DNA from: Isurus oxyrinchus
Lineage: Eukaryota
Length of the DNA stretch: 64,000 nt
Reading direction: 5' to 3'
NCBI GenBank assembly: GCA_026770705.1
Contig: JANJGN010000052.1
Coordinates: 1,922,001-1,986,000, forward strand
Positions within the stretch are counted from its first letter, which is position 1. The number at the start of each line of letters is the position of its first letter. The position numbers were made by a program, and so were the translations under genes. Of this stretch, positions 1-64,000 are shown one piece after another. The notes under the pieces are model-generated. The model saw nothing but the letters and a program-made list of their open reading frames with translations. It did no database searches and was not told the origin of the DNA.

Positions 1-672
1 CTCTCTCTATCACACTCTTCTGCTCTATCTCTCTCTCTCACACACACACACATTCTCTCTCTAACACTCACAATCTGTCTCTATCGCACTCTTCTGCTCT
101 ATCTCTCTCTCTCTCTCACACACACACATTCTCTCTCTAACACTCACAATCTCTCTCTATCGCACTCTTCTGCTCTCTCTCTCTCTCACACACACATTCT
201 CTCTGGCTCCCTCCCTCAAACACATGCTCTCTCTCTCTCTCAGACACAAACACTCTCTCACACACTTTCCGTAAAACAAACACACTCTCTCTCTGTCAAG
301 CACACACTCTCTCTCACACACACACACTCACTCTCTCAGACATACACATTCTCTCTCTCTCTCAGACACACACATTCTCTCTCTCTCAAACATTTACCAT
401 TTCTCTTTATCTCGCTCTTCTGCTGTGTCCCTCTTTCCCTCGCACACACACACTCTCTCTCACAGACACACTCTCTCTCTCACACACACTCTCTCTCTCA
501 CACACACTCTCTCTCTCACACACACTCTCTCTCACTCACACACACTCTCTCACATGCACACTCTCTCCCTCATATACAAACACTCTCCCTCACACATGCA
601 CACTCTCTCTCTATCTCTTTTTCTCTCTCACACAGTCTCTCTGTCTCTCTTAGACACTCTCTCTCTCTCTCT
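1..672. repeat. (CT)n/(CA)n low-complexity microsatellite tract
   Basis: Alternating ctct and caca runs; the ORF here is a repeat artefact. Confidence 0.95.
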
Positions 673-734
673 GATACAGAAGGTTTTAAGACCTGCTCAT
701 GATTTCAGCTCAAAACCCAGGTAGATTCTCCCCA

Positions 735-850
735 GTGAGGGAGTGCTGAGGGAGTGCTGCACTGTCAGAGGATCAGTACTGAGGGCGTGCTGCACTGTCA
801 GAGGGTAAGTACTGAGGGAGTGCTGCACTGTCGGAGGGTTAGTACTGAAC
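735..850 (+). repeat. Short array of the 33-bp SINE-derived minisatellite
   Basis: About 3 units of GGGTCAGTACTGAGGGAGTGCTGCACTGTCAGA. Confidence 0.85.
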
Positions 851-1254
851 ACAATGTCCATTCAGAACAGCTCGGTCCCCGATCAGAGAAACAGCCTCAG
901 ACAGAACCAACTGACGCTGGAATCCATACAATTCATCAACGTGTTGGGAGTTAGTTTGATGTCGGAGATGGAGTGTTACTGGGAAGGAGGGAACCCGTCA
1001 GGATGAACAGCTCAATGTACGACAAGGAAAGGATGAGCTAAGAGGGGTTGGTCACGGACAGACGGAGCGTGTGAAGACTCAACAAGCTAATGGCAGGTGA
1101 AGAGCTGGAAAGGTGTCTTTTCAACACAAGGTTTAGACACAGAACTCGATGTTTGATCGGGTATTTCAAACCAGAGAAACTCTTTACAGGGTGAATGGAC
1201 CTTGTCAATAATCCATCCAGCCAACCTCGCCTGGAGATTAGTCCAATATTAGAC

Positions 1255-1522
1255 ACTAAACCGAGTCCTCCGTCTGCCCTCTCGGGCGGGTGTGAAAGAT
1301 CCCACAGCCACTATTTGGAGGAAGAGCAGGGGGGAGATCTCCCCGGTGTCCTGGGACCAGTATTTATCCCTCAACCAACATCACCAAAAACAGATGATCA
1401 CATTGCTGTTTGTGGGAGCTTGCTGTGCGCTAATTGGCTGCTGCGTTTCCTACATTACAACAGTAACCACACTTCGAAAAAAGGGTGAACTCAATTGTAA
1501 AGTGTTCTGGGACATCCAGAGA
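1255..1522 (+). mobile_element. Deu-domain SINE fragment (SacSINE/AmnSINE-like)
   Basis: Recognised from memory: TAAACCGAG..CCGTCTGCCCTCTC..GAAGAGCAGGGG..ATTTATCCCTCAACCAACATCAC..CACATTGCTGTTTGTGGGAGCTTGCTGTGCGC. Confidence 0.7.
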
Positions 1523-2002
1523 CCATGTTGTACAGAGGAGATTTGACAGGAGCAGCAAGTGTTTTACTTACAGGAGAATGAGTTCCCAGGGTTGTAGAGT
1601 CAATCCTGTCAGATGAATGACTAACTGGAGACACTTCAGGGAGCTGATCTAATTCTGGAAATGTTCAGTTTACCAGGATCGGAGGAGAGATGATCTTCCT
1701 CTCCTGACTGCATCGGACACGAGGTGAACTGGCTCTGGGAGGAGGGTCAGTGTTAACCCAGTTTTTCTGTGTTTGAGGGAGATGTGAAACTGGGGAAGTC
1801 ACGTGGTTTTTTGGTGTGGTCACTCCATGTCTTTATTTGGTGCAGCACTCATTTAGTTCCTGTCATTGTTTCAATGCTACAAAACCACAGCGCATTCTGG
1901 ACTATTTCTGCCTGACCTGCTGTCAGATACACACAGTCTGACAGAGAGGCGGAAAAGTGGTCCCTAGCAACGTGTATAACTGTGAACTTGACTCAGTCAG
2001 AA

Positions 2003-2548
2003 TGCACACACACACACACACACATGCACACACAAACACACACACACACACACACACATACACACACACACACACACACACATACACACATTTTCTCTCG
2101 TTCATTCTCTTAAACACACACACTCCCTCTCAAATATGCACACCCTCTCTCGCACACTCCTTCTCGCAAACACATACACCCTCTCTCTCAAACACACACA
2201 CACACACACACACACACGCTCTCACGCACACGCTCTCTCACATACACATTCTCTCTTTCACACACACACTATCTAACACCCACAGATTCTCTCTCTTTCT
2301 TTCTCTCTCACACATAAGCTCTCTCTCTAACACAGACATTCCCTTTCTCTCACACACACTCTCTCTCTCACACAATTCAGCTACCTCACTCTCTCATGCA
2401 CACACACTCTACCTCTCTTTTGCTCTCTCACACATTTTCTCTTTCTCTCTATCCTTCTCTCTCGCACACATACGCACTGTCACTCTGTCACACACACATT
2501 GTCTCTCTTTCTCACACACGCACTCACTCTCTCTCTCTCTCTCTCTCC
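2003..2548. repeat. (CA)n/(CT)n microsatellite tract
   Basis: Direct inspection. Confidence 0.95.
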
Positions 2549-2759
2549 AAGACAGCAGGTTGGGTTTTCAAACCGTCTCAAGGTTTCAGCTCAAAACCCA
2601 GATGGACTCACTCATTGCCTCTTGTCTCAGACACTAGAAAGTGGAAGTTAAGGCCGGATTTTCACTCCCAGGTCGGGGGTCACAGAGACGGCAGAATTCC
2701 CAGCTCCACCAACTCCACCTCTAAACATGTCAGTCCCAGATTCCGATGTGTGTCCCGGG

Positions 2760-3592
2760 TTTGGGGTGGGGGTGGGGGTGGGTGGGTGGGGCATGGTGGT
2801 GGGGGTGGGGGAGGGGGAGGGGGTGGGGGTGGTGGGGGTGTGGGTGGGTGGGGTTGGGAGTGTTGATGTGGGTGTCAGTGGGAGTGTGGGTGGGGCTCGG
2901 GGTGGGGGGGGTGGGGGAGGGGGTGGGTGGGGGGGGGTGGGTGGGGGTGGGGGTGGTGGTGGTGGGTGTGGGTGTGGGGGGGTGTGGTGTGGGGGTGTGG
3001 GTGGTGGGGGGGGTGGTGGGGGTGGGGGTGGGGGAAGGGGTGGTGGTGTGGGGGGTGGAGGTGGGGGTGGGTGTGGTGGTGTGGGTGGTGGGGGTGGGGG
3101 TGGGTGTGGGTGGTGTGGGTGGTGGGGGTGGGGGGTGGGGGGTGTGGGTGGTGTGGGTGGTGGGGGTGGGGGTGGTGGTGTGGGTGGAGGTGGGTGTGGG
3201 TGGTGGGGGTGGGTGATGTGGGTGGAGGTGGGTGTGGGGGTGGGGTTGGGTGTGGGGGAGGGGGTGGGGGTGGGTGGTGGGGGTGGGGTGGGTGGTGTGG
3301 GGGTGGTGGTGGTGTGGGTGGGTGTGGGGGTGGGGGTGGGGGGTGGGAGAGGGTGGGGGAGGGGGTGGTGGTGTGGGTGGGGGTGGGAGTGGGGGTATGG
3401 GGGTGGGGGGTGGGTGTGGGTGGTGGGGGTGGGGGTGGGGGTGGGGGTAGGTGTGGGGATGTGGGTAGGGGTGGGTAGGGGTGTGGGGCTTTGGGTGGTG
3501 GGGTTGGGTGTGGGGGGAGGGGTGGTGGGTGTGGGGGAGGGGGTGGGGGTGGGTGGTGGGGGTGGTTGTGGGGGTGGGGAGGGGGTGATGTG
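2760..3592 (+). repeat. G-rich (GGGGT/GGT)n low-complexity tract
   Basis: About 830 nt of almost only G and T. Confidence 0.95.
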
Positions 3593-4121
3593 GACTAGAA
3601 TAGCAGTCCGACTGGGTGACCCTGGAGCGGTGAGGGGTCAGGGGAGGGTCCGGTGGGGGTCGGGTCCCTCGGGCACCGATAAAAAGCGGGGCCTTCAGAA
3701 AGGCCCATTTGAGAGGTGGGTGGTCAATGGTGAAGACCCTGTGCCTCGGGGGAGACGTCGTCGTCTTGTCAGGCGAGTGTCCGACTGTAAACTCTGTCCG
3801 CCTGTTACCTGAGTCTGGAACGTTCGGCCCATCATGGGCTTTCCCATCAATGGTGAAGTCCCTGTGGGGGAGGGGCAGTCCCTTAAGTAATGGTGGGGAC
3901 AATGGACGAGCTTCTTTATGTGGGAGGGTCTCACCAGGGATTGGCTGAGAGCAATTGGGAGATGGGAGGAGCTTATGAGAATCTGTTTTTACACAAGGAG
4001 CGTCTGGCGATGACCCCGCCCCACACAGGGGCAGCCCTGGCTACATGGCCACGCTCCCCAGCTGCTCTGTCATTGGCCGCTTCCTCATCCTCATCCCTTC
4101 CAGAATCTTCCACACGGACAG

Positions 4122-4602
4122 AGGCTCCTCCTCCCCCTCCCCCTCCTCATCCCCCCTCCTCACCCCCCTCCTCATCCCCCTCTTCATGTCCCCCTCCTCA
4201 TCCCCCTCCTCCTCCCCCTCATCTCCCTCCTCATTCCCCTCCCCCTCCTCATCTCCCTCCTCATCCCCCTCCTCATTCCCCTCCTCATCCTCTTCCCCCT
4301 CCTCATCTCCCCCTCCTCCTCCCCCTCATCTCCCTCCTCATTCCCCTCCCCCTCCTCATCTCCCTCCTCATCCCCCTCCTCATTCCCCTCCTCATCCTCT
4401 TCCCCCTCCTCATCTCCCTCCTCATCCTCCACCCCTTCCCCCTCCCCTTCCCCTTCCTCATCCCCCTCCTCATCCCCACCCTCATCCCCCTCCTCATCTC
4501 CCTCCTCATCCCCGCCCCTTCCCCCTCCCCTTCTCCCTCCTCATCCCCCTCCTCACCCCCTCCTCATCTCCCTCCTCATCTTCCTCATTCTCATCCTCAT
4601 CT
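4122..4602 (+). repeat. Polypyrimidine (CCTCAT/CCT)n tract
   Basis: About 480 nt of C/T with sparse A. Confidence 0.95.
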
Positions 4603-5534
4603 GTTTCGGCTATTTGACTACATCACGTCCGATCTGTATCTTAACCCCATCCACCCGCCTCGGTTCCGTGACCCTTAACCCCCGACCCAACAAAAATCTC
4701 CCAATGTCAGTTTTGAAATTTACAATTGACCCCTCCCAGTCTCGACAGCTTTTTCTGGGGGAGAGAGTTCCAGATTTCCACCCCCGCTTTGTGTGAAGAT
4801 GTGCTTCCTGACATCACCCCCTGAATATCTGTTTTTTTTTTAATGATGTTGGTTTAGGGATAAATATTGGTCTCAGGACACTGGGGATAACTGCCCCACC
4901 CGACTCCATACCCACCCCCTACACTTCACCCAAAAAGTGTCCATGGGGTTTTTGACATCCATCCGAGGTGTCCACTCTGTGCCTGTTCCAGGATCTTGAG
5001 GCTCAAGACCCAACACTGGGTTCACTTTGAGCCTATCCAATCGGGCACAGGGACTGTTCCCACAAACTGCCAGGCCCTGACTTAAGGCTATTGTTCCCTC
5101 GCGGCATGAGAGGGATGATGGGTTGAAGGTCATCTTTCACCCGAATCCTGTCTTAACAACATTGTAAACGCAGTAGGAAAAATCCCACTGGCCCCTTGTA
5201 TCTTAACAACATCGTAAACATGACCTAAAGAATCCCCTGGTCACCCCTGAGTGTTTCTAATATTGTAAACACAGTGGATATATTTCCTCCATCTTCTGAG
5301 AGGTAAAACTATGACACTAGAGCACCGCCACTGGCAGGAGGGTGTAACTACAGTGTGACATGTTTACATGGGAATGTTACATTACAAACGAAGGTATATG
5401 ATTGTAAATAATGAAAAGGGCACGTGATAACAGGAAATGGTGCCTTGAGAATGGAATTATTCACCAGATAATGGTATTCACATTTGAAAAACAATGTACA
5501 CAAATGTCTGAGCATTTTAATTGCTTGTTTCTTA

Positions 5535-7628
5535 TATTCATTTATGGGATGTGGGTGGCGCTGTCTAGGCCAGAATTATTGCCCATCCCTAATTGCTCTT
5601 GAGAATGTGGTAGTGAGCTGCCGTCTTGAACTGTTGCAGTCCATATGGGGTAGGTACACCCACAGTGCTGTTAGGGAGGGAATTGCAGGATTTGGACCCA
5701 GTGACAGTGCAGGAATGGCCGTATATTTCCAAGTCAGGATGGGGGTGAGTGACTTTGAGGGTAACTTCCAGGTGGTGCTGTTACCATGTATCTGCTGCCC
5801 TGTAATTCGAGATGGTAGTGGTTGTGTGTTTGAAGGTGCTGCCTAAGGAGTCTTGGTGAGTTCCTGCAGTGCACCTTGTAGATGGTACACACTGCTGCTA
5901 CTGTGTGTCGGTTGTGCAGAGAGTGGATCTAGCGGGGCTGCTTTGTCCTGAGTGGTGTTGAGTTTACTGAATCTTGTTGGAGCTGCACTCATCCAGGCAA
6001 GTGGAGAGTCTTCCATCACACTCCTGACCTGTGCCTTGAAGGTGGTGGACAGGCTTTGGGGAGTCTGGAGTGAGTTACTCACTGCATGATTCCCAGCCTC
6101 TGACCTGCTCTTGTAGCCACAGTGTTTATATGGCTAGTCCAGTTCAGTTTCAGGTCAATGGTAATCCCCAGGATGTTGATAGTGGGGGATTCAGCAATGG
6201 TAATGCCATTGAACATCAAAGGGCGATGGTTAGATTCTCTCTTATCGGAGATGGTCATTGCCTGACACTTGTCAGCGCAAGCCTGAATATGGTTCAGGTC
6301 TTGCTGCATTTGGACAAGGACTGCTTCAGTATCTGAGGAGTCGTGAATGGTGCTGAACATTGTGCAATCATCAGTGAACATCCACACTTCTGTCCTTATG
6401 ATGGAAGGAAGGTCATTGATGAAGCAGCTGAAGATGGTTGGGCCGAGGACACTACGCTGAGTAACTCCTGCAGTGATGTCCTGGAACTGAGATGATTGAC
6501 CTCCAACAACCACAACTATCTTCCTTTGTGCTGGGTATGGCTCCAACCAGTGGAGAGTTTTCCCTCTGTTATGATGTGGTAGATGATGTGTGCCAGGGGG
6601 ACCAAATCCACAAGGGAAACTTGGTCACACTCTCACAACGGTTTTGCAATTTGTATTTATTATGAGATGTGTGCACTGAATTCAGGAGTAATGTGTCAAC
6701 CAAGACATTTAGAGATCTTAAAAATTAAATTTCAATATTTATTAACAAAATACAAGATTTCAAGCACACACATAAGGATACGGTTACTACTATAACAAAT
6801 CCTAAACTTCCTAATTAACCTTAAAGATGGTGGACAGGCATTGGGGAGCCCAGAGATGAGTAGTACAACCCCATTTAAGGCAACAGTCCAAAATAGATTT
6901 TAGATTTAAAAACAGAACCAGCAAGTTAACACAGTACACACTTGAGAGTGGAATTCCAAATGGCTTTCTCAATCTATAGTCACTGAACATAACAGACCTA
7001 TGGACAAATGCCTGGAGGCTTCTTCAAGGCTGATTCACACACTCTTGTTAGATTTTACATGGTCCCCAAAATAGCCTTTCATTCTCCTTTGTTTATGTTC
7101 CTCTCTCTTAGATATGTAAATTTCATTGTTCCATATGTCTTTGGAATTATACATTTCCTATAATATAAAATCTTTCATGTTGCCAATGTTGTCAATAACC
7201 TTTGGGGAAAAATAAACACACTCCTTTGCCTTGCATATCGGCCTCATTGTAAACAGACCAACAGCCCTTTGAAATCCAAACAATCCCGTCACTTATCTAA
7301 AAATGCAAATTCCCCTCACACCTTACATGCTAAGTCAGCCTCCGTGTTCACTCACTAGCATTTCAAGTACATTTCTACATCTAGCTTCTTTTGATAATCT
7401 CAAACTTGCAGTCTACCTGACTCCAGGTGTAATTAAGCCACACAGACAGACCCATCTACACTCACACCCATAAACCTAGTTTACAACAAACCAGGAAAAT
7501 ATTAAGCAAATTATTATACTTTCATACCACCCCTGATTCCCATTGATTCCAGTTTTGCTCGGGCTCCTAGATGCCACACTCGGTCAAATGCAGCCTTGAT
7601 GTCAAAGGCAGTCACTCTCACCTCACCT
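5535..7628 (-). mobile_element. Degenerate LINE reverse transcriptase fragment, split by a solo LTR
   Basis: ORF 6079-6546 contains GVTQRSVLGPTIFSCFINDL..MFTDD (RT motifs); LINE sequence resumes at about 7530. Confidence 0.85.
6567..7529. mobile_element. Solo LTR inserted in the LINE
   Basis: TGTTATGA...TCATACCA termini interrupting otherwise contiguous LINE sequence. Confidence 0.65.
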
Positions 7629-7820
7629 TGTATTAACAGATGTAACATTATACATAATTTATAAGCTTCTCACAATCTTTTACAGCATGGAAAAAGGTGC
7701 AGCATTCAGAAAGCTCACTCAGAAACAATAAAAAAAAGTTGAGCAACATCATATTTGTGTTCATTACTATTTGGCCATGTTGGCTGCACACACCCCACAG
7801 CCCCGCTCCCTGTTTCACAC

Positions 7821-8069
7821 TCAGTTTTTCTTGAACCTGATCTGTGCGTATTCCGTGTCCTCGCTCCTGTGCACAGTCCTGTCACCGCTGGGCAGCTTTG
7901 AAAAGTTGATGTTGGCGTAGAGAAGCTCGTCGGGTTTGTCTGAGTTCCCATGTCCAACATCGCCTCCCACTGGACCTTCAGAGAGACCCCAGGAAGCTGG
8001 GGTCTCCCCCTCGCTAGTTGTGTCTCTGGTTGTGTTCCGGGGCTCAGTAATCAGCACGTTCTGTTCATC
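7821..8069 (-). CDS. Gene A distal terminal exon with ITIM (LLYANI) and ITSM-like motif (TEYAQI)
   Basis: Acceptor tttctctgtag, phase 0; DEQNVLITEPR...DELLYANINF...DTEYAQIRFKKN*. Confidence 0.8.
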   Translation of the reverse strand, partial: DEQNVLITEPRNTTRDTTSEGETPASWGLSEGPVGGDVGHGNSDKPDELLYANINFSKLPSGDRTVHRSEDTEYAQIRFKKN

Positions 8070-10600
8070 CTACAGAGAAATGGAAACAGAAGACATCCTC
8101 ACATCAATTACTGGTACTGATAGGGTTAAATTATTGTGCAGACTTGTTTAATTCTCTCTCTCCTATCGGATAAAAGGCACCACCTATGGCAGTGCAGCAC
8201 CCCCTCAGTACTGACCCTCTGTCAGTGCAGCACTCCCTCAGTACTGACCCTCCAACAGTGCAGCACTCCCTCAGTGCTGACCCTCCGACAATACAGTGCT
8301 CCCTCAGTACTGACCCTCTGTCAGTGCAGCACTCCCTCAGTACTGACCCTCCGACAGTGCAGCACTCCTTCAGTACTGACCCACTGTCAGTCCCGCACTC
8401 CCTCGGTAATGGCTCTGGTGAGTGACGGCTTGGATTCTGCACTCAGGTGCCTGGTGTGAGGCTCAATAACATGAACCTTGTAATCAGAGAGAGGATGAGA
8501 GAGAGAGATAGAGGAGGGATAGAGACAGAGTGTTATTAATCTAATAATGTTTGTATTATAAATGCAAACTGTCTTTTTAAACAGAGGTTTAGTCTGTGTG
8601 TGTGCCTGTGTGTATTTTAATTGGATTAAAGCCAGCCAGTCTGTGTGCTTTGATGTATAGTAGTTTTGAGATGTAAACAAAGAGGTAAAGTGGTAATTTG
8701 CATTTTTAAATAAAACTTTCAAAGTCTGAGAGTGAAATCTTAAACCAATCAACGTTTATATTACTAATAAAATTGATACGATGAAAGGGGATTTATTATT
8801 GGAAGAGATGGAGTTCAAAGGTCCTGATGATACATTGCGAATTTACCTTCAAACAGAAGCCATAAGACCATAAGACATAGGATGAGAAATTAGACCATTC
8901 GGTCCATCGAGTCTGCTCCACCATTCATACATGGCTGATATGTTTCACAAACCCAATTCTCCAACCTTCTCTCCTAACCTTTGATCCCCTGACCAATCAA
9001 GAGCCCATCAATCTCCATCTTCTTCACACTCAAGAGCTGGGTATAACTTGAGCAGTTTTGTGTGTGCAGAGCAGAGGCTTGTAACAGCAAAGCAGCTGTA
9101 ATCCTACACCTGTCTGCAAAGGAACCAAAGTGAAAGGAACCTCATTTGGAATTTGTGAGGTGAAAATGCTTTGCCTGGTGTCTGCTTAAAGTCTATGGGT
9201 TGTCTTAGAGGAGATTAGTTTGAGAATTTGTTATAAAGTTATGATAATACTAGTTTGTAGCCATGTGCATATGTTTAACTTGTGAAAATTAATAAATGTC
9301 TCATTTAGATTGATATAAAATCATCTTGAGAACTGGTGGTCTTATTCCTGAATTTAGAGCTGCATCTCAAACATTTCACTGGGAAATATAGGTTACGACA
9401 ACTGTTTAAAGTTTCCCTCTGGGATTTTAAACAACAGCCTTTACCAGTTGCTGTGTATTAACAGAGAGACAGCATGATACTGAACCATTGCTGACTCCAC
9501 AGGTACAAATCAGTGGGTAACTGGGCTGGGAATCTGGGACATGTGTTGTCTACACACTGAGATAGAAGCTTTGGAGTGAGTGTAAACAGCTCCTGTACCT
9601 GGTGTTTCACAGAGAGTGGACTGGGGGTCAATGCAATGTCACTGGTCCCTGAAACTCTCTCCTCCGTCACTGTCTTTCTCCTGCAATAATAAAATATCAC
9701 ACTGTGGTTATCATATAGCAGAGAGTCAGGGCAGCACAGACACAGAGCCCACTGTAACCTTACACCAATGACTGGACTCTCTCTTTAAATCACCTCTGCA
9801 CAAAGCACAGAATCAAGACGCTCGACACCATCCAGGACAAAGCAGCCCGACTGATCCACACCCCATCCACCACATTAAACATTCACTCCCTCCACCATGA
9901 ACACACAGTGGCAGCAGTGTGTGTACCATCTACAAGATGCACTGCAGCAACTCAGCAAGGCTCCTTCAACAGCACCTTCCAAATACGCGACCTCTACCAT
10001 CTAGAAGGACAAGGACAGCAGACACATGGGAACACCACCACCTGGAAGTTCCCCTCCAAGTCACTCACCATCCTGACTTGGAAATATATCACCGTTCCTT
10101 CACTGTCGCTGGGTCAAAATCCTGGAATTCCCTCTCTAACAGCACTGTGGGTGTACCTACACCACATGCACTGCAGCGGGTCAAGAAGGCAGCTCACCAC
10201 CACCTTCTCAAGGGCAGTTAGAGATTGGCATCAATGCGGACATCACCAGTGACAGCCACATTCGATGAAAGAATTAAAAATCTCACAGCTCAATGTATTT
10301 ATTGTGAGCCTGCTGCACACACGCCCTGTCAAAGGAACCTCTGTGGTTCCATTGTTAATCGAAGCAGATCAGAGTTACTGCAACAACTTGCATTTATGCA
10401 GCACCTTCAATGTAGCAAAATGTCCCAAGGCTCATCCGGGGCTTGTTAGTGACATCTTCACCTGACTCTGAGGCACATGAGGAGATATTAGGGACAGGAG
10501 ACCAACAGCTGAGTCAACAAAGTCAGTCATTAACGGTCATCTTAAAGGAGGAGCTGGAGATAGAGAATGAGAGACTGACACAGAAAGAAAGAGAGAGACA

Positions 10601-10639
<39 letters not shown>

Positions 10640-13600
10640 TGAATCTCACTCCCCAATGGCTCAGCATCCAGTCCTCTCTGGAGAAGCATTTCATTCCAAA
10701 CCACACCAACCGCAGCCCAATTCCATCCCTTCCTCCCTCTCTCCCCCTGTCCCCCAGTGGGTTGTTTCCTGTTCCCAGGAATCTCAATCCCTACCCGCAC
10801 ACCCACATCTCCTCACTCCCACTCCCCATTTCTCATTCAGTTATGCTCAAACCTGATCTGTGCGTATTCCGTCTCCTCTTCCCTGTGGACAGACCCATCA
10901 CCACTGGACACCCTCAAAACTTGGGGATTGGCGTAGAGAAACTCTTCAGGTTTGCCGGGGTTCCCAAGTCCAGCATCGCCTCCCACTGGACCTTCAGAGA
11001 GACCCCGGGGAGCTGGGGTCTCCCCCTCACTAGTTGTGTCTCTGGTTGTGTTCCGGGGCTCAGTAATCAGCACGTTCTGTTTACCCTACAGAGAAATGGA
11101 AACAGAAGGCATCCTCACATCATTTACTGGCACTGATAGGGTTAAATTATTGTGCAGCTTCGTTAATGTCAGTCGTGTCTCAGTGGGTTTAACTCTCTCT
11201 CCCATGTCTTATGAAAGAAACCACCTATGGCATTGCAGTGCTCCCTCAGGACTGACCCTCCAACAGTGCAACACATCCTCAATAGTGACCCTCTGTCAGT
11301 CTCGCACTCCCTCAGTACTGACCCTCTGTCAGTCTCGCACTCCCTCAGTACTGACCCTCCGACAGCGCAGCAAAAACCTCAGTACTGACCCTCTGACAGT
11401 GCAGCGCTCCCTCAGTACTGACCCTCCGATGGTGCAGCGCTCCCTCAGTACTGACCCTCCGATAGTGCAGCGCTTCCTCAGTACTGACCCTCCGACAGTG
11501 CCGCGCTTCCTCAGTACTGACCCTCCGACAGTACAGCGCTTCCTCAGTACTGACCCTCCGACGGTGCAGCACTCCCTCAGTACTGACCCTCCGACTGTGC
11601 AGCACTCCCTCAGTACTGACCCGCTGTCAGTCTCGCACTCCCTCGGTAATGGCTCTGGTGAGTGACGGCTTGGATTCTTCACTCAAGTGTCTGGTGTGAA
11701 GCTCATTAACATGAACCTTGTAATCAGAGAGAGGATGAGAGAGAGAGAAAGAGAGAGAGAAAGAAAGGGAGGTTGAGATAGAGAGAGAGACTGGAATTTG
11801 TGAGGTGAAAATGCCTGGAATCTGCTTAAAGACTATGGGTTGTCTTAGAGGAGATTAGTTTGAGAATTTGTTAAAAAGTTATGATAATACTAGTTTGTAA
11901 CCACGTGCATATGTTTAACTTGTGTAAATTAATAAATGTCTCATGTAGTTTGATATAAAACCATCTCGAGAACTTGTGGTATTATTCCTGAATTAAGAGA
12001 TGCATCTCAAACATTCCACTGGGAAATATAGGTTATGACAGTTGTTTAAAGTTTCCTTCTGGAATTTTAAACAACAGCCTTTACCAGTTGCTGTGTCATA
12101 ACAGAGAGACAGCATGATACTGAACCATTGCTGACTCCACAGGTAAAAATCAGTGGGTAACTGGGCTGGGAATCTGGGACACGTGTTGTCTACACACTGA
12201 GATTGAAGCTTTGGAGTGAGTGTAAACAGCTCCTGTACCTGGTGTTTCACAGAGAGTGGACTGGGGGTCAATGCAATGTCTCTGGTCCCTGAAACTCTCT
12301 CCTCCATCGCTGTCTTTCTCCTGCAATAACACAATATCACACTGTGGTTATCATATAGCAGAGAGTCAGTGCAGCACAGACACAGAGCACACTGTAACCT
12401 TACACCAACGAATGGGACTGTCTCTTTAAATCACTTCTGCACAAAGCACAGAATCAAGAAGCTTGACACCATCCAGGACAAAGCAGCCCGATTGATCGAC
12501 ACCCCATCCCCCACATTAAACATTCACTCCCTCCACCATGAACACACAGTGGCAGCAGTGTGTGTACCATCTACAAGATGCACTGCAGCAACTCAGCAAG
12601 GCTCCTTCAACAGCACCTTCCAAACCCACGACCTCTACCATCTAGAAGGACAAGGGCAGCAGACACATGGGAACACCACCACCTGGAAGTTCCCCTCCAA
12701 GTCACTCACCATCCTGACTTGGAAATATATCACCGTTCCTTCACTGTCGCTGGGTCAAAATCCTGGAACTCCCTCTCTAACAGCACTGTGGGTGTACCTA
12801 CACCACATGGACTGCAGCGGGTCAAGAAGGAAGCTCACCACCTCATTCTCAAGGGGCAATTAGAGATGGGCAATTAGTATTGTCCACGCCAGTGACAGCC
12901 ACATTTGATGAAAGAATTTAAAATCTCACAGCTCAGGAGGAAGCCACTCAGCCCATCGTGCCTGTGCTGGCCCTTTGTAAAAACTGTCCAATTAGTCCTA
13001 AGCAAATGTTTATATTAAAATCAAGTTAAATCTTCAGACTTACTTTCTCACACAGATGAAGATGAAGATTCCAGCCAGGAAAACACTCAACATGATCCCA
13101 GCCGTGAACAATCCTACTGTCCATTTACTGGAATCTCTACCTGTAAAAACAGTCATTAATTACTGCACTACAGGTTTACAATGATGCTCCGATGTATCTC
13201 GAGAAGCGATACACTCACTCAGTGTTTAAATACTCATTCTCGGGCAATGCTGACATTTATTGTCCATCCCTAGTTTCCCCTTGAGAAGGTGGTGGGGGGT
13301 CTTCCTCCTGAACCACTGGTTTGTCCCAAACTGAGAGACCAGTTCAGAGGGCACGTAAGAGTTAACCATGTTGGTGTTTGAGACTGGAGTCACATATACA
13401 CCCAGACCTGTTAAAATGGACAGGTTTCCCTCACTAAATGTGTAATTATATCTTTAATTTCTATATTTATGTATCAATTAACATCACTAAAATAATCATT
13501 TATCACCTCAATTTCACACTGTTGTTTGTGGGATCTTGCTCTGCACAAATCAGCTGTTGCGTTTCTCAACGTAATCTATGTAACATTTATATATAATATT

Positions 13601-16600
13601 TATCGATGTAATCTATGTAACATTTACATATAATTTTTCTCAATGTAATCTATGTAACATTTATATATAATGTTTCTCGATGTAATCTATGTAATATTTA
13701 TATATAATATTTAGTCGTTTGGGAGGAGAACCTGAGTATTGCTGAGAAAGGACATTTTGTCAAAGCTTTCTGTCTTGCACCCAATGAAGCAGCTTATCTG
13801 GGGGAGAGGGTTCCAGATTTCCACTCCCCTTAGTCTGAAGAAGTGCTTCCTGACATCACCCCCTGAACGGTCTGGCTCCAATTTGACCAAGTGTTGCCAT
13901 TGTCACATGAGGTCAGGTGATTCAAAGCTTGGTCAAAGGGGTAAGTTGTACACAGCATCTTAGAGGAGGTAGAGAGAGAGGTGGAGAGGTTGAGGGAGGG
14001 AATTCTCGAGTTTAGGGATCAATCCAGCTGAGTGGAGATCGATCCTAAGCGAGTCTCTCACCTTTGACCCACAGATACATCTTGAACATGGCTTCCCCGT
14101 GTGGGTTTTGAACCGAGCAGGATGCAATCACTCCCCCCTCATCCTGGGGTCTCATCAGGGTGAGGGAACCAGTCACCAGATGCCCATCTCTGACCTGCCA
14201 CGACACAAAACCTCCGTGTGTTTGGTTACCACTGATGTTGGCACTGGGCAGGTGCCAGGTGAGGTCTCCGGGTGGGTTGGAGTTGGCCACACAGATGCAG
14301 GTGACCCCCTCTGACCTCCGAGTGCACTCTGACTGCTGGGAAATCTCCGGCTTATCTGAGGAGGGAAGGACAACAATGAGACAACTTCATAGCAAAGTTA
14401 GAGCGTAAGATAGAATCTTCACACTGAAACACTCATTCCTGCCTTTGTTACCTCCGTACTCGACTATCCCAACACTCTCCTGCCCGACCTCTCATCTTCC
14501 ACTCTCCGGAAACATCAGCTCATCCCAAACTCTGCTGTCCCCATGTCCTAACTCACACCGAGTCCCGTTCAGACATCACTCCCTGTTGGTCACTGAGCTA
14601 CACTGGCTCCCGGTCCGACAATGCCACAATTTTAAAATTATCATCGTTTCAAATCCCTCCTTACTCCCTCCCTATCTCTGTAACCTCCTCAAGCCCCTAC
14701 AACCCTCCCTATCTCTGTAACCTCCTCCAGACCCTACAACCCTCCCTATCTCTGTAACCTCCTCCAGACCCCACAACCCTCCCTATCTCTGTTACCTCCT
14801 GCAGCATCTACAACCCTCCCTATCTCTGTTACCTCCTCCAGCCCCTATAACCCTCCCTATCTCTGTTACCTCCTCCAGCCATCACAACCCTCCCTATCTC
14901 TGTAACCTCCTCCAGACCCCACAACCCTCCCTATCTCTGTAACCTCCTCCAGCATCTACATCCCTCCGAGGTCTCTGCGTTCCTCCAATTCCGGCCTCTT
15001 GACCATCCCCCGATTCCTATCGCTCCACCATTGGCAGCCGTGCCTTCAGCTGCCTGGGCCCCGAGCTCTGGAATTCCCACCGTAAACCTCTCCATTTCTA
15101 TCTCTCTCCTCATTTCAGACACTCCTTAAAATCCGGCCTCTTTCTCTGAGCTTTCAGTCCCTGTTCTAATATCTCCTTATGTATCTCGGAGAGGCGCAGG
15201 GTGAAAAAAGCAGGGAGGTGATGCTAGTTATGCTAAACCACAGCAAGGAAGCTGCCCTCAGACAGAAAGTGTTTGAGTTTTAAGCAGAGACAGGGGGAGT
15301 AAAATGCTTACATTGTACGTTCAGGTGGGTGATGTTGGAGGTGCTGTTACCCACTGGGTTCCTCGCTGTGCAGTAGAAACCTGCATCATTCTCCCGTGTT
15401 ACAGGAGTGAAGGAGAGAGTGCGGCTACTTGTGTTTAACTGGGTGCTGGTGTTCCCCTCGATCCTGAACCAGGTGTAATGAGATATCGGTGGGACACTTT
15501 CACTGGAGCAGGTTAATGTGATATTGCTTCCCTCCCTTATCCCACCTGAGGATCTGCTGATGGACACCATCGTCTCCTGTGGGGGATCTGGAACAAAGAC
15601 AGAGAACAATCAGCAGGTAATCCCCACACCCCACAGCTCTCCGAAATCTCTGTGCTCCTCCAATTCCGACCCCTTGCACATTCTCCCATTCCCATCTCTC
15701 CACCATTGGCGGCCGTGCCTTCAGCTGCCTGGACCCTAACCTCTGGAATTCCCTCCATCATTTCTCACCTCCTTCGGACAAAATCTGACCCCGAGTCACA
15801 TTAGGAGATATTAGGAGAGGTGAGCAAAAGCTCGCTGAAAGCAGGAGGTTTTAATGGTGTGTCTTAATGGTTTTAAGGAGCATCTTAATGGTTGAGAAAG
15901 AGTTGGAGATTGTGTATCTCCCGCGCATCCCCCCTTGCAAATTCCTCTCCCTCCCAGAGCAATGTAAGGGTCCCTCCTGTCTTCACTTTTCACCCCACCA
16001 GCCTCCTCATTCAAAGGATCATTCTCCGCCATTTCCGCCAACTTCAGCATGATGCCACCACCAAACACATCTTCCCTTCACCACATCCGCCCCCCCCCCC
16101 ACCCCCCCCCACGTTGGCATTCCATAGGGATCATTCCCTCCAGGACACCCTGGTCCACTCCTCCATCACCCCTAGCATCTCAACCCTCTCCGATGACATC
16201 TTCCCATGCATTTGCAGAAGGTGCAACACCTGCCCCTTTACTTCCTCCCCCCTCACTGTCCAATGACCCAAACACTCCTTCCAGGTGAAGCAGCGCTTCA
16301 TGCAGACTTCCTTCAATATAATCTACTGCCTTCACTGCTCCCAATGTGGTCTCCTCTACATGGGACAGACCAAACACAGACTGGGTGATCGCTCTGATGA
16401 ACACCTTCGGTCTGTCCACAAGCATGACCCAGACCTCCCTGTCGCTTGCCATTTTAACCCTCCACCCTGCTCTCATGCCCAAATGTCCGTCCTTGGTCTG
16501 CTGCATTGTTCCAGTGAAGCCCAACACAAACTGGAGGAACAGCACCTCATCTTCCGACCTGGCACTTTACAGCCTTCCGGTCTGAATATTGAGTTCAACA

Positions 16601-19600
16601 ATTTCAGATCATGAACTCTCTCCTCGATCTTCACTGCTTTTTGAACCCTTTTTTTATGTATTCATTTTAATTGTTTTATTTGTTGACTGTTTTCCACTTA
16701 TTTTTATTATTATTATTTGAAATTCATTTCCATTTTTATTGATTGTTTTATCCACAGATTTTAGTCTATTTTCGATCTTTATTCCCTCCACCGTCCCCTC
16801 CCCCTGCCACACCCCCACGAGGGCCATCTGTCTCTTTCCAGAGTGCTTACCCTGGTCCGCCCATTATCACACTCTGCTTAATGTCACCATTAGCACCTCC
16901 TTTATCCAATACCACCACTGTTAACAACCCTTTGACCTTTTGTTTATGACATCTTCCACAATCTCTCCATTGCCTCCACCTATCGCTGGTTTTCTATCCA
17001 GCTCCACCTGTCCCATCGCCCCCCCCTTAGACAGGATATATTTCACCACATGTCTACTTCCCTTTAGCTCTGAAGAGGAGTCTTACGGACTCCAAACGCT
17101 AACCCTGTCTTTCTCTCCACAGATGCTGCCAGATGCTCAGAATCAGCTGGATGGACAGAAAGACCAATGAGTGACTTAGATCAAGAGGAGACGTTCAGCA
17201 ATTAAAAGGGTTGTTCAGGACAGTTAGAGAGAGAAAGGTCATCAAGTACGGAGATTGGAAACGAAGACCTGACAGCCTTGTCCTCACAACCATTGAAGGA
17301 GAAACTGAGAGCAAAAACAGAAAGGGAGAGGAAAAATTGGGTGTGTGGATAACGTGGACTGAGCGAGGATTGAAGAAAACTGGATTAAAAACAACACGAT
17401 CCCAATGGCTCCACGGAGACCACGGAGACAACAAACAAACAAATGTATCTCCACACTCACATTCCACAGTGATGGTTATGAACCCCTCCACTGCTCCATG
17501 TTCATTCCCTGCCACACACTGATAGTCTCCAGTGTCCCTGGATGTAACGTGAGGAATCACCAACCACAGCTCATTGTTGGAACTTGTTCTGTTCATTGGG
17601 ACATTAAGATGTCGCCACGTCAGGTTAGAAGCTGGGAAGCTCTCGACAGAGCAGATTATCACTGCAGAATTCCCCTCAATTATGTTGATCGATGAAGCGT
17701 TAATCATACCAAGAGAAGTAATTGATAGGTTCCGTGGTGCATCTAAATACAAATAAAGGTTTCATTGTGAGCAAACACAGTGCACAGCAAGACTCCAGGT
17801 ATCATCTCTCTCCATCTGGTGTCTATGTGCATGTCAAGGCTTCTTTCTCCATTATAATTTTCTCTGTCACCATTTGTAACATTCACTGCCAGTGTGTTCC
17901 TTTTTGCATATTCATGGGAAGTGGATGTATCTATCTAGACCAGCATTTATTACCCATTCCTTATTGCCCTTGAGGAGGTGGTGGTGAGTTTTTCACCTCC
18001 AGAGGATTCCCAGCCTCTGACCGGCTCCTGTAGCCACAGTATTTATGGCCGGTCCAGTTAGTTGTTTGGTTAACATCCCCCAGGATGTGGATTGTGGGGG
18101 ATTCAGCGATGGGAAAGTGATTGAATATCAAGGAGAGATGGTTAGATTCTCTCTTGTTGGAGATGATCACTGCCTGGTGCTTGTGTGGTGTGAACATTAC
18201 TTGTCATTTCTCAGCCCAAGCTGAGTGTTGCTCAGCTCTTGCTGCATGTGGATATGTAAACTGTCACGCTGTAATTACAGCCTTCCACCAGAGGAGACAC
18301 TGTTGGGCTAGAAGAAAAGAAAGTGTCTTTCACATGATCAGGATGTTCACGGAGATTTCACCATGGAGGAATTGCTTTGGAATAATGGGGTATTGGGTGA
18401 TAAACCTACAATTCACTGTTCAGGAGGTTGCTCCATCCAATTCAGTGTCTTGATGATCTGGAGTTTACCTTCCTTCAACACAGAATCAGAGCTGCTACCG
18501 AGACTCGAGTGCAGCACTGAGACANNNNNNNNNNNNNNNNNNNNNNNNNNNNNNNNNNNNNNNNNNNNNNNNNNNNNNNNNNNNNNNNNNNNNNNNNNNN
18601 NNNNNNNNNNNNNNNNNNNNNNNNNNNNNNNNNNNNNNNNNNNNNNNNNNNNNNNNNNNNNNTAACTCACGTTCCACAGTGATGGTTATGAACCCCTCCA
18701 CTGCTCCATGTTCATTCTCTGCCACACACAGATAGTCTCCAGTGTCCCTGAATGTAACGTGAGGAATCACCAACCACAGCTCATTGTTGGAACTTGTTCT
18801 GTTCATTGGGACATTAAGATGTTGCCACGTCAGGTTAGAAGCTGGGAAGCTCTCGACAGAGCAGATTATCACTGCAGAATTCCCCTCAATTATATTGATC
18901 GATGAAGCGTTAATCATATCAAGAGAAGTAAATGAGAGATTCTGTGGAGCATCTAAGAACAAATCAAGTGTTTAATGTGAGCAAGCACTGTGCACAGCAA
19001 GACTCCATGCATCATGTCTCTGTATCTGATGCCTGTGTGCATTTCTAGGCACCTTCCCTCAAGATATTTTCCTATGTCACATTTACAATGGGCACTGCCT
19101 ATGTAAACTGTCACACTGCAGGAGCATTCTCCCACCAGAGACCCTGCCCATCCAGATTTAAAGAAACAGCCTTTCACATCCTCAGGATGTCCCCAAGGGC
19201 TTGACAGGCAATGAATTGTATTTGATCGATGGAGCACTGAGGGGTAAATCTACAATTCTCTGTTAAGGATTTTGCTCATCCAATTCAGGGTCTTGTTGAT
19301 CTGGAGTTTACCTTCCTTCAGCACAGAATCGGAGCTGACACCGAGACTCCAGTGCAGCACTGANNNNNNNNNNNNNNNNNNNNNNNNNNNNNNNNNNNNN
19401 NNNNNNNNNNNNNNNNNNNNNNNNNNNNNNNNNNNNNNNNNNNNNNNNNNNNNNNNNNNNNNNNNNNNNNNNNNNNNNNNNNNNNNNNNNNNNNNNNNNN
19501 NNNNNNNNNNNNNNNNNNNNNNNNNNNNNNNNNNNNNNNNNNNNNNNNNNNNNNNNNNNNNNNNNNNNNNNNNNNNNNNNNNNNNNNNNNNNNNNNNNNN

Positions 19601-22600
19601 NNNNNNNNNNNNNNNNNNNNNNNNNNNNNNNNNNNNNTGTGTGTTGTCTGTGTGCGCGTGTGCATGTGNNNNNNNNNNNNNNNNNNNNNNNNNNNNNNNN
19701 NNNNNNNNNNNNNNNNNNNNNNNNNNNNNNNNNNNNNNNNNNNNNNNNNNNNNNNNNNNNNNNNNNNNNNNNNNNNNNNNNNNNNNNNNNNNNNNNNNNN
19801 NNNNNNNNNNNNNNNNNNNNNNNNNNNNNNNNNNNNNNNNNNNNNNCATGTGTGTGTGTGTCTGTTGGTCCGTGTGTGGTCTGTGTAACCTGTAAACCTA
19901 ACCCTTCCACACTGATGGTCACGAACACCCCCCACTGCCAACAAATTTATCTCAGTAAGGAACATGGCACTGCCAACCTCGTCAATACCATCTTCTAAAC
20001 AGGGGATTGGGTAGGAGTCTGGTTTTATTGCTGCATTAACCTTTCTGTAATCTATGCAGAATCTGGTTGGAAATGAAATACCTGCTCCTTTTTACCTCCC
20101 TCCCTACGATGGTATCATTTTAACATATTGATGTGTCACAGCCGATTCTTTATTCTACAATCTGGGGTGTCTATCAAATAATTTACTTGACCAACCCTCC
20201 TAATTACCTTGTGGGGACCACTGAACTGCGCTTTCAGAGGCTCCCCCTGCCAAGGCAATGATACTAACACGTCATCCCCCTGGTTGTGATGTTCGGGTCA
20301 CAGCTTGCCTGTCTGCCCCATTCCTTCATCTCTGTTTGAGAAACTATAAGATGTTCTTGTGCCACTTTGGAGGCTCCCATGAGCCGTTCCTGAAACATGG
20401 ACACATCATCTGAAATAGAGGATTCATCCCTCTGTCCGGAATATCTTTCTTTGATGTATTTCAGACAGCCTCTTATCTCGTGTCCATAAGTTATTCCAAA
20501 AAGACTAAAACCTGCCGATTCAGTTGGTGAATCTCGTGTGGGAAATGCAAGAAAATCCAGTCCTTTGTCCCAGTCATGGGGAGTTCATGACAATAGCTTC
20601 AATCATTGTTTTGAGGGTTTGTTGGTCCCTCTCTAAAGATCCCTGTGTCTATGGATGATATGCTGCGGACTTTAACTGTTTTATACCCAAATTACTCATT
20701 ATGTTCGGAAAATTTTAAGACATAGAGATGGAACCTTGATCTGACTGGATCTCCAGCGGTAATCCATAATGGGTAAAAAATTGGGTTAACTTCCCTATTA
20801 CTACTTTAGCTGTAATTGTTCCTAAAGGGATGGCCTCTGGAAATCGAGTTGTCATATCCATCATAGTTAGGCCATACTGGAGTCCGGCTTTCATTTTCGA
20901 TAATGGTCTAACACAGTCCACTAATGCTCGTATCCAATGGTAACGGACAATTAACTCACTGGAGGAGGGGAATCCACAAATATCCCCATCCTCAATGAAG
21001 AGGGAGCCCAGCACATCAGGGCAAAAGATAAGGCTGAAGCATTTGCTACAACAATTATCCATTTCTGTCTGGCGTAAAAATAAGTCAGGAAATGGTGCTC
21101 AACCAGGGCTTACAAAAGAAATTAGGGATAGTATTAGATCCAGAGAGGAGACATAAAATTGCCAGGGGAAGCAGCAATGCTGAGGATTGGGAGCAGTTTA
21201 GAATTCAGCAAAAGTGGACAAAAAGATTGATCAAGAAGGGGAAAATGGAACATGGGAGTAAACTTGCAGGGAACGTAAAAACCGACTGTAAAAGCTTCTA
21301 TAAATATGTGAAGAGAGAAAGATTAGCAGTGACCGATGTAGGTTCCTTGCAGTCAGAAATGGGGGAAATTCTAATGAGAAACAAAGAAATGGCAGAAGAA
21401 CTGAACATATATTTTGGTTCTGTCTTCACAAAAGAGGACACAAATAATTTCCCAGGAATGTTAGGGAACCAAGTGTCTAGTGAGAGGGAGGAATTGAAGA
21501 TAATCAGGATTAGTTTTAAAAAATGGAGCTGGAGAAATTAATGGGTTAAAGGTTGAACAGTCCCCAGGGCCTGAAAATCTACATCCCAGAGACTAACGGA
21601 AGTGACCCTGGAAATATTGGAAGCACTGGTGGTCATCCTCCAAAATTCTATAGGCTCTGGAGCAGTTCCTATAGATTGGAGAGTGGCAATTGTAACCCCA
21701 CTATTTAAAATAGAAGGGAGAGAAAAAAACTGGGAATTACAGATCAGTTAGTCTAACATGGGGAAAACGCTAGAGCCTATTATATAAGGTGTGCTAACGG
21801 AACGCTTGGAAAGCATTAATGGGATTAGACAAAGTCAGCATGGGTTAATGAAAGGAAAATCATGCTTAACTAATCTACTGGAGATTTTGAGGATGTAACT
21901 TGTGGAATAGATAAGGGATAACCAGTGGATGTGGTGTTTTTAGATTTCAAGAAGGCTTTTGATAAGGTCCCACATAAGAGGCTAGTGGGCAACATTAAAG
22001 CCCATGGGATTGGGGGTAATTTATTGGCATGGATTGAGAATTGGTCGACAGACAGGAAACAGAGGGTCAGAATAAATTAGTCTTTATCTGAGTGGCAGGC
22101 GGTGACTAGTGGTGTACCACAGGGATCCGTGCTTGGGACCTAACTATTCATGATATATATAAATGACTTGGGTGAGGGAGCCAAGTGCAATATTTCCAGG
22201 TTTTCTGATGACACAACGCTGGGTAAGGGTGTGAGCTGTGAGGAGGATGCAAAGAGGCTTCAAGGCGATTTAGACATGTTGTGTGTGTGGGCAAACACAT
22301 GGCAGATGATGTGGATGAATGTGACATTGTAGGCTTTGGTGTGAAATACAGAAAGGCAGAGTATTATTTAAATGGTGATATAATGGGAAATGTGGATGTA
22401 CAAAGGGATCTGGGTGTCCTTGTGCACTAGCCAATGAAAGTAAACAGGCAGGTGCAGCAAGTAATTCGGAAGGCAAATGGTATGTTGGCCTTCATTGCAA
22501 GAGGATTTGTGTTCAGGAGTAGGGATGTCTCACTGCAGTTATACAAGGTCTTGGTGAGACTGCGCATGGGGTAAAACGTGCCGTTTTGGTCTCCCTCCCT

Positions 22601-25600
22601 AAAAAAGGATAGACTTGCCGTCGAGAGAGTGCAGAGAAGGTTCTCTAGGCTGATACCAGGGGCGGCAGGACTGTCGTATGAGGAGAATTGGTACGACTGG
22701 GTCTGTATTCACTAGAGTTTAGAAGAATGAGAGGAGACCTGAATAAACGTAAGAAATTCTAACAGAGATAGACAGACTGGATGGAGGGAGGATGCATCCC
22801 CTGGTTGGGGAGACTAAAACCAAGGGCGACAATCTCAGGATACAGGGCAGGCCATTTTGGACTGAGATAGGGAAACATTTCTTCACTCAGAGGGTGGTCA
22901 ATCTGTGGAATTCTCCATCACAGAGGCTGTGGAGGCCGGGTCACTGAGTGTATTCAAGAAAGAAACTGATAAATATTTTGATATTAGGGGCATCAAAGGG
23001 TACGGAGAGAAAGCGGGAATAAGGCTTTGAGATAGAGGGTCAGCCTTGATCATATTGAATGGCGGAGAAGGCTTGAAGGGCTGAATGTCCTAATCGTGCT
23101 CCTAGTTTCTATGTACCTAGGTATCTATAGAACTATCTCTCTCCGTGTTCTATTCTCATGTGACCTTGAGTAACTAATGATAAATACTTTCTATTTTCAT
23201 TGCTAATATTAAACTTTTATACTACATCTCCCCCAAAATCTTTGACATCAATGAAGACAATATTTATATTATCCTATATTGTCTTTTAAGTTCAACCTTG
23301 GCCCCCTCTGCCCTATCAGGTAGGCATAAACAATCCCAAGGTTCAATACAGGAAGAGCTCTCCCTGGTCAATATCACTAATAAAATAGGACCTCTTTTGT
23401 CTTCAAGTGATGTTTGTGGGATCTTGCTCTGCACATTGTATCCTATTACAGCTAATATAGAATCAAGGGTGTCAGTACTTACCTTGTACAGTTAGTACAA
23501 GGGTCTGCTCCGATGAAACAGATGGATATCTCACTCTGCAGCTGAGAGTGTGTCCGTGGTGTTTGAGTGATGGGATCAGGGTCAGAACAGAAGTATAGGT
23601 CAGAGTGACACCATGCTGAGTTACAGTGTTTGAGACTGATCCAGGTACGTCAGTGGGAGTGTCCCAGGTAAAGACAGGTGCTGCTGTTCCATTGCACGTT
23701 GTGTTGAAGTTGCAGCTTACATCCACACGCTTTCCTGCAATAATTTCAGCAGGGAATATCATGGGTTTATCTGTGAAATCTAACACACAGAGAATGGATC
23801 CTTTTAGAGAAATATAACATGAAGCATCAGTTCAAATAGAAAGCACAGTCCCACACGAGAAAGCACTTTTACAAGGATGATATCAGATCAGAGAGATTAC
23901 AACGATCAGGAGAGAATTTCCTATTTTCAGACTTAGTGGAGTTTCTGTCTCTCAGATGAATTCACTTCCACTTCGAGACAATTGAATTGACAATCCCGGG
24001 TGAGGGTGGGGGAGCAGCTCACAGTTCCTGACACACTGGCTTGTTACTTTCTCCGAAATCTGCCAGATTTAAATTCTATCCTGTTCCCAGCAGGAGAGAA
24101 TCCATTTGAACCAATCACTGAACCGGCATCTAAAACAGATGATCAGGTTATTGATCACATTGCTGTTTGTGGGAGCTTCCTGTGAACAAATTGGCTGCTG
24201 TGTTTCCCATATTACAACAAGGGTTACATTTCAAGAATTATTTCAGTGGTTGTGAATCCATGTGCAACGTACAGAGGTGGTGAAAGGCGCTATAGAAATA
24301 CAAATCTTTCTTTTGTTCATATGTAAGAATTTTAAACAGGATTAGGGAGATTGATGTAAGTGGATAACGTGATAACATTGATGGACACAGTCAATACATT
24401 TAATCACTGATATTAAAGTGAGTATTAGAGGTTGTTTTAGGACTGAACTGGAAGCTATCACCAGGTTATTGAGAATCAGACAGTGTGTTATAATAAACTG
24501 TGTTTGTGTTAATATGTAAATGTCACAGTTTGTGTTATTTCCCATTGAGTGTTGGCTGTGAATTGTTGAGTAATTATAACACAGCACTTACCAGAAACGT
24601 GAAGCTGGGTTACAGGGTAATAGTTATGGCTCGGACCATTGTCAAATTCTATTCTGAAAAAATAAGGTCCTGCATCTTCCCGTCTGATGTTGTTTATAAA
24701 CAGGGAACAGTCGCCATCTTTCAGGTCTCCAGACAGCCGGGTCCGATGGTGGAACCGTGGTAACTCGTGACTGTGATCCTTGGAGTGAAAGACAATGGGA
24801 GCCCAGGGAATATGTTTCTCATTATGAAACCAGACTCCACCTCGCGGTTGGTTTTCCAGACACGATGGATAACTGTAATGACATGGAATCTGTACACAGG
24901 AACCTTCCTGCGCTGTCACCTCTCGTGGAGTGTCACCTTTCCACTCTTGTGAGGGTTCAGCTGGGGAGAGAAATATCAATATTTAACTCTGAATGGTTTG
25001 TGGATCCAATAGACTTAAAATTTACAGATGAGGCTGAATTGGGGGGATGGTCAATACTGAGGAGAATGGCAACAAATTATTTTGGCAAGATGAATAGAAA
25101 AACAGGATATTATTTAAATGGAGACAGGCTGCAGAATGCAGTACAGAGGGATCTGGGTGTCCTGGTACATGAATCACAGAAAGTCAGCATTCAGGAACAC
25201 CACGGAATGAGGAAGGCACGTGGAATGTTGGCCTTTATTGCAAAGGGATGGAGTATAAAAGGAGGGAAGTCTTGCAACAGCTGCACAGGGTGAGATTGTA
25301 TCAGGAGCAGTGTGTACAGTTCTGGTCTCCTTACTTAGGGAGGGATAGACTTGCATTGAAGGCAGTTCAGAGGAGGTTCACTGGGCTGATTCCCGGGATT
25401 AAAGGGTTTGTCCTGTGAGGAAATGTTGAGCAGGTTGGGCCTGTATCCATTGGAGTTTAGAAGAATGAGGGGTGACCTTATTGAAACATATCCGATTCCG
25501 AGGGGGCTTGACAGGGTGAATGCTGGGAGGATGTTTCCCCCTCGTGGGGGAATCTAGAACCAGGGAGCACAGTTTCGGAATGAGTGCTCTCCCATTTAAG

Positions 25601-28600
25601 ACTGAGATGAGGAGGAATTTCCTCTCTCAGAGTGGCGCTAGCCTGTGGAATTCTCTTCCCCAGAGAGCAGTGGAGGCTGGGCCATTGAATAGACTCAAGG
25701 CTGAGTGAGGCAGGTTTTTGATCGACAAGGGAGTCAAGGATTTGGGGGACAGGCAGGAAAATGGAGTTAAGGCCACAACCAGATCAGTGAGAGCAGGCTC
25801 GAGGGGCCGAATGGCCTGATCCTGTTCCTATTTCTTATGTTCCTACATTCTTACCTTCTTAAAATATTAAAGCTGCAGAATAAACATGCAAGTGACTGAC
25901 CCGCTCGACCCACCTTCCATCAGGGGCTGGAGGAGGTTACACAGATAGGGAGGTTTGTGGGTGCTGGAGGAGGTAACAGAGATAGGGAGGGCTGTAGATA
26001 CTGGAGGACATTACGCAGATAGGGAGGGTGGTAGGACCTGGAGGAGGTTGCAGAGATAGGGAGGGCTGTAGGGATTTGAGGAGTTTATGGCGATGGGGAG
26101 CGTGTAGGGACTGGAGGAGGCTGCAAGGGCAGAGAGGGTTTTAGGGGCAGTAGGAGTTTACAGGAATAGGAAAAGTTGTAGGGGCTGGACGGATTGCAGA
26201 GGTAGGGAGGGTTGGAAAGGCTGGTGGAGGTTTCAGAGGTAGGGAAGGTTGCAGGGACTGGAGGAGTTTACAGAGATGGGGGAGTTTTTGGGGCAGGATG
26301 GGGTTACAGAGATAGGGAGGGTTGTAAGGGCAGGACGAGGTTACATAGATATGGAGTGTGGCTGGGGCTGAGGGAGGCTACAGAGATAGGGAGGGTTATA
26401 ATGGCTGGAGGAGGTTACAGAGATAAAGGAAACTCTTAGGGACTGGAGGAGGTTACAGAGATAGGGAGGGTTGTAGTGGGCTGGAGGAGGTTACAGAAAT
26501 ATGAAGGGTTGTAAGAGATGGACCAGCTTACAGAGATAGGGAGAGGTATTCGGTCTGGAGGAGGTTGCAGAGATAGGGGAGGTTGTTAGGACTGGAGGAG
26601 GCTACAAATATCGCGAGGGTTATCGGGGCTTGAGGAGGTTAAAGAGATAGGGAGGGGTGTTGGGTCCGGAGGAGTTTGCAGTGATAGGAATGGTTTTCGG
26701 GATTGGAAGAGAGTACTGAGATAGGAGGGTTGTAGGGACTGGAGGAGTCTCCTGAGAAAGGGAGGGTTGTAGGGACTGGAGGAGGCTCCTGAGATAGGGA
26801 GGGTTGTAGGGACTGGAGGAGGCTCCTGAGATAGAGAGGGTTGTAGGGACTGGAGGAGGCTCCTGCGATAGGGAATGTTGCCGTGGATGAAGATAAAGGA
26901 GGAGATTACTGTAATAGGGAGGAAAAATATTCAATAATTTGGACATTGAGACTTTGCTTGACCAGGAGCCAGTCTCGGTCATCGAGCAGAGCGGGTGATA
27001 AGGGAACGGGACTTGGTGTGAGTAAGGACGTGGTCAGCAGTTTTGGATGGCCTCAAGTTTATGGAGTGTAGAGCATGTGTTGGAACAGTCGAGTCTGGAG
27101 GTAATGAAGGCGTGGATGAGGGTTTCAGCAGCAGATGAGCTGAGACAGGGTGAAGTCGTACGACGTTATGGAGGTGGAAATAGACGGTGTTAGTGAGGGC
27201 GCAGATATGAGGCCGGAAGCTCATCTCAGGATCAAATGGGACAACAAAGCTGTGAACAGATTGGCTTCAATCTCAGAGAGCTGCCAGGGAGAGGAATGGA
27301 GTTGGTAGCGAGGGAACAGAGTTTGGAGCGGGGAATGAAGACAATGGCTTCAGTCTTTCCAATATTTAATTGGAGGGAATTTCTGCCCATCCAGTACTGG
27401 ATGTCGGATAAGCAGCCTGATAATTTAGCAGCAGTGGAGGAGTCGAGAGAGGTGGTGGTGAGGTAGAGCTGGGGATCCTCAGTGGACAGGTGAAAACTAA
27501 TACTGTTCAGATGATGCTGCAAAGCCATTGCAAGTGATTCTCTGGCTACGATGAGATGGATAAGAATGGAGCCAGGGGAGAGCAGTTCCACCCAGCTGGA
27601 CGACAGTGGAGAGGGGTTGGAGGAGGATGGTGTGGTCGAGCGTGTCAAAGGCTGCAGACAGATCGAGAAGGACGAGGAGGGAAAGTTGACCTTTGTCACA
27701 GTCACACAGGATGCCATTTGTGACCTTGATAAGAGCTGTTTCAGCACAGTGGCTGGGGTGGGAACCTGATTGGAGGGATTCAAACATGGAGTTCCGGGAA
27801 AGATGGAACCGGATTCGGGAGATGGAAACACTTTCAAGGACTTTGGAGGGGAAAGAGAGGCTGGAGATGGGACGGGGGTTTACACGGACAGTGTGAGGGG
27901 TGGAAGGTGTAGTGGGGAGGAGACACTTCACTCAGGGGGGAGGTGTCATCACCCCTCAGCTCGGTTTACGTTACAGCTATGATGTGGATTCAATCACACA
28001 CAATAAGCTCATGGATCTGGGAGCAGAAATAGACAAATCATTAAAAATAGTGACGCTGGTTAACACAGCCAAAAAACAAGCAAATCAAACACTATTATTT
28101 CCCATTGAGTGTTGGATGTGAATTGGTGAGTAATTATAACACAGCACTTACCAGAAACCTGAAGCTGGGTTACAGGGTAATAGTTATGGCTCGGACCATT
28201 GCCAAATTTTATCGTGAAAAAATAAGGTCCTGCATCTTCCCGTCTGATGTTGTTTATAATCAGGGAACAGTCGCCATCTTTCAGGTCTCCAGACAGCCGG
28301 GTCCGATGGTGGAACTGTGATAACTCGCGACTGTGATCCTTGGAGTGAAAGGCTATAGACCATTTAGACCATTTGTTCTGTATGTATCTTCTCATTTTCC
28401 AGATTCCGACCTGTGGTTTCTTTACCAAATCTGATGGATAACTGTAATGACATGGAATCTGTACACACGAACCTTCCTGCGCTGTCACCTCTCGTGGAGT
28501 GTCACCTTTCCACTCTTGTGACAATCCAACTGGGGAGAGAAATATCAATATTTAACTCTGGATGTTTTGTTGATCCACTAGACTCGATATCCACCCCCTC

Positions 28601-31600
28601 CATCACTCGGGCACAGTGGCTGCAGTGTGGACCATCTACAGGACACACAATGAACTCCACAAGGTATCACACCAGATGGAAGAGAATCCTGGACACAAAA
28701 GCGGAAAAGTTCATTCTACATTGGTTCATGGTCCTCAGGACCCTGTTTGTGCAGAAGTCTGCTCTCCAACAGAACTGAAGTTGGGGACAATGCATTTGGA
28801 ATTCCACTGTCCGGGGCATTGGGTTAACTTGCTGATTTTGTTTTCAATCTAACATCTATTTTTGGTCTGTTGCCTTAAAGGGACTGTAACTGGGAGTCAG
28901 GTTAATTAGGAATTTTAGGAGTTATGATAGCAGTCTTGTAGTTACGTATGTGCTTGAAATCTTTTACTTTGATGACAAATATGTTAATTTATTGTTTTAA
29001 ATCTCTGAAGGTATTGGTGGAGTTAGTGCTTCTGAATTAAGTGCACACATCTCATAATAAATACAAATTGCAAAATCATTATGATAGTGTGACCAGGTTT
29101 CTCTCAGGGACATGGTCTGCCTGGCACACATCACCTGCCAAGTGATAACACTTTTGTAATATGCCTTTCAGGGACAGCAGCATGACATCACTCGAGGGGA
29201 AGTTTGTCATGTGATTTTTAGGAACTGGTGTTCGCTTAAGTAATTCTATGTTTATTTGTGTGTGTTAGGCATAAGGTCTATCTTTAAGTTCAAGTTTAGT
29301 TTGTATTTCTGTATTTGGGTGTTGAGAAAAGGGGGAACTTGAGTTAAAAAGAAGCCAGCATTCCATTGAGGTTTTATGACTGTTGAAGGGAAGTCAAAAC
29401 AAACACAAGGTGTAAGAAACTGTGCTGTTGCCTAGCAACAGTGATCCAGAGGGAGGGACCCACAGAGACCGAGAAAAACAGAAAAGTACTTTCAGTTCTG
29501 TTGAAAGGAGTTGCCAGGAGAAGCAGCAAAGGAGCGGGACAGATAGTCAGTCCCAAAGTAAAGAAGAAGCCAAATCTATCGAGTTTGACAGGAGAAAGGG
29601 CCCAAGAAAACCTTCTAGTCAAATCTGGAAAAGGCCCTGTAAAATGAAGTTAAGAGTGAGGAGCAGAAGAAGGCTTCAAGCATAAAGGGAGAAGCAGCAG
29701 GACACAGACCTAAAGCAAAATAGGCTTGTGAGAAGCCAGAAGATCCTAGGAGACACCACAGGTTGGTGACTCATTACTACGGCCATGTGAAGCCATGGTG
29801 TTCCATTGACACGGCTGAGCATTGGAGAGACAGGGCGTGGAAGGAAGGCTGAATGCACGTGGCGATCCAGGGGGCAGGAACATGGGAAGGAGAGTTTGAA
29901 ATAGTGAAAGTGGACCCGTGTGGAAGGTGTCTGAGTGAAAGTGTCATGTTGGAGAAGATTCCAAAGTCAGTTATGGAGAGTGGAGATTGGAAACTCTCAT
30001 ATGAAAGAAGCTTTTCAGTGAGACTGGTTGGCTCACAGTGTAACAAGCGTCTGGGGACAGATGAGACATAGAATTTGTTTCAAGTGGGCTCTGCCACTTG
30101 CTTTCAGAATGTTGTGTCCCTGACCACAGGTCGTCTATTGGTTTACACGGACTGTGTACTTAGTGTGAACATGAGAATATAAGATAGTTATCGTAATTTG
30201 TGTTCTACTTATGTATCTGTAAAGGTATAGGTCTGGGTGAAGGAGTAATGTCATATAGTTTGTCTTTCCTAGTTTAATAAATATTTTATTCTTTTGTTAG
30301 ACGTTCATCAGATGACTCCTGTGACACTGTTCAGTAGCCGCACTCCACATTCCTAAATAAAAAATAAAAGTTAGGACCTATCAAGCTGAGCTCCACCCTG
30401 GGATCTGACTTGCCCAGTAGTAACATCAGCTGGGATGGTAACACCATCCAGTCCAAGTTTCACTTTGGCCTGTGAGCAGAACACAGCTCACACAGTTTGG
30501 CTGCAGGTGTCTCCCAGCTTTCTATCCTTGTATATCTGTTCTCATGTCCCTGTTCTAAATATCTGAACCCACAATGTATTTACCCAATGCCGTATCAGTG
30601 GCTGGTGCCTTTATATCATTATAAAAACATAACATGGTGATCAGTGGTGGCCAAACATTCTGGCAGCAAGATTCAGTACAGGTATGACGTGGTGAACAGC
30701 CTGAGATCGAGCTACATGACATGAGACGACCCTCGACGCTTTGGTCAGACCACAACAGAGACACAGCATCAGAGAGGGTTGAAATCGCAGTGTACTGACT
30801 GCTCAGGAAACCTTTGAAGACACAGTGACGGGAAAGAGCTCAAGTAAAGAGCTGGGGAGCAGACGGATCCCTCGTGGTGAGATTACAGCACACGGCCTGT
30901 AGGTCAGTGAGTGGGACAGTGTGTATCGCCAGGACCAGCAGCGGGTTAGCTCAGTCAGGGAAGGCGAGTGACCAGGGTGTGGGCTGGATCGATAGTGAGC
31001 GAGGGAGAGTCAAACACACAAAAACCATTGTAAAAATCAGCCCAGAGAAGTTAGTGATTATAACGGGCGGCTTCGAGATTGCTGAACAGCAAATTGAATA
31101 AAAAACATAGACTCCATTACTCCGTGGTGTGTTCCTGCCACAACCCGTCTTCGTGGGCGGAGCTTCGGAAAAGCACACGAAAGGGGCTAAAGCGACACTC
31201 ATCCCAGGTCCTGTAGGAGAAGGAAGGTCAAAGGAATATTGTCAGAATGTCCACAAAATTCCCCAGTTTGAACTGGGATGTAGCTGACCGACTATCTGAA
31301 TTCAGAATGTTTAAACAGCGTACAGAGCTCTGGTTTCCTGATTCAGGTGTGACTGAACCAGACGAGCCACCCATAAAAATTCACCTCGCGATTGGGAATG
31401 AAGGTCTACACAGGCTGAGCACATCAGGATTAACAGCAGAAGAGCGAAAAGATCCCCAATAGATACGGACGATATTGGAAGACAGGTTCAGAATCAGGTG
31501 AAACTCCATATTCATCAACTAGAGTTTATGTCATTTCATCAGCCTACACAATCCATAGACCACTTCATCAGCCGATGTAGAGAAAAGGGTACGCACTGTG

Positions 31601-33850
31601 ATTTCAAACACAGAGCCTGCAGACAGAGTTGTTGAGTTGGTGATTACATCCACTCCCATGGAAGCCTTCCAGAAAGATCTGCTAGATAAGACCAAAACCT
31701 ATAGCATTGAAGAGCTACTCAAGGATGGACATAAATACGAAGTGATCCTCGCAGGTCAACGAAGCTTACAGGTCCTCAGTACAACATCAATTGTTGACAC
31801 ACTCACTAGAACATACAAACCTAGTGAGACGTGTGGAAGGTGTGGCCTTCTGCAGGCACCAAGGAAATGCCCAGCTTTCCACCAATCCTGCAAGGCTTGT
31901 GGCAGAAAGGGCCATTGACAGCGGCAGGGCACGAGAGCAAAGGCTGATGCAGCTACAAAGAGCCGTGCGCTGATCCAATCAAACCCTGCACAACGGGGAA
32001 CCTTCAAGCAATAAGAATGACCATCCGCTATCCCATCAGGAACATATACATGTGGTGACTGACAAACCAGGAAATGGCGATGATGTACACGACGAGACTA
32101 GGAGCGGTGATCGATATTCCACCTCTCACACATATCCTGACGTGGCTTGCCAATAAATTGTGGATTGTGGTCTTTATTGCTCTCTCTGGGCACATCAAAT
32201 TAACTGAAAATGTTCCCATAGGGGTGGGATTTTCTGGCCCCACCCACTTCCATGATTGTCCGGTCCGGCCGAAAGCCAATGGATTTATGTCTGTCCCAGT
32301 CTCAGAAACTATCCCATCAGCTCAGTTCATGACATAACATTGAAATATGCAGACAGATTCAACAATATTGGCAGGTTCAAGGGAGCGGCAACATTACACC
32401 TGCAGGAGAATGCAAGTCTGTCAGACTCCTTGCATTAAAATTAATACAATCCAACTTTGCCACGCTATCTTGAGCCTTAAATGGCCAATAATTTCTATGC
32501 CTTCCAGTTTCATTTGCTCTCTCTTCTAATTTTGGCCGTGCATCTCTCTCTGTTGAACCTCCTCTCGGGATCCGATCCCCTGCCATATTAGTTTAAAGCC
32601 TCCTCAGTTGCATCAAGGGTGTAATGTCAATTGAAACCAGGGACAACATCGAAGAATGACAATCCCACAGATCAATGTGAGCAATTAAAGAAACCTCCAG
32701 ACAATTTTGCCACCACAAGATCTCGATATAACAGCAGATTACCTCTACGCTTTAGAGACTCAAATATTCAACAGATCTATACACTTATATAATTGTCAAG
32801 AAATATGAAAATGATACCAGGAACCTCTTGTTCCCTGTCCTTCTCAAAGATCCATCCCTGCAGCAGGAGCCTGAAGAGTTACTGATGTGGGGCTTAATTT
32901 ATCAGATTGTAGAATGATCCGGAAATGAAGGATGCCATTTGGCCCATCGAGCCTGTGCTGGGCCTTTGAAAGATCTGTCCAATTAGTCCCACTCTAACCT
33001 CTGCTCTCTCCTCCACAGCCCTGCAAAATGTCCCCTTCAAGTATTTATCCAGTTCCCCTTCTGAAAGTTCCTGTTGAATCTGCTTCCACCGCCCTTTCAG
33101 GCAGTGAGTCAATGGTTTCTCTCTGAGCTGCAAAGTGCTAATGTTCTGAGAACTTTAAACTCTGCAGCAGATCAGAAACAATCATGATAACTCAGAATAT
33201 TTGACAGTTTTACACACGGACAGCTTTACCTTCCTTCTCTCTTTCAGTTATCTTGCTCCCTTATTGAAGTATCTAGCAAGGTGAGAATGGACAGGAAGTG
33301 TGACACTGAACAGCCTGTCTATTCTAAGAGCTGCTGTGTTGTCTTCATGGGAAATTCTGACAAAATCAGCAAAAGACACAAAATTTCAGGGCATTGTTAT
33401 CCGAGTCCCAGCATCAGGATAGACCTCATCCCCCAGTTGGTATTCCTGATTCTCTATTCAGCGGATCGCTCCCCTGTCACTGGCTGAACTACACTGACTC
33501 CCAGTCCAGCAATGACTCAAATTTCAAATTCTCATCATCGAGTTCTTACCCCACCATCCCCCCTCTACACTCTCTATCTGTGTAACCTCCTCGAACCCTA
33601 AATCCCTCTGAGATCTCTGCACTCCTCCAATTCTGCTGTCAGACAGGGAGTCAGTGTATATCAGTGAGCACAGGGGTGATGGGTGAATGGGACTTGGTGT
33701 GAGTTTGTACACTGGCTCACTGCTGAATCGGTTCCCAATCACACTCAATAAGAATGATCTTTTACAAAGACTATTAGCCATAAACCTGTCCGAGCTGACG
33801 ACGTTATTACCTTGGAGAAGTGACAGGAGGAAGTAGGATTTCCCGATCAT
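7821..33850 (-). CDS. Gene A: Siglec-like inhibitory-type receptor (leader-V-V-5xC2-TM-cytoplasmic), about 881 aa; spliced span
   Basis: Exons 33811-33850, 28152-28529, 24592-24960, 23483-23779, 18671-18952, 17461-17742, 15312-15587, 14062-14355, 13044-13140, then 12239-12320 + 10837-11085 or 9599-9680 + 7821-8069. All GT-AG, phase-compatible, no stops. Confidence 0.85.
8185..8398 (-). repeat. 33-bp minisatellite array ending in SINE sequence
   Basis: Reverse-complement units; SINE-like flank at 8165-8200. Confidence 0.85.
8399..8476 (-). CDS. Possible optional 78-nt cytoplasmic exon (distal copy)
   Basis: Polypyrimidine tract + aag, open phase 0-0 (VHVIEPHTRHLSAESKPSLTRAITEG); weak donor gtgcgg. 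Confidence 0.35.
8531..9463 (+). mobile_element. Solo LTR-like element; its 3' part recurs at about 11790-12102
   Basis: TGTTA...TAACA termini, internal AATAAA; shared by both tail modules. Confidence 0.55.
9599..9680 (-). CDS. Gene A distal juxtamembrane cytoplasmic exon
   Basis: ttgcag acceptor, gtacag donor; phase 2-0; RKTVTEERVSGTSDIALTPSPLSVKHQ. Confidence 0.75.
9812..10265 (+). mobile_element. LINE 3' fragment, duplicated at 12452-12910
   Basis: CTIYKMHCSNS..RSFTVAGSKSWNSL LINE C-terminal ORF remnant. Confidence 0.75.
10298..10303 (-). terminator. AATAAA polyadenylation signal of the proximal terminal exon
   Basis: tttatt on the + strand about 535 nt after the stop at 10837, at the edge of the duplicated module. 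Confidence 0.55.
10837..11085 (-). CDS. Gene A proximal terminal exon: ITIM degenerate (FLYANP), ITSM-like TEYAQI retained
   Basis: Acceptor tttctctgtag; GKQNVLITEPR...EEFLYANPQV...ETEYAQIRFEHN*. Confidence 0.85.
   Translation of the reverse strand, partial: GKQNVLITEPRNTTRDTTSEGETPAPRGLSEGPVGGDAGLGNPGKPEEFLYANPQVLRVSSGDGSVHREEETEYAQIRFEHN
11228..11638 (-). repeat. 33-bp minisatellite array
   Basis: About 12 reverse-complement units. Confidence 0.9.
11639..11716 (-). CDS. Possible optional 78-nt cytoplasmic exon (proximal copy)
   Basis: VHVNELHTRHLSEESKPSLTRAITEG, phase 0-0; weak donor gtgcga. Confidence 0.35.
12239..12320 (-). CDS. Gene A proximal juxtamembrane cytoplasmic exon
   Basis: Phase 2-0; RKTAMEERVSGTRDIALTPSPLSVKHQ. 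Confidence 0.8.
13044..13140 (-). CDS. Gene A transmembrane exon (uncharged)
   Basis: tttacag acceptor, gtaagt donor; RDSSKWTVGLFTAGIMLSVFLAGIFIFICVR. Confidence 0.9.
13570..13710. repeat. AT-rich tandem repeat of about 37 bp (about 4 copies)
   Basis: TGTAATCTATGTAACATTTATATATAAT... repeated. Confidence 0.8.
14062..14355 (-). CDS. Gene A membrane-proximal Ig exon (MAG domain 5-like)
   Basis: KPEISQQSECTRRSEGVTCICVANSNPP..W..ASCSVQNPHG; phase 1-1. Confidence 0.85.
14450..15185 (+). mobile_element. L2-like LINE 3' end with internal minisatellite (14670-14965)
   Basis: ELHWLPVRQ..FKI motif; tandem CCTCCCTATCTCTGTAACCTCCTCCAGACCCTACAA. Confidence 0.7.
15312..15587 (-). CDS. Gene A C2-set Ig exon
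   Basis: PPQETMV..EGSNITLTCSSESVPP..YTWF..DAGFYCTARNPVG; phase 1-1. Confidence 0.9.
15895..17135 (+). mobile_element. Penelope-like retroelement 3' part (GIY-YIG endonuclease, degenerate hammerhead at 17070-17105)
   Basis: NIIYCLHCSQCGLLYMGQTKHRLGDR..EH; CTGAAGA-GGAGTC-TTACG-GACTC-CAAA (GAAA core mutated). Confidence 0.85.
17461..17742 (-). CDS. Gene A C2-set Ig exon (tandem duplicate 2)
   Basis: APRNLS..ICSVESFPASNLTW..DTGDYQCVAGNEHG; 282 nt; phase 1-1. Confidence 0.9.
18525..19846. other. Three N gaps (18525-18662, 19364-19637, 19669-19846) in (TG)n-rich intron
   Basis: Direct inspection. Confidence 0.95.
18671..18952 (-). CDS. Gene A C2-set Ig exon (tandem duplicate 1)
   Basis: APQNLS..ICSVESFPASNLTW..DTGDYLCVAENEHG; 282 nt. 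Confidence 0.9.
20050..20925 (-). mobile_element. Ty3/Gypsy integrase remnant
   Basis: MDMTTRFPEAIPL..FFTHYGLPLEIQSDQGS integrase core. Confidence 0.8.
21090..23115 (+). mobile_element. CR1-type LINE ORF2 (RT), degenerate, with 3' tail
   Basis: KSFYKYVK, IYINDL..FSDDT motifs; tail gggctgaatgtcct..tctatgt. Confidence 0.9.
23483..23779 (-). CDS. Gene A first C2-set exon (carries Siglec interdomain Cys, CNFNTTC)
   Basis: FTDKPMIFP..VSCNFNTTCNGTAAPVFTW..TSVLTLIPSLKHHGHTLSCRV; phase 1-1. Confidence 0.92.
24592..24960 (-). CDS. Gene A V-set exon 2 (essential Arg present)
   Basis: AQEGSCVQIPC..RTRLSGDLKDGDCSL..EDAGPYFFRIE: Siglec B-E strand Cys pattern and F-strand Arg. Confidence 0.93.
25015..25850 (+). 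mobile_element. CR1 LINE 3' portion
   Basis: VQRDLGVLVH..FPLVGESRTR..LWNSLPQ; 3' tail. Confidence 0.85.
25920..27890 (-). mobile_element. L2-like LINE (RT 27230-27890) with expanded minisatellite (25920-26880)
   Basis: HCAETALIKVTN..LVLLDLSAAFDTLDH; GGAGGAGGTTACAGAGATAGGGAGGGTTGTAGG array. Confidence 0.85.
28152..28529 (-). CDS. Gene A V-set exon 1 (essential Arg replaced by Thr)
   Basis: VGLSQEWKG..SCVQIPC..GDCSL..DAGPYFFTIKFG; intact GT-AG; phase 1-1. Confidence 0.9.
29155..30443 (+). mobile_element. Solo LTR (about 1.3 kb); adjacent LTR fragment at about 28750-29150
   Basis: TGTAA...TAACA termini, AATAAA near the 3' end. Confidence 0.6.
30630..32820 (+). mobile_element. Degenerate Gypsy-type LTR retrotransposon gag region
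   Basis: MSTKFPSLNW..FKQRTELWF; knuckle-like CGRCG..CPAFHQSCKACGRKGH; PBS-like AACATGGTG. Confidence 0.7.
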
Positions 33851-33890
33851 TGTCCACTCCCAGGTACTTCATAAGCTTCTGACTCTCAAA
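33811..33890 (-). CDS. Gene A leader exon (ATG at 33850)
   Basis: MIGKSYFLLSLLQ, phase 1 donor gtaata; joins VGLS-QEW to form a signal peptide. Confidence 0.88.
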
Positions 33891-34300
33891 CTGTGAAAGA
33901 GAAAGGAGTTAATGAGACCTCACCTCTTGTCCGACAGCTCTTAAGAGATCAGAACTGTTTTTGGACAATGTCTTGACAGACTAATTTGATTCTCTGTGGG
34001 ATGATAGGTGCTCTGCAGAGAGTTACAAGGCTTTAAGAAAGAAAAACATTAAAGGATTTGCATTTCTATAGCACCTTTCACCACCTCAAGACGTCCCAAA
34101 GCTCATGTCTCTGCAATTCCCTCATCCCTTGAGCTAGAAAGATGTTCTGTACAACAGACTTGAGTCTCACACCCAGATCTCAATAATCAGTAGAAATCTT
34201 TCAAAGGCATCAATCATTGGAATCTGTCTTTATAAAGTCACAACATCAACAAAGGACGGTGTTGGTGGTGGAAGTGAATTCCAATCGTTCCGTTACTTAC

Positions 34301-34445
34301 CCAGGACCTGTCCGACTGCTCGCCTGGGGAGGAACTGCCCACACGCTCTGCTTGGGCTGAATGACCTCTTCCTGTGCTGCTCCCTCTGTGTGTTTAATTA
34401 GAAAGGGTTGATGTGTCACTGTGAGACAAAATGAGGAAGTGGGTA
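34301..34445 (-). promoter_or_regulatory. Gene A putative non-coding first exon and promoter
   Basis: Donor G|GTAAGT at 34301; PU.1/ETS-type AAAATGAGGAAGTG at 34428-34441; block repeated before each gene. Confidence 0.55.
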
Positions 34446-34664
34446 ATCAGTGAGAAGATCGAGGATGTTTTGTGCTCTCAGCAAAACGTTTACCATGTGT
34501 GATCTGTCAGCTCATATTTGGGCAGCTGTAGTCATGAAGCTTCTCCATTGGCTCCGTGGGATTAGACTCCTCCCCCTTACCACAGAGGCTGAAACTCAGG
34601 CGATAGAGTCCCCAATACAGGTCTCGGGCCGTATGATACATTTCAACGACCCCTGTTATCATTA

Positions 34665-35685
34665 CGGAGGGAGTGCTGCACTGTCAGCGGGACTCTACTG
34701 TGGGAGTGCTGCACTGTGGGAGGGTCAGTAATGTGGGAGTGCTGCACTATCAGAGGGTCAGTAATGGGAGAGTGCTGCACTGTCAGAGGGTCAGTAATGA
34801 GGGAGTGCTGCACTGTCAGAGGGTCAGTAATGTGGGAGTGCTGCACTGTCAGAGGGTCAGTAATGAGGGAGTGCTGCACGGTCAGAGGTTCAGTACTGAG
34901 GGAGTGCTGCACTGTCAGAGGGTCAGTAATGTGGGAGTGCTGAACTGTCGGCGGGTCTGTATTGAGTGAGTTCCGCACAGTCAGAGGGTCAGTATTGAGG
35001 GGGTGCCGGACTGTGGGAGGGTTAGTACTGAGGTAGAGCCGAGTGTGAGAAGATATCCTTTCATGGCAAAGTTTAACTGGAATTTATTTAAACAGAATTC
35101 TTGTACTGTGTGTTATTGCAAAAGAAAGGATTTGAGGAACTAAGTCTTGTTCCCGTAAGCCTAAAAATAATTTTCACCGATTCAATGATTTAGCATTGAA
35201 ACCTCCCTCTTTGGGCACCAGTCTTGATTGAATCAACTCGAACAGCACCGTGGGAGGGTGAGTACTGAGGGAGTGCAGCACTGTGGGAGGGTGAGTACTG
35301 AGAGAGGGCTGCGCTGTGGGAGGGTGAGTACTGAGGGAGTGCTGCACTGTCAGAGAGTCTGTACTGAGGGAGTGCTGCACTGTCAGAAGGTGTGTACCGT
35401 GGGAGTGCTGAACTGTCGGAAGGTCAGTAGTGAGGGAGGGATACAGTGTCAGAGGATCAGTACTGAGGGAGTGCTGCACTGTGGATGGATGAGTACTGAG
35501 GGAGTGCTGCACTGTCAGATTGTCAGCCATGAGGGTGTGCTGCACTGTCAGAAGGTCAGTGCTGACAGGGTGCTGCACTTGAAAAGGGTCAATAATGAGG
35601 TAGTGCAGCACTGTCAGAGGGACAGTAATGAGGGAGCGCTGCACTGACCGAGGGTCAGGATTGAGGAAACGCTGCACTGTCAGTT
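34665..35685 (+). repeat. Two 33-bp minisatellite arrays (34665-35035, 35250-35685)
   Basis: Direct inspection. Confidence 0.9.
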
Positions 35686-36399
35686 CTGTGCGTGGTCTGC
35701 AATGTCCTAAGTGCATTCTAGGCACAGCCCAAGATTCCGCCTGATGTCTGTGTAACAACAACATCATGTACATGTCAAGAATAATTCTCACTGTGTTGGT
35801 GCAGCAAGACAGTTTTGGAATGGCACCACCACTGGCAGGAGTGTGCAGCTGCAATGTGACGTGTTTACATTGAAAATTTCCATTATAAAGATGGCCACAG
35901 GAATTCATCTGACTGGAAAAAGTGACAACATGAAATAATGTCTTTGAGCCAAGAATCTGGCAGCAAAATAAGAATTTTAATCCATAAGTATCTACAGAAA
36001 AGGCTGAACATTTTAATCACTTGTGTTAATCAATGTAATTTTATTCATAACCCAAATGCTTCTTACAATCTATCGCAGCATGAAAAAGGTGCAGCATTCA
36101 GAAAGCACATTCCAATCAGAGAACAGAGTTTAGCAACGTCACATTTCTGTTCATTCCTATTTGACCATGTTGGCTGCACACAGCCAGACAATGCCGTGGT
36201 TATGATGTGTCCACACAGCAGGACTGGGGAGCACCAGGTATAAGGAAAAGTTTCAGCTTGCTGAGGAGAAGAAGGAGAATCTCTCATTCCAGGTTTCTCT
36301 CCGTACATTAAGAAGCAGGCATGCCGATGTTTCATTGCACTCTGTCTGCTGATGGGAGTCCGCTTGGAAATTGTTGTTTGTGCTGATGGAAAGAATAAG

Positions 36400-37000
36400 C
36401 TTTTCATAAATGGAGGGATTGAGTACAAACACAGGGAGGTTATGCTGAACATTTATAAAGCTCTGGTTAGGTCACAGCTAGAGTATTGTGTCCAGTTCTG
36501 GTCTCCTCACTTTGGGAAGGAAGTGAGGGTCCTTGAGAGGGTGGGGAGGAGATTGAGCAGAATGGGTCCAGGGATGAGGGATTTTAGCTACAAGGTTGGG
36601 TTGGAGAAGCTGGGGTTGTTCTCCTTGGAGCAAAGGAGATTGAGGGGGGATCTGATCGAGGTGTACAAGATGATGATGGGTTTTGATACGGTAGACAAAG
36701 AGAAGCTGTTGCCATTAGCTGATGGGACAAGGACTGGGGGACACAGATTGAAGGTTGTGGGCAGTGGGGGGATGTGAGGAGGAACTTTTTTACACAGCGA
36801 GTGGTAATGAGCTGGAACTCGCTGCCTACGAGGATGGTGGAAGTGGAGACGATGAACGATTTCAAAAGGAAATTGGATGGACACTTGGAAATAAACTTGC
36901 AGGGATACGGGGATAGAGCGGGGGAATGGGACTGAGTGGATTGCTCTACACAGAGACAGCATAGACTTAATGGGCTGAATGGTCTCCTACTGTGCTGGAA
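36400..37000 (+). mobile_element. CR1 LINE 3' end
   Basis: YKALVRSQLEYCVQFWSP..RRLRGDLIEVYK. Confidence 0.9.
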
Positions 37001-37138
37001 TGCCTCTCTGATACGAAGGTGATTCTAACCAGGACACTGACCAGTTTGATTACAACTTAACACAACATCACACGTTATTTGTCCGCACTGACTGACCAGA
37101 TTGTTGCTTTACAAAGCTTCAAACAGTCTGTCGACTTC

Positions 37139-37258
37139 CTTTCACTGTTTGTCTCTCCCAGACACAGACTCCAGTGATAGTGATAACCACAGCCACAAGG
37201 AATATCACAGCTCGTATTCCCAGGATCAGGATCACATGCAGAATCTCTCCTCCACTGT
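37139..37258 (-). pseudogene. Gene B transmembrane exon with intramembrane Arg
   Basis: ttctctag acceptor; SGGEILHVILILGIRAVIFLVAVVITITGVCVWERQTVK; donor reads gaagtc, not gtaagt. Confidence 0.8.
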
Positions 37259-37639
37259 CTAGAGAACACACAGAAAGAAATCATCACTGACTCTCCGCTT
37301 TCAATCTCTCACTCTGGCTGAACAATCAAGCTTCATATCACTGCAACATTTGCTGTAATATTGACCCATCCACTGGGATTCAATGTGGAATGAATGTTTT
37401 CATTGTAAACACTCTAAGAGTGGACAATCGGAACTTTCCCCTCAGCGTGGAACATTGGTGAGAATGGATCATTGTGCTGTTGGACTCCCTGTCCAATGTT
37501 ACTCTCCATCGCTGTGTACAGGATTGTGCTGTAGAAAATTCTGGAAACGTTTAGTGCAGGGTGGAAATCCATCTCGGACGCGTGTGCGAATCGAGCAGAA
37601 TCGAGATGGACTCCCCCACGGACTTACACCCCCCGCTTA

Positions 37640-38015
37640 ATAAACAGTTCCAATCTTTACCCAGAGAGAGGGGAGAATGTGGAACTCACTCCCACAGGGA
37701 TTGGTTGAGGTGAACAGTATCGATGTATTTAAGGGGCAGGAGGGTCGGTAACCAGAGGGACACAGATTGACCAACTGGAGGGGGAGATGAGGAGAATTTG
37801 TTTTGACAGAGCGAGTTGTTGTGATCTGGAAGGTGCTGCCTGAAAGGGCGGTGGAAGCAGATTCAATAGGAACTTTCAAAAGGGAAATTGGATAAACACT
37901 TGAAGGAGGAAGATGGGGTAAAGTGGAGTGGTGGTTAGTGGATCTGATTGGATAGAACATTGAAAGACCTGGCACAGGCACAGTGGGCTGAATGGCCTCC
38001 TCCTGTGCTGTATCA
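37640..38015 (+). mobile_element. CR1 LINE 3' fragments
   Basis: tggaactcact..; tail gggctgaatggcctcctcctgtgctg. Confidence 0.7.
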
Positions 38016-40048
38016 TTCTCCACTTCCATGATCTCTCCCCCAGTCAGTAACCACTCCAGATCCCTCTTGAAGGCGACAGAGAAACAGGAACTACCACACC
38101 CACTGACAGCACATTCTCAAGGATCCCTACTTTCTGGGAAAAGATGAACTCCCCAACATCCAGCCTATTCCTGCTTCCCAGAGAGTGTAAACCCTTCAGG
38201 GAGGCACTGAGGAAGTTTTCAATAAAATGAATTATCAAATCTATCATTTGAGAAATAATTTAATTCTGATGAACTCACAGCTTGTGTAGCAAACTGGGAA
38301 GTGGAGTTGCTTGAAAAGCTGGGAAACACAAGGATTAAGTGCTACAATGCCACCACTGGTGGGAGACTGTAACTACAGCGTGACGTTTACATAGGCAGTC
38401 ATCATTATAAACAGGGGCATTGGACATACTGGGAAATATGTGCACTGGAAAGGTGAGTAAATGATGTAAGATTTTCACCAGCAGGAATTCTCTAACTAAA
38501 CCTCTCCACTTCTCTCTTACTCTCAGATACACAAACAAAATCACACAGAATCAGATAAGGAGGAGTTGGGGCCGGTGATTGTTCGAAGGGTTAGCTTTCA
38601 GGAAGCTTCTTAAAGGGAGAGAGAGAGTTGGAGAGGCAGAGAGTATCTGTGAGTGTCTCTATGCATCTGAGTGTCTGTAATAGACTTTGTAATTTCCATT
38701 TCTTCCATAAACATGATTGGGAACACAAATCCCAGAATCCAGGCCAACTCTCCAGTGCAGTACTCAGGTAAGCCACAGGGCAGTGTGTGCTAGTGTGTTT
38801 GTTCGTGAGTGTGTCTTTGTAATTGCTCATACATGTGTGTCTGCACGTGTCTATTTAGTTCTGTATATTTGTGTGTGTTTGTGCAATGTTTGAATCTGCG
38901 AGAGATGTTGAAGTCTGTGTAACTCACGTTCCACACTGATGGTTATGAACCCCTCCACTGCTCCATGTTCATTCTCTGCCACACACTGATAGTCTCCAGT
39001 GTCCCGATATGTAATGGGAGGAATCACCAACCACAGCTCATTGTTGGAACTTGTTCTGTTCATTTGGACATTAAGATGTCAGGGCAGGAATCAAGAAGCC
39101 CGTTCGCAGGATTACCAACAGAAAGTGAACCACAATTTATACTTAATGGGAAGAGAGTGCTGATTGGTTGGCAAGTGGTCTCTGATAGGTGGAGGTGTTG
39201 CCATGGAGAATGGTGTGTGCGAGATGTAAACTTTAGACAGCTTGTCTCTTTATTCAGTAATAATCAAATAAAGATCAATTAACTTCAATCGACTGTGAAG
39301 CACTTTGAGAGGTCTGAGAATGTGGACACTGAGAACGGGCTGCACTGTCAGAGGGTCAGCGCTGAGGGAGTGCTGATGTAGAATGAAAGGTGTATGTACT
39401 TACCTTGCACAGTTAGTACGAGGGTCCGCTCCGATGAAACAGATGGATATCTCACTCTGCAGCTGAGTGTGTGTCCGTGGTGTTTGAGTGATGGGATCAG
39501 GGTCAGAACAGAAGTATAGGTCAGAGTGACACCATGCTGAGTTACAGTGTTTGAGACTGATCCAGGTACGTCAGTGGGAGTGTCCCAGGTTAAGACAGGT
39601 GCTGCTGTTCCATTGCACGTTGTGTTGAAGGTGCAGCTTACATCCACAGGCTTTCCTGCAATAATTTCAGCAGGGAATATCATGGGTTTATCTGTGGAAT
39701 CTAACAGACAGAAAATGGATCCTTTTAGAGAAATATAACGTGAAGCATCAGTTCAAATAGAAACCACAGTCCCACAAGAGAAAGCACTTTTACAAGGATG
39801 ATATCAGAACTGAGAGGTTACAATGATCAGGAAAGATTTTCTTGCTCTTTGGCAGTTGTGTTTCTGTCTCTCAGCTTAATACACGTTCACTCCGAGACAT
39901 GTGAATTGAGAACACTGGATGAGAGAAGAGGCTCAGACCAGAGATTGGAGTTAAAAGCAGAATACTGCGGATGCTGGAAATCTGAAACAAAAACAAAAAT
40001 TGCTGGAAAGACTAAGCAGGTCTGACAGTATCAGTGGGGAGGAAGACA

Positions 40049-40087
40049 GGGTTAACGTTTCGAGTCCGTATGACTCTTCATCAGACC
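40049..40087 (-). ncRNA. Minimal type I hammerhead ribozyme motif in a Penelope-derived insertion
   Basis: GGT-CTGATGA-A-GAGTC-ATACG-GACTC-GAAA-CGTTA-ACC; insertion 39944-40080 flanked by the direct repeat TCAGACCAGAG. Confidence 0.7.
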
Positions 40088-42127
40088 AGAGGTTTGAGTT
40101 CACTGGCTTCTCATTTCCTCAGTGATCTGGGTGATTTAGCACCTTGTGGTTTGTTGGATCTTGCTGTGCACAAACTGCCTGCTGTGTTTTACATCTGTGA
40201 CCACAATTCAGGAATAATTTCATTGGCTGTGAATGGATTTGGATCCTCCTGAGGTGGTAAATTGCGCTGCAGAAATGCACATCATTCTTTTATCGATACG
40301 TCAGACTTTTAAACAGGACAGGAGAGATTGATGGGAGTGGATAACCTGATAATACAGTTAATGCTTTTAATCATTGATATTAAAGTGAGTATTAGAGGTT
40401 GCTTTAGGACTGAACTGGAAGCTATCACCAGGTTATTGAGAATCAGACAGTGTGTTATAATAAGCTGTGTTTTGTGTTAATATGTAAACGTCACAGTTTG
40501 TGTTATTTCCCATTGAGTGTTGAATGTGAATTGTTGAGTAATTATAACACAGCACTTACCAGAAACATGAAGCTGGGTTACAGGGTAATAGTTATGGCTC
40601 GGACCATTGTCAAATTCTATTCTGAAAAAATAAGGTCCTGCATCTTCCCGTCTGATGTTGTTTATAATCAGGGAACAGTCGCCATCTTTCAGGTCTCCAG
40701 ACAGCCTGGTCCGATGGTGGAATCTTTGATCCCTGTGACTGTGACCCTCGGAATGAAAGGCTATAGACCATTTCGGCTGTGGGTTCCCATCTATTCCTTT
40801 CAAGCAGATTCCGACACGTGATCTCCCTACGAAATTTGATAAGTAACTGTAATGACATGGAATCTGTACACACGAACCATCCTGCGCTGTCACCTCTCGT
40901 GAAGTGTCGCCTTTTCAATCTTGTGACAGTCCAACTATGGAGAGAAATGTCAATATTTAACTCTGGAAGGTTTGTAGATCCACTAGACTCGATATCCACC
41001 CCCTCCATCACTGGGGCTCAGTGGCTGCAGTGTGGACCATCTACAGGACACACAAGGAACTCCCCAAGGTTTCACAACGGATGGAAGAGAATCCTGGACA
41101 CAGGAGTGGACAAGTTCATTCTACATTGGCTCATGGTGCTCAGGACCCTGTTTAGTGAAGCCAGTCTTCCACCCAACACAGAGTCTACAAGACACACAGG
41201 GAAACTGTGTAAACATCTCATCTCTCTAAACTGACTGGTTTGAGCTTCGGTTTAACTTTCAGTATTTTTAAATTTCCATATTGTGGTTGCTATGGTGAAA
41301 CTGTGCAGGAAGTGTGAGGGCTGGACTCTCTGTCTATTCTGACTGCAGCTGTGATGTGGTCGTGGTGATTCTCAGTAAAATGAAACCCTCTGAGCTCCTC
41401 CATCCCCGAGGTTTAGGGAGTGAATTCCAGAGCTCAGGCCCCAGGCAGCTGAAGGCCCGGCCGCCAGTATTGGAGTGATGGGAATCGGGGGATGGTCAAG
41501 AGGCCGGAATTGGAGTAACACAGAGATCTGGGAAGTTGTTTGTGTGAGTTGCAGGAGGTTACAGAGATAAAGAGATAAGAATGATCTTTTACAAAGACTG
41601 TTAAACATAAATCTGTCCGAGCTGATGATGATATTACCTTGGAGAAGTGACAGGTGGAAGTAAGATTTCCCGACCATCGTCCACTCCCAGATATTCCATC
41701 CACTTCTCACTCTCAAACTGTGAAAGAGAAAGGAGTTAATGAGACCTCACCTCTTGTCCGACAGCTCTCGAGAGATCAGAACTGCTTTTAGACAATGTCT
41801 TCATAGACTAATTTGATTCTCTGTGGGATGATAGGTGCTCTGCAGAGAGTTACAAGTCTTTAAGTAAGACAAACAATGATTGATTTGCATTTCTATAGCA
41901 CCTTTCACTATCTCAGGGCATCCCAAAGCTCATGTCTCTGCAGTTCCCTCATCCCTTGAGCTAGAAAGATGTTCTGTACAACAGACTTGAGTCTCACACC
42001 CAGAATTCAATAATCAGTAAAAATCTTTCAAAGGCATCAATCATTGGAATCTGTCTTTATAAAGTCACAACATCAACAAAGGACAGTGTTGGTGGTGGAA
42101 GTGAATTCCAATCATTCCGTTACTTAC

Positions 42128-42270
42128 CCAGGACCTGTCCGACTGCTCGCCTGGGGAGGAACTGCCCACACGCTCTGCTTGGGCTGAATGACCTCTTCCT
42201 GTGCTGCTCCCTATTTGTGTTTAATTAAAAAGGGTGCCTGTGTCACTGTGAGTCAAAATGAGGAAGTGCT
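42128..42270 (-). promoter_or_regulatory. Gene B putative first exon and promoter
   Basis: Donor at 42128; TGAGTCA (AP-1) abutting AAAATGAGGAAGTG (PU.1/ETS). Confidence 0.55.
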
Positions 42271-42369
42271 TGGTACCAAGTGAGAAAGCAACTCTTTGCC
42301 TCGCACTGTTAGAAAACTGTTAACCCTTTGCATGCCAATAATGTGGTTGAAGGGCCATCGACTGTTCAT

Positions 42370-43605
42370 ATGCAACAAGCTCGAGGGTTTGAATGGGCCT
42401 CCTCCTGTTCCTGTGTAACAGGCTCGAGGGGTCTAAATGGGCCTCCTCCTGTTCCAGTGTGACATGATTGTGTGGCTGATTAAGCCTCCCCCTGTTCCTG
42501 TGTAACAGTCTTTGGCAGGGCTGAATGTGCCTCCTCCTGTTCCTGTGTAACAGGCTCCAGGTGCTGAATGCCCTCCCCCTGTCCTTGTGTAACAGGCTCG
42601 AGTGTCCGAATAGGCCTCCTCCTGTTCCTGTGTAACAGGCTCAAGAGGCTGAATGGATCTCCTTGTTTTCCTGTGTTACAGGTTAGATGGTCTGAATGGG
42701 CCACCTCCTGTTCCTGTGTAACAGGTTCAAGGGGACAGAATGGGCCTCCTCCTGTTCCTGTGTAACAGCATCATGGGGCTGAATGGGCCTCCACCTGTTC
42801 CTATCTAACAGGCTTGAGTGGCTGAATGGGCCTCCTCCTGTTCCTGTGTAACAGGCTTGATGGGGCTAAATGGAGCCCCTAATGTTCCTGTGTAACAAGC
42901 TTGTGGAGGCTGAATGGGTCTCCTGTACCTGTGTAACAGGCTCAAGGGGACAGAATGGGCCTCCTCCTGTTCCTGTGTAACAGGCTCGAGGGAACAGAAT
43001 GGGCCTCCTCCTTTTCCTGTGTAACAGGCACGAGGGACTGAATGGGTTTCCTATTCCTGTGTAAGTGGGTTGAGAGACTGAATGTCCTCTTCCTGTTCCT
43101 GGGTAACAGGCTCGAGGAGCTGAGACTCTCTCCTGTTCCTGTGGAAGGGTGTTGAGGGACTGAATGTCCTTTTCCTGTTCCTGTATAATAGGCTCAAGAG
43201 GCTGATGGGCTTTCTCCTGTCCTCATGTAACAGGCTTGAGTGGCTGAATGGTCCTCCTCCTGTTCCTGTGTAACAGGCTTGAGGGAATGAATGGGCCTCC
43301 TCCTGTTCCTGTGTAACAAGCTCGAGGGGGCTGAATGGGCCTCCTCCTGTTCCTGTGTAACAGGCTTGAGGGAATGAATGGGCCTCCTCCTGTTCCTGTG
43401 TAACAGGTTCGAGGGGGCTGAATGGCCTCCTGCTGTTCCTGTGTAACAGGATCAAGAGGCTGAATGGGCCTCCTCCTGTTCCTGTGTAACAGGCTCGAGG
43501 GGGCTGAATGGGCCTCCTCCTGTTCCTGTGTAACAGGCTCGAGGGGCTGAATGGCCTCCTGCTGTTCCTGTGTAACAGGATCAAGAGGCTGAATGTCCTC
43601 CTGTC
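42370..43605 (+). repeat. 43-44-bp minisatellite resembling the CR1 3' tail
   Basis: AGGGGCTGAATGGGCCTCCTCCTGTTCCTGTGTAACAGGCTCG units. Confidence 0.9.
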
Positions 43606-43606
43606 A

Positions 43607-43825
43607 TTAAAAATAAATACTGCAGATGCTGTAAATCTGAAATAAAAACAGAAAATGCTGCATTAACTCAGCAGGTCTGGTAGCAGCTGTGGAGAGAGAA
43701 ACAGACTTCTTGCTTATAGACTCTGAAGAAGGGTCATACGGACTCGAAATGTTAATTCCGTTTATCTCTGCACAGATGCTGCCAGACCTACTCAGTTTCT
43801 CCAGCATTTTCTGTTTTTGTATCAG
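43607..43825. mobile_element. Inverted pair of Penelope terminal repeats with a hammerhead core (43722-43755)
   Basis: AAAAACAGAAAATGCTG... versus ...CAGCATTTTCTGTTTTT; CTGAAGA-AGGGTC-ATACG-GACTC-GAAA. Confidence 0.7.
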
Positions 43826-43989
43826 GTGCCCTCTTGTTCCTGTGTAGCAGGTTCGAGGGGGCTGAATGGCCTCCTCCTGTTCCTATTCAATGGGCAGTCA
43901 AAGAATGTCTGATTGGACCTCGAACCCAATTCTGTCCTCAGGACATTGACAGAAGGAGAGACCAGTTACAGGTTAATGCCGGAGGATTA

Positions 43990-43995
43990 TTTATT
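43990..43995 (-). terminator. AATAAA for the 44937 terminal exon (paralogue at 61273-61278)
   Basis: tttatt conserved in both copies near the edge of the homology block. Confidence 0.5.
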
Positions 43996-44936
43996 TTCCC
44001 AATCTTTTATCCAAGTATCTCATCAAACACAGAGCAGAACCAGGATCAAGGATGTTGGTCTCTGTGATCTGTAACACATCGCACAGTCCACCCATCCACT
44101 CAGCCTTCAGGATGGATGCTCATTGTACTCTCCAAGTGTGAAAGACTAAAATGATGGTTTATTGCAGCTATATCTCATTCTGTTATCAAAGCTGTCTCAT
44201 CCATCCATGACATATTGAAGAAGGTAAACCTGCAACCAATTTTTCACATCATAATTTCCTATGTTCATTGGCAACATCAATGTAAACATGTCACGCTGAA
44301 ATGATGTCCTGCCACCAGTGGTGGCACTGTAGCACATCTGTTATCCTCTGAGCTGCAGAGAATTTCTCAAATCTCCAATCAAATTGTTTCCCTGTTTCCG
44401 GGATTGCTGATGGTTTTGCTCTTTAACGATGAAGTGTAAAATCCAAATATATATCTGAAAATACATTTGACTACAAAAAGCTGAGTAAATTTTACCAATC
44501 TCTTCTGCTCCAATTATCCACCGATCCTGCATTTCCTGAAGTCTACACTGGCTGATGAATATTCTGTAAACACTGACAGACAGGAAGGTGAATAACAGAA
44601 TGAAAATTAACTCATAATCAAGGACACGGGATTGAATTTGTCCGTTCTGTACTGGTACATCATCGAACGATATCTAAAGACATTTACAATCAGATTGGAG
44701 AGAAGGATGTTTCCAACAGTGAGGGACAATTCTGAAGGAGGATGTTCGAATTGAAACCGACAGACAATCATCCTGGATAGATCATTCCAAAGAAATTCCA
44801 TCACATTGTAACAAGAGGTTTAAATCCATTTCCTGGGAGTGAGTTCCTGTGGATATTAGGAAGGTAAATTGGAGTTTTGAATGATTCTCCCGTTCTGTAT
44901 TCTCCCCACACTGTGTGTGTCTCATTCTTGCTCAGT

Positions 44937-45053
44937 TTATAAATTCCCATAAACAGAATCCTTGGCAAATTCACAGTTTGCGTAAAGATCATCATCTGTA
45001 TCAGGATTGACTCCGCGGTTAGATTTCATTTCCAGATCCTTCTCATCTTTCTT
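44937..45053 (-). CDS. Terminal cytoplasmic exon, third type (gene C locus)
   Basis: Acceptor tttctattacag, phase 0; KKDEKDLEMKSNRGVNPDTDDDLYANCEFAKDSVYGNL*. Confidence 0.75.
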   Translation of the reverse strand, partial: KKDEKDLEMKSNRGVNPDTDDDLYANCEFAKDSVYGNL

Positions 45054-45164
45054 CTGTAATAGAAACAGAAATGATCAGAGTGACAATCAGAGTGATCAGT
45101 GTTTAGTATTATTGATCCAAATCGAAAATTCCACCTACAATACATACATTAATTATTGACACTG

Positions 45165-45458
45165 AACAGGGTTTGATTATTGATACTGAACGGGGTTTGA
45201 TTATTGATTCTGAAGAGGGTTTGATTATTGATACTGAACAGGGTTTGATTATTGATACTGAATGGAGTTTGATTATTGATTCTGAACGGGGTTTGATTAT
45301 TGATTCTGAACGGGGTTTGATTATTGATACTGAACGGGGTTTGATTATTGATTCTGAACGGTGTTTGATTATTGATTCTGAACGGGGTTTGATTATTGAT
45401 ACTGAACGGGGTTTGATTATTGATTCTGAACGGGTTTTGATTATTGATTCTGAACGGT
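45165..45458. repeat. 24-bp tandem repeat (about 12 copies)
   Basis: GTTTGATTATTGATWCTGAACGGG. Confidence 0.92.
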
Positions 45459-45590
45459 GTTGGGTGTGAGTTTGGTTGGGTTTAAGAGTGACTGTATATA
45501 ACATTGCAGATACAGGACTGGAGCAGCCATATCAATAACCAGGCTACTGGAGCAGCTGAGAGGCTGGGGATCCTGTGGTGTGTGACTCAC

Positions 45591-45695
45591 CTGATTCCTC
45601 AAAGCCCAACCACGCTCACAGTTTTCATAAACAGGACCTCGATATTCATCAACACGGTGGTTCGATTTGATTCCTGCTTTCCCCTCGCCTCTCTT
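45591..45695 (-). CDS. Putative internal cytoplasmic exon with VYENC motif
   Basis: Acceptor ctctattacag like the terminal exon; KRGEGKAGIKSNHRVDEYRGPVYENCE..; candidate donors after 45620 and 45591. Confidence 0.55.
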
Positions 45696-46044
45696 CTGTA
45701 ATAGAGATGGAAATGGACAGAGTGACAATCAACATGATGTGTATTCGGTGTTGGGTTTGATTACTGGGGAGAGAGTTCCAGATTTCCACTCCCCTTTGTG
45801 TGAAGAAGTGCTTCCTGACATCACCCCTGAATGGCCTGGCTCCAATCTGAAGTTCCAGCCCCCTTGTTCTGGACTCCACCCGACCCCCACCACCCACCCC
45901 CACCCGAGGGAATAGCTTCTCTCTATCGACCCTATCGAGTGTTTAATCAGTTTGAACCCCTCAATTAGATCCCTCCTTAATCTTCTAGACCCGAGGGAAT
46001 ATAATCATAGACTGTGTGTAACCTGTCTGCATAATTTAACCAGA

Positions 46045-46340
46045 AAGATGTTCTGTACAACAGACTTGAGTCTCACACCCAGATCTCAATAATCAGTAGA
46101 AATCTTTCAAAGGCATCAATCATTGGAATCTGTCTTTATAAAGTCACAACATCAACAAAGGACGGTGTTGGTGGTGGAAATGAATTCCAATCGTTCCATT
46201 ACTTACCCAGGACCTGTCCGACTGCTTGCCTGGGGAGGAACTGCCCATACGCTCTGCTTGGGCTGAATGACCTCTTCCTGTGCTGCTCCCTCTGTGTATT
46301 TAATGAGAAAGGGTTGATGTGTCTCTGTGAGTCAAATCAG
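46045..46340 (-). other. Orphan copy of the first-exon/promoter block inside gene C
   Basis: Near-identical to 34140-34430; donor at 46207; PU.1 site missing. Confidence 0.75.
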
Positions 46341-46579
46341 AAATTGGGGAACAATTCTGAAAACCCCTTCATTGAAACGTAGGGCCTTAGTGTTGTGTTG
46401 TAAACAAACTGTTAACCCTTTGTGTCCTGACTCTGTGACGTGATTCCTGTGTAAAGTTGAGCATTTGGTGAGCGACTTTCAATTCACTGCTCACTCCAGG
46501 TGTTGAGGTGGATCTTCTGAAGGAGCAGATGTTGCTCAGCGCTCCTTAAAAATGTCAGATACTGAACATTGTGTCAGAG

Positions 46580-46795
46580 GACGAGAGAGAGAATAAGAAG
46601 GAGAGCATTAGTGGAGATAGGAGAGAGAGTGAATGAGAGAAAGAATGAGAAGGAGAGCATTAGTGGAGATAAGAGAGAGAGTGAATGAGAGAGAGAGAAT
46701 GAGAAGGAGAGCATTAGTGGAGATAAGAGAGAGAGTGAATGAGAGAGAGAGAATGAGAAGGCGAGCATTAGTGGAGATAAGAGAGAGTGAATGAA
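46580..46795. repeat. Purine-rich tandem repeat of about 54 bp
   Basis: GAAGGAGAGCATTAGTGGAGATAAGAGAGAGAGTGAATGAGAG, about 4 copies. Confidence 0.85.
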
Positions 46796-47103
46796 ACATG
46801 GAAAAAGGAAAGAGATTGCATTCACTAACAAAAGAAAGGTTTTCATTTATATAGCACCTTTCACATCCTCATTAGGTCACAAGGTATCTTATGGTCCAGG
46901 TCAACACTGCCAGTTACAGGACTGAGTTGTGAAACATTGAGTGTTGAATGAGATGTTAAACAGTAGGTGAACATCAAAACTCTTCAGGGGCTGTGAAGGG
47001 TTTTGGATTGTAAAAGGTGCTATAGAAATGAAAGTTCTTTCTATAAGGAGAGAAGGTTGAAGAAAACATGTTCAAAAACAACCAATTAAAGCTTCACACT
47101 TAC

Positions 47104-50100
47104 TTTCTCACACACTTGAAGATGAAGAATCCACTCAGTCCAACACTCAAACAGATTCCAGCTCCAAGCAATCCTGCTTTCCATTCATTGGAATCTCGCC
47201 CTGTAAAATCAGCCAATGAATGACTCCGGTACAGTTTGAGAATGGTTCCCTATGTACATGTAGTAATTCTGAACTTGTGAAGTGATATTGTCTATGCATG
47301 AAAGGTCTATACAAATAAATTTATCTATGTAATATTTATTGATAATATCCATGTACATGCAGGTTTCTATAAGGAGGATTCACATATAACAGAGGTGCCA
47401 AGCTGCTGAGGTGACACACAGGATTACAAAAATTCCAAACAGCGGAAACAACATGCTATAGACAGAGCAAAGCGATCCCACAACCAACGATTCAGATCTA
47501 AGCTCTGCAGTCCTGCCACATCCAGTCATGAATGGTGATGGACAATTAAAGATCTAACAGGAGGAGGATGTTCCACAAATATCCCCATCCTTAATGATGG
47601 GGGAGCTCAGCACATCAGTGCAAACGACAAGGCTGAAGCATTGGCAACCATGTTCAGCCAGAAGTGCTGAGTGGATGATCCATCTCGGCCTCCTCCAGAG
47701 GGTCCCAGCATCACAGATGTCAGCTTTCAGACAATTCGATTGACTCCACGTGACATCAGCAATCAGCTGATGATACTGGATACAGCAAAGGCTCTTGGTC
47801 CTGGCAACATCCCGGCAACAGGAAATAATGTGGCTACAAGAGCGGGTCAGAGGCTGGGAACTCTGTGGTGAGTAATTCAACTCCTGACCACCCAAAGCCT
47901 GTCCACCATCGGACAAGGCACAAGTCAGGAGTGTGATGGAATAATCTCCAATTGCCTGAATAAGTGCAGCTCCAACAACACTCAAGAAGCTCGACACCGT
48001 CCAGGAGCAGCTTGTTTGATCGACAGCCCATCCACCAGCATAAACATTCATACCCTCCACCACTGGCACACAATGGCAGCAGTGTGTGCACCATCTACAA
48101 GATGCACTGCAGCAACTCACCAAGGCTCCTTCGACAGCACCTTCCAAACTCTTAACCTCTTCCACTGAGACAGTTCCAAGTCAGTGAGGTGTGTGATTTG
48201 GAAGCGAACTTGAGGTGTTGGTGTGCCCTGGGACTTGGAACTATATCGGACGTTCCTTCACCATCACTGGGACAAAATCCTGGAACTCCCTCCCTAACAG
48301 CACTGTGGGTGTGCGTACACCACATGGACTGCAGTGGTTAAAGAAGGCAGCTCACCACCACCTTCTCAAGGGGCAGTTACAGATGCGCAATAATTTCTGG
48401 TCTTATCAACAATGCCCACATCCCATGAGCTAATAACAAGAGAACGTTCAATTCTGTGTAACTCACGTTCCACAGTGATGTTATAAATCCCTCCACTGCT
48501 CCATGTTCATTCTCTGCCACACACTGATAGTCTCCAGTGTCCCTGGATGTAACGTGAGGAATCACCAACCACAGCTCATTGTTGGAACTTGTTCTGTTCA
48601 TTGGGACATTAAGATGTCGCCACGTCAGGTTAGAAGCTGGGAAGCTCTCGACAGAGCAGATTATCACTGCAGAATTCCCCTCAATTATATTGATCGATGA
48701 AGCGTTAATCATACCAAGAGAAGTAATTGAGAGATTCTGTGGTTTGTCTGAAAACAAATAAAGATCAGTTACTTACATTGACTGTGAAACACTTTGAGAG
48801 ACACTGAGAATGTGAAAGGTGTGATATCAATGTAGGTTCCTTCACCACAAAGCACTTAATTCAGGCAGACACTTCAGTTCAGTACTGAGGGAGTGCTGTA
48901 CTGTTGGAGGGTCAGTACTGATGGAGTGCTGCACTGTTGGAGGGTCAGTACTGAGGGAGAGCTGCCCCCTTGGAGCGTGAGTACTGATGACCTGCTGCAC
49001 CGTTGGAGGGCGGTTACTGTGAAGTCTGGACTGCCGCATAGTCAGTATTGAGCAAGTACTTCACTGTCAGAGAATAGTACTGAGGGAGTGCTGAACTGTT
49101 GGAGGATCAGTACTGAGGGAGTGCTGCACTGTCGGAGGATCAGTACTGATGGACTGGTGCACTGTCGGAGGATCAGTACTGAGGGAGTGCTGCACTGTCG
49201 GAGGGTAAGTACTGATGGAGTGGTGCACTGTCAGAGGGTCAGTACTGAGGGAGTGGTGAACTGTCGGAGGGTCAGTACTGAGGGATTGCTGCACTGTTGG
49301 AGGGTCAGTACTAGAGGAGTGTTGCACTGTTGGAGGGCCAGTACTGAGGGAGTGCTGCACTTTCGGAGGGTCAGTAATTAGGGAGCTCTGCACTGTTGGA
49401 GGGTCAGTACTGAGGGAGTGCCGCAGTGTCGGAGGGTCAGTACTGAGGGAGTGCTGCACTGTCGGAGGGTTAGTACTGAGGGAGTGCTGCACTGTCGGAG
49501 CGTCAGTAATTAAGGAGCTCTGCACTGTTGGAGGGTGATAAGGCCATAAGACCACAAGACGTCAGAGCAGAAGGAGGCCATTCGGCCAGTCAACTCTGCT
49601 CCGCCATTCAATGATACCATGTCTGATCTGACAATCCTCAACTCCACTTTCCTGCCTTTTCCCCATAGCCTTTGATTCCCTGACTGATTAAAAAACTGTG
49701 TATCTCAGCCTTGAATATAATTAATGACCCAGCCTCTGCAGCTCTCTGTAGTAAAGAATTCCACACATTCACTACCCTCTGAGAGAAGAAACTCCTCATC
49801 TCTGTCTTAAATGGGTGACCCCTTACTCTGAGATTATGCCCTCTGGTCCTAGACTCTCCCACAAGGGGAAACAACCTCTCAGCATCTACCCTGTCAAGCA
49901 CCCTAAGAATCTTATATGTTTCAATAAGGTCAGCTCTCATTCTCCTAAACTCCAATGAGTACAGGCCCATCCTACTCAACCTCTCCTCATATGAAAATCC
50001 CTCCATTACTGGGATCAACCTAGTGAACCTTCTCTGGACTGCCTCCAATACCAGTACATCTTTCCTTAGATAAGGGAACCAAAACTGCGCACAGTATTCT

Positions 50101-53100
50101 AGGTGTGGTCTAACTAGTGCCTTGTATAGTTTTAGCAAGACTTCCCTATTTTTATACTCCATTCCCTTTGAAATAAAGGCCAACATTCCACCTGCCTTCC
50201 CTATTAACTGTTGAACTTGTATGTTATCTTTCTGATGACCCCCAAATTCCTCTATGCTTCAGCTTTCCAATGTCTTTCTCCATTGAAATAATATTCAGCT
50301 CCTCTATACATCCTGCCACAGTGCAGCAGCTCACATTTTCCCACATTATATTCCATCTGCCAAGTTGATGTCCACTCACTGAACCTGTCTATGTCTCTCT
50401 GTAGACTCTTCGTGTCACCCTCACCACTTGCCTTCCCATCTATTTTTGTGTCATCCACAAACTTGGCGAAAGTACATTAATTTCCCTCATCCAAGTCATT
50501 AATATATATTGTAAATAATTGTGGCCCCAGCACTGATCCTTGTGGCACTCCACAGATTGCCATCCTGAAAATGCCCCCCTTATCCCAACTCTCTGACTTC
50601 TATTAGTTAGTCGATCCTCTATCCATGCTAATATACTGCCCCCAACACCATGGGCTCTTATCTTATTAAGTAGCCTTATATGTGATACTTTACTGAACAA
50701 CTTTTGGAAATCCAAATATATTACATCTACTGGTTCCCCTTTATCTATCCTGTTTGTTACCTCCTCAAAGAATTCTAATAAATTTGTCATGCATGATTTC
50801 CCCTTCATGAAGCCTGTGTGTGATTAAATTATGCATTTCTAAATAGTCTGCTATTACATCCTTTATAATGGACTCTAACATGTTCCCAATGACAGATGTT
50901 AAGCTAACTGCCCTATAGTTACCTGTTTGTTGTCTCCCTCCCTTTTTGAATATGGGTGTTACATTGGCAGTTTTCCAATCCTCTGGGAGTTTCCCAGAAT
51001 CTAAGGATTCTTGGAAGATTAAAACCAGTGCATCCACTATCTCTGCATCTACTTCCTTTAATATCCTAAGATGCAACCTATCAGGTCCAGGGGACTTATC
51101 AGCCTTGAGACCCATTAATTTCGCTAGCGTTATTCTCTAGTGATAGTTACTGTATTTATTTCCTCTCCCCACCCCCCTTTTGCCCCTTGATTATTTAGTA
51201 TTTTTGGAATGCTATTAGTGTGTTCTACCGTGAAGACTGATGCAAAGTATTTATTCAACTCCTCTGTCATTTTCTGGTTCCTCATTATTATTTCCCCAGC
51301 CTAGTTCTCTAAGGGGCCCATGTTCACTTTGGTCTCTCTCTCCTTTCTTATATATTTAAAGAAGCTTTTATTGTCCTTTTTTATATCAATTACTAGTTTA
51401 CCTAGTTTTCTCCCTCTTTATTTATTTTTTGGTCATCTTCTGTTGGTTTTTAAATCTCTCTCAATCCTCTGGCTTACCACTAATCTTTGTCGTGCTGCAT
51501 GTTTTTTCTTTCAATTTGACACACACCTTAACTTCTTTGGTTAACCCAGGTTGGTTTATTCTCTTCCTACAATCCTTCTTCCTCACTGGGATATATCTTT
51601 GTTGTGAGTCATGAGCTATTTTCTTTAACATCTGCTTTGTTCATCCAGCATCTTTTCTGCTAAACCCCTTTCCCAGTCCACTCCAGACAACCCTGTCCTT
51701 ATTCCTTTGTAATTAAACTTATTTAAGTCCAGCACAGTTGTTTCCGACCCAGGTTTCTCAGTCTCAAACGGAATGCTAAATTGTACCAGGTTATGGTTAC
51801 TGTTTTCCAGGGGATCATTTATTCTGAGATCATGTATGAAACCTGCCTCATTACACATTACCAGATCCAAAATAGCCTGATCCCTGGTTAGATCCACGAC
51901 ATATTATTCCAGGAAACTGTCTTGAATACACTCTATGAATTCTTGCTCATGGCTACCTCTGCCAATTGGGTTTTCCCAATCTACATGAAGATTAATGTAC
52001 TGCCTTTTTTACATGCCCTCATTATCTCATGATTTATTGTCTGTCCTACAGCCGAGCTACAGTCATGGGGCTGATAGACCACTCCCACCAGTTCCTTGTT
52101 CCACTTGTTATTCATTACCTCGAGCCATATGGATTCTATACCCTCCGATCCAAGATCATTTCTTGCTTTCGTACTTATTCCATCTCCTATTAACAAAGCT
52201 ACCCCACCACCTTTCCTTCCTGCCTGTCTTTTTGAAAAGTCACATACCCCTGAATATTTATTTCAAAGCTTTGATCTCCTTGTAACCATGTCTCCATAAT
52301 GGCTATAAGATCAAACCCATTAACCTCTAATTGTGCCTTTAATTCATTTATGTTGTTCCAAATACTATGTGCATTTAAGTCAAGAGCCATTAATTTTGTC
52401 TTTTTATCATTTTCCTCCCTCTGACACTATTTGCTGATGTATTTTAATGTTTGGACACTGTGTACCCACCTGTCACACGCTGGGTATCATCACCAAAACA
52501 GCTATCCTGCAATGCTGGCAAATCCTTTTGCTTTGTAAGCCTACATATACCCTCTCCAGAACACTCTGCCCATCTATTTAGTTTAAAGGCAATACTGAGG
52601 GAGAGCAGCACTGTCAAAGGGTCATTACTGAGGGAGTGTTGCACAGTTGGAAGCTCTGGAACAAGGGACTGCAGCATTATCTGAGGGTCAGTCGGGAGGG
52701 AGGTATTCAATGTTGGATTGTAAGTTCTGAGGGAGCGCTGCAGAGTTGGAGGTTCAGTAGTGAAGGAGTGCTGCACTGTCAGAGGGTCAGTACTGAGGGA
52801 GTGCTGCACTGTCAGAGGATCAGTACTGAGGGAGTGCTGCACTGTTGGAGGGTCAGTACTGTGGGAGTGCTGCACTGACGGAGGATCAGTACGGAGAGAT
52901 TTCTAAACTGTTGGAGGATCAGTACTGAGGGAGTGCTGCACTGTCAGAGGGTCAGTACTGAGAGAGAGTTGCACTATCAGTGGGACAGGACTGAGGGAGT
53001 GCTGCACTGTCAGAGGGACAGGACTGAGGGAGTGCTACACTGTCAGTGGGTCAGGACTGAGGGAGTGCTGCACTGTCAGAGGGTCAGTACTGAGGGAGTG

Positions 53101-56100
53101 CTGCACTGTCGGAGGGTCAGTACTGAGGGAGTGCTGACTGTCAGAGGGTCAGTACTGAGGGAGTGTTGCACTGTCATAGGGTCAGTAATGAGGGAGTGCT
53201 GCACTGTCATAGGGTCAGTACTGAAGGAGTGCTGCACTGTCAGAGGGTCAGTACCGAATGAGTGCTGCACTGTCATGGGGTGAGGACATTGCGATTCCTG
53301 CTCTGCTCTATCGGTCTCTTGGCTGGAAATAAAAGCCGCTGTGTTACTGTTCAGAAACTGTTATTAATTGTGTTCTGGTCACTATTTTCCCTAAAAAACA
53401 GATTATCTGATTCTCATCAGAATACCTTTCTATGGGATCCTGCTGTGCATTATCTACACTGTTCTAGCTAATGTACAATGAAAGGTCGTCCGTACTTACC
53501 TTGCACAGTGAGTACGAGGGTCCGCTCCGATGAAACAGATGGATATCTCACTCTGCAGCTGAGAGTGTGTCCGTGGTGTTTGAGTGATGGGATCAGGGTC
53601 AGAACAGAAGTATAGGTCAGAGTGACACCATGCTGAGTTACAGTGTTTGAGACTGATCCAGGTACGTCAGTGGGAGTGTCCCAGGTTAAGACAGGTGCTG
53701 CTGTTCCATTACACGTTGTGTTGAAGGTGCAGCTTACATCCACACGCTTTCCTGCAATAATTTCAGCAGGGAATATCGTGGGTTTATCTGTGAAATCTAA
53801 CAGACAGAGAATGGATCCTTTTAGAGAAATATAACGTGAAGCATCAGTTCAAATAGAAACCACAGTCCCACAAGAGAAAGCACTTTTACAAGGATGATAT
53901 CAGAACTGAGAGGTTACAATGATCAGGAAAGATTTTCTTGCTCTTTGGCAGTAGTGTTTCTGTCTCTCAGCTTAATACACGTTCACTCCGAGACATGTGA
54001 ATTGAGAACACTGGATGAGAGAAGAGGCTCAGACCAGAGATTGGAGTTAAAAGCAGAATACTGTGGATGCTGGAAATCTGAAACCAAAACAAAAATTGCT
54101 GGAAAGACTCAGCAGGTCTGACAGTATCAGTGGAGAGGAAGATAGGGTTAACGTTTCGAGTCCGTATGACTCTTCATCAGACCAGAGGTTTGAGTTCACT
54201 GGCTTCTCATTTCCTCAGTGATCTGGGTGATTTATTACATTGTGGTTTGTTGGATCTTGCTGTGCACAAACTGACTGCTGTGTTTTACATCTGTGACTAC
54301 AATTCAGGAATAATTTCATTGGCTGTGAAGGGATTTGGATCCTCCTGAGGTGGTAAATTGCGCTGCAGAAATGCACATCTTTCTTTTATCGATACGTCAG
54401 CCTTTTAAACAGGACAGGAGAGATTGATGGGAGTGGATAACCTGATAATACAGTTAATGTTTTTAATCATTGATATTAAAGTGAGTATTAGAGGTTGCTT
54501 TAGGACTGAACCGGAAGCTATCACCAGGTTATTGAGAATCAGACAGTGTGTTATAATAAGCTGTGTTTTGTGTTAATATGTAAATGTCAAAGTTTGTGTT
54601 ATTTCTCATTGAGTGTTGAATGTGAATTGTTGAGTAATTATAACACAGCACTTACCAGAAATGTGAAGCTGGGTTACAGGGTAATAGTTATGGCTCGGAC
54701 CATTGTCAAATTCTATCCTGAAAAAATAAGGTCCTGCATCTTCCCGTCTGATGCTGTTTATAATCAGGGAACAGTCGCCATCTTTCAGGTCTCCAGACAG
54801 CCGGGTCCGATGGTGGAACCGTGGTAACTCGTGACTGTGATCCTTGGAGTGAAAGGCAATGGGAGCCCAGGGAATCTGTTTCTCATTATTAAACCAGACT
54901 CCACCTCGCGGTTTGCTTTCCAAATGTGATGGATAACTGTAATGACATGGAATCTGTACACACGAACCTTCCTGCGCTGTCACCTCTCGGGGACTGTCAC
55001 CTTTCCACTCTTGTGACAGTCCAACTGGGGAGAGAAATATCAATATTTAACTCTGGAAGGTTTGTAGATCCACTAGACTCGATATCCACCCCCTCCATCA
55101 CTGGGGCACAGTGGCTGCAGTTTGGAACATCTACAGGACACACAAGGAACTCCCCAAGGTTTCACAATGGATGGAAGAGAATCCTGGACACAGGAGTGGA
55201 CAAGTTCATTCTACTTTGGCTCATGGTCCTCAGGACCCTGTTTAGTGAAGCCAGTGAGACAGTGTCACTGTGCCTTGTATTATAATGCTCCTGTGTAGCC
55301 CCTTGGATTGTTTTTTTTTACAGTTAAGGCGCTATGTAAATATAATCTATTGCTCTCTGCTCATCTGGACCATTTGGATTGTTAATTTCAAGCGGCCTGG
55401 TGACTGCTTCATGTTCAGTCCAAATGCAGCCTCTAATTATCACTTTAATGTCAATGATTAAATGTGACCCAACACACTGTCTACAAGACACACCAACTGA
55501 GATCCATTCAGTGCTGATTTACAAGACAGGACAATGGATTAGGAGCCGTCAGAACTCCCCCCATTATCACCGTCATGAATCACTAATTAGCCTAACATTC
55601 CTGTCTGCTCTTCAACACAGCTGATTGGCTAATCTGATTCAATCTGATTGGTGCACTTTGGACCTTCATTGTCTGAGGAATCTCTTTGGATCCTCATTGT
55701 TTTAGGAATATCTTTGGATCCTCATTGTTTAAGGAATCTCTTTGGATCCTCATTGTCTAAGGGATTATTTCTGATCCAAACCCCATATTGTTGTATTGTT
55801 GATTCCGATGCAGCATTGTAGACTGACTTGTCCCCAAGCTCAGCACTGACCCTACTCCAGCAGACACTGTGAAACACACTAACAAAGTGCCTCTAGCCTG
55901 AGCTCTGCATGTGTCGAGAGAAAGACAAATATACAAACTGAATATTGACACCTTTACACACAGACAGCTTTACCTTCCTTCTCTCTTTCAGTTATCTTGC
56001 TCCCTTATTGAAGTATCTAGCAAGGTGAGAATGGACAGGAAGTGTGACACTGAACAGCCTGTCTATTCTAGGAGCTGCTGTGTTGTCTTCATGGGAAATT

Positions 56101-56599
56101 CTGAATAAAATCAGCAAAAGACACATTTCAGGATATTGCTATCAGACACCTAACATAGGGAGAGACTTCATCCTCCAGTTTTTATCCCTGATTTTCTACT
56201 CAACCTTTTACCACCCTTCCCCCCATCCACACTGACTTACATAGGCTCCCAGTCAAGCAGATCCTCCATTTTAAGATTCTCATGCTCAATTCCCAATCCC
56301 GCCAACCCCCTCTCCACTCGCTGGCTCTGTAACCTCAACCAGCCCCTTCAACCCTCTGAGATCTCTGCTCTCCTCCAATTCTGCTGTCAGACAGGGAGTC
56401 AGTGTATATCAGTGAGCACAGTGGTGATGGGTCAATGGGACTTGGTGTGTGTTTGTACACTGGCTCACTGCTGAATCTGTTCTCAATCACAGCTCAATAA
56501 GAATGATCTTTTACAAAGACTATTAGCCATAAATCTGTTTGAGCTGATGATGATATTACCTTGGAGAAGTGACAGGAGGAAGTAAGATTTCCCGATCAT
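47104..56599 (-). CDS. Gene C: Siglec-like leader-V-C2-C2-(TM); 1-nt deletion predicts a soluble 346-aa product or a pseudogene
   Basis: Leader 56560-56599; V 54656-55024 (YFFRIE); C2 53500-53796; C2 48467-48747 (281 nt versus 282); TM exon 47104-47200 (in-frame reading WKAGLLGAGICLSVGLSGFFIFKCVR). Confidence 0.75.
47450..48425 (+). mobile_element. Internally deleted LINE fragments
   Basis: LDTAKALGPGNIPA; CTIYKMHCSNS; WNSLPNSTV. Confidence 0.8.
48878..49535 (+). repeat. 33-bp minisatellite array
   Basis: About 19 units. Confidence 0.9.
49545..52590 (-). mobile_element. Long degenerate CR1 LINE ORF2 (APE endonuclease + RT)
   Basis: LNAHSI..DLIAIMETWL; KSPGPD; KSCMTNLLEFFE..VDVIYLDFQK; YKALVRPHLEYC. 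Confidence 0.92.
52590..53282 (+). repeat. 33-bp minisatellite array
   Basis: About 20 units. Confidence 0.9.
54145..54183 (-). ncRNA. Minimal hammerhead ribozyme motif (identical core to 40049-40087)
   Basis: GGT-CTGATGA-A-GAGTC-ATACG-GACTC-GAAA-CGTTA-ACC. Confidence 0.7.
55655..55762. repeat. 28-bp tandem repeat (about 4 copies)
   Basis: TTTGGATCCTCATTGTTTAAGGAATCTC. Confidence 0.85.
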
Positions 56600-57050
56600 T
56601 GTCCACTCCCAGATAATTCCTCAGCTTCTAACTCTGAAGTTCTGAAAGAGAAAGGAGTTAATGAGACCTCACCTCTTGTCCGACAGCTCTCGAGAGATCA
56701 GAACTGCTTTTAGACAATGTCTTCACGGATCTAATTTGATTCTCTGTGGGATGATAGGTGCTCTGCAGAGAGTTACAAGGCTTTAAGAAAGAAAAACATT
56801 GAAGGACTTGCATTTCTATAGCACCTTTCAACACCTCAGGATATCCCAAAGCTCATGTCCCTGCACTTCCCTCATCCCTTGAGCTAGAAAGATGTTCTGT
56901 ACAACAGACTTGAGTCTCACACCCAGATCTCAATAATTAGTAGAAATCTTTCAAAGGCATCAATCATTGGAATCTGTCTTTATAAAGTCACAACATCAAC
57001 AAAGGACGGTGTTGGTCGTGGAAGTGAATTCCAATCGTTCCGTTACTTAC

Positions 57051-57192
57051 CCAGGACCTGTCCGACTTCTCGCCTGGGGAGGTACTGCCCACACGCTCTG
57101 CTTGGGCTGAATGACCTCTTCCTGTGCTGCTCCCTCTGTGTATTTAATTAGAAAGGGTTGATGTGTCACTGTGAGTCAAAATGTGGAAGTGG
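57051..57192 (-). promoter_or_regulatory. Gene C putative first exon and promoter
   Basis: Donor at 57051; TGAGTCA followed by AAATGTGGAAGTG. Confidence 0.55.
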
Positions 57193-57429
57193 TCACTTTG
57201 TGAGGATGCAGCTCATGTTTAGAGTTTTTTGAAGCTGTTAACCCTTTGCGTTCTGGACTTGTGATGATATTTCTGCTCAAAAGTGGAAAGTCATTGACCA
57301 GGAATTTCTCCTGTGGGTCATTGGGTTTCAAACCCTCTCTCGCTCTCTGAGTGAGAAGGTCGTCTGTTCGAGATTCATTTGGCAAAATTCAGACTGCCAA
57401 ACCAGACCGGCACTCGGTGTCAGGACTGA

Positions 57430-59718
57430 GAGTCCTGCACTGTCAGAGGGTCAGTACTGAGGGAGTGCTGCACTGTCAGAGGGTCAGTACTGAGGGAGTG
57501 CTGCACTGTCAGAGGGTCAGTACTGAGGGACTGCTGCACTGTCAGAGGGTCAGTACTGAGGGAGTGCTGCACTGTCAGAGGGTCAGTACTGAGGGAGTGC
57601 TGCACTGTCAGAGGGTCAGTACTGAGGGAGTGCTGCACTGTCAGAGGGTCAGTACTGAAGCAATGCTGCACTGTCAGAGGGTCAGTATTGAGGGAGTGCT
57701 GCACTGTCAGAGAGTCAGTACTGAGGGAGTGCTGCACTGTCAGAGGGTCAGTACTGAAGAGGTGCTGCACTGTAAGAGGGTCAGTACTGAAGCAATGCTG
57801 CACTGTCAGAGGGTCAGTACTGAGGGAGTGCTACACTGTAAGAGGGTCAGTACTGAGGGAGTGCTACACTGTAAGAGGGTCAGTACTGAAGAGGTGCTGC
57901 ACTGTCAGAGGGTCAGTACTGAAGAGGTGCTGCACTGTAAGAGGGTCAGTACTGAGGGAGTGCTGCACTGTCATAGGGTCAGTACTGAGCGAGTGCTGCA
58001 CTGTCAGAGGGTCAGTACTGAAGCAATGCTGCATTGTCAGAGGGTCAGTACTGAAGAGGTGCTGCACTGTAAGAGGGTCAGTACTGAGGGAGTGCTGCAC
58101 TGTGGGAGGGTCAGTACTGAGGGAGTGCTGCACTGTCAGAGGGTCAGTACTGAAGCAATGCTGCACTGTCAGAGTGTCAGTACTGAGGGAGTGCTGCACT
58201 GTAAGAGGGTCAGTACTGAGGGAGTGCTGCACTGTCAGAGGGTCAGTACTGAGGGAGTGCTGCACTGTTGGAGGGTCAGTACTGAGGGAGTGCTGCACTG
58301 TCATAGGGTCAGTACTGAGCGAGTGCTGCACTGTCATAGGGTCAGTACTGAAGCAATGCTGCACTGTCAGAGGGTCAGTACTGAGGGAGTGCTGCACTGT
58401 CAGAGGGTCAGTACTGAGGGAGTGCTGCACTGTAAGAGGGTCAGTACTGAAGCAATGCTGCACTGTCAGAGGGTCAGTACTGAGGGAGTGCTGCACTGTC
58501 AGAGGGTCAGTACTGAGGGAGTGCTGCACTGTCAGAGGGTCAGTACTGAGGGAGTGCTGCACTGTCAGAGGGTCAGTACTGAGGGAGTGCTGCACTGTCA
58601 GAGGGTCAGTACTGAAGAGGTGCTGCACTGTAAGAGGGTCAGTACTGAGGGAGTGCTGCACTGTCAGAGGGTCAGTACTGAAGCAATGCTGCACTGTCAG
58701 AGTGTCAGTACTGAGGGAGTGCTGCACTGTCAGAGGGTCAGTACTGAGGGAGTGCTGCACTGTCAGAGGGTCAGTACTGAGGGAGTGCTGCACTGTCATA
58801 GGGTCAGTACTGAGCGAGTGCTGCACTGTCAGAGGGTCAGTACTGAGAGAGTGCTGCACTGTCAGAGGGTCAATGCTGAGGGAGTGCTGCACTGTGGGAG
58901 AGTCAGTACTGAGGGAGTGCTGCACTGTCGGAGGGTCAGTACTGAGGCAGAGCTGCACTGTCAGAGGGTCAGTACTGAGGGTGCTGCACTGTAAGATGGT
59001 CAGTACTGAAGCAATGCTGCACTGTCAGAGGGTCAGTACTGAGGGAGTGCTGCACTGTCAGCGGGTCAGTACTGAGGGAGTGCTGCACTGTCAGCGGGTC
59101 AGTACTGAGGGAGTGCTGCACTGTCAGAGGGTCAGTACTGAGGGAGTGCTGCACTGTAAGAGGGTCAGTACTGAAGCAATGCTGCACTGTCAGAGGGTCA
59201 GTACTGAGGGAGTGCTGCACTGTCAGAGGGTCAGTACTGAGGGAGTGCTGCACTGTCAGAGGGTCAGTACTGAGGCAATGCTGCACTGTCAGAGGGTCAG
59301 TATTGAGGGAGTGATGCACTGTCATAGGGTCAGTACTGAGGGAGTGCTGAACTGTCATAGGGTCAGTACTGAGTGAGTGCTGCACTGTCAGAGGGTCAGT
59401 ACTGAGAGGGTGCTGCACTGTCAGAGGGTCAATGCTGAGGGAGTGCTGCACTGTGGGAGAGTCAGTACTGAGGGAGTGCTGCACTGTCGGAGAGTCAGTA
59501 CTGAGGGAGTGCTGCACTGTCAGAGAGTCAGTACTGAGTGAGTGCTGTACTAATGGTGGGTCAGTACTGAGGGAGTGCTGCACTGCCAGAAGTTCAGTAC
59601 TGAGGGAATGCTGCATTATCGGTGGGTCAGTACTGAGGGAGTGCTGCACTGTCAGAGGGTCAGTACTGAGGAAGTGTTGCACTGTCAGAGGGTCAGTACT
59701 GAGGGAGTGCTGCACTGT
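57430..59718 (+). repeat. Large 33-bp minisatellite array (about 69 units)
   Basis: Produces the spurious VLHCQRVSTEG ORFs. Confidence 0.97.
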
Positions 59719-59724
59719 GAATTA

Positions 59725-59945
59725 TTGGAATCTCTCTTTATAAAGTCACAACATCAACAAAGGACGGTGTTGGTAGTGGAAGTGAATTCCAATCGTTCCG
59801 TTACTTACCCAGGACCTGTCCGACTGCTCGCCTGGGGAGGAACTGCCCACACGCTCTGCTTGGGCTGAATGACCTCTTCCTGTGCTGCTCCCTCTGTGTA
59901 TTTAATGAGAAAGGGTGGATGTGTCACTGTGAGACAAAGTGGGAG
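59725..59945 (-). other. Fifth copy of the first-exon block
   Basis: Donor at 59809; AP-1 and ETS sites mutated. Confidence 0.75.
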
Positions 59946-60027
59946 GTGGTTGCTGTCAAAGTATGAAAGCAAACTGTTAACCCTTGGAGTGCCAAGGCTG
60001 TGTCCGAATGTGACTAACCCTTTTCCC

Positions 60028-61160
60028 ATGTAACAGGCTCGAGGGGCTGAATGGCCTCCTCCTGTTCCTGTGTAATGGGATTGAGGGGGCTGAATGGGCC
60101 CCTCATGTTTATGTGTAACAGGCTCAAGGGGTTGAACGGCCTCCTCCTTTTCTTTTCTTACAAGCTCGAGAGGCTGAATTGGCCTCCTCCTGTTCCTGTG
60201 TCATAGGCTCGATGGGCTGAATGGGCCTCCTCCTGTTCCTGTGTCACAGGCTCGATGGGCTGAATGGGCCTCCTCCTGTTCCTGTGTCACAGGCTCGATG
60301 GGCTGAATGGGCCTCCTCCTGTTCCTGTGTCACAGGCTTGAGGGGGCTGAATGGGCCTCTTCCTGTTCCTGTGTTACAGGCTCACGGGGGCTGAATGGGC
60401 CTCCTCCTGTTACTGTGTAACAGGCTCAAGGGGCTGAATGGGCCTCCTCCTGTTCCTGTGTAACAGGCTCGAAGGGGCTGAGTGGGCCTCCTCCTGTTCC
60501 TGTGTAACAGGCTCGAGGGGGCTGAGTGGGCCTCCTCCTGTTGCTGTGTAACAGGCTCAAGGGGCTGAATGGGCCTCCTCCTGTTCCTGTGTAACAGGCT
60601 CAAAGGGCTGAATGGCCTCCTCCTTTCTTCTGTGTAACAGACTCGAGGCGGCTGAATGGGCCTCCTCCTGTTCCTGTGTAACAGGCTCAAGGGGCTGAAT
60701 GGGCCTCCTCCTTTCTTCTGTGTAACAGACTCGATCGGCTGAATGGGCCTCCTCCTGTTCCTGTGTAACAGGCTCCAGGGGGCTGAATGGCCCTCCTCCT
60801 GTTACTGTGTAACAGGCTCAAGGGGCTGAATGGGCCTCCTCCTGTTCCTGTGTAACAGGCTCGAGGGGCTGAATGGGCCTCCTCCTTTCTTCTGTGTAAC
60901 AGACTCGAGGCGGCTGAATGGGCCTCCTCCTGTTCCTGTGTAACAGGCTCAAGGGGCTGAATGGGCCTCCTCCTGTTGCTGTGTAACAGGCTCCAGGGGC
61001 TGAATGGGCCTCCTCCTGTTCCTGTGTAACAGGCTTGAGGGGCTGAATGGGCCTCCTCCTGTTCCTGTGTAACAGGCTCGAGGAGCTGAATGGGCCTCCT
61101 CCTGTTCCTGTGTAACAGGTTCAAGGGGCTGAATGGGCCTCCTCCTTTCTTCTGTGTAAA
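60028..61160 (+). repeat. 43-44-bp CR1-tail-like minisatellite
   Basis: Same unit as 42370-43605. Confidence 0.92.
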
Positions 61161-62237
61161 TGGCCAGTCCAAAGGATGTGTTTGATGCTGGGGTTAATGG
61201 CCTCCAACACAATCCTGTCCTCACATGATTAACTTAGTTAGTGACTGGTTACTGGTTAATGCAGGAGGATTATTTATTTTCCCAATCTTTTATCCATGTG
61301 TCTGGTTAGGATCTTTTCATCAAACACAGAGCAGAACCAGGATCGAGGATGTTGGTGTCTGAAATCTGTAACACATCGCACCGTCCACCCATTCACTCAG
61401 CCTTCAGGATGGAGGCTAATTGTTCTTTCAAAAACTGAAAGACTGAAATGGTTGTAAGTTGTAGCTTTAGCTCATTCTGTTGTCAAAGCTGTTTCAGCCA
61501 TCCAGGATACAGTGAAAAACGTACATTTGCAAGCAACTTTTCACATCATAGCTCCCTCTGTTCACAATGACATTGGCAACATCAATGTAAACATGTCACG
61601 CTGTAATGACATCCTCCCACCAGTGCTGGCACCGTAGCACACCTGTTTTCCTCTGTGTTGTCGGAAGTCTACCAATTCCCCAATCAAATTGTTTCCCTTT
61701 CCCAGGCTGCGATTAGTCTAATATTAAACAATAACTCATAAAATACACATGTTCTCTGAACATATGTTTGACTGCAAAATGGTGAATAAATTATAGGGAT
61801 TTGCTCTGGTCCAATTATCCACCGATCCTGCATTTCCTGAAGTCTACACTGGCTGATGAATATTCTGTAAACACTGGCAGACAGGAAGGTGAATAACAGA
61901 ATGAAAATTAACTCTTAATCACGGACACGGGATTGAATTTGTCCGTTCTGTCCTGGTACATCATCGAACGATATCAAAAGACATTTACAATCAGATTGGA
62001 GAGAAGGATGTTTCCAACAGGGAGGGACAATTCTGAAGGAGGATGTTCAAATTGAAACCCACAGACAATCATCCTGGATAGATCATTCCAAAGAAATTCC
62101 ATCAGATTGTAACAAGAGGTTTAAATCTATTTCCTGGGAGTGAGTTCCTGTGGATATTAGGAAGGTAAATTGGAGTTTTGAATGATTCTCCCGTTCTGTA
62201 TTCTCCCCACACTGTGTGTGTCTCATTCTTGCTCAGT

Positions 62238-62354
62238 TTATAAATTCCCATAAACAGAATCCTTGGCAAAAGTACAGTTTGCGTAAAGATCATCATCTGT
62301 ATCAGGATTGACTCCGCGGTTAGATTTCATTTCCAGAACCTTTTCATCTTTCTT
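62238..62354 (-). CDS. Terminal cytoplasmic exon of a probable gene D upstream of the window
   Basis: KKDEKVLEMKSNRGVNPDTDDDLYANCTFAKDSVYGNL*; paralogous to 44937-45053 with shared 3' UTR. Confidence 0.75.
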   Translation of the reverse strand, partial: KKDEKVLEMKSNRGVNPDTDDDLYANCTFAKDSVYGNL

Positions 62355-62463
62355 CTGTAATAGAAACAGAAATGATCAGAGTGACATTCAGAGTGATCAG
62401 TGTTTAGTATTATTGATCCAAATCGAAAATTCCACCCACAATACATACATTAATTATTGATAC

Positions 62464-63810
62464 TGTTGGATGCTGGTCACGAGTTTGTTGGGACTTATGG
62501 ATCCAGGCTTGTTTTGGAGAGGCTGAGTAGGTACAATAGACAGAGTAGATCAGCAGACAGTTCTTAGATGAAACACATTCTGCTTATTTACAAAGGAACT
62601 CAGCAGCTACACTTGTGTGCTTTCAACTCAAACCCTGTCTCCGCATTACAGGCACTAACCAAAGGTGACCGACTACTGAGGTACCTGCTCCACTCGGCTG
62701 TTGGACACTGATATAAGAGTTAAACAGGGACTTCTATTAGTGAAAACCAAAGGTCAGCAGAATTCTCCAGGTGAATCTTGTGCACCATGGGGCTGACATC
62801 AGCAGAACTCTCCAGAAAGGCCTTGAAGATCACGAGGGATTAACTCGAGAACAGACATAAAGAGATTCTGAGGGTAAACAGATAAGGTAAAGGCAAACAG
62901 CACCAGGCTAGAACGAGATAAACAGTTCTTGCTTGGGTAAGGAGCAGATATGTACCTGGGACTGGGAACATCTGCTTATTATGTGATTATGTACTGACAA
63001 GATTTGAATTTAAATAACCCAATGTGTACGTGACTAACTCTGTGAACAAAAAAGATGGTTTCCCTGTAATGGGTAGAGTTCTGTTTTTAGCCAGGCCTGA
63101 GGTTGATTCTGAGAACACACCACAACACTGAGCTCATGTTATCTTCCATTGTAACCTTCTTCTTAAAGGTACATCACACATCAGATTACCACCACCCTCC
63201 CCCTTTACTCAGAAACACATTTTACACTTACTTTTACCATTTTCTCAAAGTATCAGATGATTTACACAGATCAGTAATTTACAAATTCAGTCTTTCTGGG
63301 GGGTTTCCTTATGCGTCTGGAACGTCTCAGATCCACAGCTTCAGATGCTTTGTCAGGAGTCTCCTTTTCTGATGTTGTCCCAACACCAGCTTCTTCGGTG
63401 GACACCTGCAAACCTGTTTCCTCAACTCTTGCAGGTACAACGGACCCTTCAGACACATCTGTTCTCAGCTGAGTTCTTTCAACAGGAGACATAGACGCAG
63501 CCGTGAAGACTGGTGGGATTGTTTCTTGGTACTTTGTTTCTCTCCTCCTTATATGACCCACATGTCTCCATATGACTCGGTCTTCCACTTTCACATGGTG
63601 AGAAAGAGTTCCAATCGCTGCATTTATTTCACCCGGTGACCACTTTGGCCGTTCTCTAAAATCCTTCACATATACCGTCTCTCCTACGGTCAGCTTCCTG
63701 TCATGACTATGCCAGTCATGTCCAGTTTCCTGTCTTCCTGGACTCCTTTCCACCTTCCCGCTGACATTTAGCATGACTGATGTTGCAAATGTGACGTGAG
63801 AAAAAACTTT
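62464..63810 (-). mobile_element. Gypsy-type element 3' end (integrase C-terminus, polypurine tract, LTR)
   Basis: LTVGETVYVKDF..KWSPG..LRRSRRIRKPP; PPT AAAGGGGAGGG at about 63200; LTR ends ..CAACA at 62464. Confidence 0.75.
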
Positions 63811-63824
63811 ATCACACAACTAAG

Positions 63825-64000
63825 TTTTGGGCCTGGAATGCACGGCCTGGAAGTGTTGTGGAGGCAGGTTCAATCGAGGCATTCAGGAGGGCATTAGATG
63901 GTTATTTGGATAGAGAAAAGGTGCAGGGGCATGGGGAAAGGCAGGGCAATGACACTAGGTCATGATGCTCATTTGGAGAGCTGGGATAGACACGATGGGC
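63825..64000 (+). mobile_element. CR1 LINE 3' end
   Basis: cctggaatgcac..gtggaggcaggttca..gacacgatgggc. Confidence 0.7.

What the first reader, a model, noticed from the sequence alone, without database searches (positions are those of the whole stretch)
7821..12935. One TM exon followed by two complete cytoplasmic modules: a possible signalling switch
Seen: about 7820-10292 and about 10830-12935 are tandem duplicates. Each has an 82-nt phase 2-0 exon and a 249-nt terminal exon, open and with intact splice sites. The proximal copy has its own AATAAA at 10298-10303. Inference: alternative last-exon use would give an ITSM-only or an ITIM+ITSM isoform of one receptor. The alternative is that the distal module is a relic of a deleted neighbouring gene.
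Basis: partly seen in the sequence, partly recalled or inferred. Interest (0 to 1): 0.75.

Follow-up and report, generated by a model that had tools for sequence, protein, structure and literature searches.

The report
Shark Siglec with chainable signalling tail
A shark immune-receptor gene of the Siglec type carries two different copies of its signalling-tail exons, which are likely spliced end to end or skipped singly, so one gene would make receptors with different mixes of inhibitory and adaptor docking sites.

Summary
The duplication is real. On the minus strand an intact Siglec-like gene of a lamniform shark has one TM exon, then two modules (82-nt exon plus 249-nt exon). Using it gives an open 986-aa protein with a four-tyrosine tail: YANP, ITSM, ITIM, ITSM. 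NCBI models show this end-to-end join at 8 Carcharodon and 3 Cetorhinus loci (up to three modules chained), and in 0 of 27 proteins from nine other shark species. One Carcharodon gene has six isoforms: three double, one YANP+ITSM only, two ITIM+ITSM; none ends at the proximal stop. So the predicted isoforms exist in a relative, but likely by cassette skipping, not alternative last exons. The two copies are old, distinct tail types, not sisters (AU p=0.007), so the pair likely arose by joining two paralogues' tails before the window's species split from Carcharodon. The key junction was not seen directly in RNA here (15 of 307 joints shown). The proximal AATAAA is no better than chance (P about 0.2). 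New variant of a known kind.

The parts
33811..33850 (-). Leader exon (ATG at 33850, 40 nt, phase 1)
28152..28529 (-). V-set exon 1; Thr where Siglecs have the essential Arg
   Evidence: Pfam V-set and Ig_CD22; alignment to Siglec-5
24592..24960 (-). V-set exon 2; essential Arg present (YFFR)
23483..23779 (-). C2-set exon
18671..18952 (-). Ig exon A, 96% identical to exon B; flanked by N gaps that may hide more copies
17461..17742 (-). Ig exon B
15312..15587 (-). Ig exon C
   Evidence: contigs of runs X2, X5, X6 start at 15312
14062..14355 (-). Membrane-proximal Ig exon D
13044..13140 (-). Single transmembrane exon, no charged residue in the hydrophobic span, phase 1 to 2
   Evidence: no second copy of this TM type in the window
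12239..12320 (-). E1p, proximal 82-nt linker exon, phase 2 to 0
   Evidence: joints in runs X1, X2
10853..11085 (-). E2p as internal exon (233 nt, phase 0 to 2), carrying YANP and the ITSM
   Evidence: same join point in P0001-P0004, P0021-P0028 subset, P0032, P0053-P0065 subset
10847..10855 (-). Internal splice donor CAG|GTTTGA, 6 of 9 consensus matches with G at +5 (distal equivalent 5 of 9, A at +5)
10837..10852 (-). 16-nt read-through to the proximal stop; coding only if the internal donor is ignored
10298..10303 (-). AATAAA 534 nt after the proximal stop; possible intronic poly(A) signal, use not shown
9599..9680 (-). E1d, distal 82-nt linker exon, phase 2 to 0
7821..8069 (-). E2d, last coding exon: ITIM-type LLYANI plus ITSM TEYAQI, then stop
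   Evidence: contigs cross the stop into the distal-type flank in X2, X5, X6
6647..7820 (-). Likely distal 3' UTR with AATAAA at 6743-6738 and 6661-6656
   Evidence: contigs over 6647-7915 in four runs; contigs cannot show an RNA end
10818..12935 (-). Proximal duplicated unit
7802..10292 (-). Distal duplicated unit

Best explanation
This is an intact shark Siglec-like receptor gene with two tail modules after one transmembrane exon, and the modules are likely spliced in series through a donor inside the first 'terminal' exon, giving a predicted four-tyrosine tail that would be shortened by skipping one module. Shown: exon anatomy, the open 986-aa frame, the in-frame internal donor, and the same join in NCBI models of two other lamniform sharks. 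Inferred: (1) the window's gene makes the long form (YANP-ITSM-ITIM-ITSM) and the short forms (ITIM+ITSM by skipping the proximal module; YANP+ITSM by skipping E1d into a shifted frame), all ending in the distal exon; (2) origin: a YxNP-type tail and a YANI-type tail from two older paralogues were brought together by unequal crossing-over, and a G at +5 made usable a GT that is latent in the conserved Arg-Phe codons; (3) signalling: ITIM+ITSM pairs would recruit SHP-1/SHP-2, while YANP lacks the +3 hydrophobic residue and fits Grb2 (pYxN) and Crk (pYxxP) SH2 consensus. Splicing would therefore tune strength and type of signal rather than flip it on or off.
For: Open frame from leader to distal stop through the internal donor, no internal stops. 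10 of 29 Carcharodon proteins retrieved (8 loci) and 9 of 24 Cetorhinus proteins (3 loci) join the ITSM directly to another E1 at this point; 0 of 27 named proteins from nine non-lamniform sharks do. Carcharodon isoforms XP_041037215-221: X1, X2, X6 double; X3 goes from the internal donor to the distal exon out of frame; X4 and X5 single ITIM tails; 0 of 6 end at the proximal stop. Cetorhinus LOC144671591 models chain up to three modules in several combinations. A join from the end of E2 to the start of E1 or E2 cannot come from mis-mapping a single-tail transcript (inference). 54 of 54 scorable terminal modules have K or Q where the window's proximal copy has E, the codon that supplies +5 G (isoforms counted separately). 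Trees: window proximal groups with Carcharodon proximal (95/88), distal with distal (88/84); sisterhood of the two window copies rejected, p-AU 0.007. RNA-type contigs cross the distal stop into its flank in three studies.
Against: The 10853-9680 joint was not among the 15 of 307 joints displayed. The relatives' proteins are predicted models whose read support I could not see; the same cluster yields implausible read-through chimeras (P0055, P0062), so some models are unreliable. X4 and X5 could arise from mis-mapping between near-identical exons. The donor is weak (6 of 9), and its DNA was seen in one chained module only. The laid contigs differ from the window by about 0.4-8%, so they may come from paralogues or another species. 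The eight Carcharodon loci lie on several scaffolds and some may be haplotype duplicates. LLYANI has Ile at +3 and fits the broad ITIM consensus (recalled) but not the [L/V] signature in PMC7226832. No binding data. 77 columns resolve the tree poorly and the modules show signs of conversion.
Confidence: 0.7

Rival explanations
1. Alternative last exons: E2p is mainly read through to its own stop and polyadenylated after 10298, and the distal module is used as a mutually exclusive alternative.
For: The proximal stop is in frame and at the same position as the distal one; AATAAA at 10303-10298 is followed by T- and GT-rich sequence; the internal donor is weak; X1 has contigs at 10442. Single-tail YANP genes exist. 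It can coexist with the best explanation as a minor form.
Against: 0 of 6 Carcharodon isoforms end there, and no retrieved terminal module ends with the window's proximal R-F-E. The AATAAA is at chance level. An X6 contig (depth 3) reads across it, 10205-10374.
Confidence: 0.16
2. The distal module is a silent relic of a deleted neighbouring gene and the protein has only the proximal tail.
For: The cluster is full of debris: a V exon with a stop at 40956-40480 and a half Ig exon at 39079. The distal module is of the type found as the sole tail of other paralogues. pN is about equal to pS between the copies (0.148 and 0.159), which shows no purifying signal. Contigs over E2d could come from single-tail paralogues.
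Against: Both distal exons are open with intact sites; the same proximal-distal pairing is kept in Carcharodon and is joined in its models.
Confidence: 0.1
3. False duplication from assembly of two haplotypes.
For: The assembly has N gaps nearby (18525-19846) and near-identical Ig exons beside them.
Against: The motif half of E2 is only 80% identical between copies; each copy groups with a Carcharodon counterpart; an independent contig bridges the 10292 breakpoint.
Confidence: 0.02

Closest known systems
Expanded shark Siglec-like cluster (NCBI 'MAG-like', 'CD33-like', 'Siglec-10/12/13-like' models of Carcharodon and Cetorhinus, e.g. XP_041037215-221, XP_078389744)
   Same: Same exon set, 85-97% protein identity per Ig or tail exon, same double tail and join point.
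   Different: These are automatic models; I found no paper describing them. The window's gene has two V and two repeated Ig exons; one-to-one orthology is not established.
CD33-related Siglecs and MAG
   Same: V-set with essential Arg, C2-set stalk, TM, then ITIM plus a distal TxYxxI motif.
   Different: A single ITIM/ITSM pair is usual (recalled). PMC7226832 states that fish genomes lack inhibitory CD33-related Siglecs (a teleost study). Best structure hits are Siglec-5, MAG and Siglec-7 at similar scores, so no subfamily is assigned.
SIRP-alpha tail
   Same: Four tyrosines (PMC9990587); motifs ITYADL, TEYASI, LTYADL (PMC5413580), that is, an ITIM/ITSM-like pair repeated.
   Different: Different Ig family; both odd-numbered motifs are ITIMs, here the first is YANP; modular skipping of one repeat is not something I saw reported for it.
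Mouse 2B4 (CD244) long and short forms
   Same: Alternative splicing of the tail gives four or one ITSM; long inhibits, short does not (PMC2211902).
   Different: SLAM family; here the alternatives are duplicated two-exon modules of two diverged types that can be chained.
Composite terminal exon / IgM membrane-secreted switch
   Same: An exon with an internal donor that is either spliced on or read through to an intronic poly(A) site (PMC5928244).
   Different: Use of the proximal poly(A) site is unproven here, and the downstream exons are copies of the upstream ones.
CD22 tail
   Same: Separate SHP-1 ITIMs and a non-ITIM tyrosine that binds Grb2 (PMC6173129).
   Different: Not built from a repeated module as far as I recall; CD22 is a weaker hit for the V domain (E 8.5e-6 against 8.5e-16 for Siglec-5).

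Membership tests
Siglec | N-terminal V-set domain of Siglec type | tested here: met
   Pfam V-set and Ig_CD22; the top 18 structure hits for V2 are all Siglecs
Siglec | Essential Arg on the F strand | tested here: inconclusive
   Present in V2 (YFFR aligned to Siglec-5 and MAG); replaced by Thr in the outer V1
Siglec | Siglec cysteine pattern in the V domain | tested here: met
   Three Cys align with those of Siglec-5 and MAG; their disulfide roles are recalled
Siglec | C2-type Ig stalk, single TM, tyrosine motifs in the tail | tested here: met
Siglec | Binds sialylated glycans | not testable with these tools
   needs glycan array or binding assay
CD33-related Siglec subgroup | Orthology or synteny with the mammalian CD33-related cluster | not tested
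   No ectodomain tree built and no genome held; scores do not separate Siglec-5 from MAG
ITSM receptor | TxYxxV/I motif | tested here: met
   TEYAQI in both modules; consensus from PMC2211902
ITSM receptor | SAP/EAT-2 or SHP-2 binding | not testable with these tools
   no binding data
ITIM receptor | [ILVS]xYxx[LV] or [ILV] | tested here: inconclusive
   Distal LLYANI fits the broad form (recalled), not the [L/V] form in PMC7226832; proximal FLYANP fits neither
Mutually exclusive alternative last exons | Both candidate last exons end transcripts and are not joined | tested here: not met
   Tested on relatives' models only: modules are joined in series and 0 of 6 isoforms end at the proximal stop
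Composite terminal exon (intronic polyadenylation) | Internal 5' splice site in the exon | tested here: met
   10853/10852; used in relatives' models
Composite terminal exon (intronic polyadenylation) | Cleavage at the intronic poly(A) signal | tested here: inconclusive
   AATAAA present at chance level; contigs cannot show ends

The most novel reading that the evidence does not exclude
Lamniform sharks have turned a Siglec tail into a chainable cassette: a GT latent in the conserved Arg-Phe codons after the ITSM becomes a donor with one base change, so tail modules of two signalling types (phosphatase-recruiting YANI and adaptor-recruiting YANP) can be duplicated, strung one to three deep and spliced combinatorially in a cell-type-regulated way, giving a repertoire of intracellular outputs to match a diversified ectodomain cluster.
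Probability: 0.3. Interest if true: 0.72.

Novelty: new variant of a known kind. Interest (0 to 1): 0.52.

Why it matters
It offers a concrete, testable route by which multi-tyrosine inhibitory tails like that of SIRP-alpha can arise: duplicate or capture a terminal module and activate an internal donor. It also points to a large, fast-evolving cluster of ITIM/ITSM Siglec-like genes in sharks, whereas a teleost study states that fish lack inhibitory CD33-related Siglecs (PMC7226832). Short and long tails are known for 2B4, and the double tail is already implicit in NCBI's automatic models, so this is a new arrangement of known parts, not a new kind of system.

Tried and rejected
No whole genome is held for this window, so no paralogue DNA outside it could be read; relatives' donor sequences are known only through proteins. 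Read laying used assembled contigs of 4 of 23 listed runs, with RNA status only guessed. It showed 15 of 307 joints and 24 of 2722 loose ends. The joints 10853-9680, 13044-9680, 12239-8069 and 9599-8069 were not displayed, but neither were constitutive Ig-exon joints, so this says nothing either way. The bin 10491-10797 (proximal flank) had depth 183, 0, 0.2 and 10 against much higher values on both neighbours and on the distal flank; part of it was skipped as repeat and lack of cover in contigs is not evidence, so it is recorded only here. Joints such as 9431-12075 are piecewise fits between the two copies and were disregarded. A selection test between the copies was uninformative (pN 0.148, pS 0.159). 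The idea that YxNP tails are lamniform-only was dropped after Scyliorhinus P0077 showed a frameshifted YVNP tail inside that clade (97/97, long branch). A recent in-place duplication was rejected. The HMMER search of representatives gave 11 hits; only P0053 had two matched stretches. Earlier findings: nothing returned. Ten literature searches returned no description of shark double-tailed Siglecs; the library lacks most subscription journals, and no supplements were opened. No structure or complex prediction was run: the tail has no Pfam domain and phosphopeptide binding cannot be modelled with these tools.
Full report
WHAT IS THERE. The window holds part of a tandem cluster of Siglec-like genes on the minus strand (Pfam V-set, Ig_CD22 and C2-set exons at 55 kb, 41 kb, 28 kb and 25 kb). 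The nearest proteins are from Carcharodon carcharias and Cetorhinus maximus, so the source is very likely a lamniform shark; the window's own protein was not listed in that collection. The gene in question runs leader 33850-33811, V 28529-28152, V 24960-24592, C2 23779-23483, Ig 18952-18671, Ig 17742-17461, Ig 15587-15312, Ig 14355-14062, TM 13140-13044, all with AG/GT ends and phase 1 junctions.

OBSERVATION. After the single TM exon come two modules: E1p 12320-12239 with E2p 11085-10837, and E1d 9680-9599 with E2d 8069-7821. The units are 94-96% identical through the introns, E1 and the first 120 nt of E2, and 80% in the motif-bearing part of E2; similarity ends about 20 nt after the stop. 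The proximal exon encodes FLYANP and TEYAQI, the distal LLYANI and TEYAQI. AATAAA at 10303-10298 exists but has a chance probability of 0.21-0.26 for that stretch.

THE MISSED FEATURE. Sixteen bases before the proximal stop lies CAG|GTTTGA (10853/10852). It is one of three GT sites with 6 of 9 consensus matches in E2p and its flank, equal to the E1 donors, and it is phase 2, the phase of the E1 acceptor. Splicing it to E1d gives a 986-aa frame with no internal stop and a 216-residue tail with tyrosines at 80 (YANP), 103 (ITSM), 185 (ITIM type) and 208 (ITSM). Splicing it to E2d shifts the frame and stops six residues later, inside the last exon, leaving YANP and the ITSM. TM to E1d, or E1p to E2d, gives ITIM plus ITSM.

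EVIDENCE FROM RELATIVES. Of 29 Carcharodon proteins retrieved, 10 (8 loci) carry the two modules joined at exactly this point; of 24 Cetorhinus proteins, 9 (3 loci); of 27 named proteins from nine other shark species, none. One Carcharodon gene has six models (XP_041037215-221): X1, X2 and X6 double; X3 from the internal donor to the distal exon out of frame (ending SVNRTC); X4 with distal E1 and E2; X5 with proximal E1 and distal E2. None ends at the proximal stop. Cetorhinus LOC144671591 models chain up to three modules in varying combinations (15 of 20 cluster members listed). These are predicted models. That a frameshifted form such as X3 reflects read-supported introns is my inference from how the NCBI pipeline works (recalled). 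Against them: the same locus gives read-through chimeras into the next gene, some Carcharodon loci may be haplotype duplicates, and X4/X5 could be mis-mapping. Among 56 terminal modules found, 54 could be scored, and all have K or Q after R-F (A or C at +5), where the window's chained copy has E (G at +5). This fits a one-base activation of a latent donor but rests on a single chained DNA copy.

EVIDENCE FROM RUNS. 23 runs were listed; four RNA-guessed contig sets from three studies were laid. They show the E1p-E2p joint (X1, X2), a loose end at the TM donor that matches the start of E1 (X1, X2), contigs crossing the distal stop into its flank (X2 7758-8003, X5 7753-8065, X6 7598-7915), and one low-depth X6 contig bridging the 10292 breakpoint and the proximal AATAAA. 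The contigs differ from the window by about 0.4-8%, so paralogues contribute. The decisive 10853-9680 joint was not among the 15 of 307 joints displayed; it is neither shown nor excluded.

ORIGIN. In a tree of 44 modules the YxNP/YxSP types form one clade (100/99) containing all 11 proximal modules. In a 28-row tree with more outgroups (a subset of those rows plus five new ones) the window's proximal copy groups with Carcharodon proximal copies (95/88), its distal copy with Carcharodon distal copies (88/84), and forcing the two window copies together is rejected (p-AU 0.007). Both types also occur as sole tails, and a degenerate YVNP tail occurs in Scyliorhinus. So the types are old, and the pair most likely arose by unequal crossing-over between a YANP-type and a YANI-type paralogue before this species and Carcharodon split, with later homogenisation of the 5' parts (inferred). 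In-gene duplication followed by divergence is not excluded; YANP-YANP doubles (P0003, P0004, P0032, P0053) show the process recurred or was converted.

HOW IT LIKELY WORKS. Ligand engagement would lead to tyrosine phosphorylation. The ITIM and ITSM, 23 residues apart, would recruit SHP-1/SHP-2 as in PD-1 (PMC9990587, passages). YANP has Pro at +3, so it is not an ITIM; it fits Grb2 pYxN and Crk pYxx(P/L) (bioRxiv 10.1101/2022.09.01.506260, passages), and YANI also has the +2 Asn. CD22 likewise combines ITIMs with a Grb2 site (PMC6173129, passages). The long form would combine both outputs; the short forms would separate them. All of this is inferred from motifs.

COMPARISON. It works like mouse 2B4 long/short (PMC2211902, passages), yields a tail laid out like SIRP-alpha (PMC9990587, PMC5413580, passages), and has the anatomy of a composite terminal exon (PMC5928244, passages). 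It is a Siglec by sequence, with the essential Arg in V2 but not V1; sialic-acid binding and subfamily are untested. PMC7226832 (passages) says fish lack inhibitory CD33-related Siglecs; PMC8455134, PMC13262535 and PMC13324755 (passages) do not describe this cluster in what I saw. Ten searches found no account of it; subscription papers and supplements were not seen.

VERDICT. Real and probably functional. In-series splicing with cassette skipping 0.70; alternative last exons 0.16; silent relic 0.10; artefact 0.02. New variant of a known kind; interest 0.52.

Noticed in passing
window 56599-44936 (-): A second Siglec-like gene (leader 56599, V, C2, Ig, TM 47200-47104) with a different tail. 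Its exons 45695-45591 and 45053-44936 are themselves old duplicates (shared acceptor context, YENC and YANC motifs), and the last also has SVYGNL. The phase 2-0 linker exon was not identified.
   Followed up: partly
window 41710-37110 (-): Broken paralogue: V exon with a stop, intact C2, half an Ig exon at 39079, and a short TM-type last exon at 37259 matching Carcharodon P0033, which has no tyrosine motifs.
   Followed up: partly
window 28529-28152 (-): The outer V domain lacks the essential Arg while the inner one keeps it, recalling two-V Siglec-12 (recalled).
   Followed up: partly
window 18952-18671 and 17742-17461; N gaps 18525-18662, 19364-19846: Two Ig exons 96% identical beside gaps; relatives carry up to about ten such repeats (P0005, P0017), so the stalk length may be under-assembled or variable.
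   Followed up: no
window 59896, 57138, 46294, 42212, 34388 (-): A short exon-like element repeated five times, mostly upstream of leader exons; Cetorhinus models splice tails into it and on into the next gene (P0055, P0062), suggesting read-through across the cluster or model error.
   Followed up: no
P0042, P0054-P0068 (Cetorhinus): Models with many V-set domains in series and alternative ectodomains sharing one tail (P0007, P0008), hinting at combinatorial ectodomain splicing too.
   Followed up: no
window 8183-8411, 11236-11651, 34660-35680, 48870-49536, 52587-53305, 57414-59719: A dispersed 33-bp tandem repeat family, including both E1-E2 introns, which could promote unequal exchange.
   Followed up: no
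window 6079-6624, 27497-27931, 50440-50823, 20715-21098: Reverse-transcriptase and integrase fragments of old retroelements.
   Followed up: no

What the first reader, a model, noticed from the sequence alone, without database searches (positions are those of the whole stretch)
7821..62354. Modular paired-receptor Siglec cluster in a probable cartilaginous fish: one ectodomain, up to five outputs
Seen: three genes share near-identical leader, V framework and C2 exons but attach to different signalling ends. These are (1) neutral TM + ITIM/ITSM, (2) the same TM + ITSM only, (3) an Arg-containing TM + short tail, (4) a DLYANC-x7-YGNL tail (two copies), and (5) a predicted soluble form. Established: mammalian Siglec-5/14 and Siglec-11/16 are inhibitory/activating pairs homogenised by gene conversion against sialic-acid-mimicking pathogens. 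Inference: this is an independently expanded paired-Siglec system with mix-and-match tails. I do not know of such a system described in sharks, but cannot search the literature.
Basis: partly seen in the sequence, partly recalled or inferred. Interest (0 to 1): 0.9.

Follow-up and report, generated by a model that had tools for sequence, protein, structure and literature searches.

The report
Shark Siglec-type receptor gene cluster
This shark DNA holds three neighbouring Siglec-type immune-receptor genes with almost the same outer framework but different signalling ends; the pattern is real and predicted by automatic annotation in many sharks and rays, but here the "activating" copy looks broken and I found no paper describing the family.

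Summary
There are three leader exons, four V-set exons, three C2a exons and four C2b exons (one a half). There are two neutral TM exons, one Arg-TM terminal exon, two ITIM/ITSM cassettes and two DLYANC..YGNL exons.

They form three genes:
- **Gene C (33.8 to 7.8 kb):** apparently intact and inhibitory, with two V heads. The outer head has lost the sialic-acid Arg.
- **Gene A (56.6 to 44.9 kb):** ends in a tyrosine-rich YxN tail built from four exons.
- **Gene B (41.7 to 37.1 kb):** carries the Arg-TM exon, but its V exon has an in-frame TGA.

The two ITIM/ITSM "outputs" are tandem cassettes of one gene, and great white shark models join them into one tail. The "soluble form" rests on a 1-base deletion. 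The V exons are mosaics: near-identical frameworks around a hypervariable loop segment.

The closest relatives are Gnomon predictions from lamniform and other sharks and rays, which carry all three tail types. The first two domains group with amniote CD33-related Siglecs on thin sampling. I found no paper on this. The scan has reported the same family elsewhere in this genome.

Verdict: a real, undescribed variant of a known kind. The paired-receptor reading is only partly supported here.

The parts
56560..56599 (-). Gene A leader exon (MIGKSYFLLSLLQ + 1 nt), GTAAT donor
54656..55024 (-). Gene A V-set exon. Siglec-type with FFRIEF Arg present. Loop type 1.
53500..53796 (-). Gene A C2a exon (C-x5-C Siglec domain-2 pattern), intact
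48467..48747 (-). Gene A C2b exon: 281 nt instead of 282. The 1-nt deletion shifts the frame before the donor.
   Evidence: Some RNA contigs carry the extra base (table 4, place 48479).
47104..47200 (-). Gene A neutral TM exon (RDSNEWKAGLLGAGICLSVGLSGFFIFKCVRK), ends in phase 2
   Evidence: 96.7-96.9% to Carcharodon P0016 and P0253. Its donor is used in the RNA joints.
46207..46291 (-). Gene A middle cytoplasmic exon (GSSTGRGHSAQAERMGSSSPGKQSDRSW); restores phase 0
   Evidence: RNA joint 46207>45695.
45591..45695 (-). 105 nt, KRGEGKAGIKSNHRVDEYRGPVYENCERGWALRNQ, a third YxN tyrosine.
   Evidence: RNA joints at both ends. Translation. 97% to P0253 and 89% to P0228.
44937..45053 (-). Gene A terminal exon, KKDEKDLEMKSNRGVNPDTDDDLYANCEFAKDSVYGNL + stop
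   Evidence: RNA joint 45591>45053.
41638..41677 (-). Gene B leader exon
40560..40934 (-). Gene B V-set exon with in-frame TGA at 40917-40915. The Arg is kept. The divergent loop (type 2) has no close match in relatives.
39404..39700 (-). Gene B C2a exon, intact
38928..39078 (-). Gene B C2b remnant: 3' half only, no acceptor or first Cys
37119..37258 (-). Arg-TM terminal exon (SGGEILHVILILGIRAVIFLVAVVITITGVCVWERQTVKGSRQTV + stop)
   Evidence: 73-83% to the tails of P0089, P0175, P0006 and P0022
33811..33850 (-). Gene C leader exon
28152..28529 (-). Gene C outer V-set exon (V1). FFTIKF: the essential Arg is replaced by Thr. Loop type 3.
24592..24960 (-). Gene C inner V-set exon (V2). Arg present. 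Loop type 1 as in gene A.
23483..23779 (-). Gene C C2a exon
18671..18952 (-). Gene C C2b exon copy 1. Its donor lies 8 nt before the assembly gap 18525-18662.
17461..17742 (-). Gene C C2b exon copy 2
15312..15587 (-). Gene C C2c exon
14062..14355 (-). Gene C C2d exon
13044..13140 (-). Gene C neutral TM exon
12239..12320 (-). Gene C cytoplasmic exon 1, cassette a
10837..11085 (-). Gene C tail exon, cassette a. FLYANP (not an ITIM) + TEYAQI + stop. Possible internal donor AG|GTTTGA before the stop.
   Evidence: P0162 and P0200 join it onward.
9599..9680 (-). Gene C cytoplasmic exon 1, cassette b
7821..8069 (-). Gene C tail exon, cassette b. LLYANI (ITIM) + TEYAQI (ITSM-like) + stop.
62238..62354 (-). 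Second DLYANC..YGNL terminal exon. No ectodomain exons of its gene lie in the window.
34301..34385 (-). Copy of the middle exon about 450 bp 5' of leader C. Similar copies at 57135-57051, 59893-59809 and about 42209-42125. Probably 5'UTR exon 1 of each gene.
   Evidence: The N-terminus of P0162 and the read-through models P0230 and P0254.

Best explanation
The window is a slice of a large, tandemly duplicated Siglec-type receptor cluster of a lamniform-like shark. It holds three genes built from interchangeable phase-1 Ig exons.

- **Gene C** is an apparently intact inhibitory receptor. Its exon order is leader, two V-set heads (the outer one without the sialic-acid Arg), C2a, two or more C2b, C2c, C2d, a neutral TM, then two tandem cytoplasmic cassettes. 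Used singly, the first cassette gives an ITSM-only tail. Read through an internal donor, as in the great white shark model P0162, the two cassettes give one long tail with ITSM + ITIM + ITSM. By analogy with CD33-related Siglecs it would recruit SHP-type phosphatases (inferred).
- **Gene A** shares the inner head's ligand-loop type. It ends in a neutral TM plus a four-exon tail with three YxN tyrosines (VYENC, LYANC, VYGNL). This tail is most likely a Grb2-type adaptor docking site, not an ITAM (inferred).
- **Gene B** carries a conserved Arg-TM exon of the kind that pairs with DAP12-like adaptors (inferred). It is a pseudogene or null allele as assembled.

The V exons keep near-identical frameworks around a strongly diverged C-C'-D loop segment. 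This points to diversification of ligand specificity on a shared scaffold.
For: Shown:
- Exon maps with canonical splice sites and matching phases.
- Siglec identity of the V exon, with the Arg aligned.
- Domain-2 similarity to MAG and CD33.
- Mosaic identity profile of the V exons.
- TGA in the V exon of gene B, and the 1-nt deletion in the C2b exon of gene A.
- GT..AG joints in spliced contigs at exactly the predicted TM_A, middle, X and terminal exon borders.
- Predicted shark proteins with the same architectures. P0228, P0194 and P0253 have TM, middle exon, exon X and the DLYANC exon. P0162 and P0200 have concatenated cassettes. P0182 and P0002 have two V heads. P0017 has two C2b, then C2c and C2d. 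P0006, P0022, P0089 and P0175 have the Arg-TM.
- Loop type 1 occurs with both ITSM and YxN tails in relatives.
- The tree places the first two domains with amniote CD33-related Siglecs, apart from MAG/CD22-like rows.
Against: - No ligand binding or signalling was tested.
- The RNA contigs are 90-99% like the window and come from one sample, so they may stem from a paralogue or another species.
- The best-supported joint skips the middle exon and would end the frame inside exon X.
- The TGA and the 1-nt deletion were not checked against reads of the sequenced individual.
- The number of C2b exons is uncertain because of the gaps.
- Concatenation of the two cassettes rests on Gnomon models of another species and on a weak donor (GTTTGA).
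- The tree has few reference Siglecs and several open forks.
Confidence: 0.7

Rival explanations
1. All three genes work, and this is a true activating/inhibitory/adaptor trio. On this reading the TGA in gene B and the 1-base deletion in gene A are assembly errors or null alleles that segregate in the population, as with human SIGLEC14 and SIGLEC16.
For: - The Arg-TM exon, C2a exon and leader of gene B are intact, and the Arg-TM exon is 73-83% identical to intact proteins of other sharks.
- Relatives join the Arg-TM exon straight to C2a, so the half C2b need not matter (P0089, P0175).
- Some RNA contigs carry the base missing from gene A's C2b (table 4).
- The assembly has gaps nearby.
Against: - The TGA sits in otherwise well-aligned sequence.
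- The probable DNA run X19 shows no inserted base at 48479.
- Gene B's loop segment has no close counterpart among 261 relatives (51% at best), as expected for a drifting copy.
Confidence: 0.2
2. The paralogues are partly assembly artefacts. Haplotypes or collapsed repeats would be laid side by side, above all the two C2b exons around the gaps and the duplicated tail cassettes.
For: - Three N runs lie between 18.5 and 19.8 kb.
- The C2b units repeat with a period of about 1.2 kb at about 90% identity.
- Satellites are common in the introns.
Against: - The copies differ by 6-20% and have different flanks, loop segments and repeat insertions.
- Tandem C2b, tandem V and tandem cassettes are all seen in independent assemblies of other sharks (P0017, P0022, P0182, P0162).
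Confidence: 0.07
3. The genes have the Siglec fold, but the family does not act as sialic-acid lectins. On this reading it recognises other ligands, for example proteins, as PILR or CD33-like decoys do. The different tails would then simply reflect a general leukocyte-receptor cluster.
For: - One of four V exons has lost the Arg.
- The loop segment is hypervariable.
- No binding data exist.
Against: - The canonical Arg, the A-strand aromatic residue and the Siglec cysteine pattern are kept in three of the four V exons here (the A-strand aromatic codon is the TGA in gene B). The FxR motif with the Arg is kept in most of the top relatives listed.
Confidence: 0.15

Closest known systems
Human paired Siglecs (Siglec-5/14, Siglec-11/16)
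   Same: Adjacent genes have similar Ig ectodomains, one with ITIM/ITIM-like tail motifs and one with a positively charged TM and almost no tail. Null or pseudogene alleles of the activating partner are known in humans (from my own knowledge).
   Different: - Here the Arg-TM gene's ligand loop differs strongly from the inhibitory gene's, and its V exon is interrupted.
- The copy that shares the inhibitory gene's loop type carries a YxN tail instead.
- Gene conversion is not shown.
CD33-related Siglecs in general
   Same: - V-set domain with FFR(I/V)E, a domain 2 with the C-x5-C pattern, and a proximal ITIM plus a distal TEYxxI motif.
- The first two domains group with amniote CD33-related rows in the tree.
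   Different: - The host is an elasmobranch.
- There are up to six or more Ig exons, including domains most like CD22 d6-d7, CEA and MAG d3-d4.
- Synteny with the mammalian 19q13.4 cluster is untested. Reviews treat the CD33-related group as a rapidly evolving, mainly mammalian set (PMC9008986, PMC9630641).
Human Siglec-12 (Siglec-XII)
   Same: Two tandem V-set domains, with a head that has lost the essential Arg (the human part is from my own knowledge). In gene C the outer head reads FFTIKF.
   Different: In the shark relatives P0182 and P0002 the outer head keeps the Arg, so the loss is specific to this copy. Up to seven V exons are reported elsewhere in this genome (earlier finding s1-865389, which I did not check).
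CD22 and Siglec-10/G cytoplasmic YxN (Grb2-type) sites
   Same: Tyrosines in a YxN context within a Siglec tail (the mammalian part is from my own knowledge).
   Different: The shark tail has only YxN tyrosines (three), no ITIM, ITAM-like Y-to-Y spacing of 11 residues, and its own set of exons. It is conserved in sharks and rays: 17 of 111 collected relatives.

Membership tests
Siglec (I-type sialic-acid lectins) | N-terminal V-set Ig domain with the conserved F-strand arginine | tested here: met
   FFRIEF is present in three of four V exons and aligns to the Siglec-5 FFRVE motif. The outer V of gene C has Thr instead.
Siglec (I-type sialic-acid lectins) | Siglec cysteine pattern: two Cys in the B-strand region, one in the E strand, and an extra Cys in domain 2 | tested here: met
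   GSCVQIPC and DCSL are in every V exon. VSCTFNTTCNGT..LSCRV is in C2a. This is at sequence level only; no structure was made.
Siglec (I-type sialic-acid lectins) | Sialic-acid-dependent ligand binding | not testable with these tools
   Needs recombinant protein and glycan arrays.
CD33-related Siglec subgroup | Membrane-proximal ITIM plus membrane-distal ITIM-like/ITSM motif | tested here: met
   LLYANI and TEYAQI are in exon 8069-7821. The other cassette has FLYANP, which is not an ITIM, plus TEYAQI.
CD33-related Siglec subgroup | Phylogenetic grouping with CD33-related Siglecs rather than MAG, CD22, sialoadhesin or Siglec-15 | tested here: inconclusive
   The d1-d2 tree groups the elasmobranch family with elephant, rodent, sengi and turtle CD33-type rows, apart from MAG/CD22-like rows (89/98). 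It contains no Siglec-15, sialoadhesin or human reference, and has open forks.
Paired activating/inhibitory receptors (Siglec-5/14 type) | Near-identical ligand-binding domain on both partners | tested here: not met
   For the Arg-TM gene B, V-exon amino-acid identity to the other copies is 75-78%, and the loop segment is 49-64% identical at nucleotide level. Gene A and the inner V of gene C are about 90% identical in V and 93% over the first two domains, but gene A is not an Arg-TM form.
Paired activating/inhibitory receptors (Siglec-5/14 type) | An intact partner with a charged TM residue that binds an ITAM adaptor | tested here: inconclusive
   The Arg-TM exon is intact and conserved, but the V exon has a TGA. 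Adaptor binding was not tested.
ITAM-bearing receptors | YxxL/I-x6-8-YxxL/I | tested here: not met
   The tail reads YANC-x7-YGNL. The first half ends in Cys here, and in Cys, Trp or Phe in relatives. Only the spacing fits.

The most novel reading that the evidence does not exclude
Elasmobranchs have a CD33-related-type Siglec family that reaches back to, or converged with, the tetrapod one. It works as a three-way system in which the same hypervariable sugar-binding head is wired to an inhibitory ITIM/ITSM tail, to an Arg-TM adaptor anchor, or to a dedicated triple-YxN tail conserved in sharks and rays. The tail cassettes can also be strung together by splicing to tune signal strength.
Probability: 0.35. 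Interest if true: 0.7.

Novelty: new variant of a known kind. Interest (0 to 1): 0.55.

Why it matters
Reviews treat only Siglec-1, CD22, MAG and Siglec-15 as ancient, and the CD33-related group as a fast-evolving, mostly mammalian set (PMC9008986, PMC9630641). A large, modular CD33-type family in sharks would change that picture. It would mean either that this design dates to early jawed vertebrates or that it arose twice.

It would also provide a natural series for testing how ligand loops and signalling tails are recombined. That series holds the same framework with three loop types and three tail kinds, a decayed activating copy, and a head without the Arg.

The YxN tail is a candidate signalling module that I found described in no paper.

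Tried and rejected
- **ITAM reading of DLYANC-x7-YGNL:** rejected, because the first half is not YxxL/I.
- **Direct TM-to-DLYANC splice:** rejected, because it is out of frame and runs into RKMRRIWK-stop.
- **'Soluble form':** the only basis is the 1-nt deletion in C2b exon 48747-48467. I do not count it as an output.
- **Conserved block just 5' of the V exons as the leader:** it has no usable ORF. The real leader exons lie 0.7-5.3 kb upstream.
- **Literature:** searches for Siglec with shark or cartilaginous fish, for CD33-related Siglecs in fish and amphibians, and for DAP12 in cartilaginous fish found no description of this family or of a shark DAP12 partner.
- **dN/dS between copies:** values were 0.35-0.93, from few changes, and gave no sign of positive selection outside the unalignable loop segment. 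The TM row of that table was computed in the wrong frame and should be ignored.
- **Read laying:** only one call was allowed and I spent it on gene A's tail.
- **Joined spliced models:** none was sent to any search tool. Exons were searched one by one by reference, and frames across exons were worked out by phase arithmetic.
- This should have been done by reference.
- **Gaps:** no letters were filled in or looked up.

Full report
**What is in the sequence**

All relevant features lie on the minus strand. A tblastn of the candidate exons against the window, self-blastn and pattern searches give these counts:

| Feature | Count |
|---|---|
| Leader exons | 3 |
| V-set exons | 4 |
| C2a exons | 3 |
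| C2b exons | 3 full, plus one 3' half |
| C2c and C2d exons | 1 each |
| Neutral TM exons | 2 |
| Arg-TM terminal exon | 1 |
| Two-exon ITIM/ITSM cassettes | 2 |
| DLYANC..YGNL terminal exons | 2 |

The Ig exons checked base by base (V, C2a, C2b) have AG acceptors and GT donors in phase 1, so they can be combined freely. The leader is MIGKSYFLLSLLQ followed by a GTAAT donor. It lies 0.7 to 5.3 kb upstream of the first V exon. The conserved 200 bp directly 5' of the V exons is intron.

**The gaps**

The three N runs (18525-18662, 19364-19637, 19669-19846) all fall in introns of gene C, between C2a and the second C2b exon. The C2b exon 18952-18671 ends with its GTGAGT donor 8 nt before the first gap, so no coding frame crosses a gap.

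The flanks repeat as a unit of about 1.2 kb at about 90% identity. That is probably why the assembler broke there. The number of C2b exons is therefore uncertain. Relatives carry one to four (P0162, P0017, P0022). I did not fill or look up any gap letters.

**The three genes**

*Gene C (33850 to 7821).* Its exon order is:
- leader;
- V1, which reads FFTIKF, so the essential Arg is replaced by Thr;
- V2, which reads FFRIEF;
- C2a, then C2b twice, C2c and C2d;
- a neutral TM;
- cassette a: cytoplasmic exon 1a, then tail a with FLYANP and TEYAQI and a stop;
- cassette b: cytoplasmic exon 1b, then tail b with LLYANI and TEYAQI and a stop.

The closest model is the great white shark protein P0162. 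Its two tails are almost letter for letter those of gene C. It leaves tail a just before the stop and continues into the second cassette. The window has the matching AG|GTTTGA at that place, and the phases fit. P0200 does the same.

The two-head layout, with these same two loop types, recurs in Carcharodon P0182 and Cetorhinus P0002. In both, the outer head keeps its Arg.

*Gene A (56599 to 44937).* It has a leader, V, C2a, C2b, a neutral TM and then three more exons.
- The TM exon ends in phase 2. Joined directly to the DLYANC exon it would read RKMRRIWK-stop.
- The frame is restored by an 85-nt middle exon (46291-46207).
- A 105-nt exon (45695-45591) follows. It encodes KRGEGKAGIKSNHRVDEYRGPVYENCERGWALRNQ and is itself an old copy of the terminal exon.

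Contigs of three runs from one sample show GT..AG joints at 46207>45695, 45591>45053 and 47104>45695. The probable DNA run shows none of them. The same exon chain stands in basking shark P0228 and P0194 and in great white P0253. P0252 lacks the 105-nt exon.

The best-supported joint skips the middle exon. That would end the frame inside the 105-nt exon. Because the contigs are only 90-99% like the window, this may come from a paralogue.

Gene A's C2b exon is 281 nt instead of 282. Either it is skipped, as in P0016 and P0219, which join C2a to the TM, or the gene is damaged, or the assembly is wrong. Some RNA contigs have the extra base, and the probable DNA run does not.

*Gene B (41677 to 37119).* It has a leader, a V exon, an intact C2a, half a C2b exon and the Arg-TM terminal exon.
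- The V exon has TGA in place of the TGG for the conserved A-strand Trp.
- The Arg-TM exon is 73-83% identical to the ends of intact predicted proteins of catsharks and bamboo sharks. These join it to C2a or C2b.
- An intact Arg-TM Siglec therefore exists in relatives, but this copy is disabled as assembled.

**What kind of protein**

- The V exon hits solved Siglec-5, -7, -8, MAG, CD33, Siglec-10 and sialoadhesin at E 1e-15 to 3e-12, with the FFR motif aligned. CD22 and Siglec-15 score lower.
- Pfam gives V-set and Ig_CD22 above cut-off.
- C2a is most like nectin-4, MAG domain 2 and CD33 domain 2.
- C2b matches many I-set domains, including MAG domain 4.
- C2c is most like CEA and CD22 d6-d7.
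- A tree of the first two domains puts the elasmobranch family with amniote CD33-type rows and apart from MAG/CD22-like rows (89/98). Sampling is thin and several forks are open.

**Relatives**

A full HMMER scan with the V exon found 258 representatives at E 1e-10 or better.
- The top ones are NCBI Gnomon predictions from Cetorhinus, Carcharodon, Scyliorhinus, Chiloscyllium, Stegostoma and Mustelus.
- A second search added rays, skates, sawfish and sawsharks, under names from Siglec-5 to Siglec-13, CD33-like, MAG-like and CD22-like.
- Among 111 proteins with a C2a match, 17 end in a YxN-YxN tail, 29 in ITIM and/or ITSM tails and 3 in the Arg-TM.
- Identity to lamniform proteins reaches 98% in C2a. 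The window is therefore from a shark close to, but by these numbers not identical with, those species.

**The V-exon mosaic**

Between the four V exons, the segment coding the C-C'-D loops is only 49-64% identical between loop types. The exon parts on either side are 86-98% identical, and the shared intron flanks are 90-96%.

Gene A and the inner head of gene C share one loop type (92%). That type occurs in relatives with an ITSM tail (P0012, P0151) and with the YxN tail (P0228, P0194). This is the best case here for 'one head, two outputs'. It pairs an inhibitory tail with the YxN tail, not with the Arg-TM. Gene B's loop has no close match (51% at best).

**Mechanism (inferred)**

- Gene C should damp signalling through its ITIM and ITSM-like tyrosines.
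- The Arg-TM form should need an Asp-bearing adaptor.
- The YxN tail should dock Grb2-type SH2 domains. It fails the ITAM definition.

None of this was tested.

**Literature and earlier notes**

Four searches found no paper on shark Siglec expansions. The whale shark genome paper only lists Siglecs among Ig families.

The scan has already reported the same family in many other windows of this genome, and hepcidin copies among them. I used those notes as leads only.

**Limits**

- Reads were laid on gene A's tail.

Noticed in passing
57135-57051, 59893-59809, 34385-34301, about 42209-42125: Copies of gene A's 85-nt middle cytoplasmic exon, with intact AG and GTAAGT sites, sit about 450-500 bp 5' of each leader exon, and the leader exon itself has an acceptor (CACAG|TTTGAGAG). 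The N-terminus of great white P0162 starts inside such a copy. Basking shark models P0230 and P0254 read from a TM and middle exon into the next gene's leader. The copies look like 5'UTR first exons, and read-through splicing between neighbouring genes seems to occur.
   Followed up: partly
57415-59720; also 8190-8440, 11224-11656, 34658-35683, 48870-49536, 52587-53281: A 33-bp satellite gives long open frames on both strands (…VSTEGVLHCQR… / …LSTDPLTVQHS…), including two of about 550 aa. It lies in introns and between genes of the cluster, and these ORFs are not genes.
   Followed up: partly
43050-43600 and 60020-61160: A second satellite, with a period of about 44 bp, follows each DLYANC terminal exon. 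It is part of the duplicated block 43830-45164 / 61098-62465 (86.6% identity).
   Followed up: no
49638-52196 (minus), 6079-6546 (minus), 36352-36777 (plus): Reverse-transcriptase-like ORF fragments of LINE-type elements lie inside the long intron between gene A's C2a and C2b exons and elsewhere.
   Followed up: no
1957-4700: A block of GT/GGT-type simple repeats has strong GC skew and gives glycine-, valine- or proline-rich pseudo-ORFs.
   Followed up: no
44000-45126: The three spliced-contig runs cover the whole kilobase 3' of the DLYANC stop, and coverage drops sharply 5' of the exon. This fits a 3'UTR of 1 kb or more. AATAAA/ATTAAA hexamers lie 776 and 944 nt after the stop.
   Followed up: partly
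In mammals HAMP lies beside MAG and CD22 (my own knowledge). I could not read that DNA.
   Followed up: no

Follow-up and report, generated by a model that had tools for sequence, protein, structure and literature searches.

Siglecs and Related Receptors

The closest described systems are the paired Siglecs of primates (Siglec-11/-16 and Siglec-5/-14). Conversion in these pairs extends over the V-set domain and the adjacent C2 domain in fragmented tracts and involves a non-functional copy (PMC5701461, PMC13358205). Siglec-12 (Siglec-XII) has lost the essential arginine in its human protein (PMC6288428). The inter-domain disulfides of MAG and CD33 are given as C37-C165 and C36-C169, respectively (C163 appears in another description). 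In the paired CEACAM receptors of Xenopus, exon-limited conversion is accompanied by few synonymous changes, divergent introns, and fast change of the CC'C''FG face (PMC5112662).

The locus described here lies in a 64,000-nt window (the whole stretch of shark DNA that was analyzed) and contains three Siglec-type immune-receptor genes, A, B, and C, that are part of a Siglec-like cluster. Like the primate paired Siglecs, the cluster combines inhibitory and activating tails, and in white shark the models P0013 and P0021 resemble a Siglec pair of the primate type. Conversion in primates, however, keeps the binding domains almost identical, whereas between shark B and C the loop is left out of, or breaks, the homogenized block; the shark loop types also cross species. 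Gene A resembles Siglec-12 in having two V-set domains, and the arginine is lost both in human Siglec-XII and in the first V domain of gene A; the shark and ray models differ in having 2 to 6 adjacent V domains; their internal domains carry a dedicated cysteine in the BC loop. The likeness to Xenopus CEACAM consists of exon-limited homogenization, divergent introns, and a fast-changing face, but that family is a different one, and its loop differences are read as post-conversion, whereas in the shark much of the difference appears to predate conversion. A, B, and C are arranged head to tail; the converting CEACAM genes face each other. MAG (Siglec-4) and CD33 share with the shark genes the cysteine layout of Ig1-Ig2 and the essential arginine, and provide the best sequence and fold matches; their disulfide joins the V-set to domain 2, whereas in the shark a second V-set would replace domain 2.

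Because conversion between Siglec paralogs is known in primates, a mosaic by itself would be no surprise. A large family of inhibitory and activating Siglec-like receptors in cartilaginous fish is less expected: fish are said, in a teleost paper, to have regularly only four Siglecs and to be without inhibitory CD33-related ones (PMC7226832). In the open-access literature we found no description of this shark family or of its internal-V cysteine; the supplements of the whale shark paper may list the genes.

Gene Structure and Siglec Identity

All features are on the reverse strand. The coding part of the gene A leader exon (33811..33850) has an ATG and a GT donor, and named shark relatives begin with the same leader. 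It is followed by the N-terminal V exon A-V1 (28529-28152, 378 nt, AG/GT ends), with an N-type loop at 28437-28315, and by the internal V exon A-V2 (24960-24592, 369 nt, AG/GT ends), with an IPWAP-type loop at 24868-24755 and an extra cysteine codon in the BC loop (24862-24860) that follows the cysteine pattern of relatives. The C2a exon (23483..23779) is of the Siglec domain-2 type, with a cysteine at +6. Four more Ig exons span 14062..18952 (18952-18671, 17742-17461, 15587-15312, and 14355-14062; three of the four had a Pfam scan), and the transmembrane region and tail span 7821..13140, with a transmembrane exon at 13140-13044 and duplicated tail cassettes at 12320-12239 plus 11085-10841 and at 9680-9599 plus 8069-7821. 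The distal cassette carries the ITIM LLYANI and the motif TEYAQI.

Gene B is a pseudogene with an in-frame TGA at 40917 in its V exon (40934-40560, 375 nt, AG/GT ends), which also holds a divergent N-type loop (40842-40723). Its leader exon is at 41638..41677 and its C2a exon at 39404..39700, followed by a 5'-truncated further Ig exon near 39078-38920. The terminal exon (37119..37258) encodes a transmembrane helix with an arginine and a short tail of the activating type, 89% identical to a white shark tail across 46 aa. Gene C has a leader exon (56560..56599), a single V exon (55024-54656, 369 nt, AG/GT ends) with an IPWAP-type loop (54932-54819) and no BC-loop cysteine, and a C2a exon (53500..53796). 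Its further exons span 44937..48747: a 281-nt Ig exon (48747-48467) that lacks one base relative to its paralogs, a transmembrane exon (47200-47104), and tail exons at 46291-46207, 45695-45591, and 45053-44937 with the tyrosine motifs VYENC, LYANC, and SVYGNL.

Siglec identity is evident at several levels. Pfam assigned V-set and Ig_CD22 to all three V exons scanned, A-V1 among them, and C2-set_2 to C2a, and the top 18 matches in a PDB sequence search were Siglecs. For a white shark relative, the model of V2-C2a matched MAG with Z 19.8 (3.5 A over 210 residues). A-V2, B, and C all have the essential strand-F arginine (YFFRIE), in alignment with those of Siglec-5 and MAG; in A-V1 it is replaced by threonine (codon at 28215), so that gene A has the arginine only in its second V domain. 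The Siglec cysteine pattern (the B-E intrasheet pair, the A'-B cysteine, and the domain-2 cysteine) aligns throughout with CD33 cysteines. Sialic-acid binding and signaling are predictions from sequence motifs only.

The cluster has three tail types: ITIM in A, transmembrane arginine in B, and tyrosine motif in C. An ITIM tail and a charged-transmembrane short tail within one cluster are what paired receptors have. The near-identical binding domains of such pairs were not observed in the window, where the B loop is only 23-41% identical to the other loops, but were observed in the V2 domains of white shark P0013 and P0021. The transmembrane-arginine tail motif occurs in 7 of 111 relatives, from three species. 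In a second homolog search, the best 120 of 183 matches were from sharks and rays only; names such as lectin 12 or 13 were assigned automatically in the databases.

Mosaic V Exons

An earlier note on this DNA had described four V exons of 369, 378, 375, and 369 nt, nearly identical outside a loop that follows CHYSY. Their sizes and ends are correct (A-V2, A-V1, B, and C, respectively), and the contrast was confirmed: 74 of the 97 variable alignment columns fall within the 123 columns after CHYSY, a number that none of 10,000 permutations reached in any 123-column window. Outside this segment, identity in the six pairs of V exons is 94.5-96.5%, with 9-14 differences in 255 nt. Within it, A-V1 groups with B and A-V2 with C, again as the note had it, by 17 of 19 informative sites, all 17 of them inside the segment. 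The loops of A-V2 and C are alike except for 9 of 114 bases; A-V1 and B have only short patches in common, with 25 of 40 codons differing.

The adjoining V-C2 intron groups B with C, as also claimed, but only in its deep part, where A is 24% and 14% from B/C and B is 1-4% from C; in the first 190 nt, all three genes are only 2-4% apart. Comparing A-V2, B, and C, 44 informative sites in the loop segment join A-V2 with C against seven that join B with C; in the intron the corresponding numbers are 6 and 95 (Fisher p 3e-24). A 1.8-kb block of B (39372..41165) matches C (53467-55255) at 94.4% overall, the loop forming a divergent island within it.

B and C also share an insertion in this intron (39915..40140 in B, 54011-54234 in C) of about 150 nt, flanked by 20-nt direct repeats. 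The insertion is real, but the name Penelope that it had been given is plausible only: a hammerhead core motif and stem are present (fold z -1.0), and Penelope-like elements are linked to hammerhead motifs in PMC6155905, whereas Rfam found no hammerhead in the insertion (one chance snoRNA match) and nothing at gathering scores across the 64-kb window. At the corresponding site A-V2 has unrelated sequence and no clean empty site. One insertion copy sits downstream of an ORF to which Pfam gave no name and which we take to be GIY-YIG-like.

Age of the Loop Types

Recombination or conversion is supported by the incongruent trees along the gene and by synonymous divergence in exons far below the divergence of introns. 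When A is compared with C, about 116 synonymous exon sites include 5 differences, and 464 deep-intron sites include 89 (4% vs 19%, p 3e-5). In the loop, dS between types is 0.6-1.3, compared with 0.03-0.11 in the frameworks, and where two types have the same residue, its codon is different in 17 of 57 cases in the loop but in 13 of 306 in the frameworks. These DNA comparisons cover four copies, one a pseudogene; the relatives entered as proteins of predicted genes and therefore provide no cross-species dS. High loop dS between types, together with synonymous exon change well below that of introns, makes it likely that frameworks were homogenized and recombined around old loop lineages.

We therefore favor, at a probability of roughly 65%, a reading of the V exons as mosaics: frames and neighboring exons were likely homogenized by conversion and unequal crossing-over, and two loop lineages predate the split of the sampled species. 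Repeated rounds of both processes would keep V frameworks and neighboring exons alike, while the two BC-CC' lineages, both in existence before the sampled sharks diverged, would survive within them. Conversion tracts that run across the loop may be prevented because its sequences are divergent, or selection may eliminate them; the reason for selection could be that the loop would set ligand choice and, via its cysteine, the place of the domain in a stack.

Relatives in other sharks bear on this order of events. The loop tree places A-V1 and B in a seven-row lamniform clade (96); A-V2 and C fall in another clade of 21 rows (95), which also holds Mustelus, Chiloscyllium, and Pristiophorus. The framework tree places all four window V domains together (93, unstarred). 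Of 137 domains, the trees include 73, without the rays, several of the sharks, and the catshark domains that have no Cys; they have few columns, and most forks are open. Among lamniforms, framework identity between internal and first domains within the order is 89%, compared with 80% between internal domains across orders; for the loop the comparison is reversed (52% within the order, 62% across orders). The within-order framework excess was seen only in lamniforms and was absent from two other orders tested. White shark and basking shark each show all four loop-by-FG combinations.

The earlier note had favored short conversion tracts carrying BC-CC' loops into near-invariant frames under diversifying selection, with pseudogene B as a possible donor. 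The loop island between B/C flanks that are 96-99% identical and the 17 informative sites common to A-V1 and B agree with such transfer, human SIGLEC11 was converted by a non-functional allele (PMC5701461), and a paralog outside the window is a possible source. B itself does not fit the role. Its loop and that of A-V1 differ at 43 of 120 bases, with no near-identical tract; its branch in the loop tree is long (1.02); and, with 63-67% identity, domains of basking and white sharks are closer to A-V1 in the loop than B is (41%), so B as a recent donor is not supported. The A-V2 loop is likewise 89% identical to internal domains of white and basking sharks and 78% to C. B is more likely a broken recombinant, with an N-type 5' half and a C-like 3' half and intron. 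The diversifying selection that loop transfer invokes is only suggested: for one of six pairs, A-V1 and B, a codon model gave omega ~4 (uncorrected p 0.025, the segment having been picked after seeing the data), but a four-sequence omega test was not significant, and by counting, pN did not significantly exceed pS in any of the six V-exon pairs. Overall we consider this version unlikely. Against the preferred reading, the omega of ~4 suggests fast change within the N-type lineage that age alone does not explain.

Recent duplication without conversion, with strong purifying selection on frames and fast adaptive change of the loop, is less probable still. The frameworks are 93-98% identical to those of other lamniform species, CC' is the most variable segment in every group tested, and sharks evolve slowly, with low substitution rates (PMC8455134), so the proteins are alike in part through purifying selection. 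This reading leaves unexplained, however, the high loop dS between types and the 4% synonymous divergence of exons beside 19% in introns of the same genes, and is largely refuted by the opposite groupings of loop and intron.

Somatic diversification of the loops, or use of V1 and V2 as mutually exclusive cassettes, is very improbable. Some multi-V models hold several loop types, and one has seven V domains and many isoforms, but a transmembrane and tail stretch stands at the start of that model, which looks like a fusion. In the germline, every V is a single exon whose splice sites are normal, the loop types are common to several species, and the V-V joint and position-linked cysteine described below favor tandem use. 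Somatic rearrangement as a default was rejected on finding only one weak RSS-like match in 64 kb, which is intronic. An assembly artifact, the mosaic stemming from collapsed or chimeric haplotypes, is equally remote: the region is repeat-rich with three N runs, and the one-base loss in C and the stop in B could be errors, but the copies are 2-7% different rather than identical, and independent shark assemblies agree in loop types, in tails, and in the order of V1 and V2.

With their nearly identical frames and different loops, the V domains are natural loop-swap chimeras in which a role of the loop in glycan choice is directly testable; in Siglec-7 and -9 the C-C' loop has a role in selectivity (PMC10877568).

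Proposed Stacking of V Domains

The BC-loop cysteine is linked to position. A regex count took in 111 proteins with 149 complete domains, 133 of them distinct, and omitted partial or atypical domains such as the first V of P0001. It found a cysteine at +7 in 32 of 43 V domains that follow another V but in 1 of 90 others, and in 0 of 48 preceded by a leader, with 11 species represented; 11 of the 43 internal domains lack it. None of 26 additional non-internal domains had it, for a total of 1 in 116 across sharks and rays. An independent-pairs test of cysteine against position returned p 0.5 with only five pairs, too few. C2a has its cysteine at +6 in 42 of 42 matched domains, and the internal-V cysteine sits where Siglec domain 2 has its inter-domain cysteine.

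We suggest that in tandem-V Siglecs this cysteine probably links one V domain to another by a disulfide. It would pair with the A'-B cysteine of the preceding V, as the domain-2 cysteine does in MAG and CD33, and would permit V domains to stack without a free thiol; such a bond, if real, shows a way to stack Siglec V domains in tandem. A V1-V2 model (pTM 0.45) lay over Siglec Ig1-Ig2 at 4.0-5.6 A across 200-210 residues, against at least 8.6 A for non-Siglec pairs; against two MAG chains it aligned at 20 A. In sequencing runs from related organisms, whose RNA nature is guessed, a V-to-C2a joint was present in four of four and a spliced V-end to V-start joint, which may reflect back-splicing, in two of four. 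No RNA run on record holds the V exon, the best share of words being 0.65; the runs thus look like those of relatives and say nothing on expression of A, B, or C.

More tentatively, and at somewhat below even odds, sharks and rays may have enlarged a paired Siglec system of their own. Its receptors would be multivalent, with 2 to 6 stacked V domains, each held to its predecessor by a disulfide from the dedicated BC-loop cysteine; germline diversity of ligands would come from recombination of two ancient binding modules, BC-CC' and FG, among interchangeable frameworks, and the outermost V would be under diversifying selection. The BC-loop cysteine trait may have a single origin.

Siglec-like gene cluster

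The minus strand of the window contains three Siglec-like genes (A, B and C), together with the final exon of a fourth. A homologue search returned 111 hits, from sharks or rays wherever named (110 of 111); the closest relatives were proteins of white and basking sharks, at 89-94% over the V domain, which points to a lamniform shark as the likely source. Databases already annotate the relatives as Siglec-like. The best solved-structure matches of the V domain were Siglec-5, MAG, Siglec-7, Siglec-8 and CD33. In gene A, a leader and two V exons (A-V1 and A-V2) are followed by five more Ig exons, one transmembrane exon and a tail present twice, with LLYANI and TEYAQI in its distal copy. In gene B, the leader is followed by a V exon with an in-frame stop, C2a (the Siglec domain-2-type exon after V) and an Ig exon that is truncated; its terminal exon encodes an Arg-containing helix and a short tail, and over 46 residues matches a white shark tail at 89% identity. 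Gene C has leader, V and C2a exons, then an Ig exon that lacks one base, a transmembrane exon of its own and a tail bearing VYENC, LYANC and SVYGNL. Three tail types are thus present by sequence motif; these motifs and the paired-receptor pattern in PMC13358205 would make the tails putatively inhibitory or activating. The cytoplasmic cassette of gene A is duplicated (12320-10841 and 9680-7821, minus strand), and because the full ITIM is confined to the distal copy, alternative tails may differ in signalling. The essential Arg was replaced by Thr in A-V1 (codon at 28215, minus strand, with two further changes in the F-G region) and retained in A-V2; human Siglec-XII has likewise lost it.

The second constant exon of gene C (48747-48467, minus strand) was one base short, which could be an assembly error; if it were skipped, C2a would stay in frame with the transmembrane exon. 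Upstream, outside the window's coding exons, lay the terminal exon of the fourth gene, which is of C type (62354-62238, minus strand). An 85-nt exon at 46291-46207 (minus strand) fits in frame within the gene C tail, with near-identical copies at 34385-34301, 42212-42128, 57135-57051 and 59893-59809 (minus strand); a copy lies about 450 nt upstream of each leader exon and may be a 5' untranslated exon.

Mosaic V exons and probable homogenisation of frameworks

The V exons are mosaics. Their lengths agreed with those in the earlier note, and the clustering of variability it described after CHYSY was confirmed: 74 of 97 variable columns fell inside the 123-column BC-CC' segment, hereafter the loop (permutation p = 1e-4), the remainder of the exon being framework. 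Its conflicting groupings also held. Of 19 informative sites in the V exons, 17, all of them in the loop, united A-V1 with B (N-type); in the triple A-V2, B and C, 44 loop sites united A-V2 with C (IPWAP-type) versus 7 for B with C, and 95 intron sites united B with C versus 6 for A-V2 with C, an opposition significant at p = 3e-24. The leader block showed a third pattern (27 A+C sites versus 15 and 13).

The exons have probably been homogenised. Across C2a and the 3' part of the V framework, genes A and C differed at 5 of about 116 synonymous sites; their deep introns differed at 89 of 464 positions, exceeding the exon synonymous level (p = 3e-5). Over the opening 190 intron bases all three genes diverged by 2-4%, after which A rose to 24%. 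Genes B and C have a 1.8-kb block in common (94.4%; intron about 2% apart), despite which their tails are unrelated. The accounts of Xenopus CEACAM (PMC5112662) and primate SIGLEC11/16 (PMC5701461) describe the same exon-centred pattern.

Age and sharing of loop types

The loop types are common to several shark species. Between types dS was 0.6-1.3, and in frameworks 0.03-0.11; codons for the same residue were unlike in 17 of 57 loop comparisons versus 13 of 306 in frameworks. The A-V2 loop was 89% identical to internal domains (V domains behind another V) of white and basking sharks, and its identity to C was 78%. For the A-V1 loop, identity to domains of these sharks was 63-67% and to B 41%. 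In trees that were short and mostly unresolved (73 of 137 domains used), loops placed A-V1 and B in a starred clade whose 7 rows are all lamniform; A-V2 and C fell in another starred clade, of 21 rows, with Mustelus, Chiloscyllium and Pristiophorus among its members; frameworks united all four window V exons (93, unstarred). Among lamniforms, frameworks were more alike within the order and loops across orders; the framework excess was not found in two other orders tested. A second variable stretch of the family, at F-G, does not vary among three of the window's four V exons, and all four loop-by-FG combinations, with types set by our patterns, occurred in white shark and in basking shark.

Pseudogene B had been proposed as a donor; because 43 of 120 bases differ, recent donation to the A-V1 loop is ruled out. 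White shark Arg-tail models combine an N-type V1 with a Cys-bearing V2, and gene B may therefore be a copy of a gene of this kind that has collapsed. Diversifying selection, also proposed, was suggested by one of six pairs, A-V1 and B (codon model, omega 4.1, p = 0.025, uncorrected); the remaining pairs gave omega 0-1.4, pairwise dN/dS counting was significant for none of the V exon pairs, and neither was the four-sequence codon-model comparison (log-likelihood gain 1.1). Rapid change inside the N-type lineage is therefore suggested rather than shown.

A cysteine tied to V position

A BC-loop Cys seven residues past the B-strand Cys was present in A-V2 and absent from A-V1, B and C, and this residue is tied to V position. 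In 111 proteins that together yielded 133 distinct complete V domains, it occurred in 32 of 43 internal domains, 1 of 90 others and 0 of 48 behind a leader, counts that are not independent (the tree offered too few pairs for a pairs test). It spanned 11 species, a sawshark and two rays among them; the sole outlier was a model beginning at V without a leader, and none of 26 additional non-internal domains from a second homologue search carried it. The 11 internal domains lacking it comprised three in a fused-looking model, four in rays and four others. In two ray proteins, P0011 and P0020, V2 and V4 lack the BC-loop Cys and have a different Cys just past strand C.

A C2a Cys at +6 was found in 42 of 42 matched. 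This domain-2 Cys is bonded to a V-set Cys in MAG (C37-C165; PMC5150538) and CD33 (C36-C169; PMC6669322), and the V-set Cys of CD33, when free, leads to oligomers. The internal-V Cys would likewise form a V-V disulfide; we found no account of this Cys in the passages of open-access papers searched.

The V1-V2 pair of a relative from basking shark, in a structure predicted with pTM 0.45, superposed on Ig1-Ig2 of Siglec-10, MAG, Siglec-5 and CD33 with deviations of 4.0-5.6 A across 200-210 residues; non-Siglec two-domain matches were at 8.6 A or worse and two other MAG chains at 20 A. This Siglec-like docking may have been learned by the predictor. In runs from related organisms, tentatively taken to be RNA, contigs joined V to C2a across the intron in four of four and, in two of four, the end of a V exon to the start of one; back-splicing may account for the latter.

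Proposed mechanism

Near-identical frameworks would allow conversion and unequal crossing-over to reshuffle the loop, the FG segment, the number of V domains and the tail; the loop would evade homogenisation. The loops may determine glycan choice, by analogy with Siglec-7 and -9, where the C-C' and B-C' loops set it (PMC10877568). Gene conversion is already known from paired Siglecs, as is a Siglec with two V domains (PMC6288428); for the shark and ray Siglec-like family, no description was found in the passages of open-access papers searched.

Repeats

Copies of a short repeat whose core is of the hammerhead type lay at 16267-17133 (plus strand), 43607-43825, 39915-40140 and 54011-54234. One copy lies downstream of a putatively GIY-YIG-like ORF; neither repeat nor ORF received a name from Pfam or Rfam. 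A 33-bp minisatellite formed at least seven arrays of up to 70 copies, including 8183-8408, 11234-11648, 34667-35683, 48879-49536, 52593-53275 and 57419-59718, and 37-bp and 43-bp arrays likewise recurred in the window.

What the first reader, a model, noticed from the sequence alone, without database searches (positions are those of the whole stretch)
37119..37258. Activating-type transmembrane exon with an intramembrane Arg, in a frame the ORF track misses
Seen: in phase with the upstream C2 exon it reads EILHVILILGI-R-AVIFLVAVVITITGVCVWERQTVK (CGA at 37212-37214). It is unrelated to the neutral TM of genes A and C, and read-through adds only GSRQTV*. The architecture is V-C2-C2-TM(Arg). Established: a basic TM residue with a short tail marks FcR-gamma or DAP12-coupled receptors; human Siglec-14 is V-C2-C2 with a TM Arg. 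Inference: the activating counterpart of gene A.
Basis: partly seen in the sequence, partly recalled or inferred. Interest (0 to 1): 0.85.

Follow-up and report, generated by a model that had tools for sequence, protein, structure and literature searches.

The report
Shark Siglec-like arginine membrane exon, dead copy
This is a real copy of a conserved shark exon that gives Siglec-like immune receptors a membrane anchor with a buried arginine and almost no tail (the usual build of an activating receptor), but the gene it closes here carries a premature stop and other damage, so this copy is most likely a pseudogene.

Summary
On the minus strand, after a strong AG acceptor, exon 37258-37119 reads SGGEILHVILILGIRAVIFLVAVVITITGVCVWERQTVKGSRQTV*, with Arg at 37214-37212.

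The exon is not a chance ORF. It matches the extreme C-terminus of predicted proteins from seven shark genera (best representative hit E 3e-13). ILGIRA-IF is invariant in 12 aligned sequences.

RNA-like contigs from three studies join the acceptor at 37258 directly to the first C2 exon at 39404. A genomic-DNA-like run lacks this joint.

- **Architecture.** It is V-C2-TM(Arg), not V-C2-C2-TM(Arg). The second C2 exon is a decayed relic, and nothing shows it in a gene B transcript.
- **Gene integrity.** Gene B has an in-frame TGA at codon 20 of the V exon, a Cys in place of the core Ig tryptophan, and a His in the signal peptide. It is probably a pseudogene or a null allele.

The RNA contigs are only 95-99% alike, so they may come from a paralogue.

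The same cassette also sits on CD22-like and SLAM-like ectodomains. The adaptor cannot be read from the sequence. This scan already found the cassette on other DNA of this genome, and its follow-ups agree. I rate it a new member of a known kind, of modest interest.

The parts
37119..37258 (-). Terminal coding exon: TM helix with buried Arg, a 12-residue tail and the TGA stop (the finding itself)
   Evidence: sequence and frame; hydrophobicity 2.93; homologues, Arg invariant; acceptor at 37258 used in spliced contigs
37212..37214 (-). CGA codon for the intramembrane Arg (ILGIRA motif)
   Evidence: invariant in 12 aligned sequences
37259..39403 (-). Intron removed in RNA-like contigs (GT..AG on the minus strand); it contains the C2b relic
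   Evidence: joint 37258-39404, skipped ends CT..AC on the plus strand, in X1, X4 and X5 and absent from X18
38929..39078 (-). 3' half of a second C2/I-set exon (C2b relic) with an intact phase-1 donor; the 5' half upstream (to about 39270) is decayed
   Evidence: alignment to three intact paralogous exons; three in-frame stops, acceptor lost, about 55-bp insertion, 4- and 8-bp deletions; matches only positions 49-90 of the 90-position I-set profile
39404..39700 (-). C2-set exon (C2a), 297 nt, open, phase 1 at both ends; the splice partner of the TM exon
   Evidence: (C2-set_2, 2e-8); 96-97% identical to white-shark proteins; donor at 39404 used
40560..40934 (-). Siglec-type V-set exon, 375 nt, phase 1 at both ends, open except for one in-frame stop
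   Evidence: alignment to three paralogous V exons; V-set 2e-11, Ig_CD22 30.7 bits; Siglec-5 6.8e-10
40915..40917 (-). In-frame TGA replacing the Trp of the conserved SQEWKG motif (codon 20 of the reading frame)
   Evidence: homologues keep W
40804..40806 (-). TGC (Cys) where paralogues and Siglecs have the core strand-C Trp (TGG)
41638..41677 (-). Leader exon: ATG, MVGKSYFHLSLLQ plus one base, GT donor; His replaces Leu in the hydrophobic core
   Evidence: paralogous leaders at 56599 and 33850 read MIGKSYFLLSLLQ
36020..36185 (-). 3' flank homologous to the 3' end of inhibitory gene A (7795-7627); it holds the first AATAAA after the stop (36045-36040)
   Evidence: mean column identity 83%

Best explanation
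The exon is a genuine copy of a conserved shark cassette: a terminal coding exon for a transmembrane helix with one buried arginine (ILGIRAxIF...GxCV) and a tail of 5-12 residues without tyrosine.

Gene B has these parts, all on the minus strand:
- leader 41677-41638
- V exon 40934-40560
- C2a exon 39700-39404
- TM exon 37258-37119

An intact version would be a two-domain V-C2-TM(Arg) receptor. By analogy with Siglec-14, -15, -16 and other paired receptors, such a receptor reaches the surface and signals only through a separate adaptor chain that has an acidic TM residue.

Gene B looks like a duplicate of an inhibitory A/C-type gene. It shares the promoter and leader, the V and C2 exons and a piece of the 3' flank. 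Its neutral TM and tyrosine-motif exons were replaced by the cassette.

This copy is disabled. It has a nonsense codon at the start of the V exon, a substitution of the core Ig tryptophan, a histidine in the signal peptide and a decayed second C2 exon.

Shown: the sequence, frame, homology, Arg conservation, splice boundaries and the defects. Inferred: adaptor coupling, the activating function and the route of origin.
For: - **Sequence and frame:**
- **Homologues:** they lie at the C-terminus of proteins of Scyliorhinus torazame, S. canicula, Carcharodon carcharias, Chiloscyllium punctatum, Hemiscyllium ocellatum, Rhincodon typus and Mustelus asterias. The motif ILGIRA-IF is invariant.
- **Direct C2a-to-TM junction:** the junction LTVQ-D-SGGE is present in white-shark P0020, P0017 and P0018 and in catshark P0011 and P0001.
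- **Splicing:** joint 37258-39404 has GT..AG ends in three RNA-like runs from three studies and is absent from the DNA-like run.
- **Siglec-type V domain:**
- **Defects:** TGA at 40917-40915, TGC at 40806-40804, leader His, C2b decay.
- **Shared ancestry with genes A and C:** the V alignment has 87% mean column identity, the 3' flank 83%, and the leader and upstream block is 93-96% alike.
Against: - Apart from the single TGA, the V exon is open over 118 codons, and the C2a and TM exons are intact with every invariant cassette residue. Any inactivation is therefore recent, or the TGA is an allele or an assembly error. I could not see the read letters at 40915 (one search lists only the best-supported differences).
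- A cryptic AG 24 nt downstream (exon start 40910) would keep the frame and skip the stop. No evidence supports its use.
- Contigs carrying the joint are 95-99% alike. The X4 contig has 5 mismatches in 146 nt and diverges 3' of 37113, so transcription of this copy, as opposed to a paralogue, is not shown.
- No adaptor was examined.
Confidence: 0.72

Rival explanations
1. Gene B is a working activating V-C2-TM(Arg) receptor. On this view the TGA is an assembly error, a null allele of one individual, or is bypassed through the in-frame cryptic acceptor 24 nt downstream.
For: All other coding sequence of the leader, V, C2a and TM exons is open and the splice sites are canonical. The exact C2a-TM joint is present in RNA-like contigs. 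The cassette keeps every invariant residue.
Against: The stop replaces a Trp that every paralogue and orthologue retains. A second, independent change removes the core Ig Trp at 40806-40804, and the signal peptide has gained a His. Contigs over the V and C2b exons carry paralogue sequence at their loose ends, so nothing ties transcripts to gene B.
Confidence: 0.2
2. One reading: a three-domain V-C2-C2-TM(Arg) receptor of the Siglec-14 layout.
For: The surviving 3' half of C2b keeps a phase-1 GT donor that is in frame with the TM exon. Scyliorhinus torazame P0002 shows that C2b-to-TM(Arg) junctions exist in other genes.
Against: The 5' half of C2b has no acceptor, several indels and three in-frame stops, and the first Cys of the domain is lost. 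Contigs that cover C2b diverge into paralogue sequence (loose ends at 39005, 39080 and 38928). The listed joints show none that uses C2b, and the one listed TM-exon splice skips it (89 further joints were not shown).
Confidence: 0.04
3. A chance hydrophobic ORF, or an exon of a non-Siglec gene.
For: The exon is short (45 codons), has no Pfam match and has no copy elsewhere in the window.
Against: E 3e-13 in 1.84 billion proteins, with hits only at receptor C-termini. The acceptor is used in spliced contigs that continue into the Siglec-like C2a exon. In other sharks the cassette also closes CD22-like and SLAM-like genes, but here the flanking exons are Siglec-like.
Confidence: 0.01

Closest known systems
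Predicted shark proteins carrying the same cassette, e.g. Carcharodon carcharias 'CD33-like' (P0020, 270 aa) and 'Siglec-12' (P0017, P0018), and Scyliorhinus canicula 'Siglec-13' and 'Siglec-14 isoform X2' (P0011, P0012)
   Same: Same leader, Siglec-type V, C2a and TM(Arg) exons, and the same C2a-to-TM junction with a split codon (D or Y) before SGGE. The TM exon is 93% identical to P0017 and P0018, and C2a is 93-97% identical to white-shark proteins.
   Different: Those are intact open reading frames from automatic annotation. Gene B has a nonsense codon, a core Trp-to-Cys change and a relic C2b exon in the last intron. Its V domain is only 72-75% identical to theirs, with a divergent C-C' region.
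Human Siglec-14, Siglec-16 and Siglec-15, and mouse Siglec-H (activating Siglecs coupled to DAP12; established knowledge)
   Same: A Siglec-type V domain with the YFFRxE arginine, one basic residue inside the TM helix, a short tail without tyrosine motifs, and neighbouring inhibitory genes with very similar ectodomain exons.
   Different: No sequence similarity in the TM or tail, so the origin is independent. The shark cassette has two Ig domains here where Siglec-14 has three. The shark cassette is also shared with CD22-like and SLAM-like ectodomains. Adaptor association is untested.
Activating receptors made by recombination of a charged-TM exon onto another ectodomain, e.g. macaque activating KIR derived from KIR2DL4 (PMC8102735)
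   Same: A TM exon with an Arg is moved onto different ligand-binding ectodomains. An Arg in the outer part of the helix decides which adaptor is used.
   Different: A different gene family and a different lineage. Here the cassette spans at least three shark orders and three ectodomain types.

Membership tests
Siglec (sialic-acid-binding Ig-like lectin) | N-terminal V-set domain of Siglec type | tested here: met
   Pfam V-set 2.2e-11 and Ig_CD22 30.7 bits (cut-off 27). The best solved relatives are Siglec-5 (6.8e-10), sialoadhesin, Siglec-10, Siglec-8, CD33, Siglec-7 and MAG.
Siglec (sialic-acid-binding Ig-like lectin) | Essential arginine on strand F (YFFRxE) that binds the sialic-acid carboxylate | tested here: met
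   GPYFFRIEF in gene B aligns with GSYFFRVE of Siglec-5.
Siglec (sialic-acid-binding Ig-like lectin) | C2-set domain(s) following the V domain | tested here: met
   C2a exon: C2-set_2 2.1e-8. The second C2 is a relic.
Siglec (sialic-acid-binding Ig-like lectin) | Binding of sialylated glycans | not testable with these tools
   Needs glycan-array or cell-binding assays on an intact paralogue.
Siglec (sialic-acid-binding Ig-like lectin) | Intact Ig core (strand-C Trp) and an open reading frame | tested here: not met
   TGA at 40917-40915 and TGC (Cys) at 40806-40804 in place of Trp.
Adaptor-coupled activating immunoreceptor (Siglec-14/-15/-16 type) | One basic residue inside the TM helix | tested here: met
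   The Arg at 37214-37212 lies in a 29-residue uncharged stretch and is invariant in homologues.
Adaptor-coupled activating immunoreceptor (Siglec-14/-15/-16 type) | Short cytoplasmic tail without ITIM, ITSM or ITAM tyrosines | tested here: met
   The tail ERQTVKGSRQTV has no Tyr. Homologues have tails of about 4-12 residues, none with Tyr.
Adaptor-coupled activating immunoreceptor (Siglec-14/-15/-16 type) | Physical and functional association with DAP12, FcR-gamma, DAP10 or CD3-zeta through the TM charge | not testable with these tools
   No adaptor sequence was available from any tool. Akula et al. 2014 (PMC4016189) reported no FcR-gamma homologue in the shark data of that time.
Adaptor-coupled activating immunoreceptor (Siglec-14/-15/-16 type) | Paired with an inhibitory receptor of similar ectodomain in the same cluster | tested here: inconclusive
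   The V exons of genes A, B and C align with 87% mean column identity, and the C2a exons and the leader and upstream block are closely alike. Genes A and C have a neutral TM. Their tyrosine-motif tails were seen only as ORFs. Gene B's C-C' region is divergent.

The most novel reading that the evidence does not exclude
The ILGIRAxIF...GxCV exon may be an ancient elasmobranch signalling cassette that has been moved by exon shuffling onto Siglec-like, CD22-like and SLAM/CD2-like ectodomains. A stingray protein has a similar LAVRGVLF helix. Invariance well beyond the Arg would then mark a specific helix-helix interface with an adaptor that has not been identified in cartilaginous fish, where FcR-gamma was once reported absent. 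Gene B would be a recently lost member, recording how an inhibitory Siglec-like gene is converted into an activating one.
Probability: 0.35. Interest if true: 0.55.

Novelty: new member of a known kind. Interest (0 to 1): 0.3.

Why it matters
Paired activating and inhibitory Siglecs are best known from mammals. This locus shows that sharks built the same arrangement independently, using one conserved arginine-bearing membrane exon that several receptor families share. The locus appears to lie beside a hepcidin gene, as MAG and CD22 do in human. That points to an old adaptor-coupled signalling system in cartilaginous fish whose partner chain is still unnamed. This particular copy adds little function, because it is probably dead. 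It does preserve a snapshot of the conversion: A/C-type promoter, ectodomain exons and 3' flank, a relic C2 exon, and the cassette in place of the neutral TM and tyrosine-motif exons.

Tried and rejected
- **Copies in the window:** searched for copies of the exon by blastn and tblastn and found none.
- **Remnant of the neutral TM or tyrosine-motif exons downstream of the cassette:** none found. Only a piece of gene A's 3' flank is there.
- **Pfam on the TM exon:** no family.
- **Literature:** I looked for shark or cartilaginous-fish Siglecs and for DAP12, FcR-gamma or DAP10 in sharks. Nothing specific turned up apart from Akula et al. 2014, which reports no FcR-gamma in the shark data of that time, and a passing mention in the whale-shark genome paper.
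- **Region-restricted word searches:** they returned only three further proteins.
- **Whether the RNA contigs come from gene B itself:** this cannot be told from contigs at 95% likeness. Loose ends over the V and C2b exons match paralogue sequence.
- Exons were searched one by one, by reference.
- **Complex prediction:** not used, because no adaptor sequence was available from a tool.

Full report
**The observation**

The finding lies on the minus strand. A pyrimidine-rich tract ending in AG (37260-37259) precedes an exon that starts at 37258.

- In phase 1 the exon reads SGGEILHVILILGIRAVIFLVAVVITITGVCVWERQTVKGSRQTV, then TGA at 37121-37119.
- The Arg codon CGA is at 37214-37212.
- The stop-to-stop ORF has 53 codons and no start codon, which explains why an ORF listing misses it.
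- A 21-residue hydropathy scan of the minus strand finds only two convincing membrane helices outside simple repeats. One is this exon (2.93) and the other is the neutral TM of gene A at 13111-13049.
- The exon has no paralogue in the window.
- It is unrelated to the neutral TM exon, which gene A shares with gene C at 47256-47086.

**The exon is not a chance ORF**

phmmer of the 45-residue peptide against 1.84 billion representative proteins gave eight real hits, with E from 3e-13 to 4e-5. Each hit lies at the extreme C-terminus of a shark protein. Further searches added catshark and white-shark members. The sources are RefSeq or GenBank predictions from these species:
- Scyliorhinus torazame
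- S. canicula
- Carcharodon carcharias
- Chiloscyllium punctatum
- Hemiscyllium ocellatum
- Rhincodon typus
- Mustelus asterias

In an alignment of 12 sequences, including the window, the positions ILGIRA-IF, a later V, and G-CV are invariant.

Of the 104 family proteins fetched, 16 carry the GIR[AG] core. In 15 of them it lies at the C-terminus. The exception is P0099, where it lies upstream of further Ig sequence and looks like a fused gene model.

The cassette closes several kinds of ectodomain:
- Siglec-like, as V-C2, V-V-C2, V-V-C2b-C2b and V alone
- CD22-like, with many Ig domains
- SLAM/CD2-like

A stingray protein (P0093) has a similar helix, LAVRGVLF, with a short tail.

Across shark orders the cassette is somewhat better conserved than the neutral TM exon. 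It is 77-80% identical to catshark and bamboo-shark sequences, against 60-71% for the neutral exon.

**The gene the exon belongs to**

tblastn with catshark P0012, together with DNA alignments, defines gene B on the minus strand.

| Part | Coordinates | Notes |
|---|---|---|
| Leader | 41677-41638 | MVGKSYFHLSLLQ plus one base, GT donor |
| V exon | 40934-40560 | 375 nt |
| C2a exon | 39700-39404 | 297 nt |
| TM exon | 37258-37119 | the finding |

All junctions are phase 1.

The V exon is of Siglec type:
- Pfam gives V-set 2e-11 and Ig_CD22 above its cut-off.
- Its best solved relatives are Siglec-5, sialoadhesin, Siglec-10, Siglec-8, CD33, Siglec-7 and MAG.
- GPYFFRIE aligns with YFFRVE of Siglec-5.

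The nearest proteins are from white shark: C2a is 93-97% identical and the TM exon 93%. The window therefore comes from a lamniform shark or a close relative.

**The architecture is V-C2-TM, not V-C2-C2-TM**

Between C2a and the TM exon lies a second C2 exon, but only its 3' half (39078-38929) aligns well with the three intact paralogous exons. The 5' half has lost the acceptor and carries an insertion of about 55 bp. It also has deletions of 4 and 8 bp and three in-frame stops. Pfam matches only positions 49-90 of the I-set profile.

Contigs of public runs laid on 36100-41750 show a joint from 37258 to 39404. The skipped ends are CT..AC on the plus strand, which is GT..AG on the minus strand. 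The joint is present in three RNA-like runs from three studies (X1, X4, X5) and absent from the large DNA-like run X18.

The same junction, LTVQ-D-SGGE, stands in white-shark P0020, P0017 and P0018 and in catshark P0011 and P0001.

Contigs that cover the C2b relic or the V exon run into paralogue sequence at their loose ends (39005, 39080, 38928, 40722). They say nothing about gene B itself.

**This copy looks dead**

- Six codons into the V exon, TGA (40917-40915) replaces the Trp of SQEWKG. The three other V exons of the window and all homologues keep that Trp.
- The core strand-C Trp of the Ig fold is TGC (Cys) at 40806-40804. Paralogues have TGG there.
- The leader has His where the two paralogous leaders have Leu.

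Otherwise the leader, V, C2a and TM exons are open and the cassette keeps every invariant residue. The loss is therefore recent, or the stop is an allele or an error. An in-frame cryptic AG (exon start 40910) could skip the stop, but nothing supports its use.

The X4 contig with the joint has 5 mismatches in 146 nt and diverges 3' of 37113. That fits a paralogue such as the gene of P0017. Transcription of gene B itself is not shown.

**Origin of gene B**

Gene B shares several blocks with the inhibitory-type genes A and C:
- the leader and upstream block, 93-96% alike
- the V and C2 exons
- a 166-bp piece of gene A's 3' flank (36185-36020 against 7795-7627, 83%), which holds the first AATAAA after the stop

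No remnant of the neutral TM or the tyrosine-motif exons is left. I infer that gene B is a duplicate of an A/C-type gene in which the cassette took the place of the inhibitory 3' exons. Primate Siglec-14 relates to Siglec-5 in the same way (established knowledge).

**Mechanism**

A basic residue buried in a TM helix, together with a short tail lacking tyrosine, is the established signature of receptors that pair with DAP12, FcR-gamma, DAP10 or CD3-zeta through an acidic TM residue. The Arg here sits about a third of the way into the helix from the outside. That position does not discriminate between adaptors.

Akula et al. 2014 (PMC4016189) found no FcR-gamma homologue in the shark data of that time. 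I found no paper on shark activating Siglecs or on shark DAP12. Coupling therefore remains an inference.

**Context in this scan**

Notes of this scan list many copies of the same 140-letter exon on other DNA of this genome. Two follow-ups (s1-868598, s1-300793) reached the same reading: the exon is real and spliced, automatic annotation already shows it in other sharks, three receptor families reuse it, and the adaptor cannot be determined. I tested those points myself here and they hold. What is specific to this copy is the pseudogene state and the relic C2 exon.

**Limits**

- The joined model was not searched or saved.
- No N stretch was filled.

**Verdict**

This is a new member of a known kind. 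It is of low to modest interest for this copy, and somewhat more for the cassette as a whole.

Noticed in passing
window 57351-59740, 52590-53290, 48880-49540, 34659-35683, 11224-11650, 8183-8411, 740-850: Arrays of a 33-bp satellite (it reads TVRGSVLRECC in one frame) recur in introns and between genes throughout the Siglec-like cluster. They produce very long spurious ORFs on both strands.
   Followed up: partly
window 34456-33900, 42286-41727, 57192-56649: The block upstream of each leader exon (genes A, B, C) is 93-96% identical. It is far better conserved than most exons, which suggests recent duplication or gene conversion of the promoter and leader unit.
   Followed up: partly
window 18525-18662, 19364-19637, 19669-19846: Three N stretches lie inside or beside the tandem C2b-type exons of gene A (17761-17430, 18971-18640). 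The number of these exons in gene A cannot be read from the window. The stretches were not filled.
   Followed up: no
window 49641-52426 and 27235-27931 (minus strand): Long ORFs with reverse-transcriptase-like sequence (for example YLDFQKLFSKVSH and FADDTK-like motifs) lie in introns of genes C and A. They are probably LINE fragments.
   Followed up: no
proteins P0093 (Hypanus sabinus) and P0099 (Chiloscyllium plagiosum): A stingray 'Siglec-10' has a related Arg-bearing helix, ILLISLAVRGVLFLL, with an 11-residue tail, hinting that the cassette predates the shark-ray split. P0099 carries the cassette in the middle of the protein, probably because two neighbouring genes were fused in the annotation.
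   Followed up: partly
just before the window's start (scan note s1-866825): A hepcidin-like gene is noted 2.8 kb upstream of the window. In human, HAMP lies next to MAG and CD22 on 19q13 (own knowledge), so this Siglec-like cluster may sit at the ancestral MAG/CD22 locus.
   Followed up: no
window 1-4700: The region holds dense low-complexity sequence (CT/GT-rich and Pro- or Gly-coding-like repeats, GC up to 0.61) with very long artefactual ORFs on both strands.
   Followed up: no
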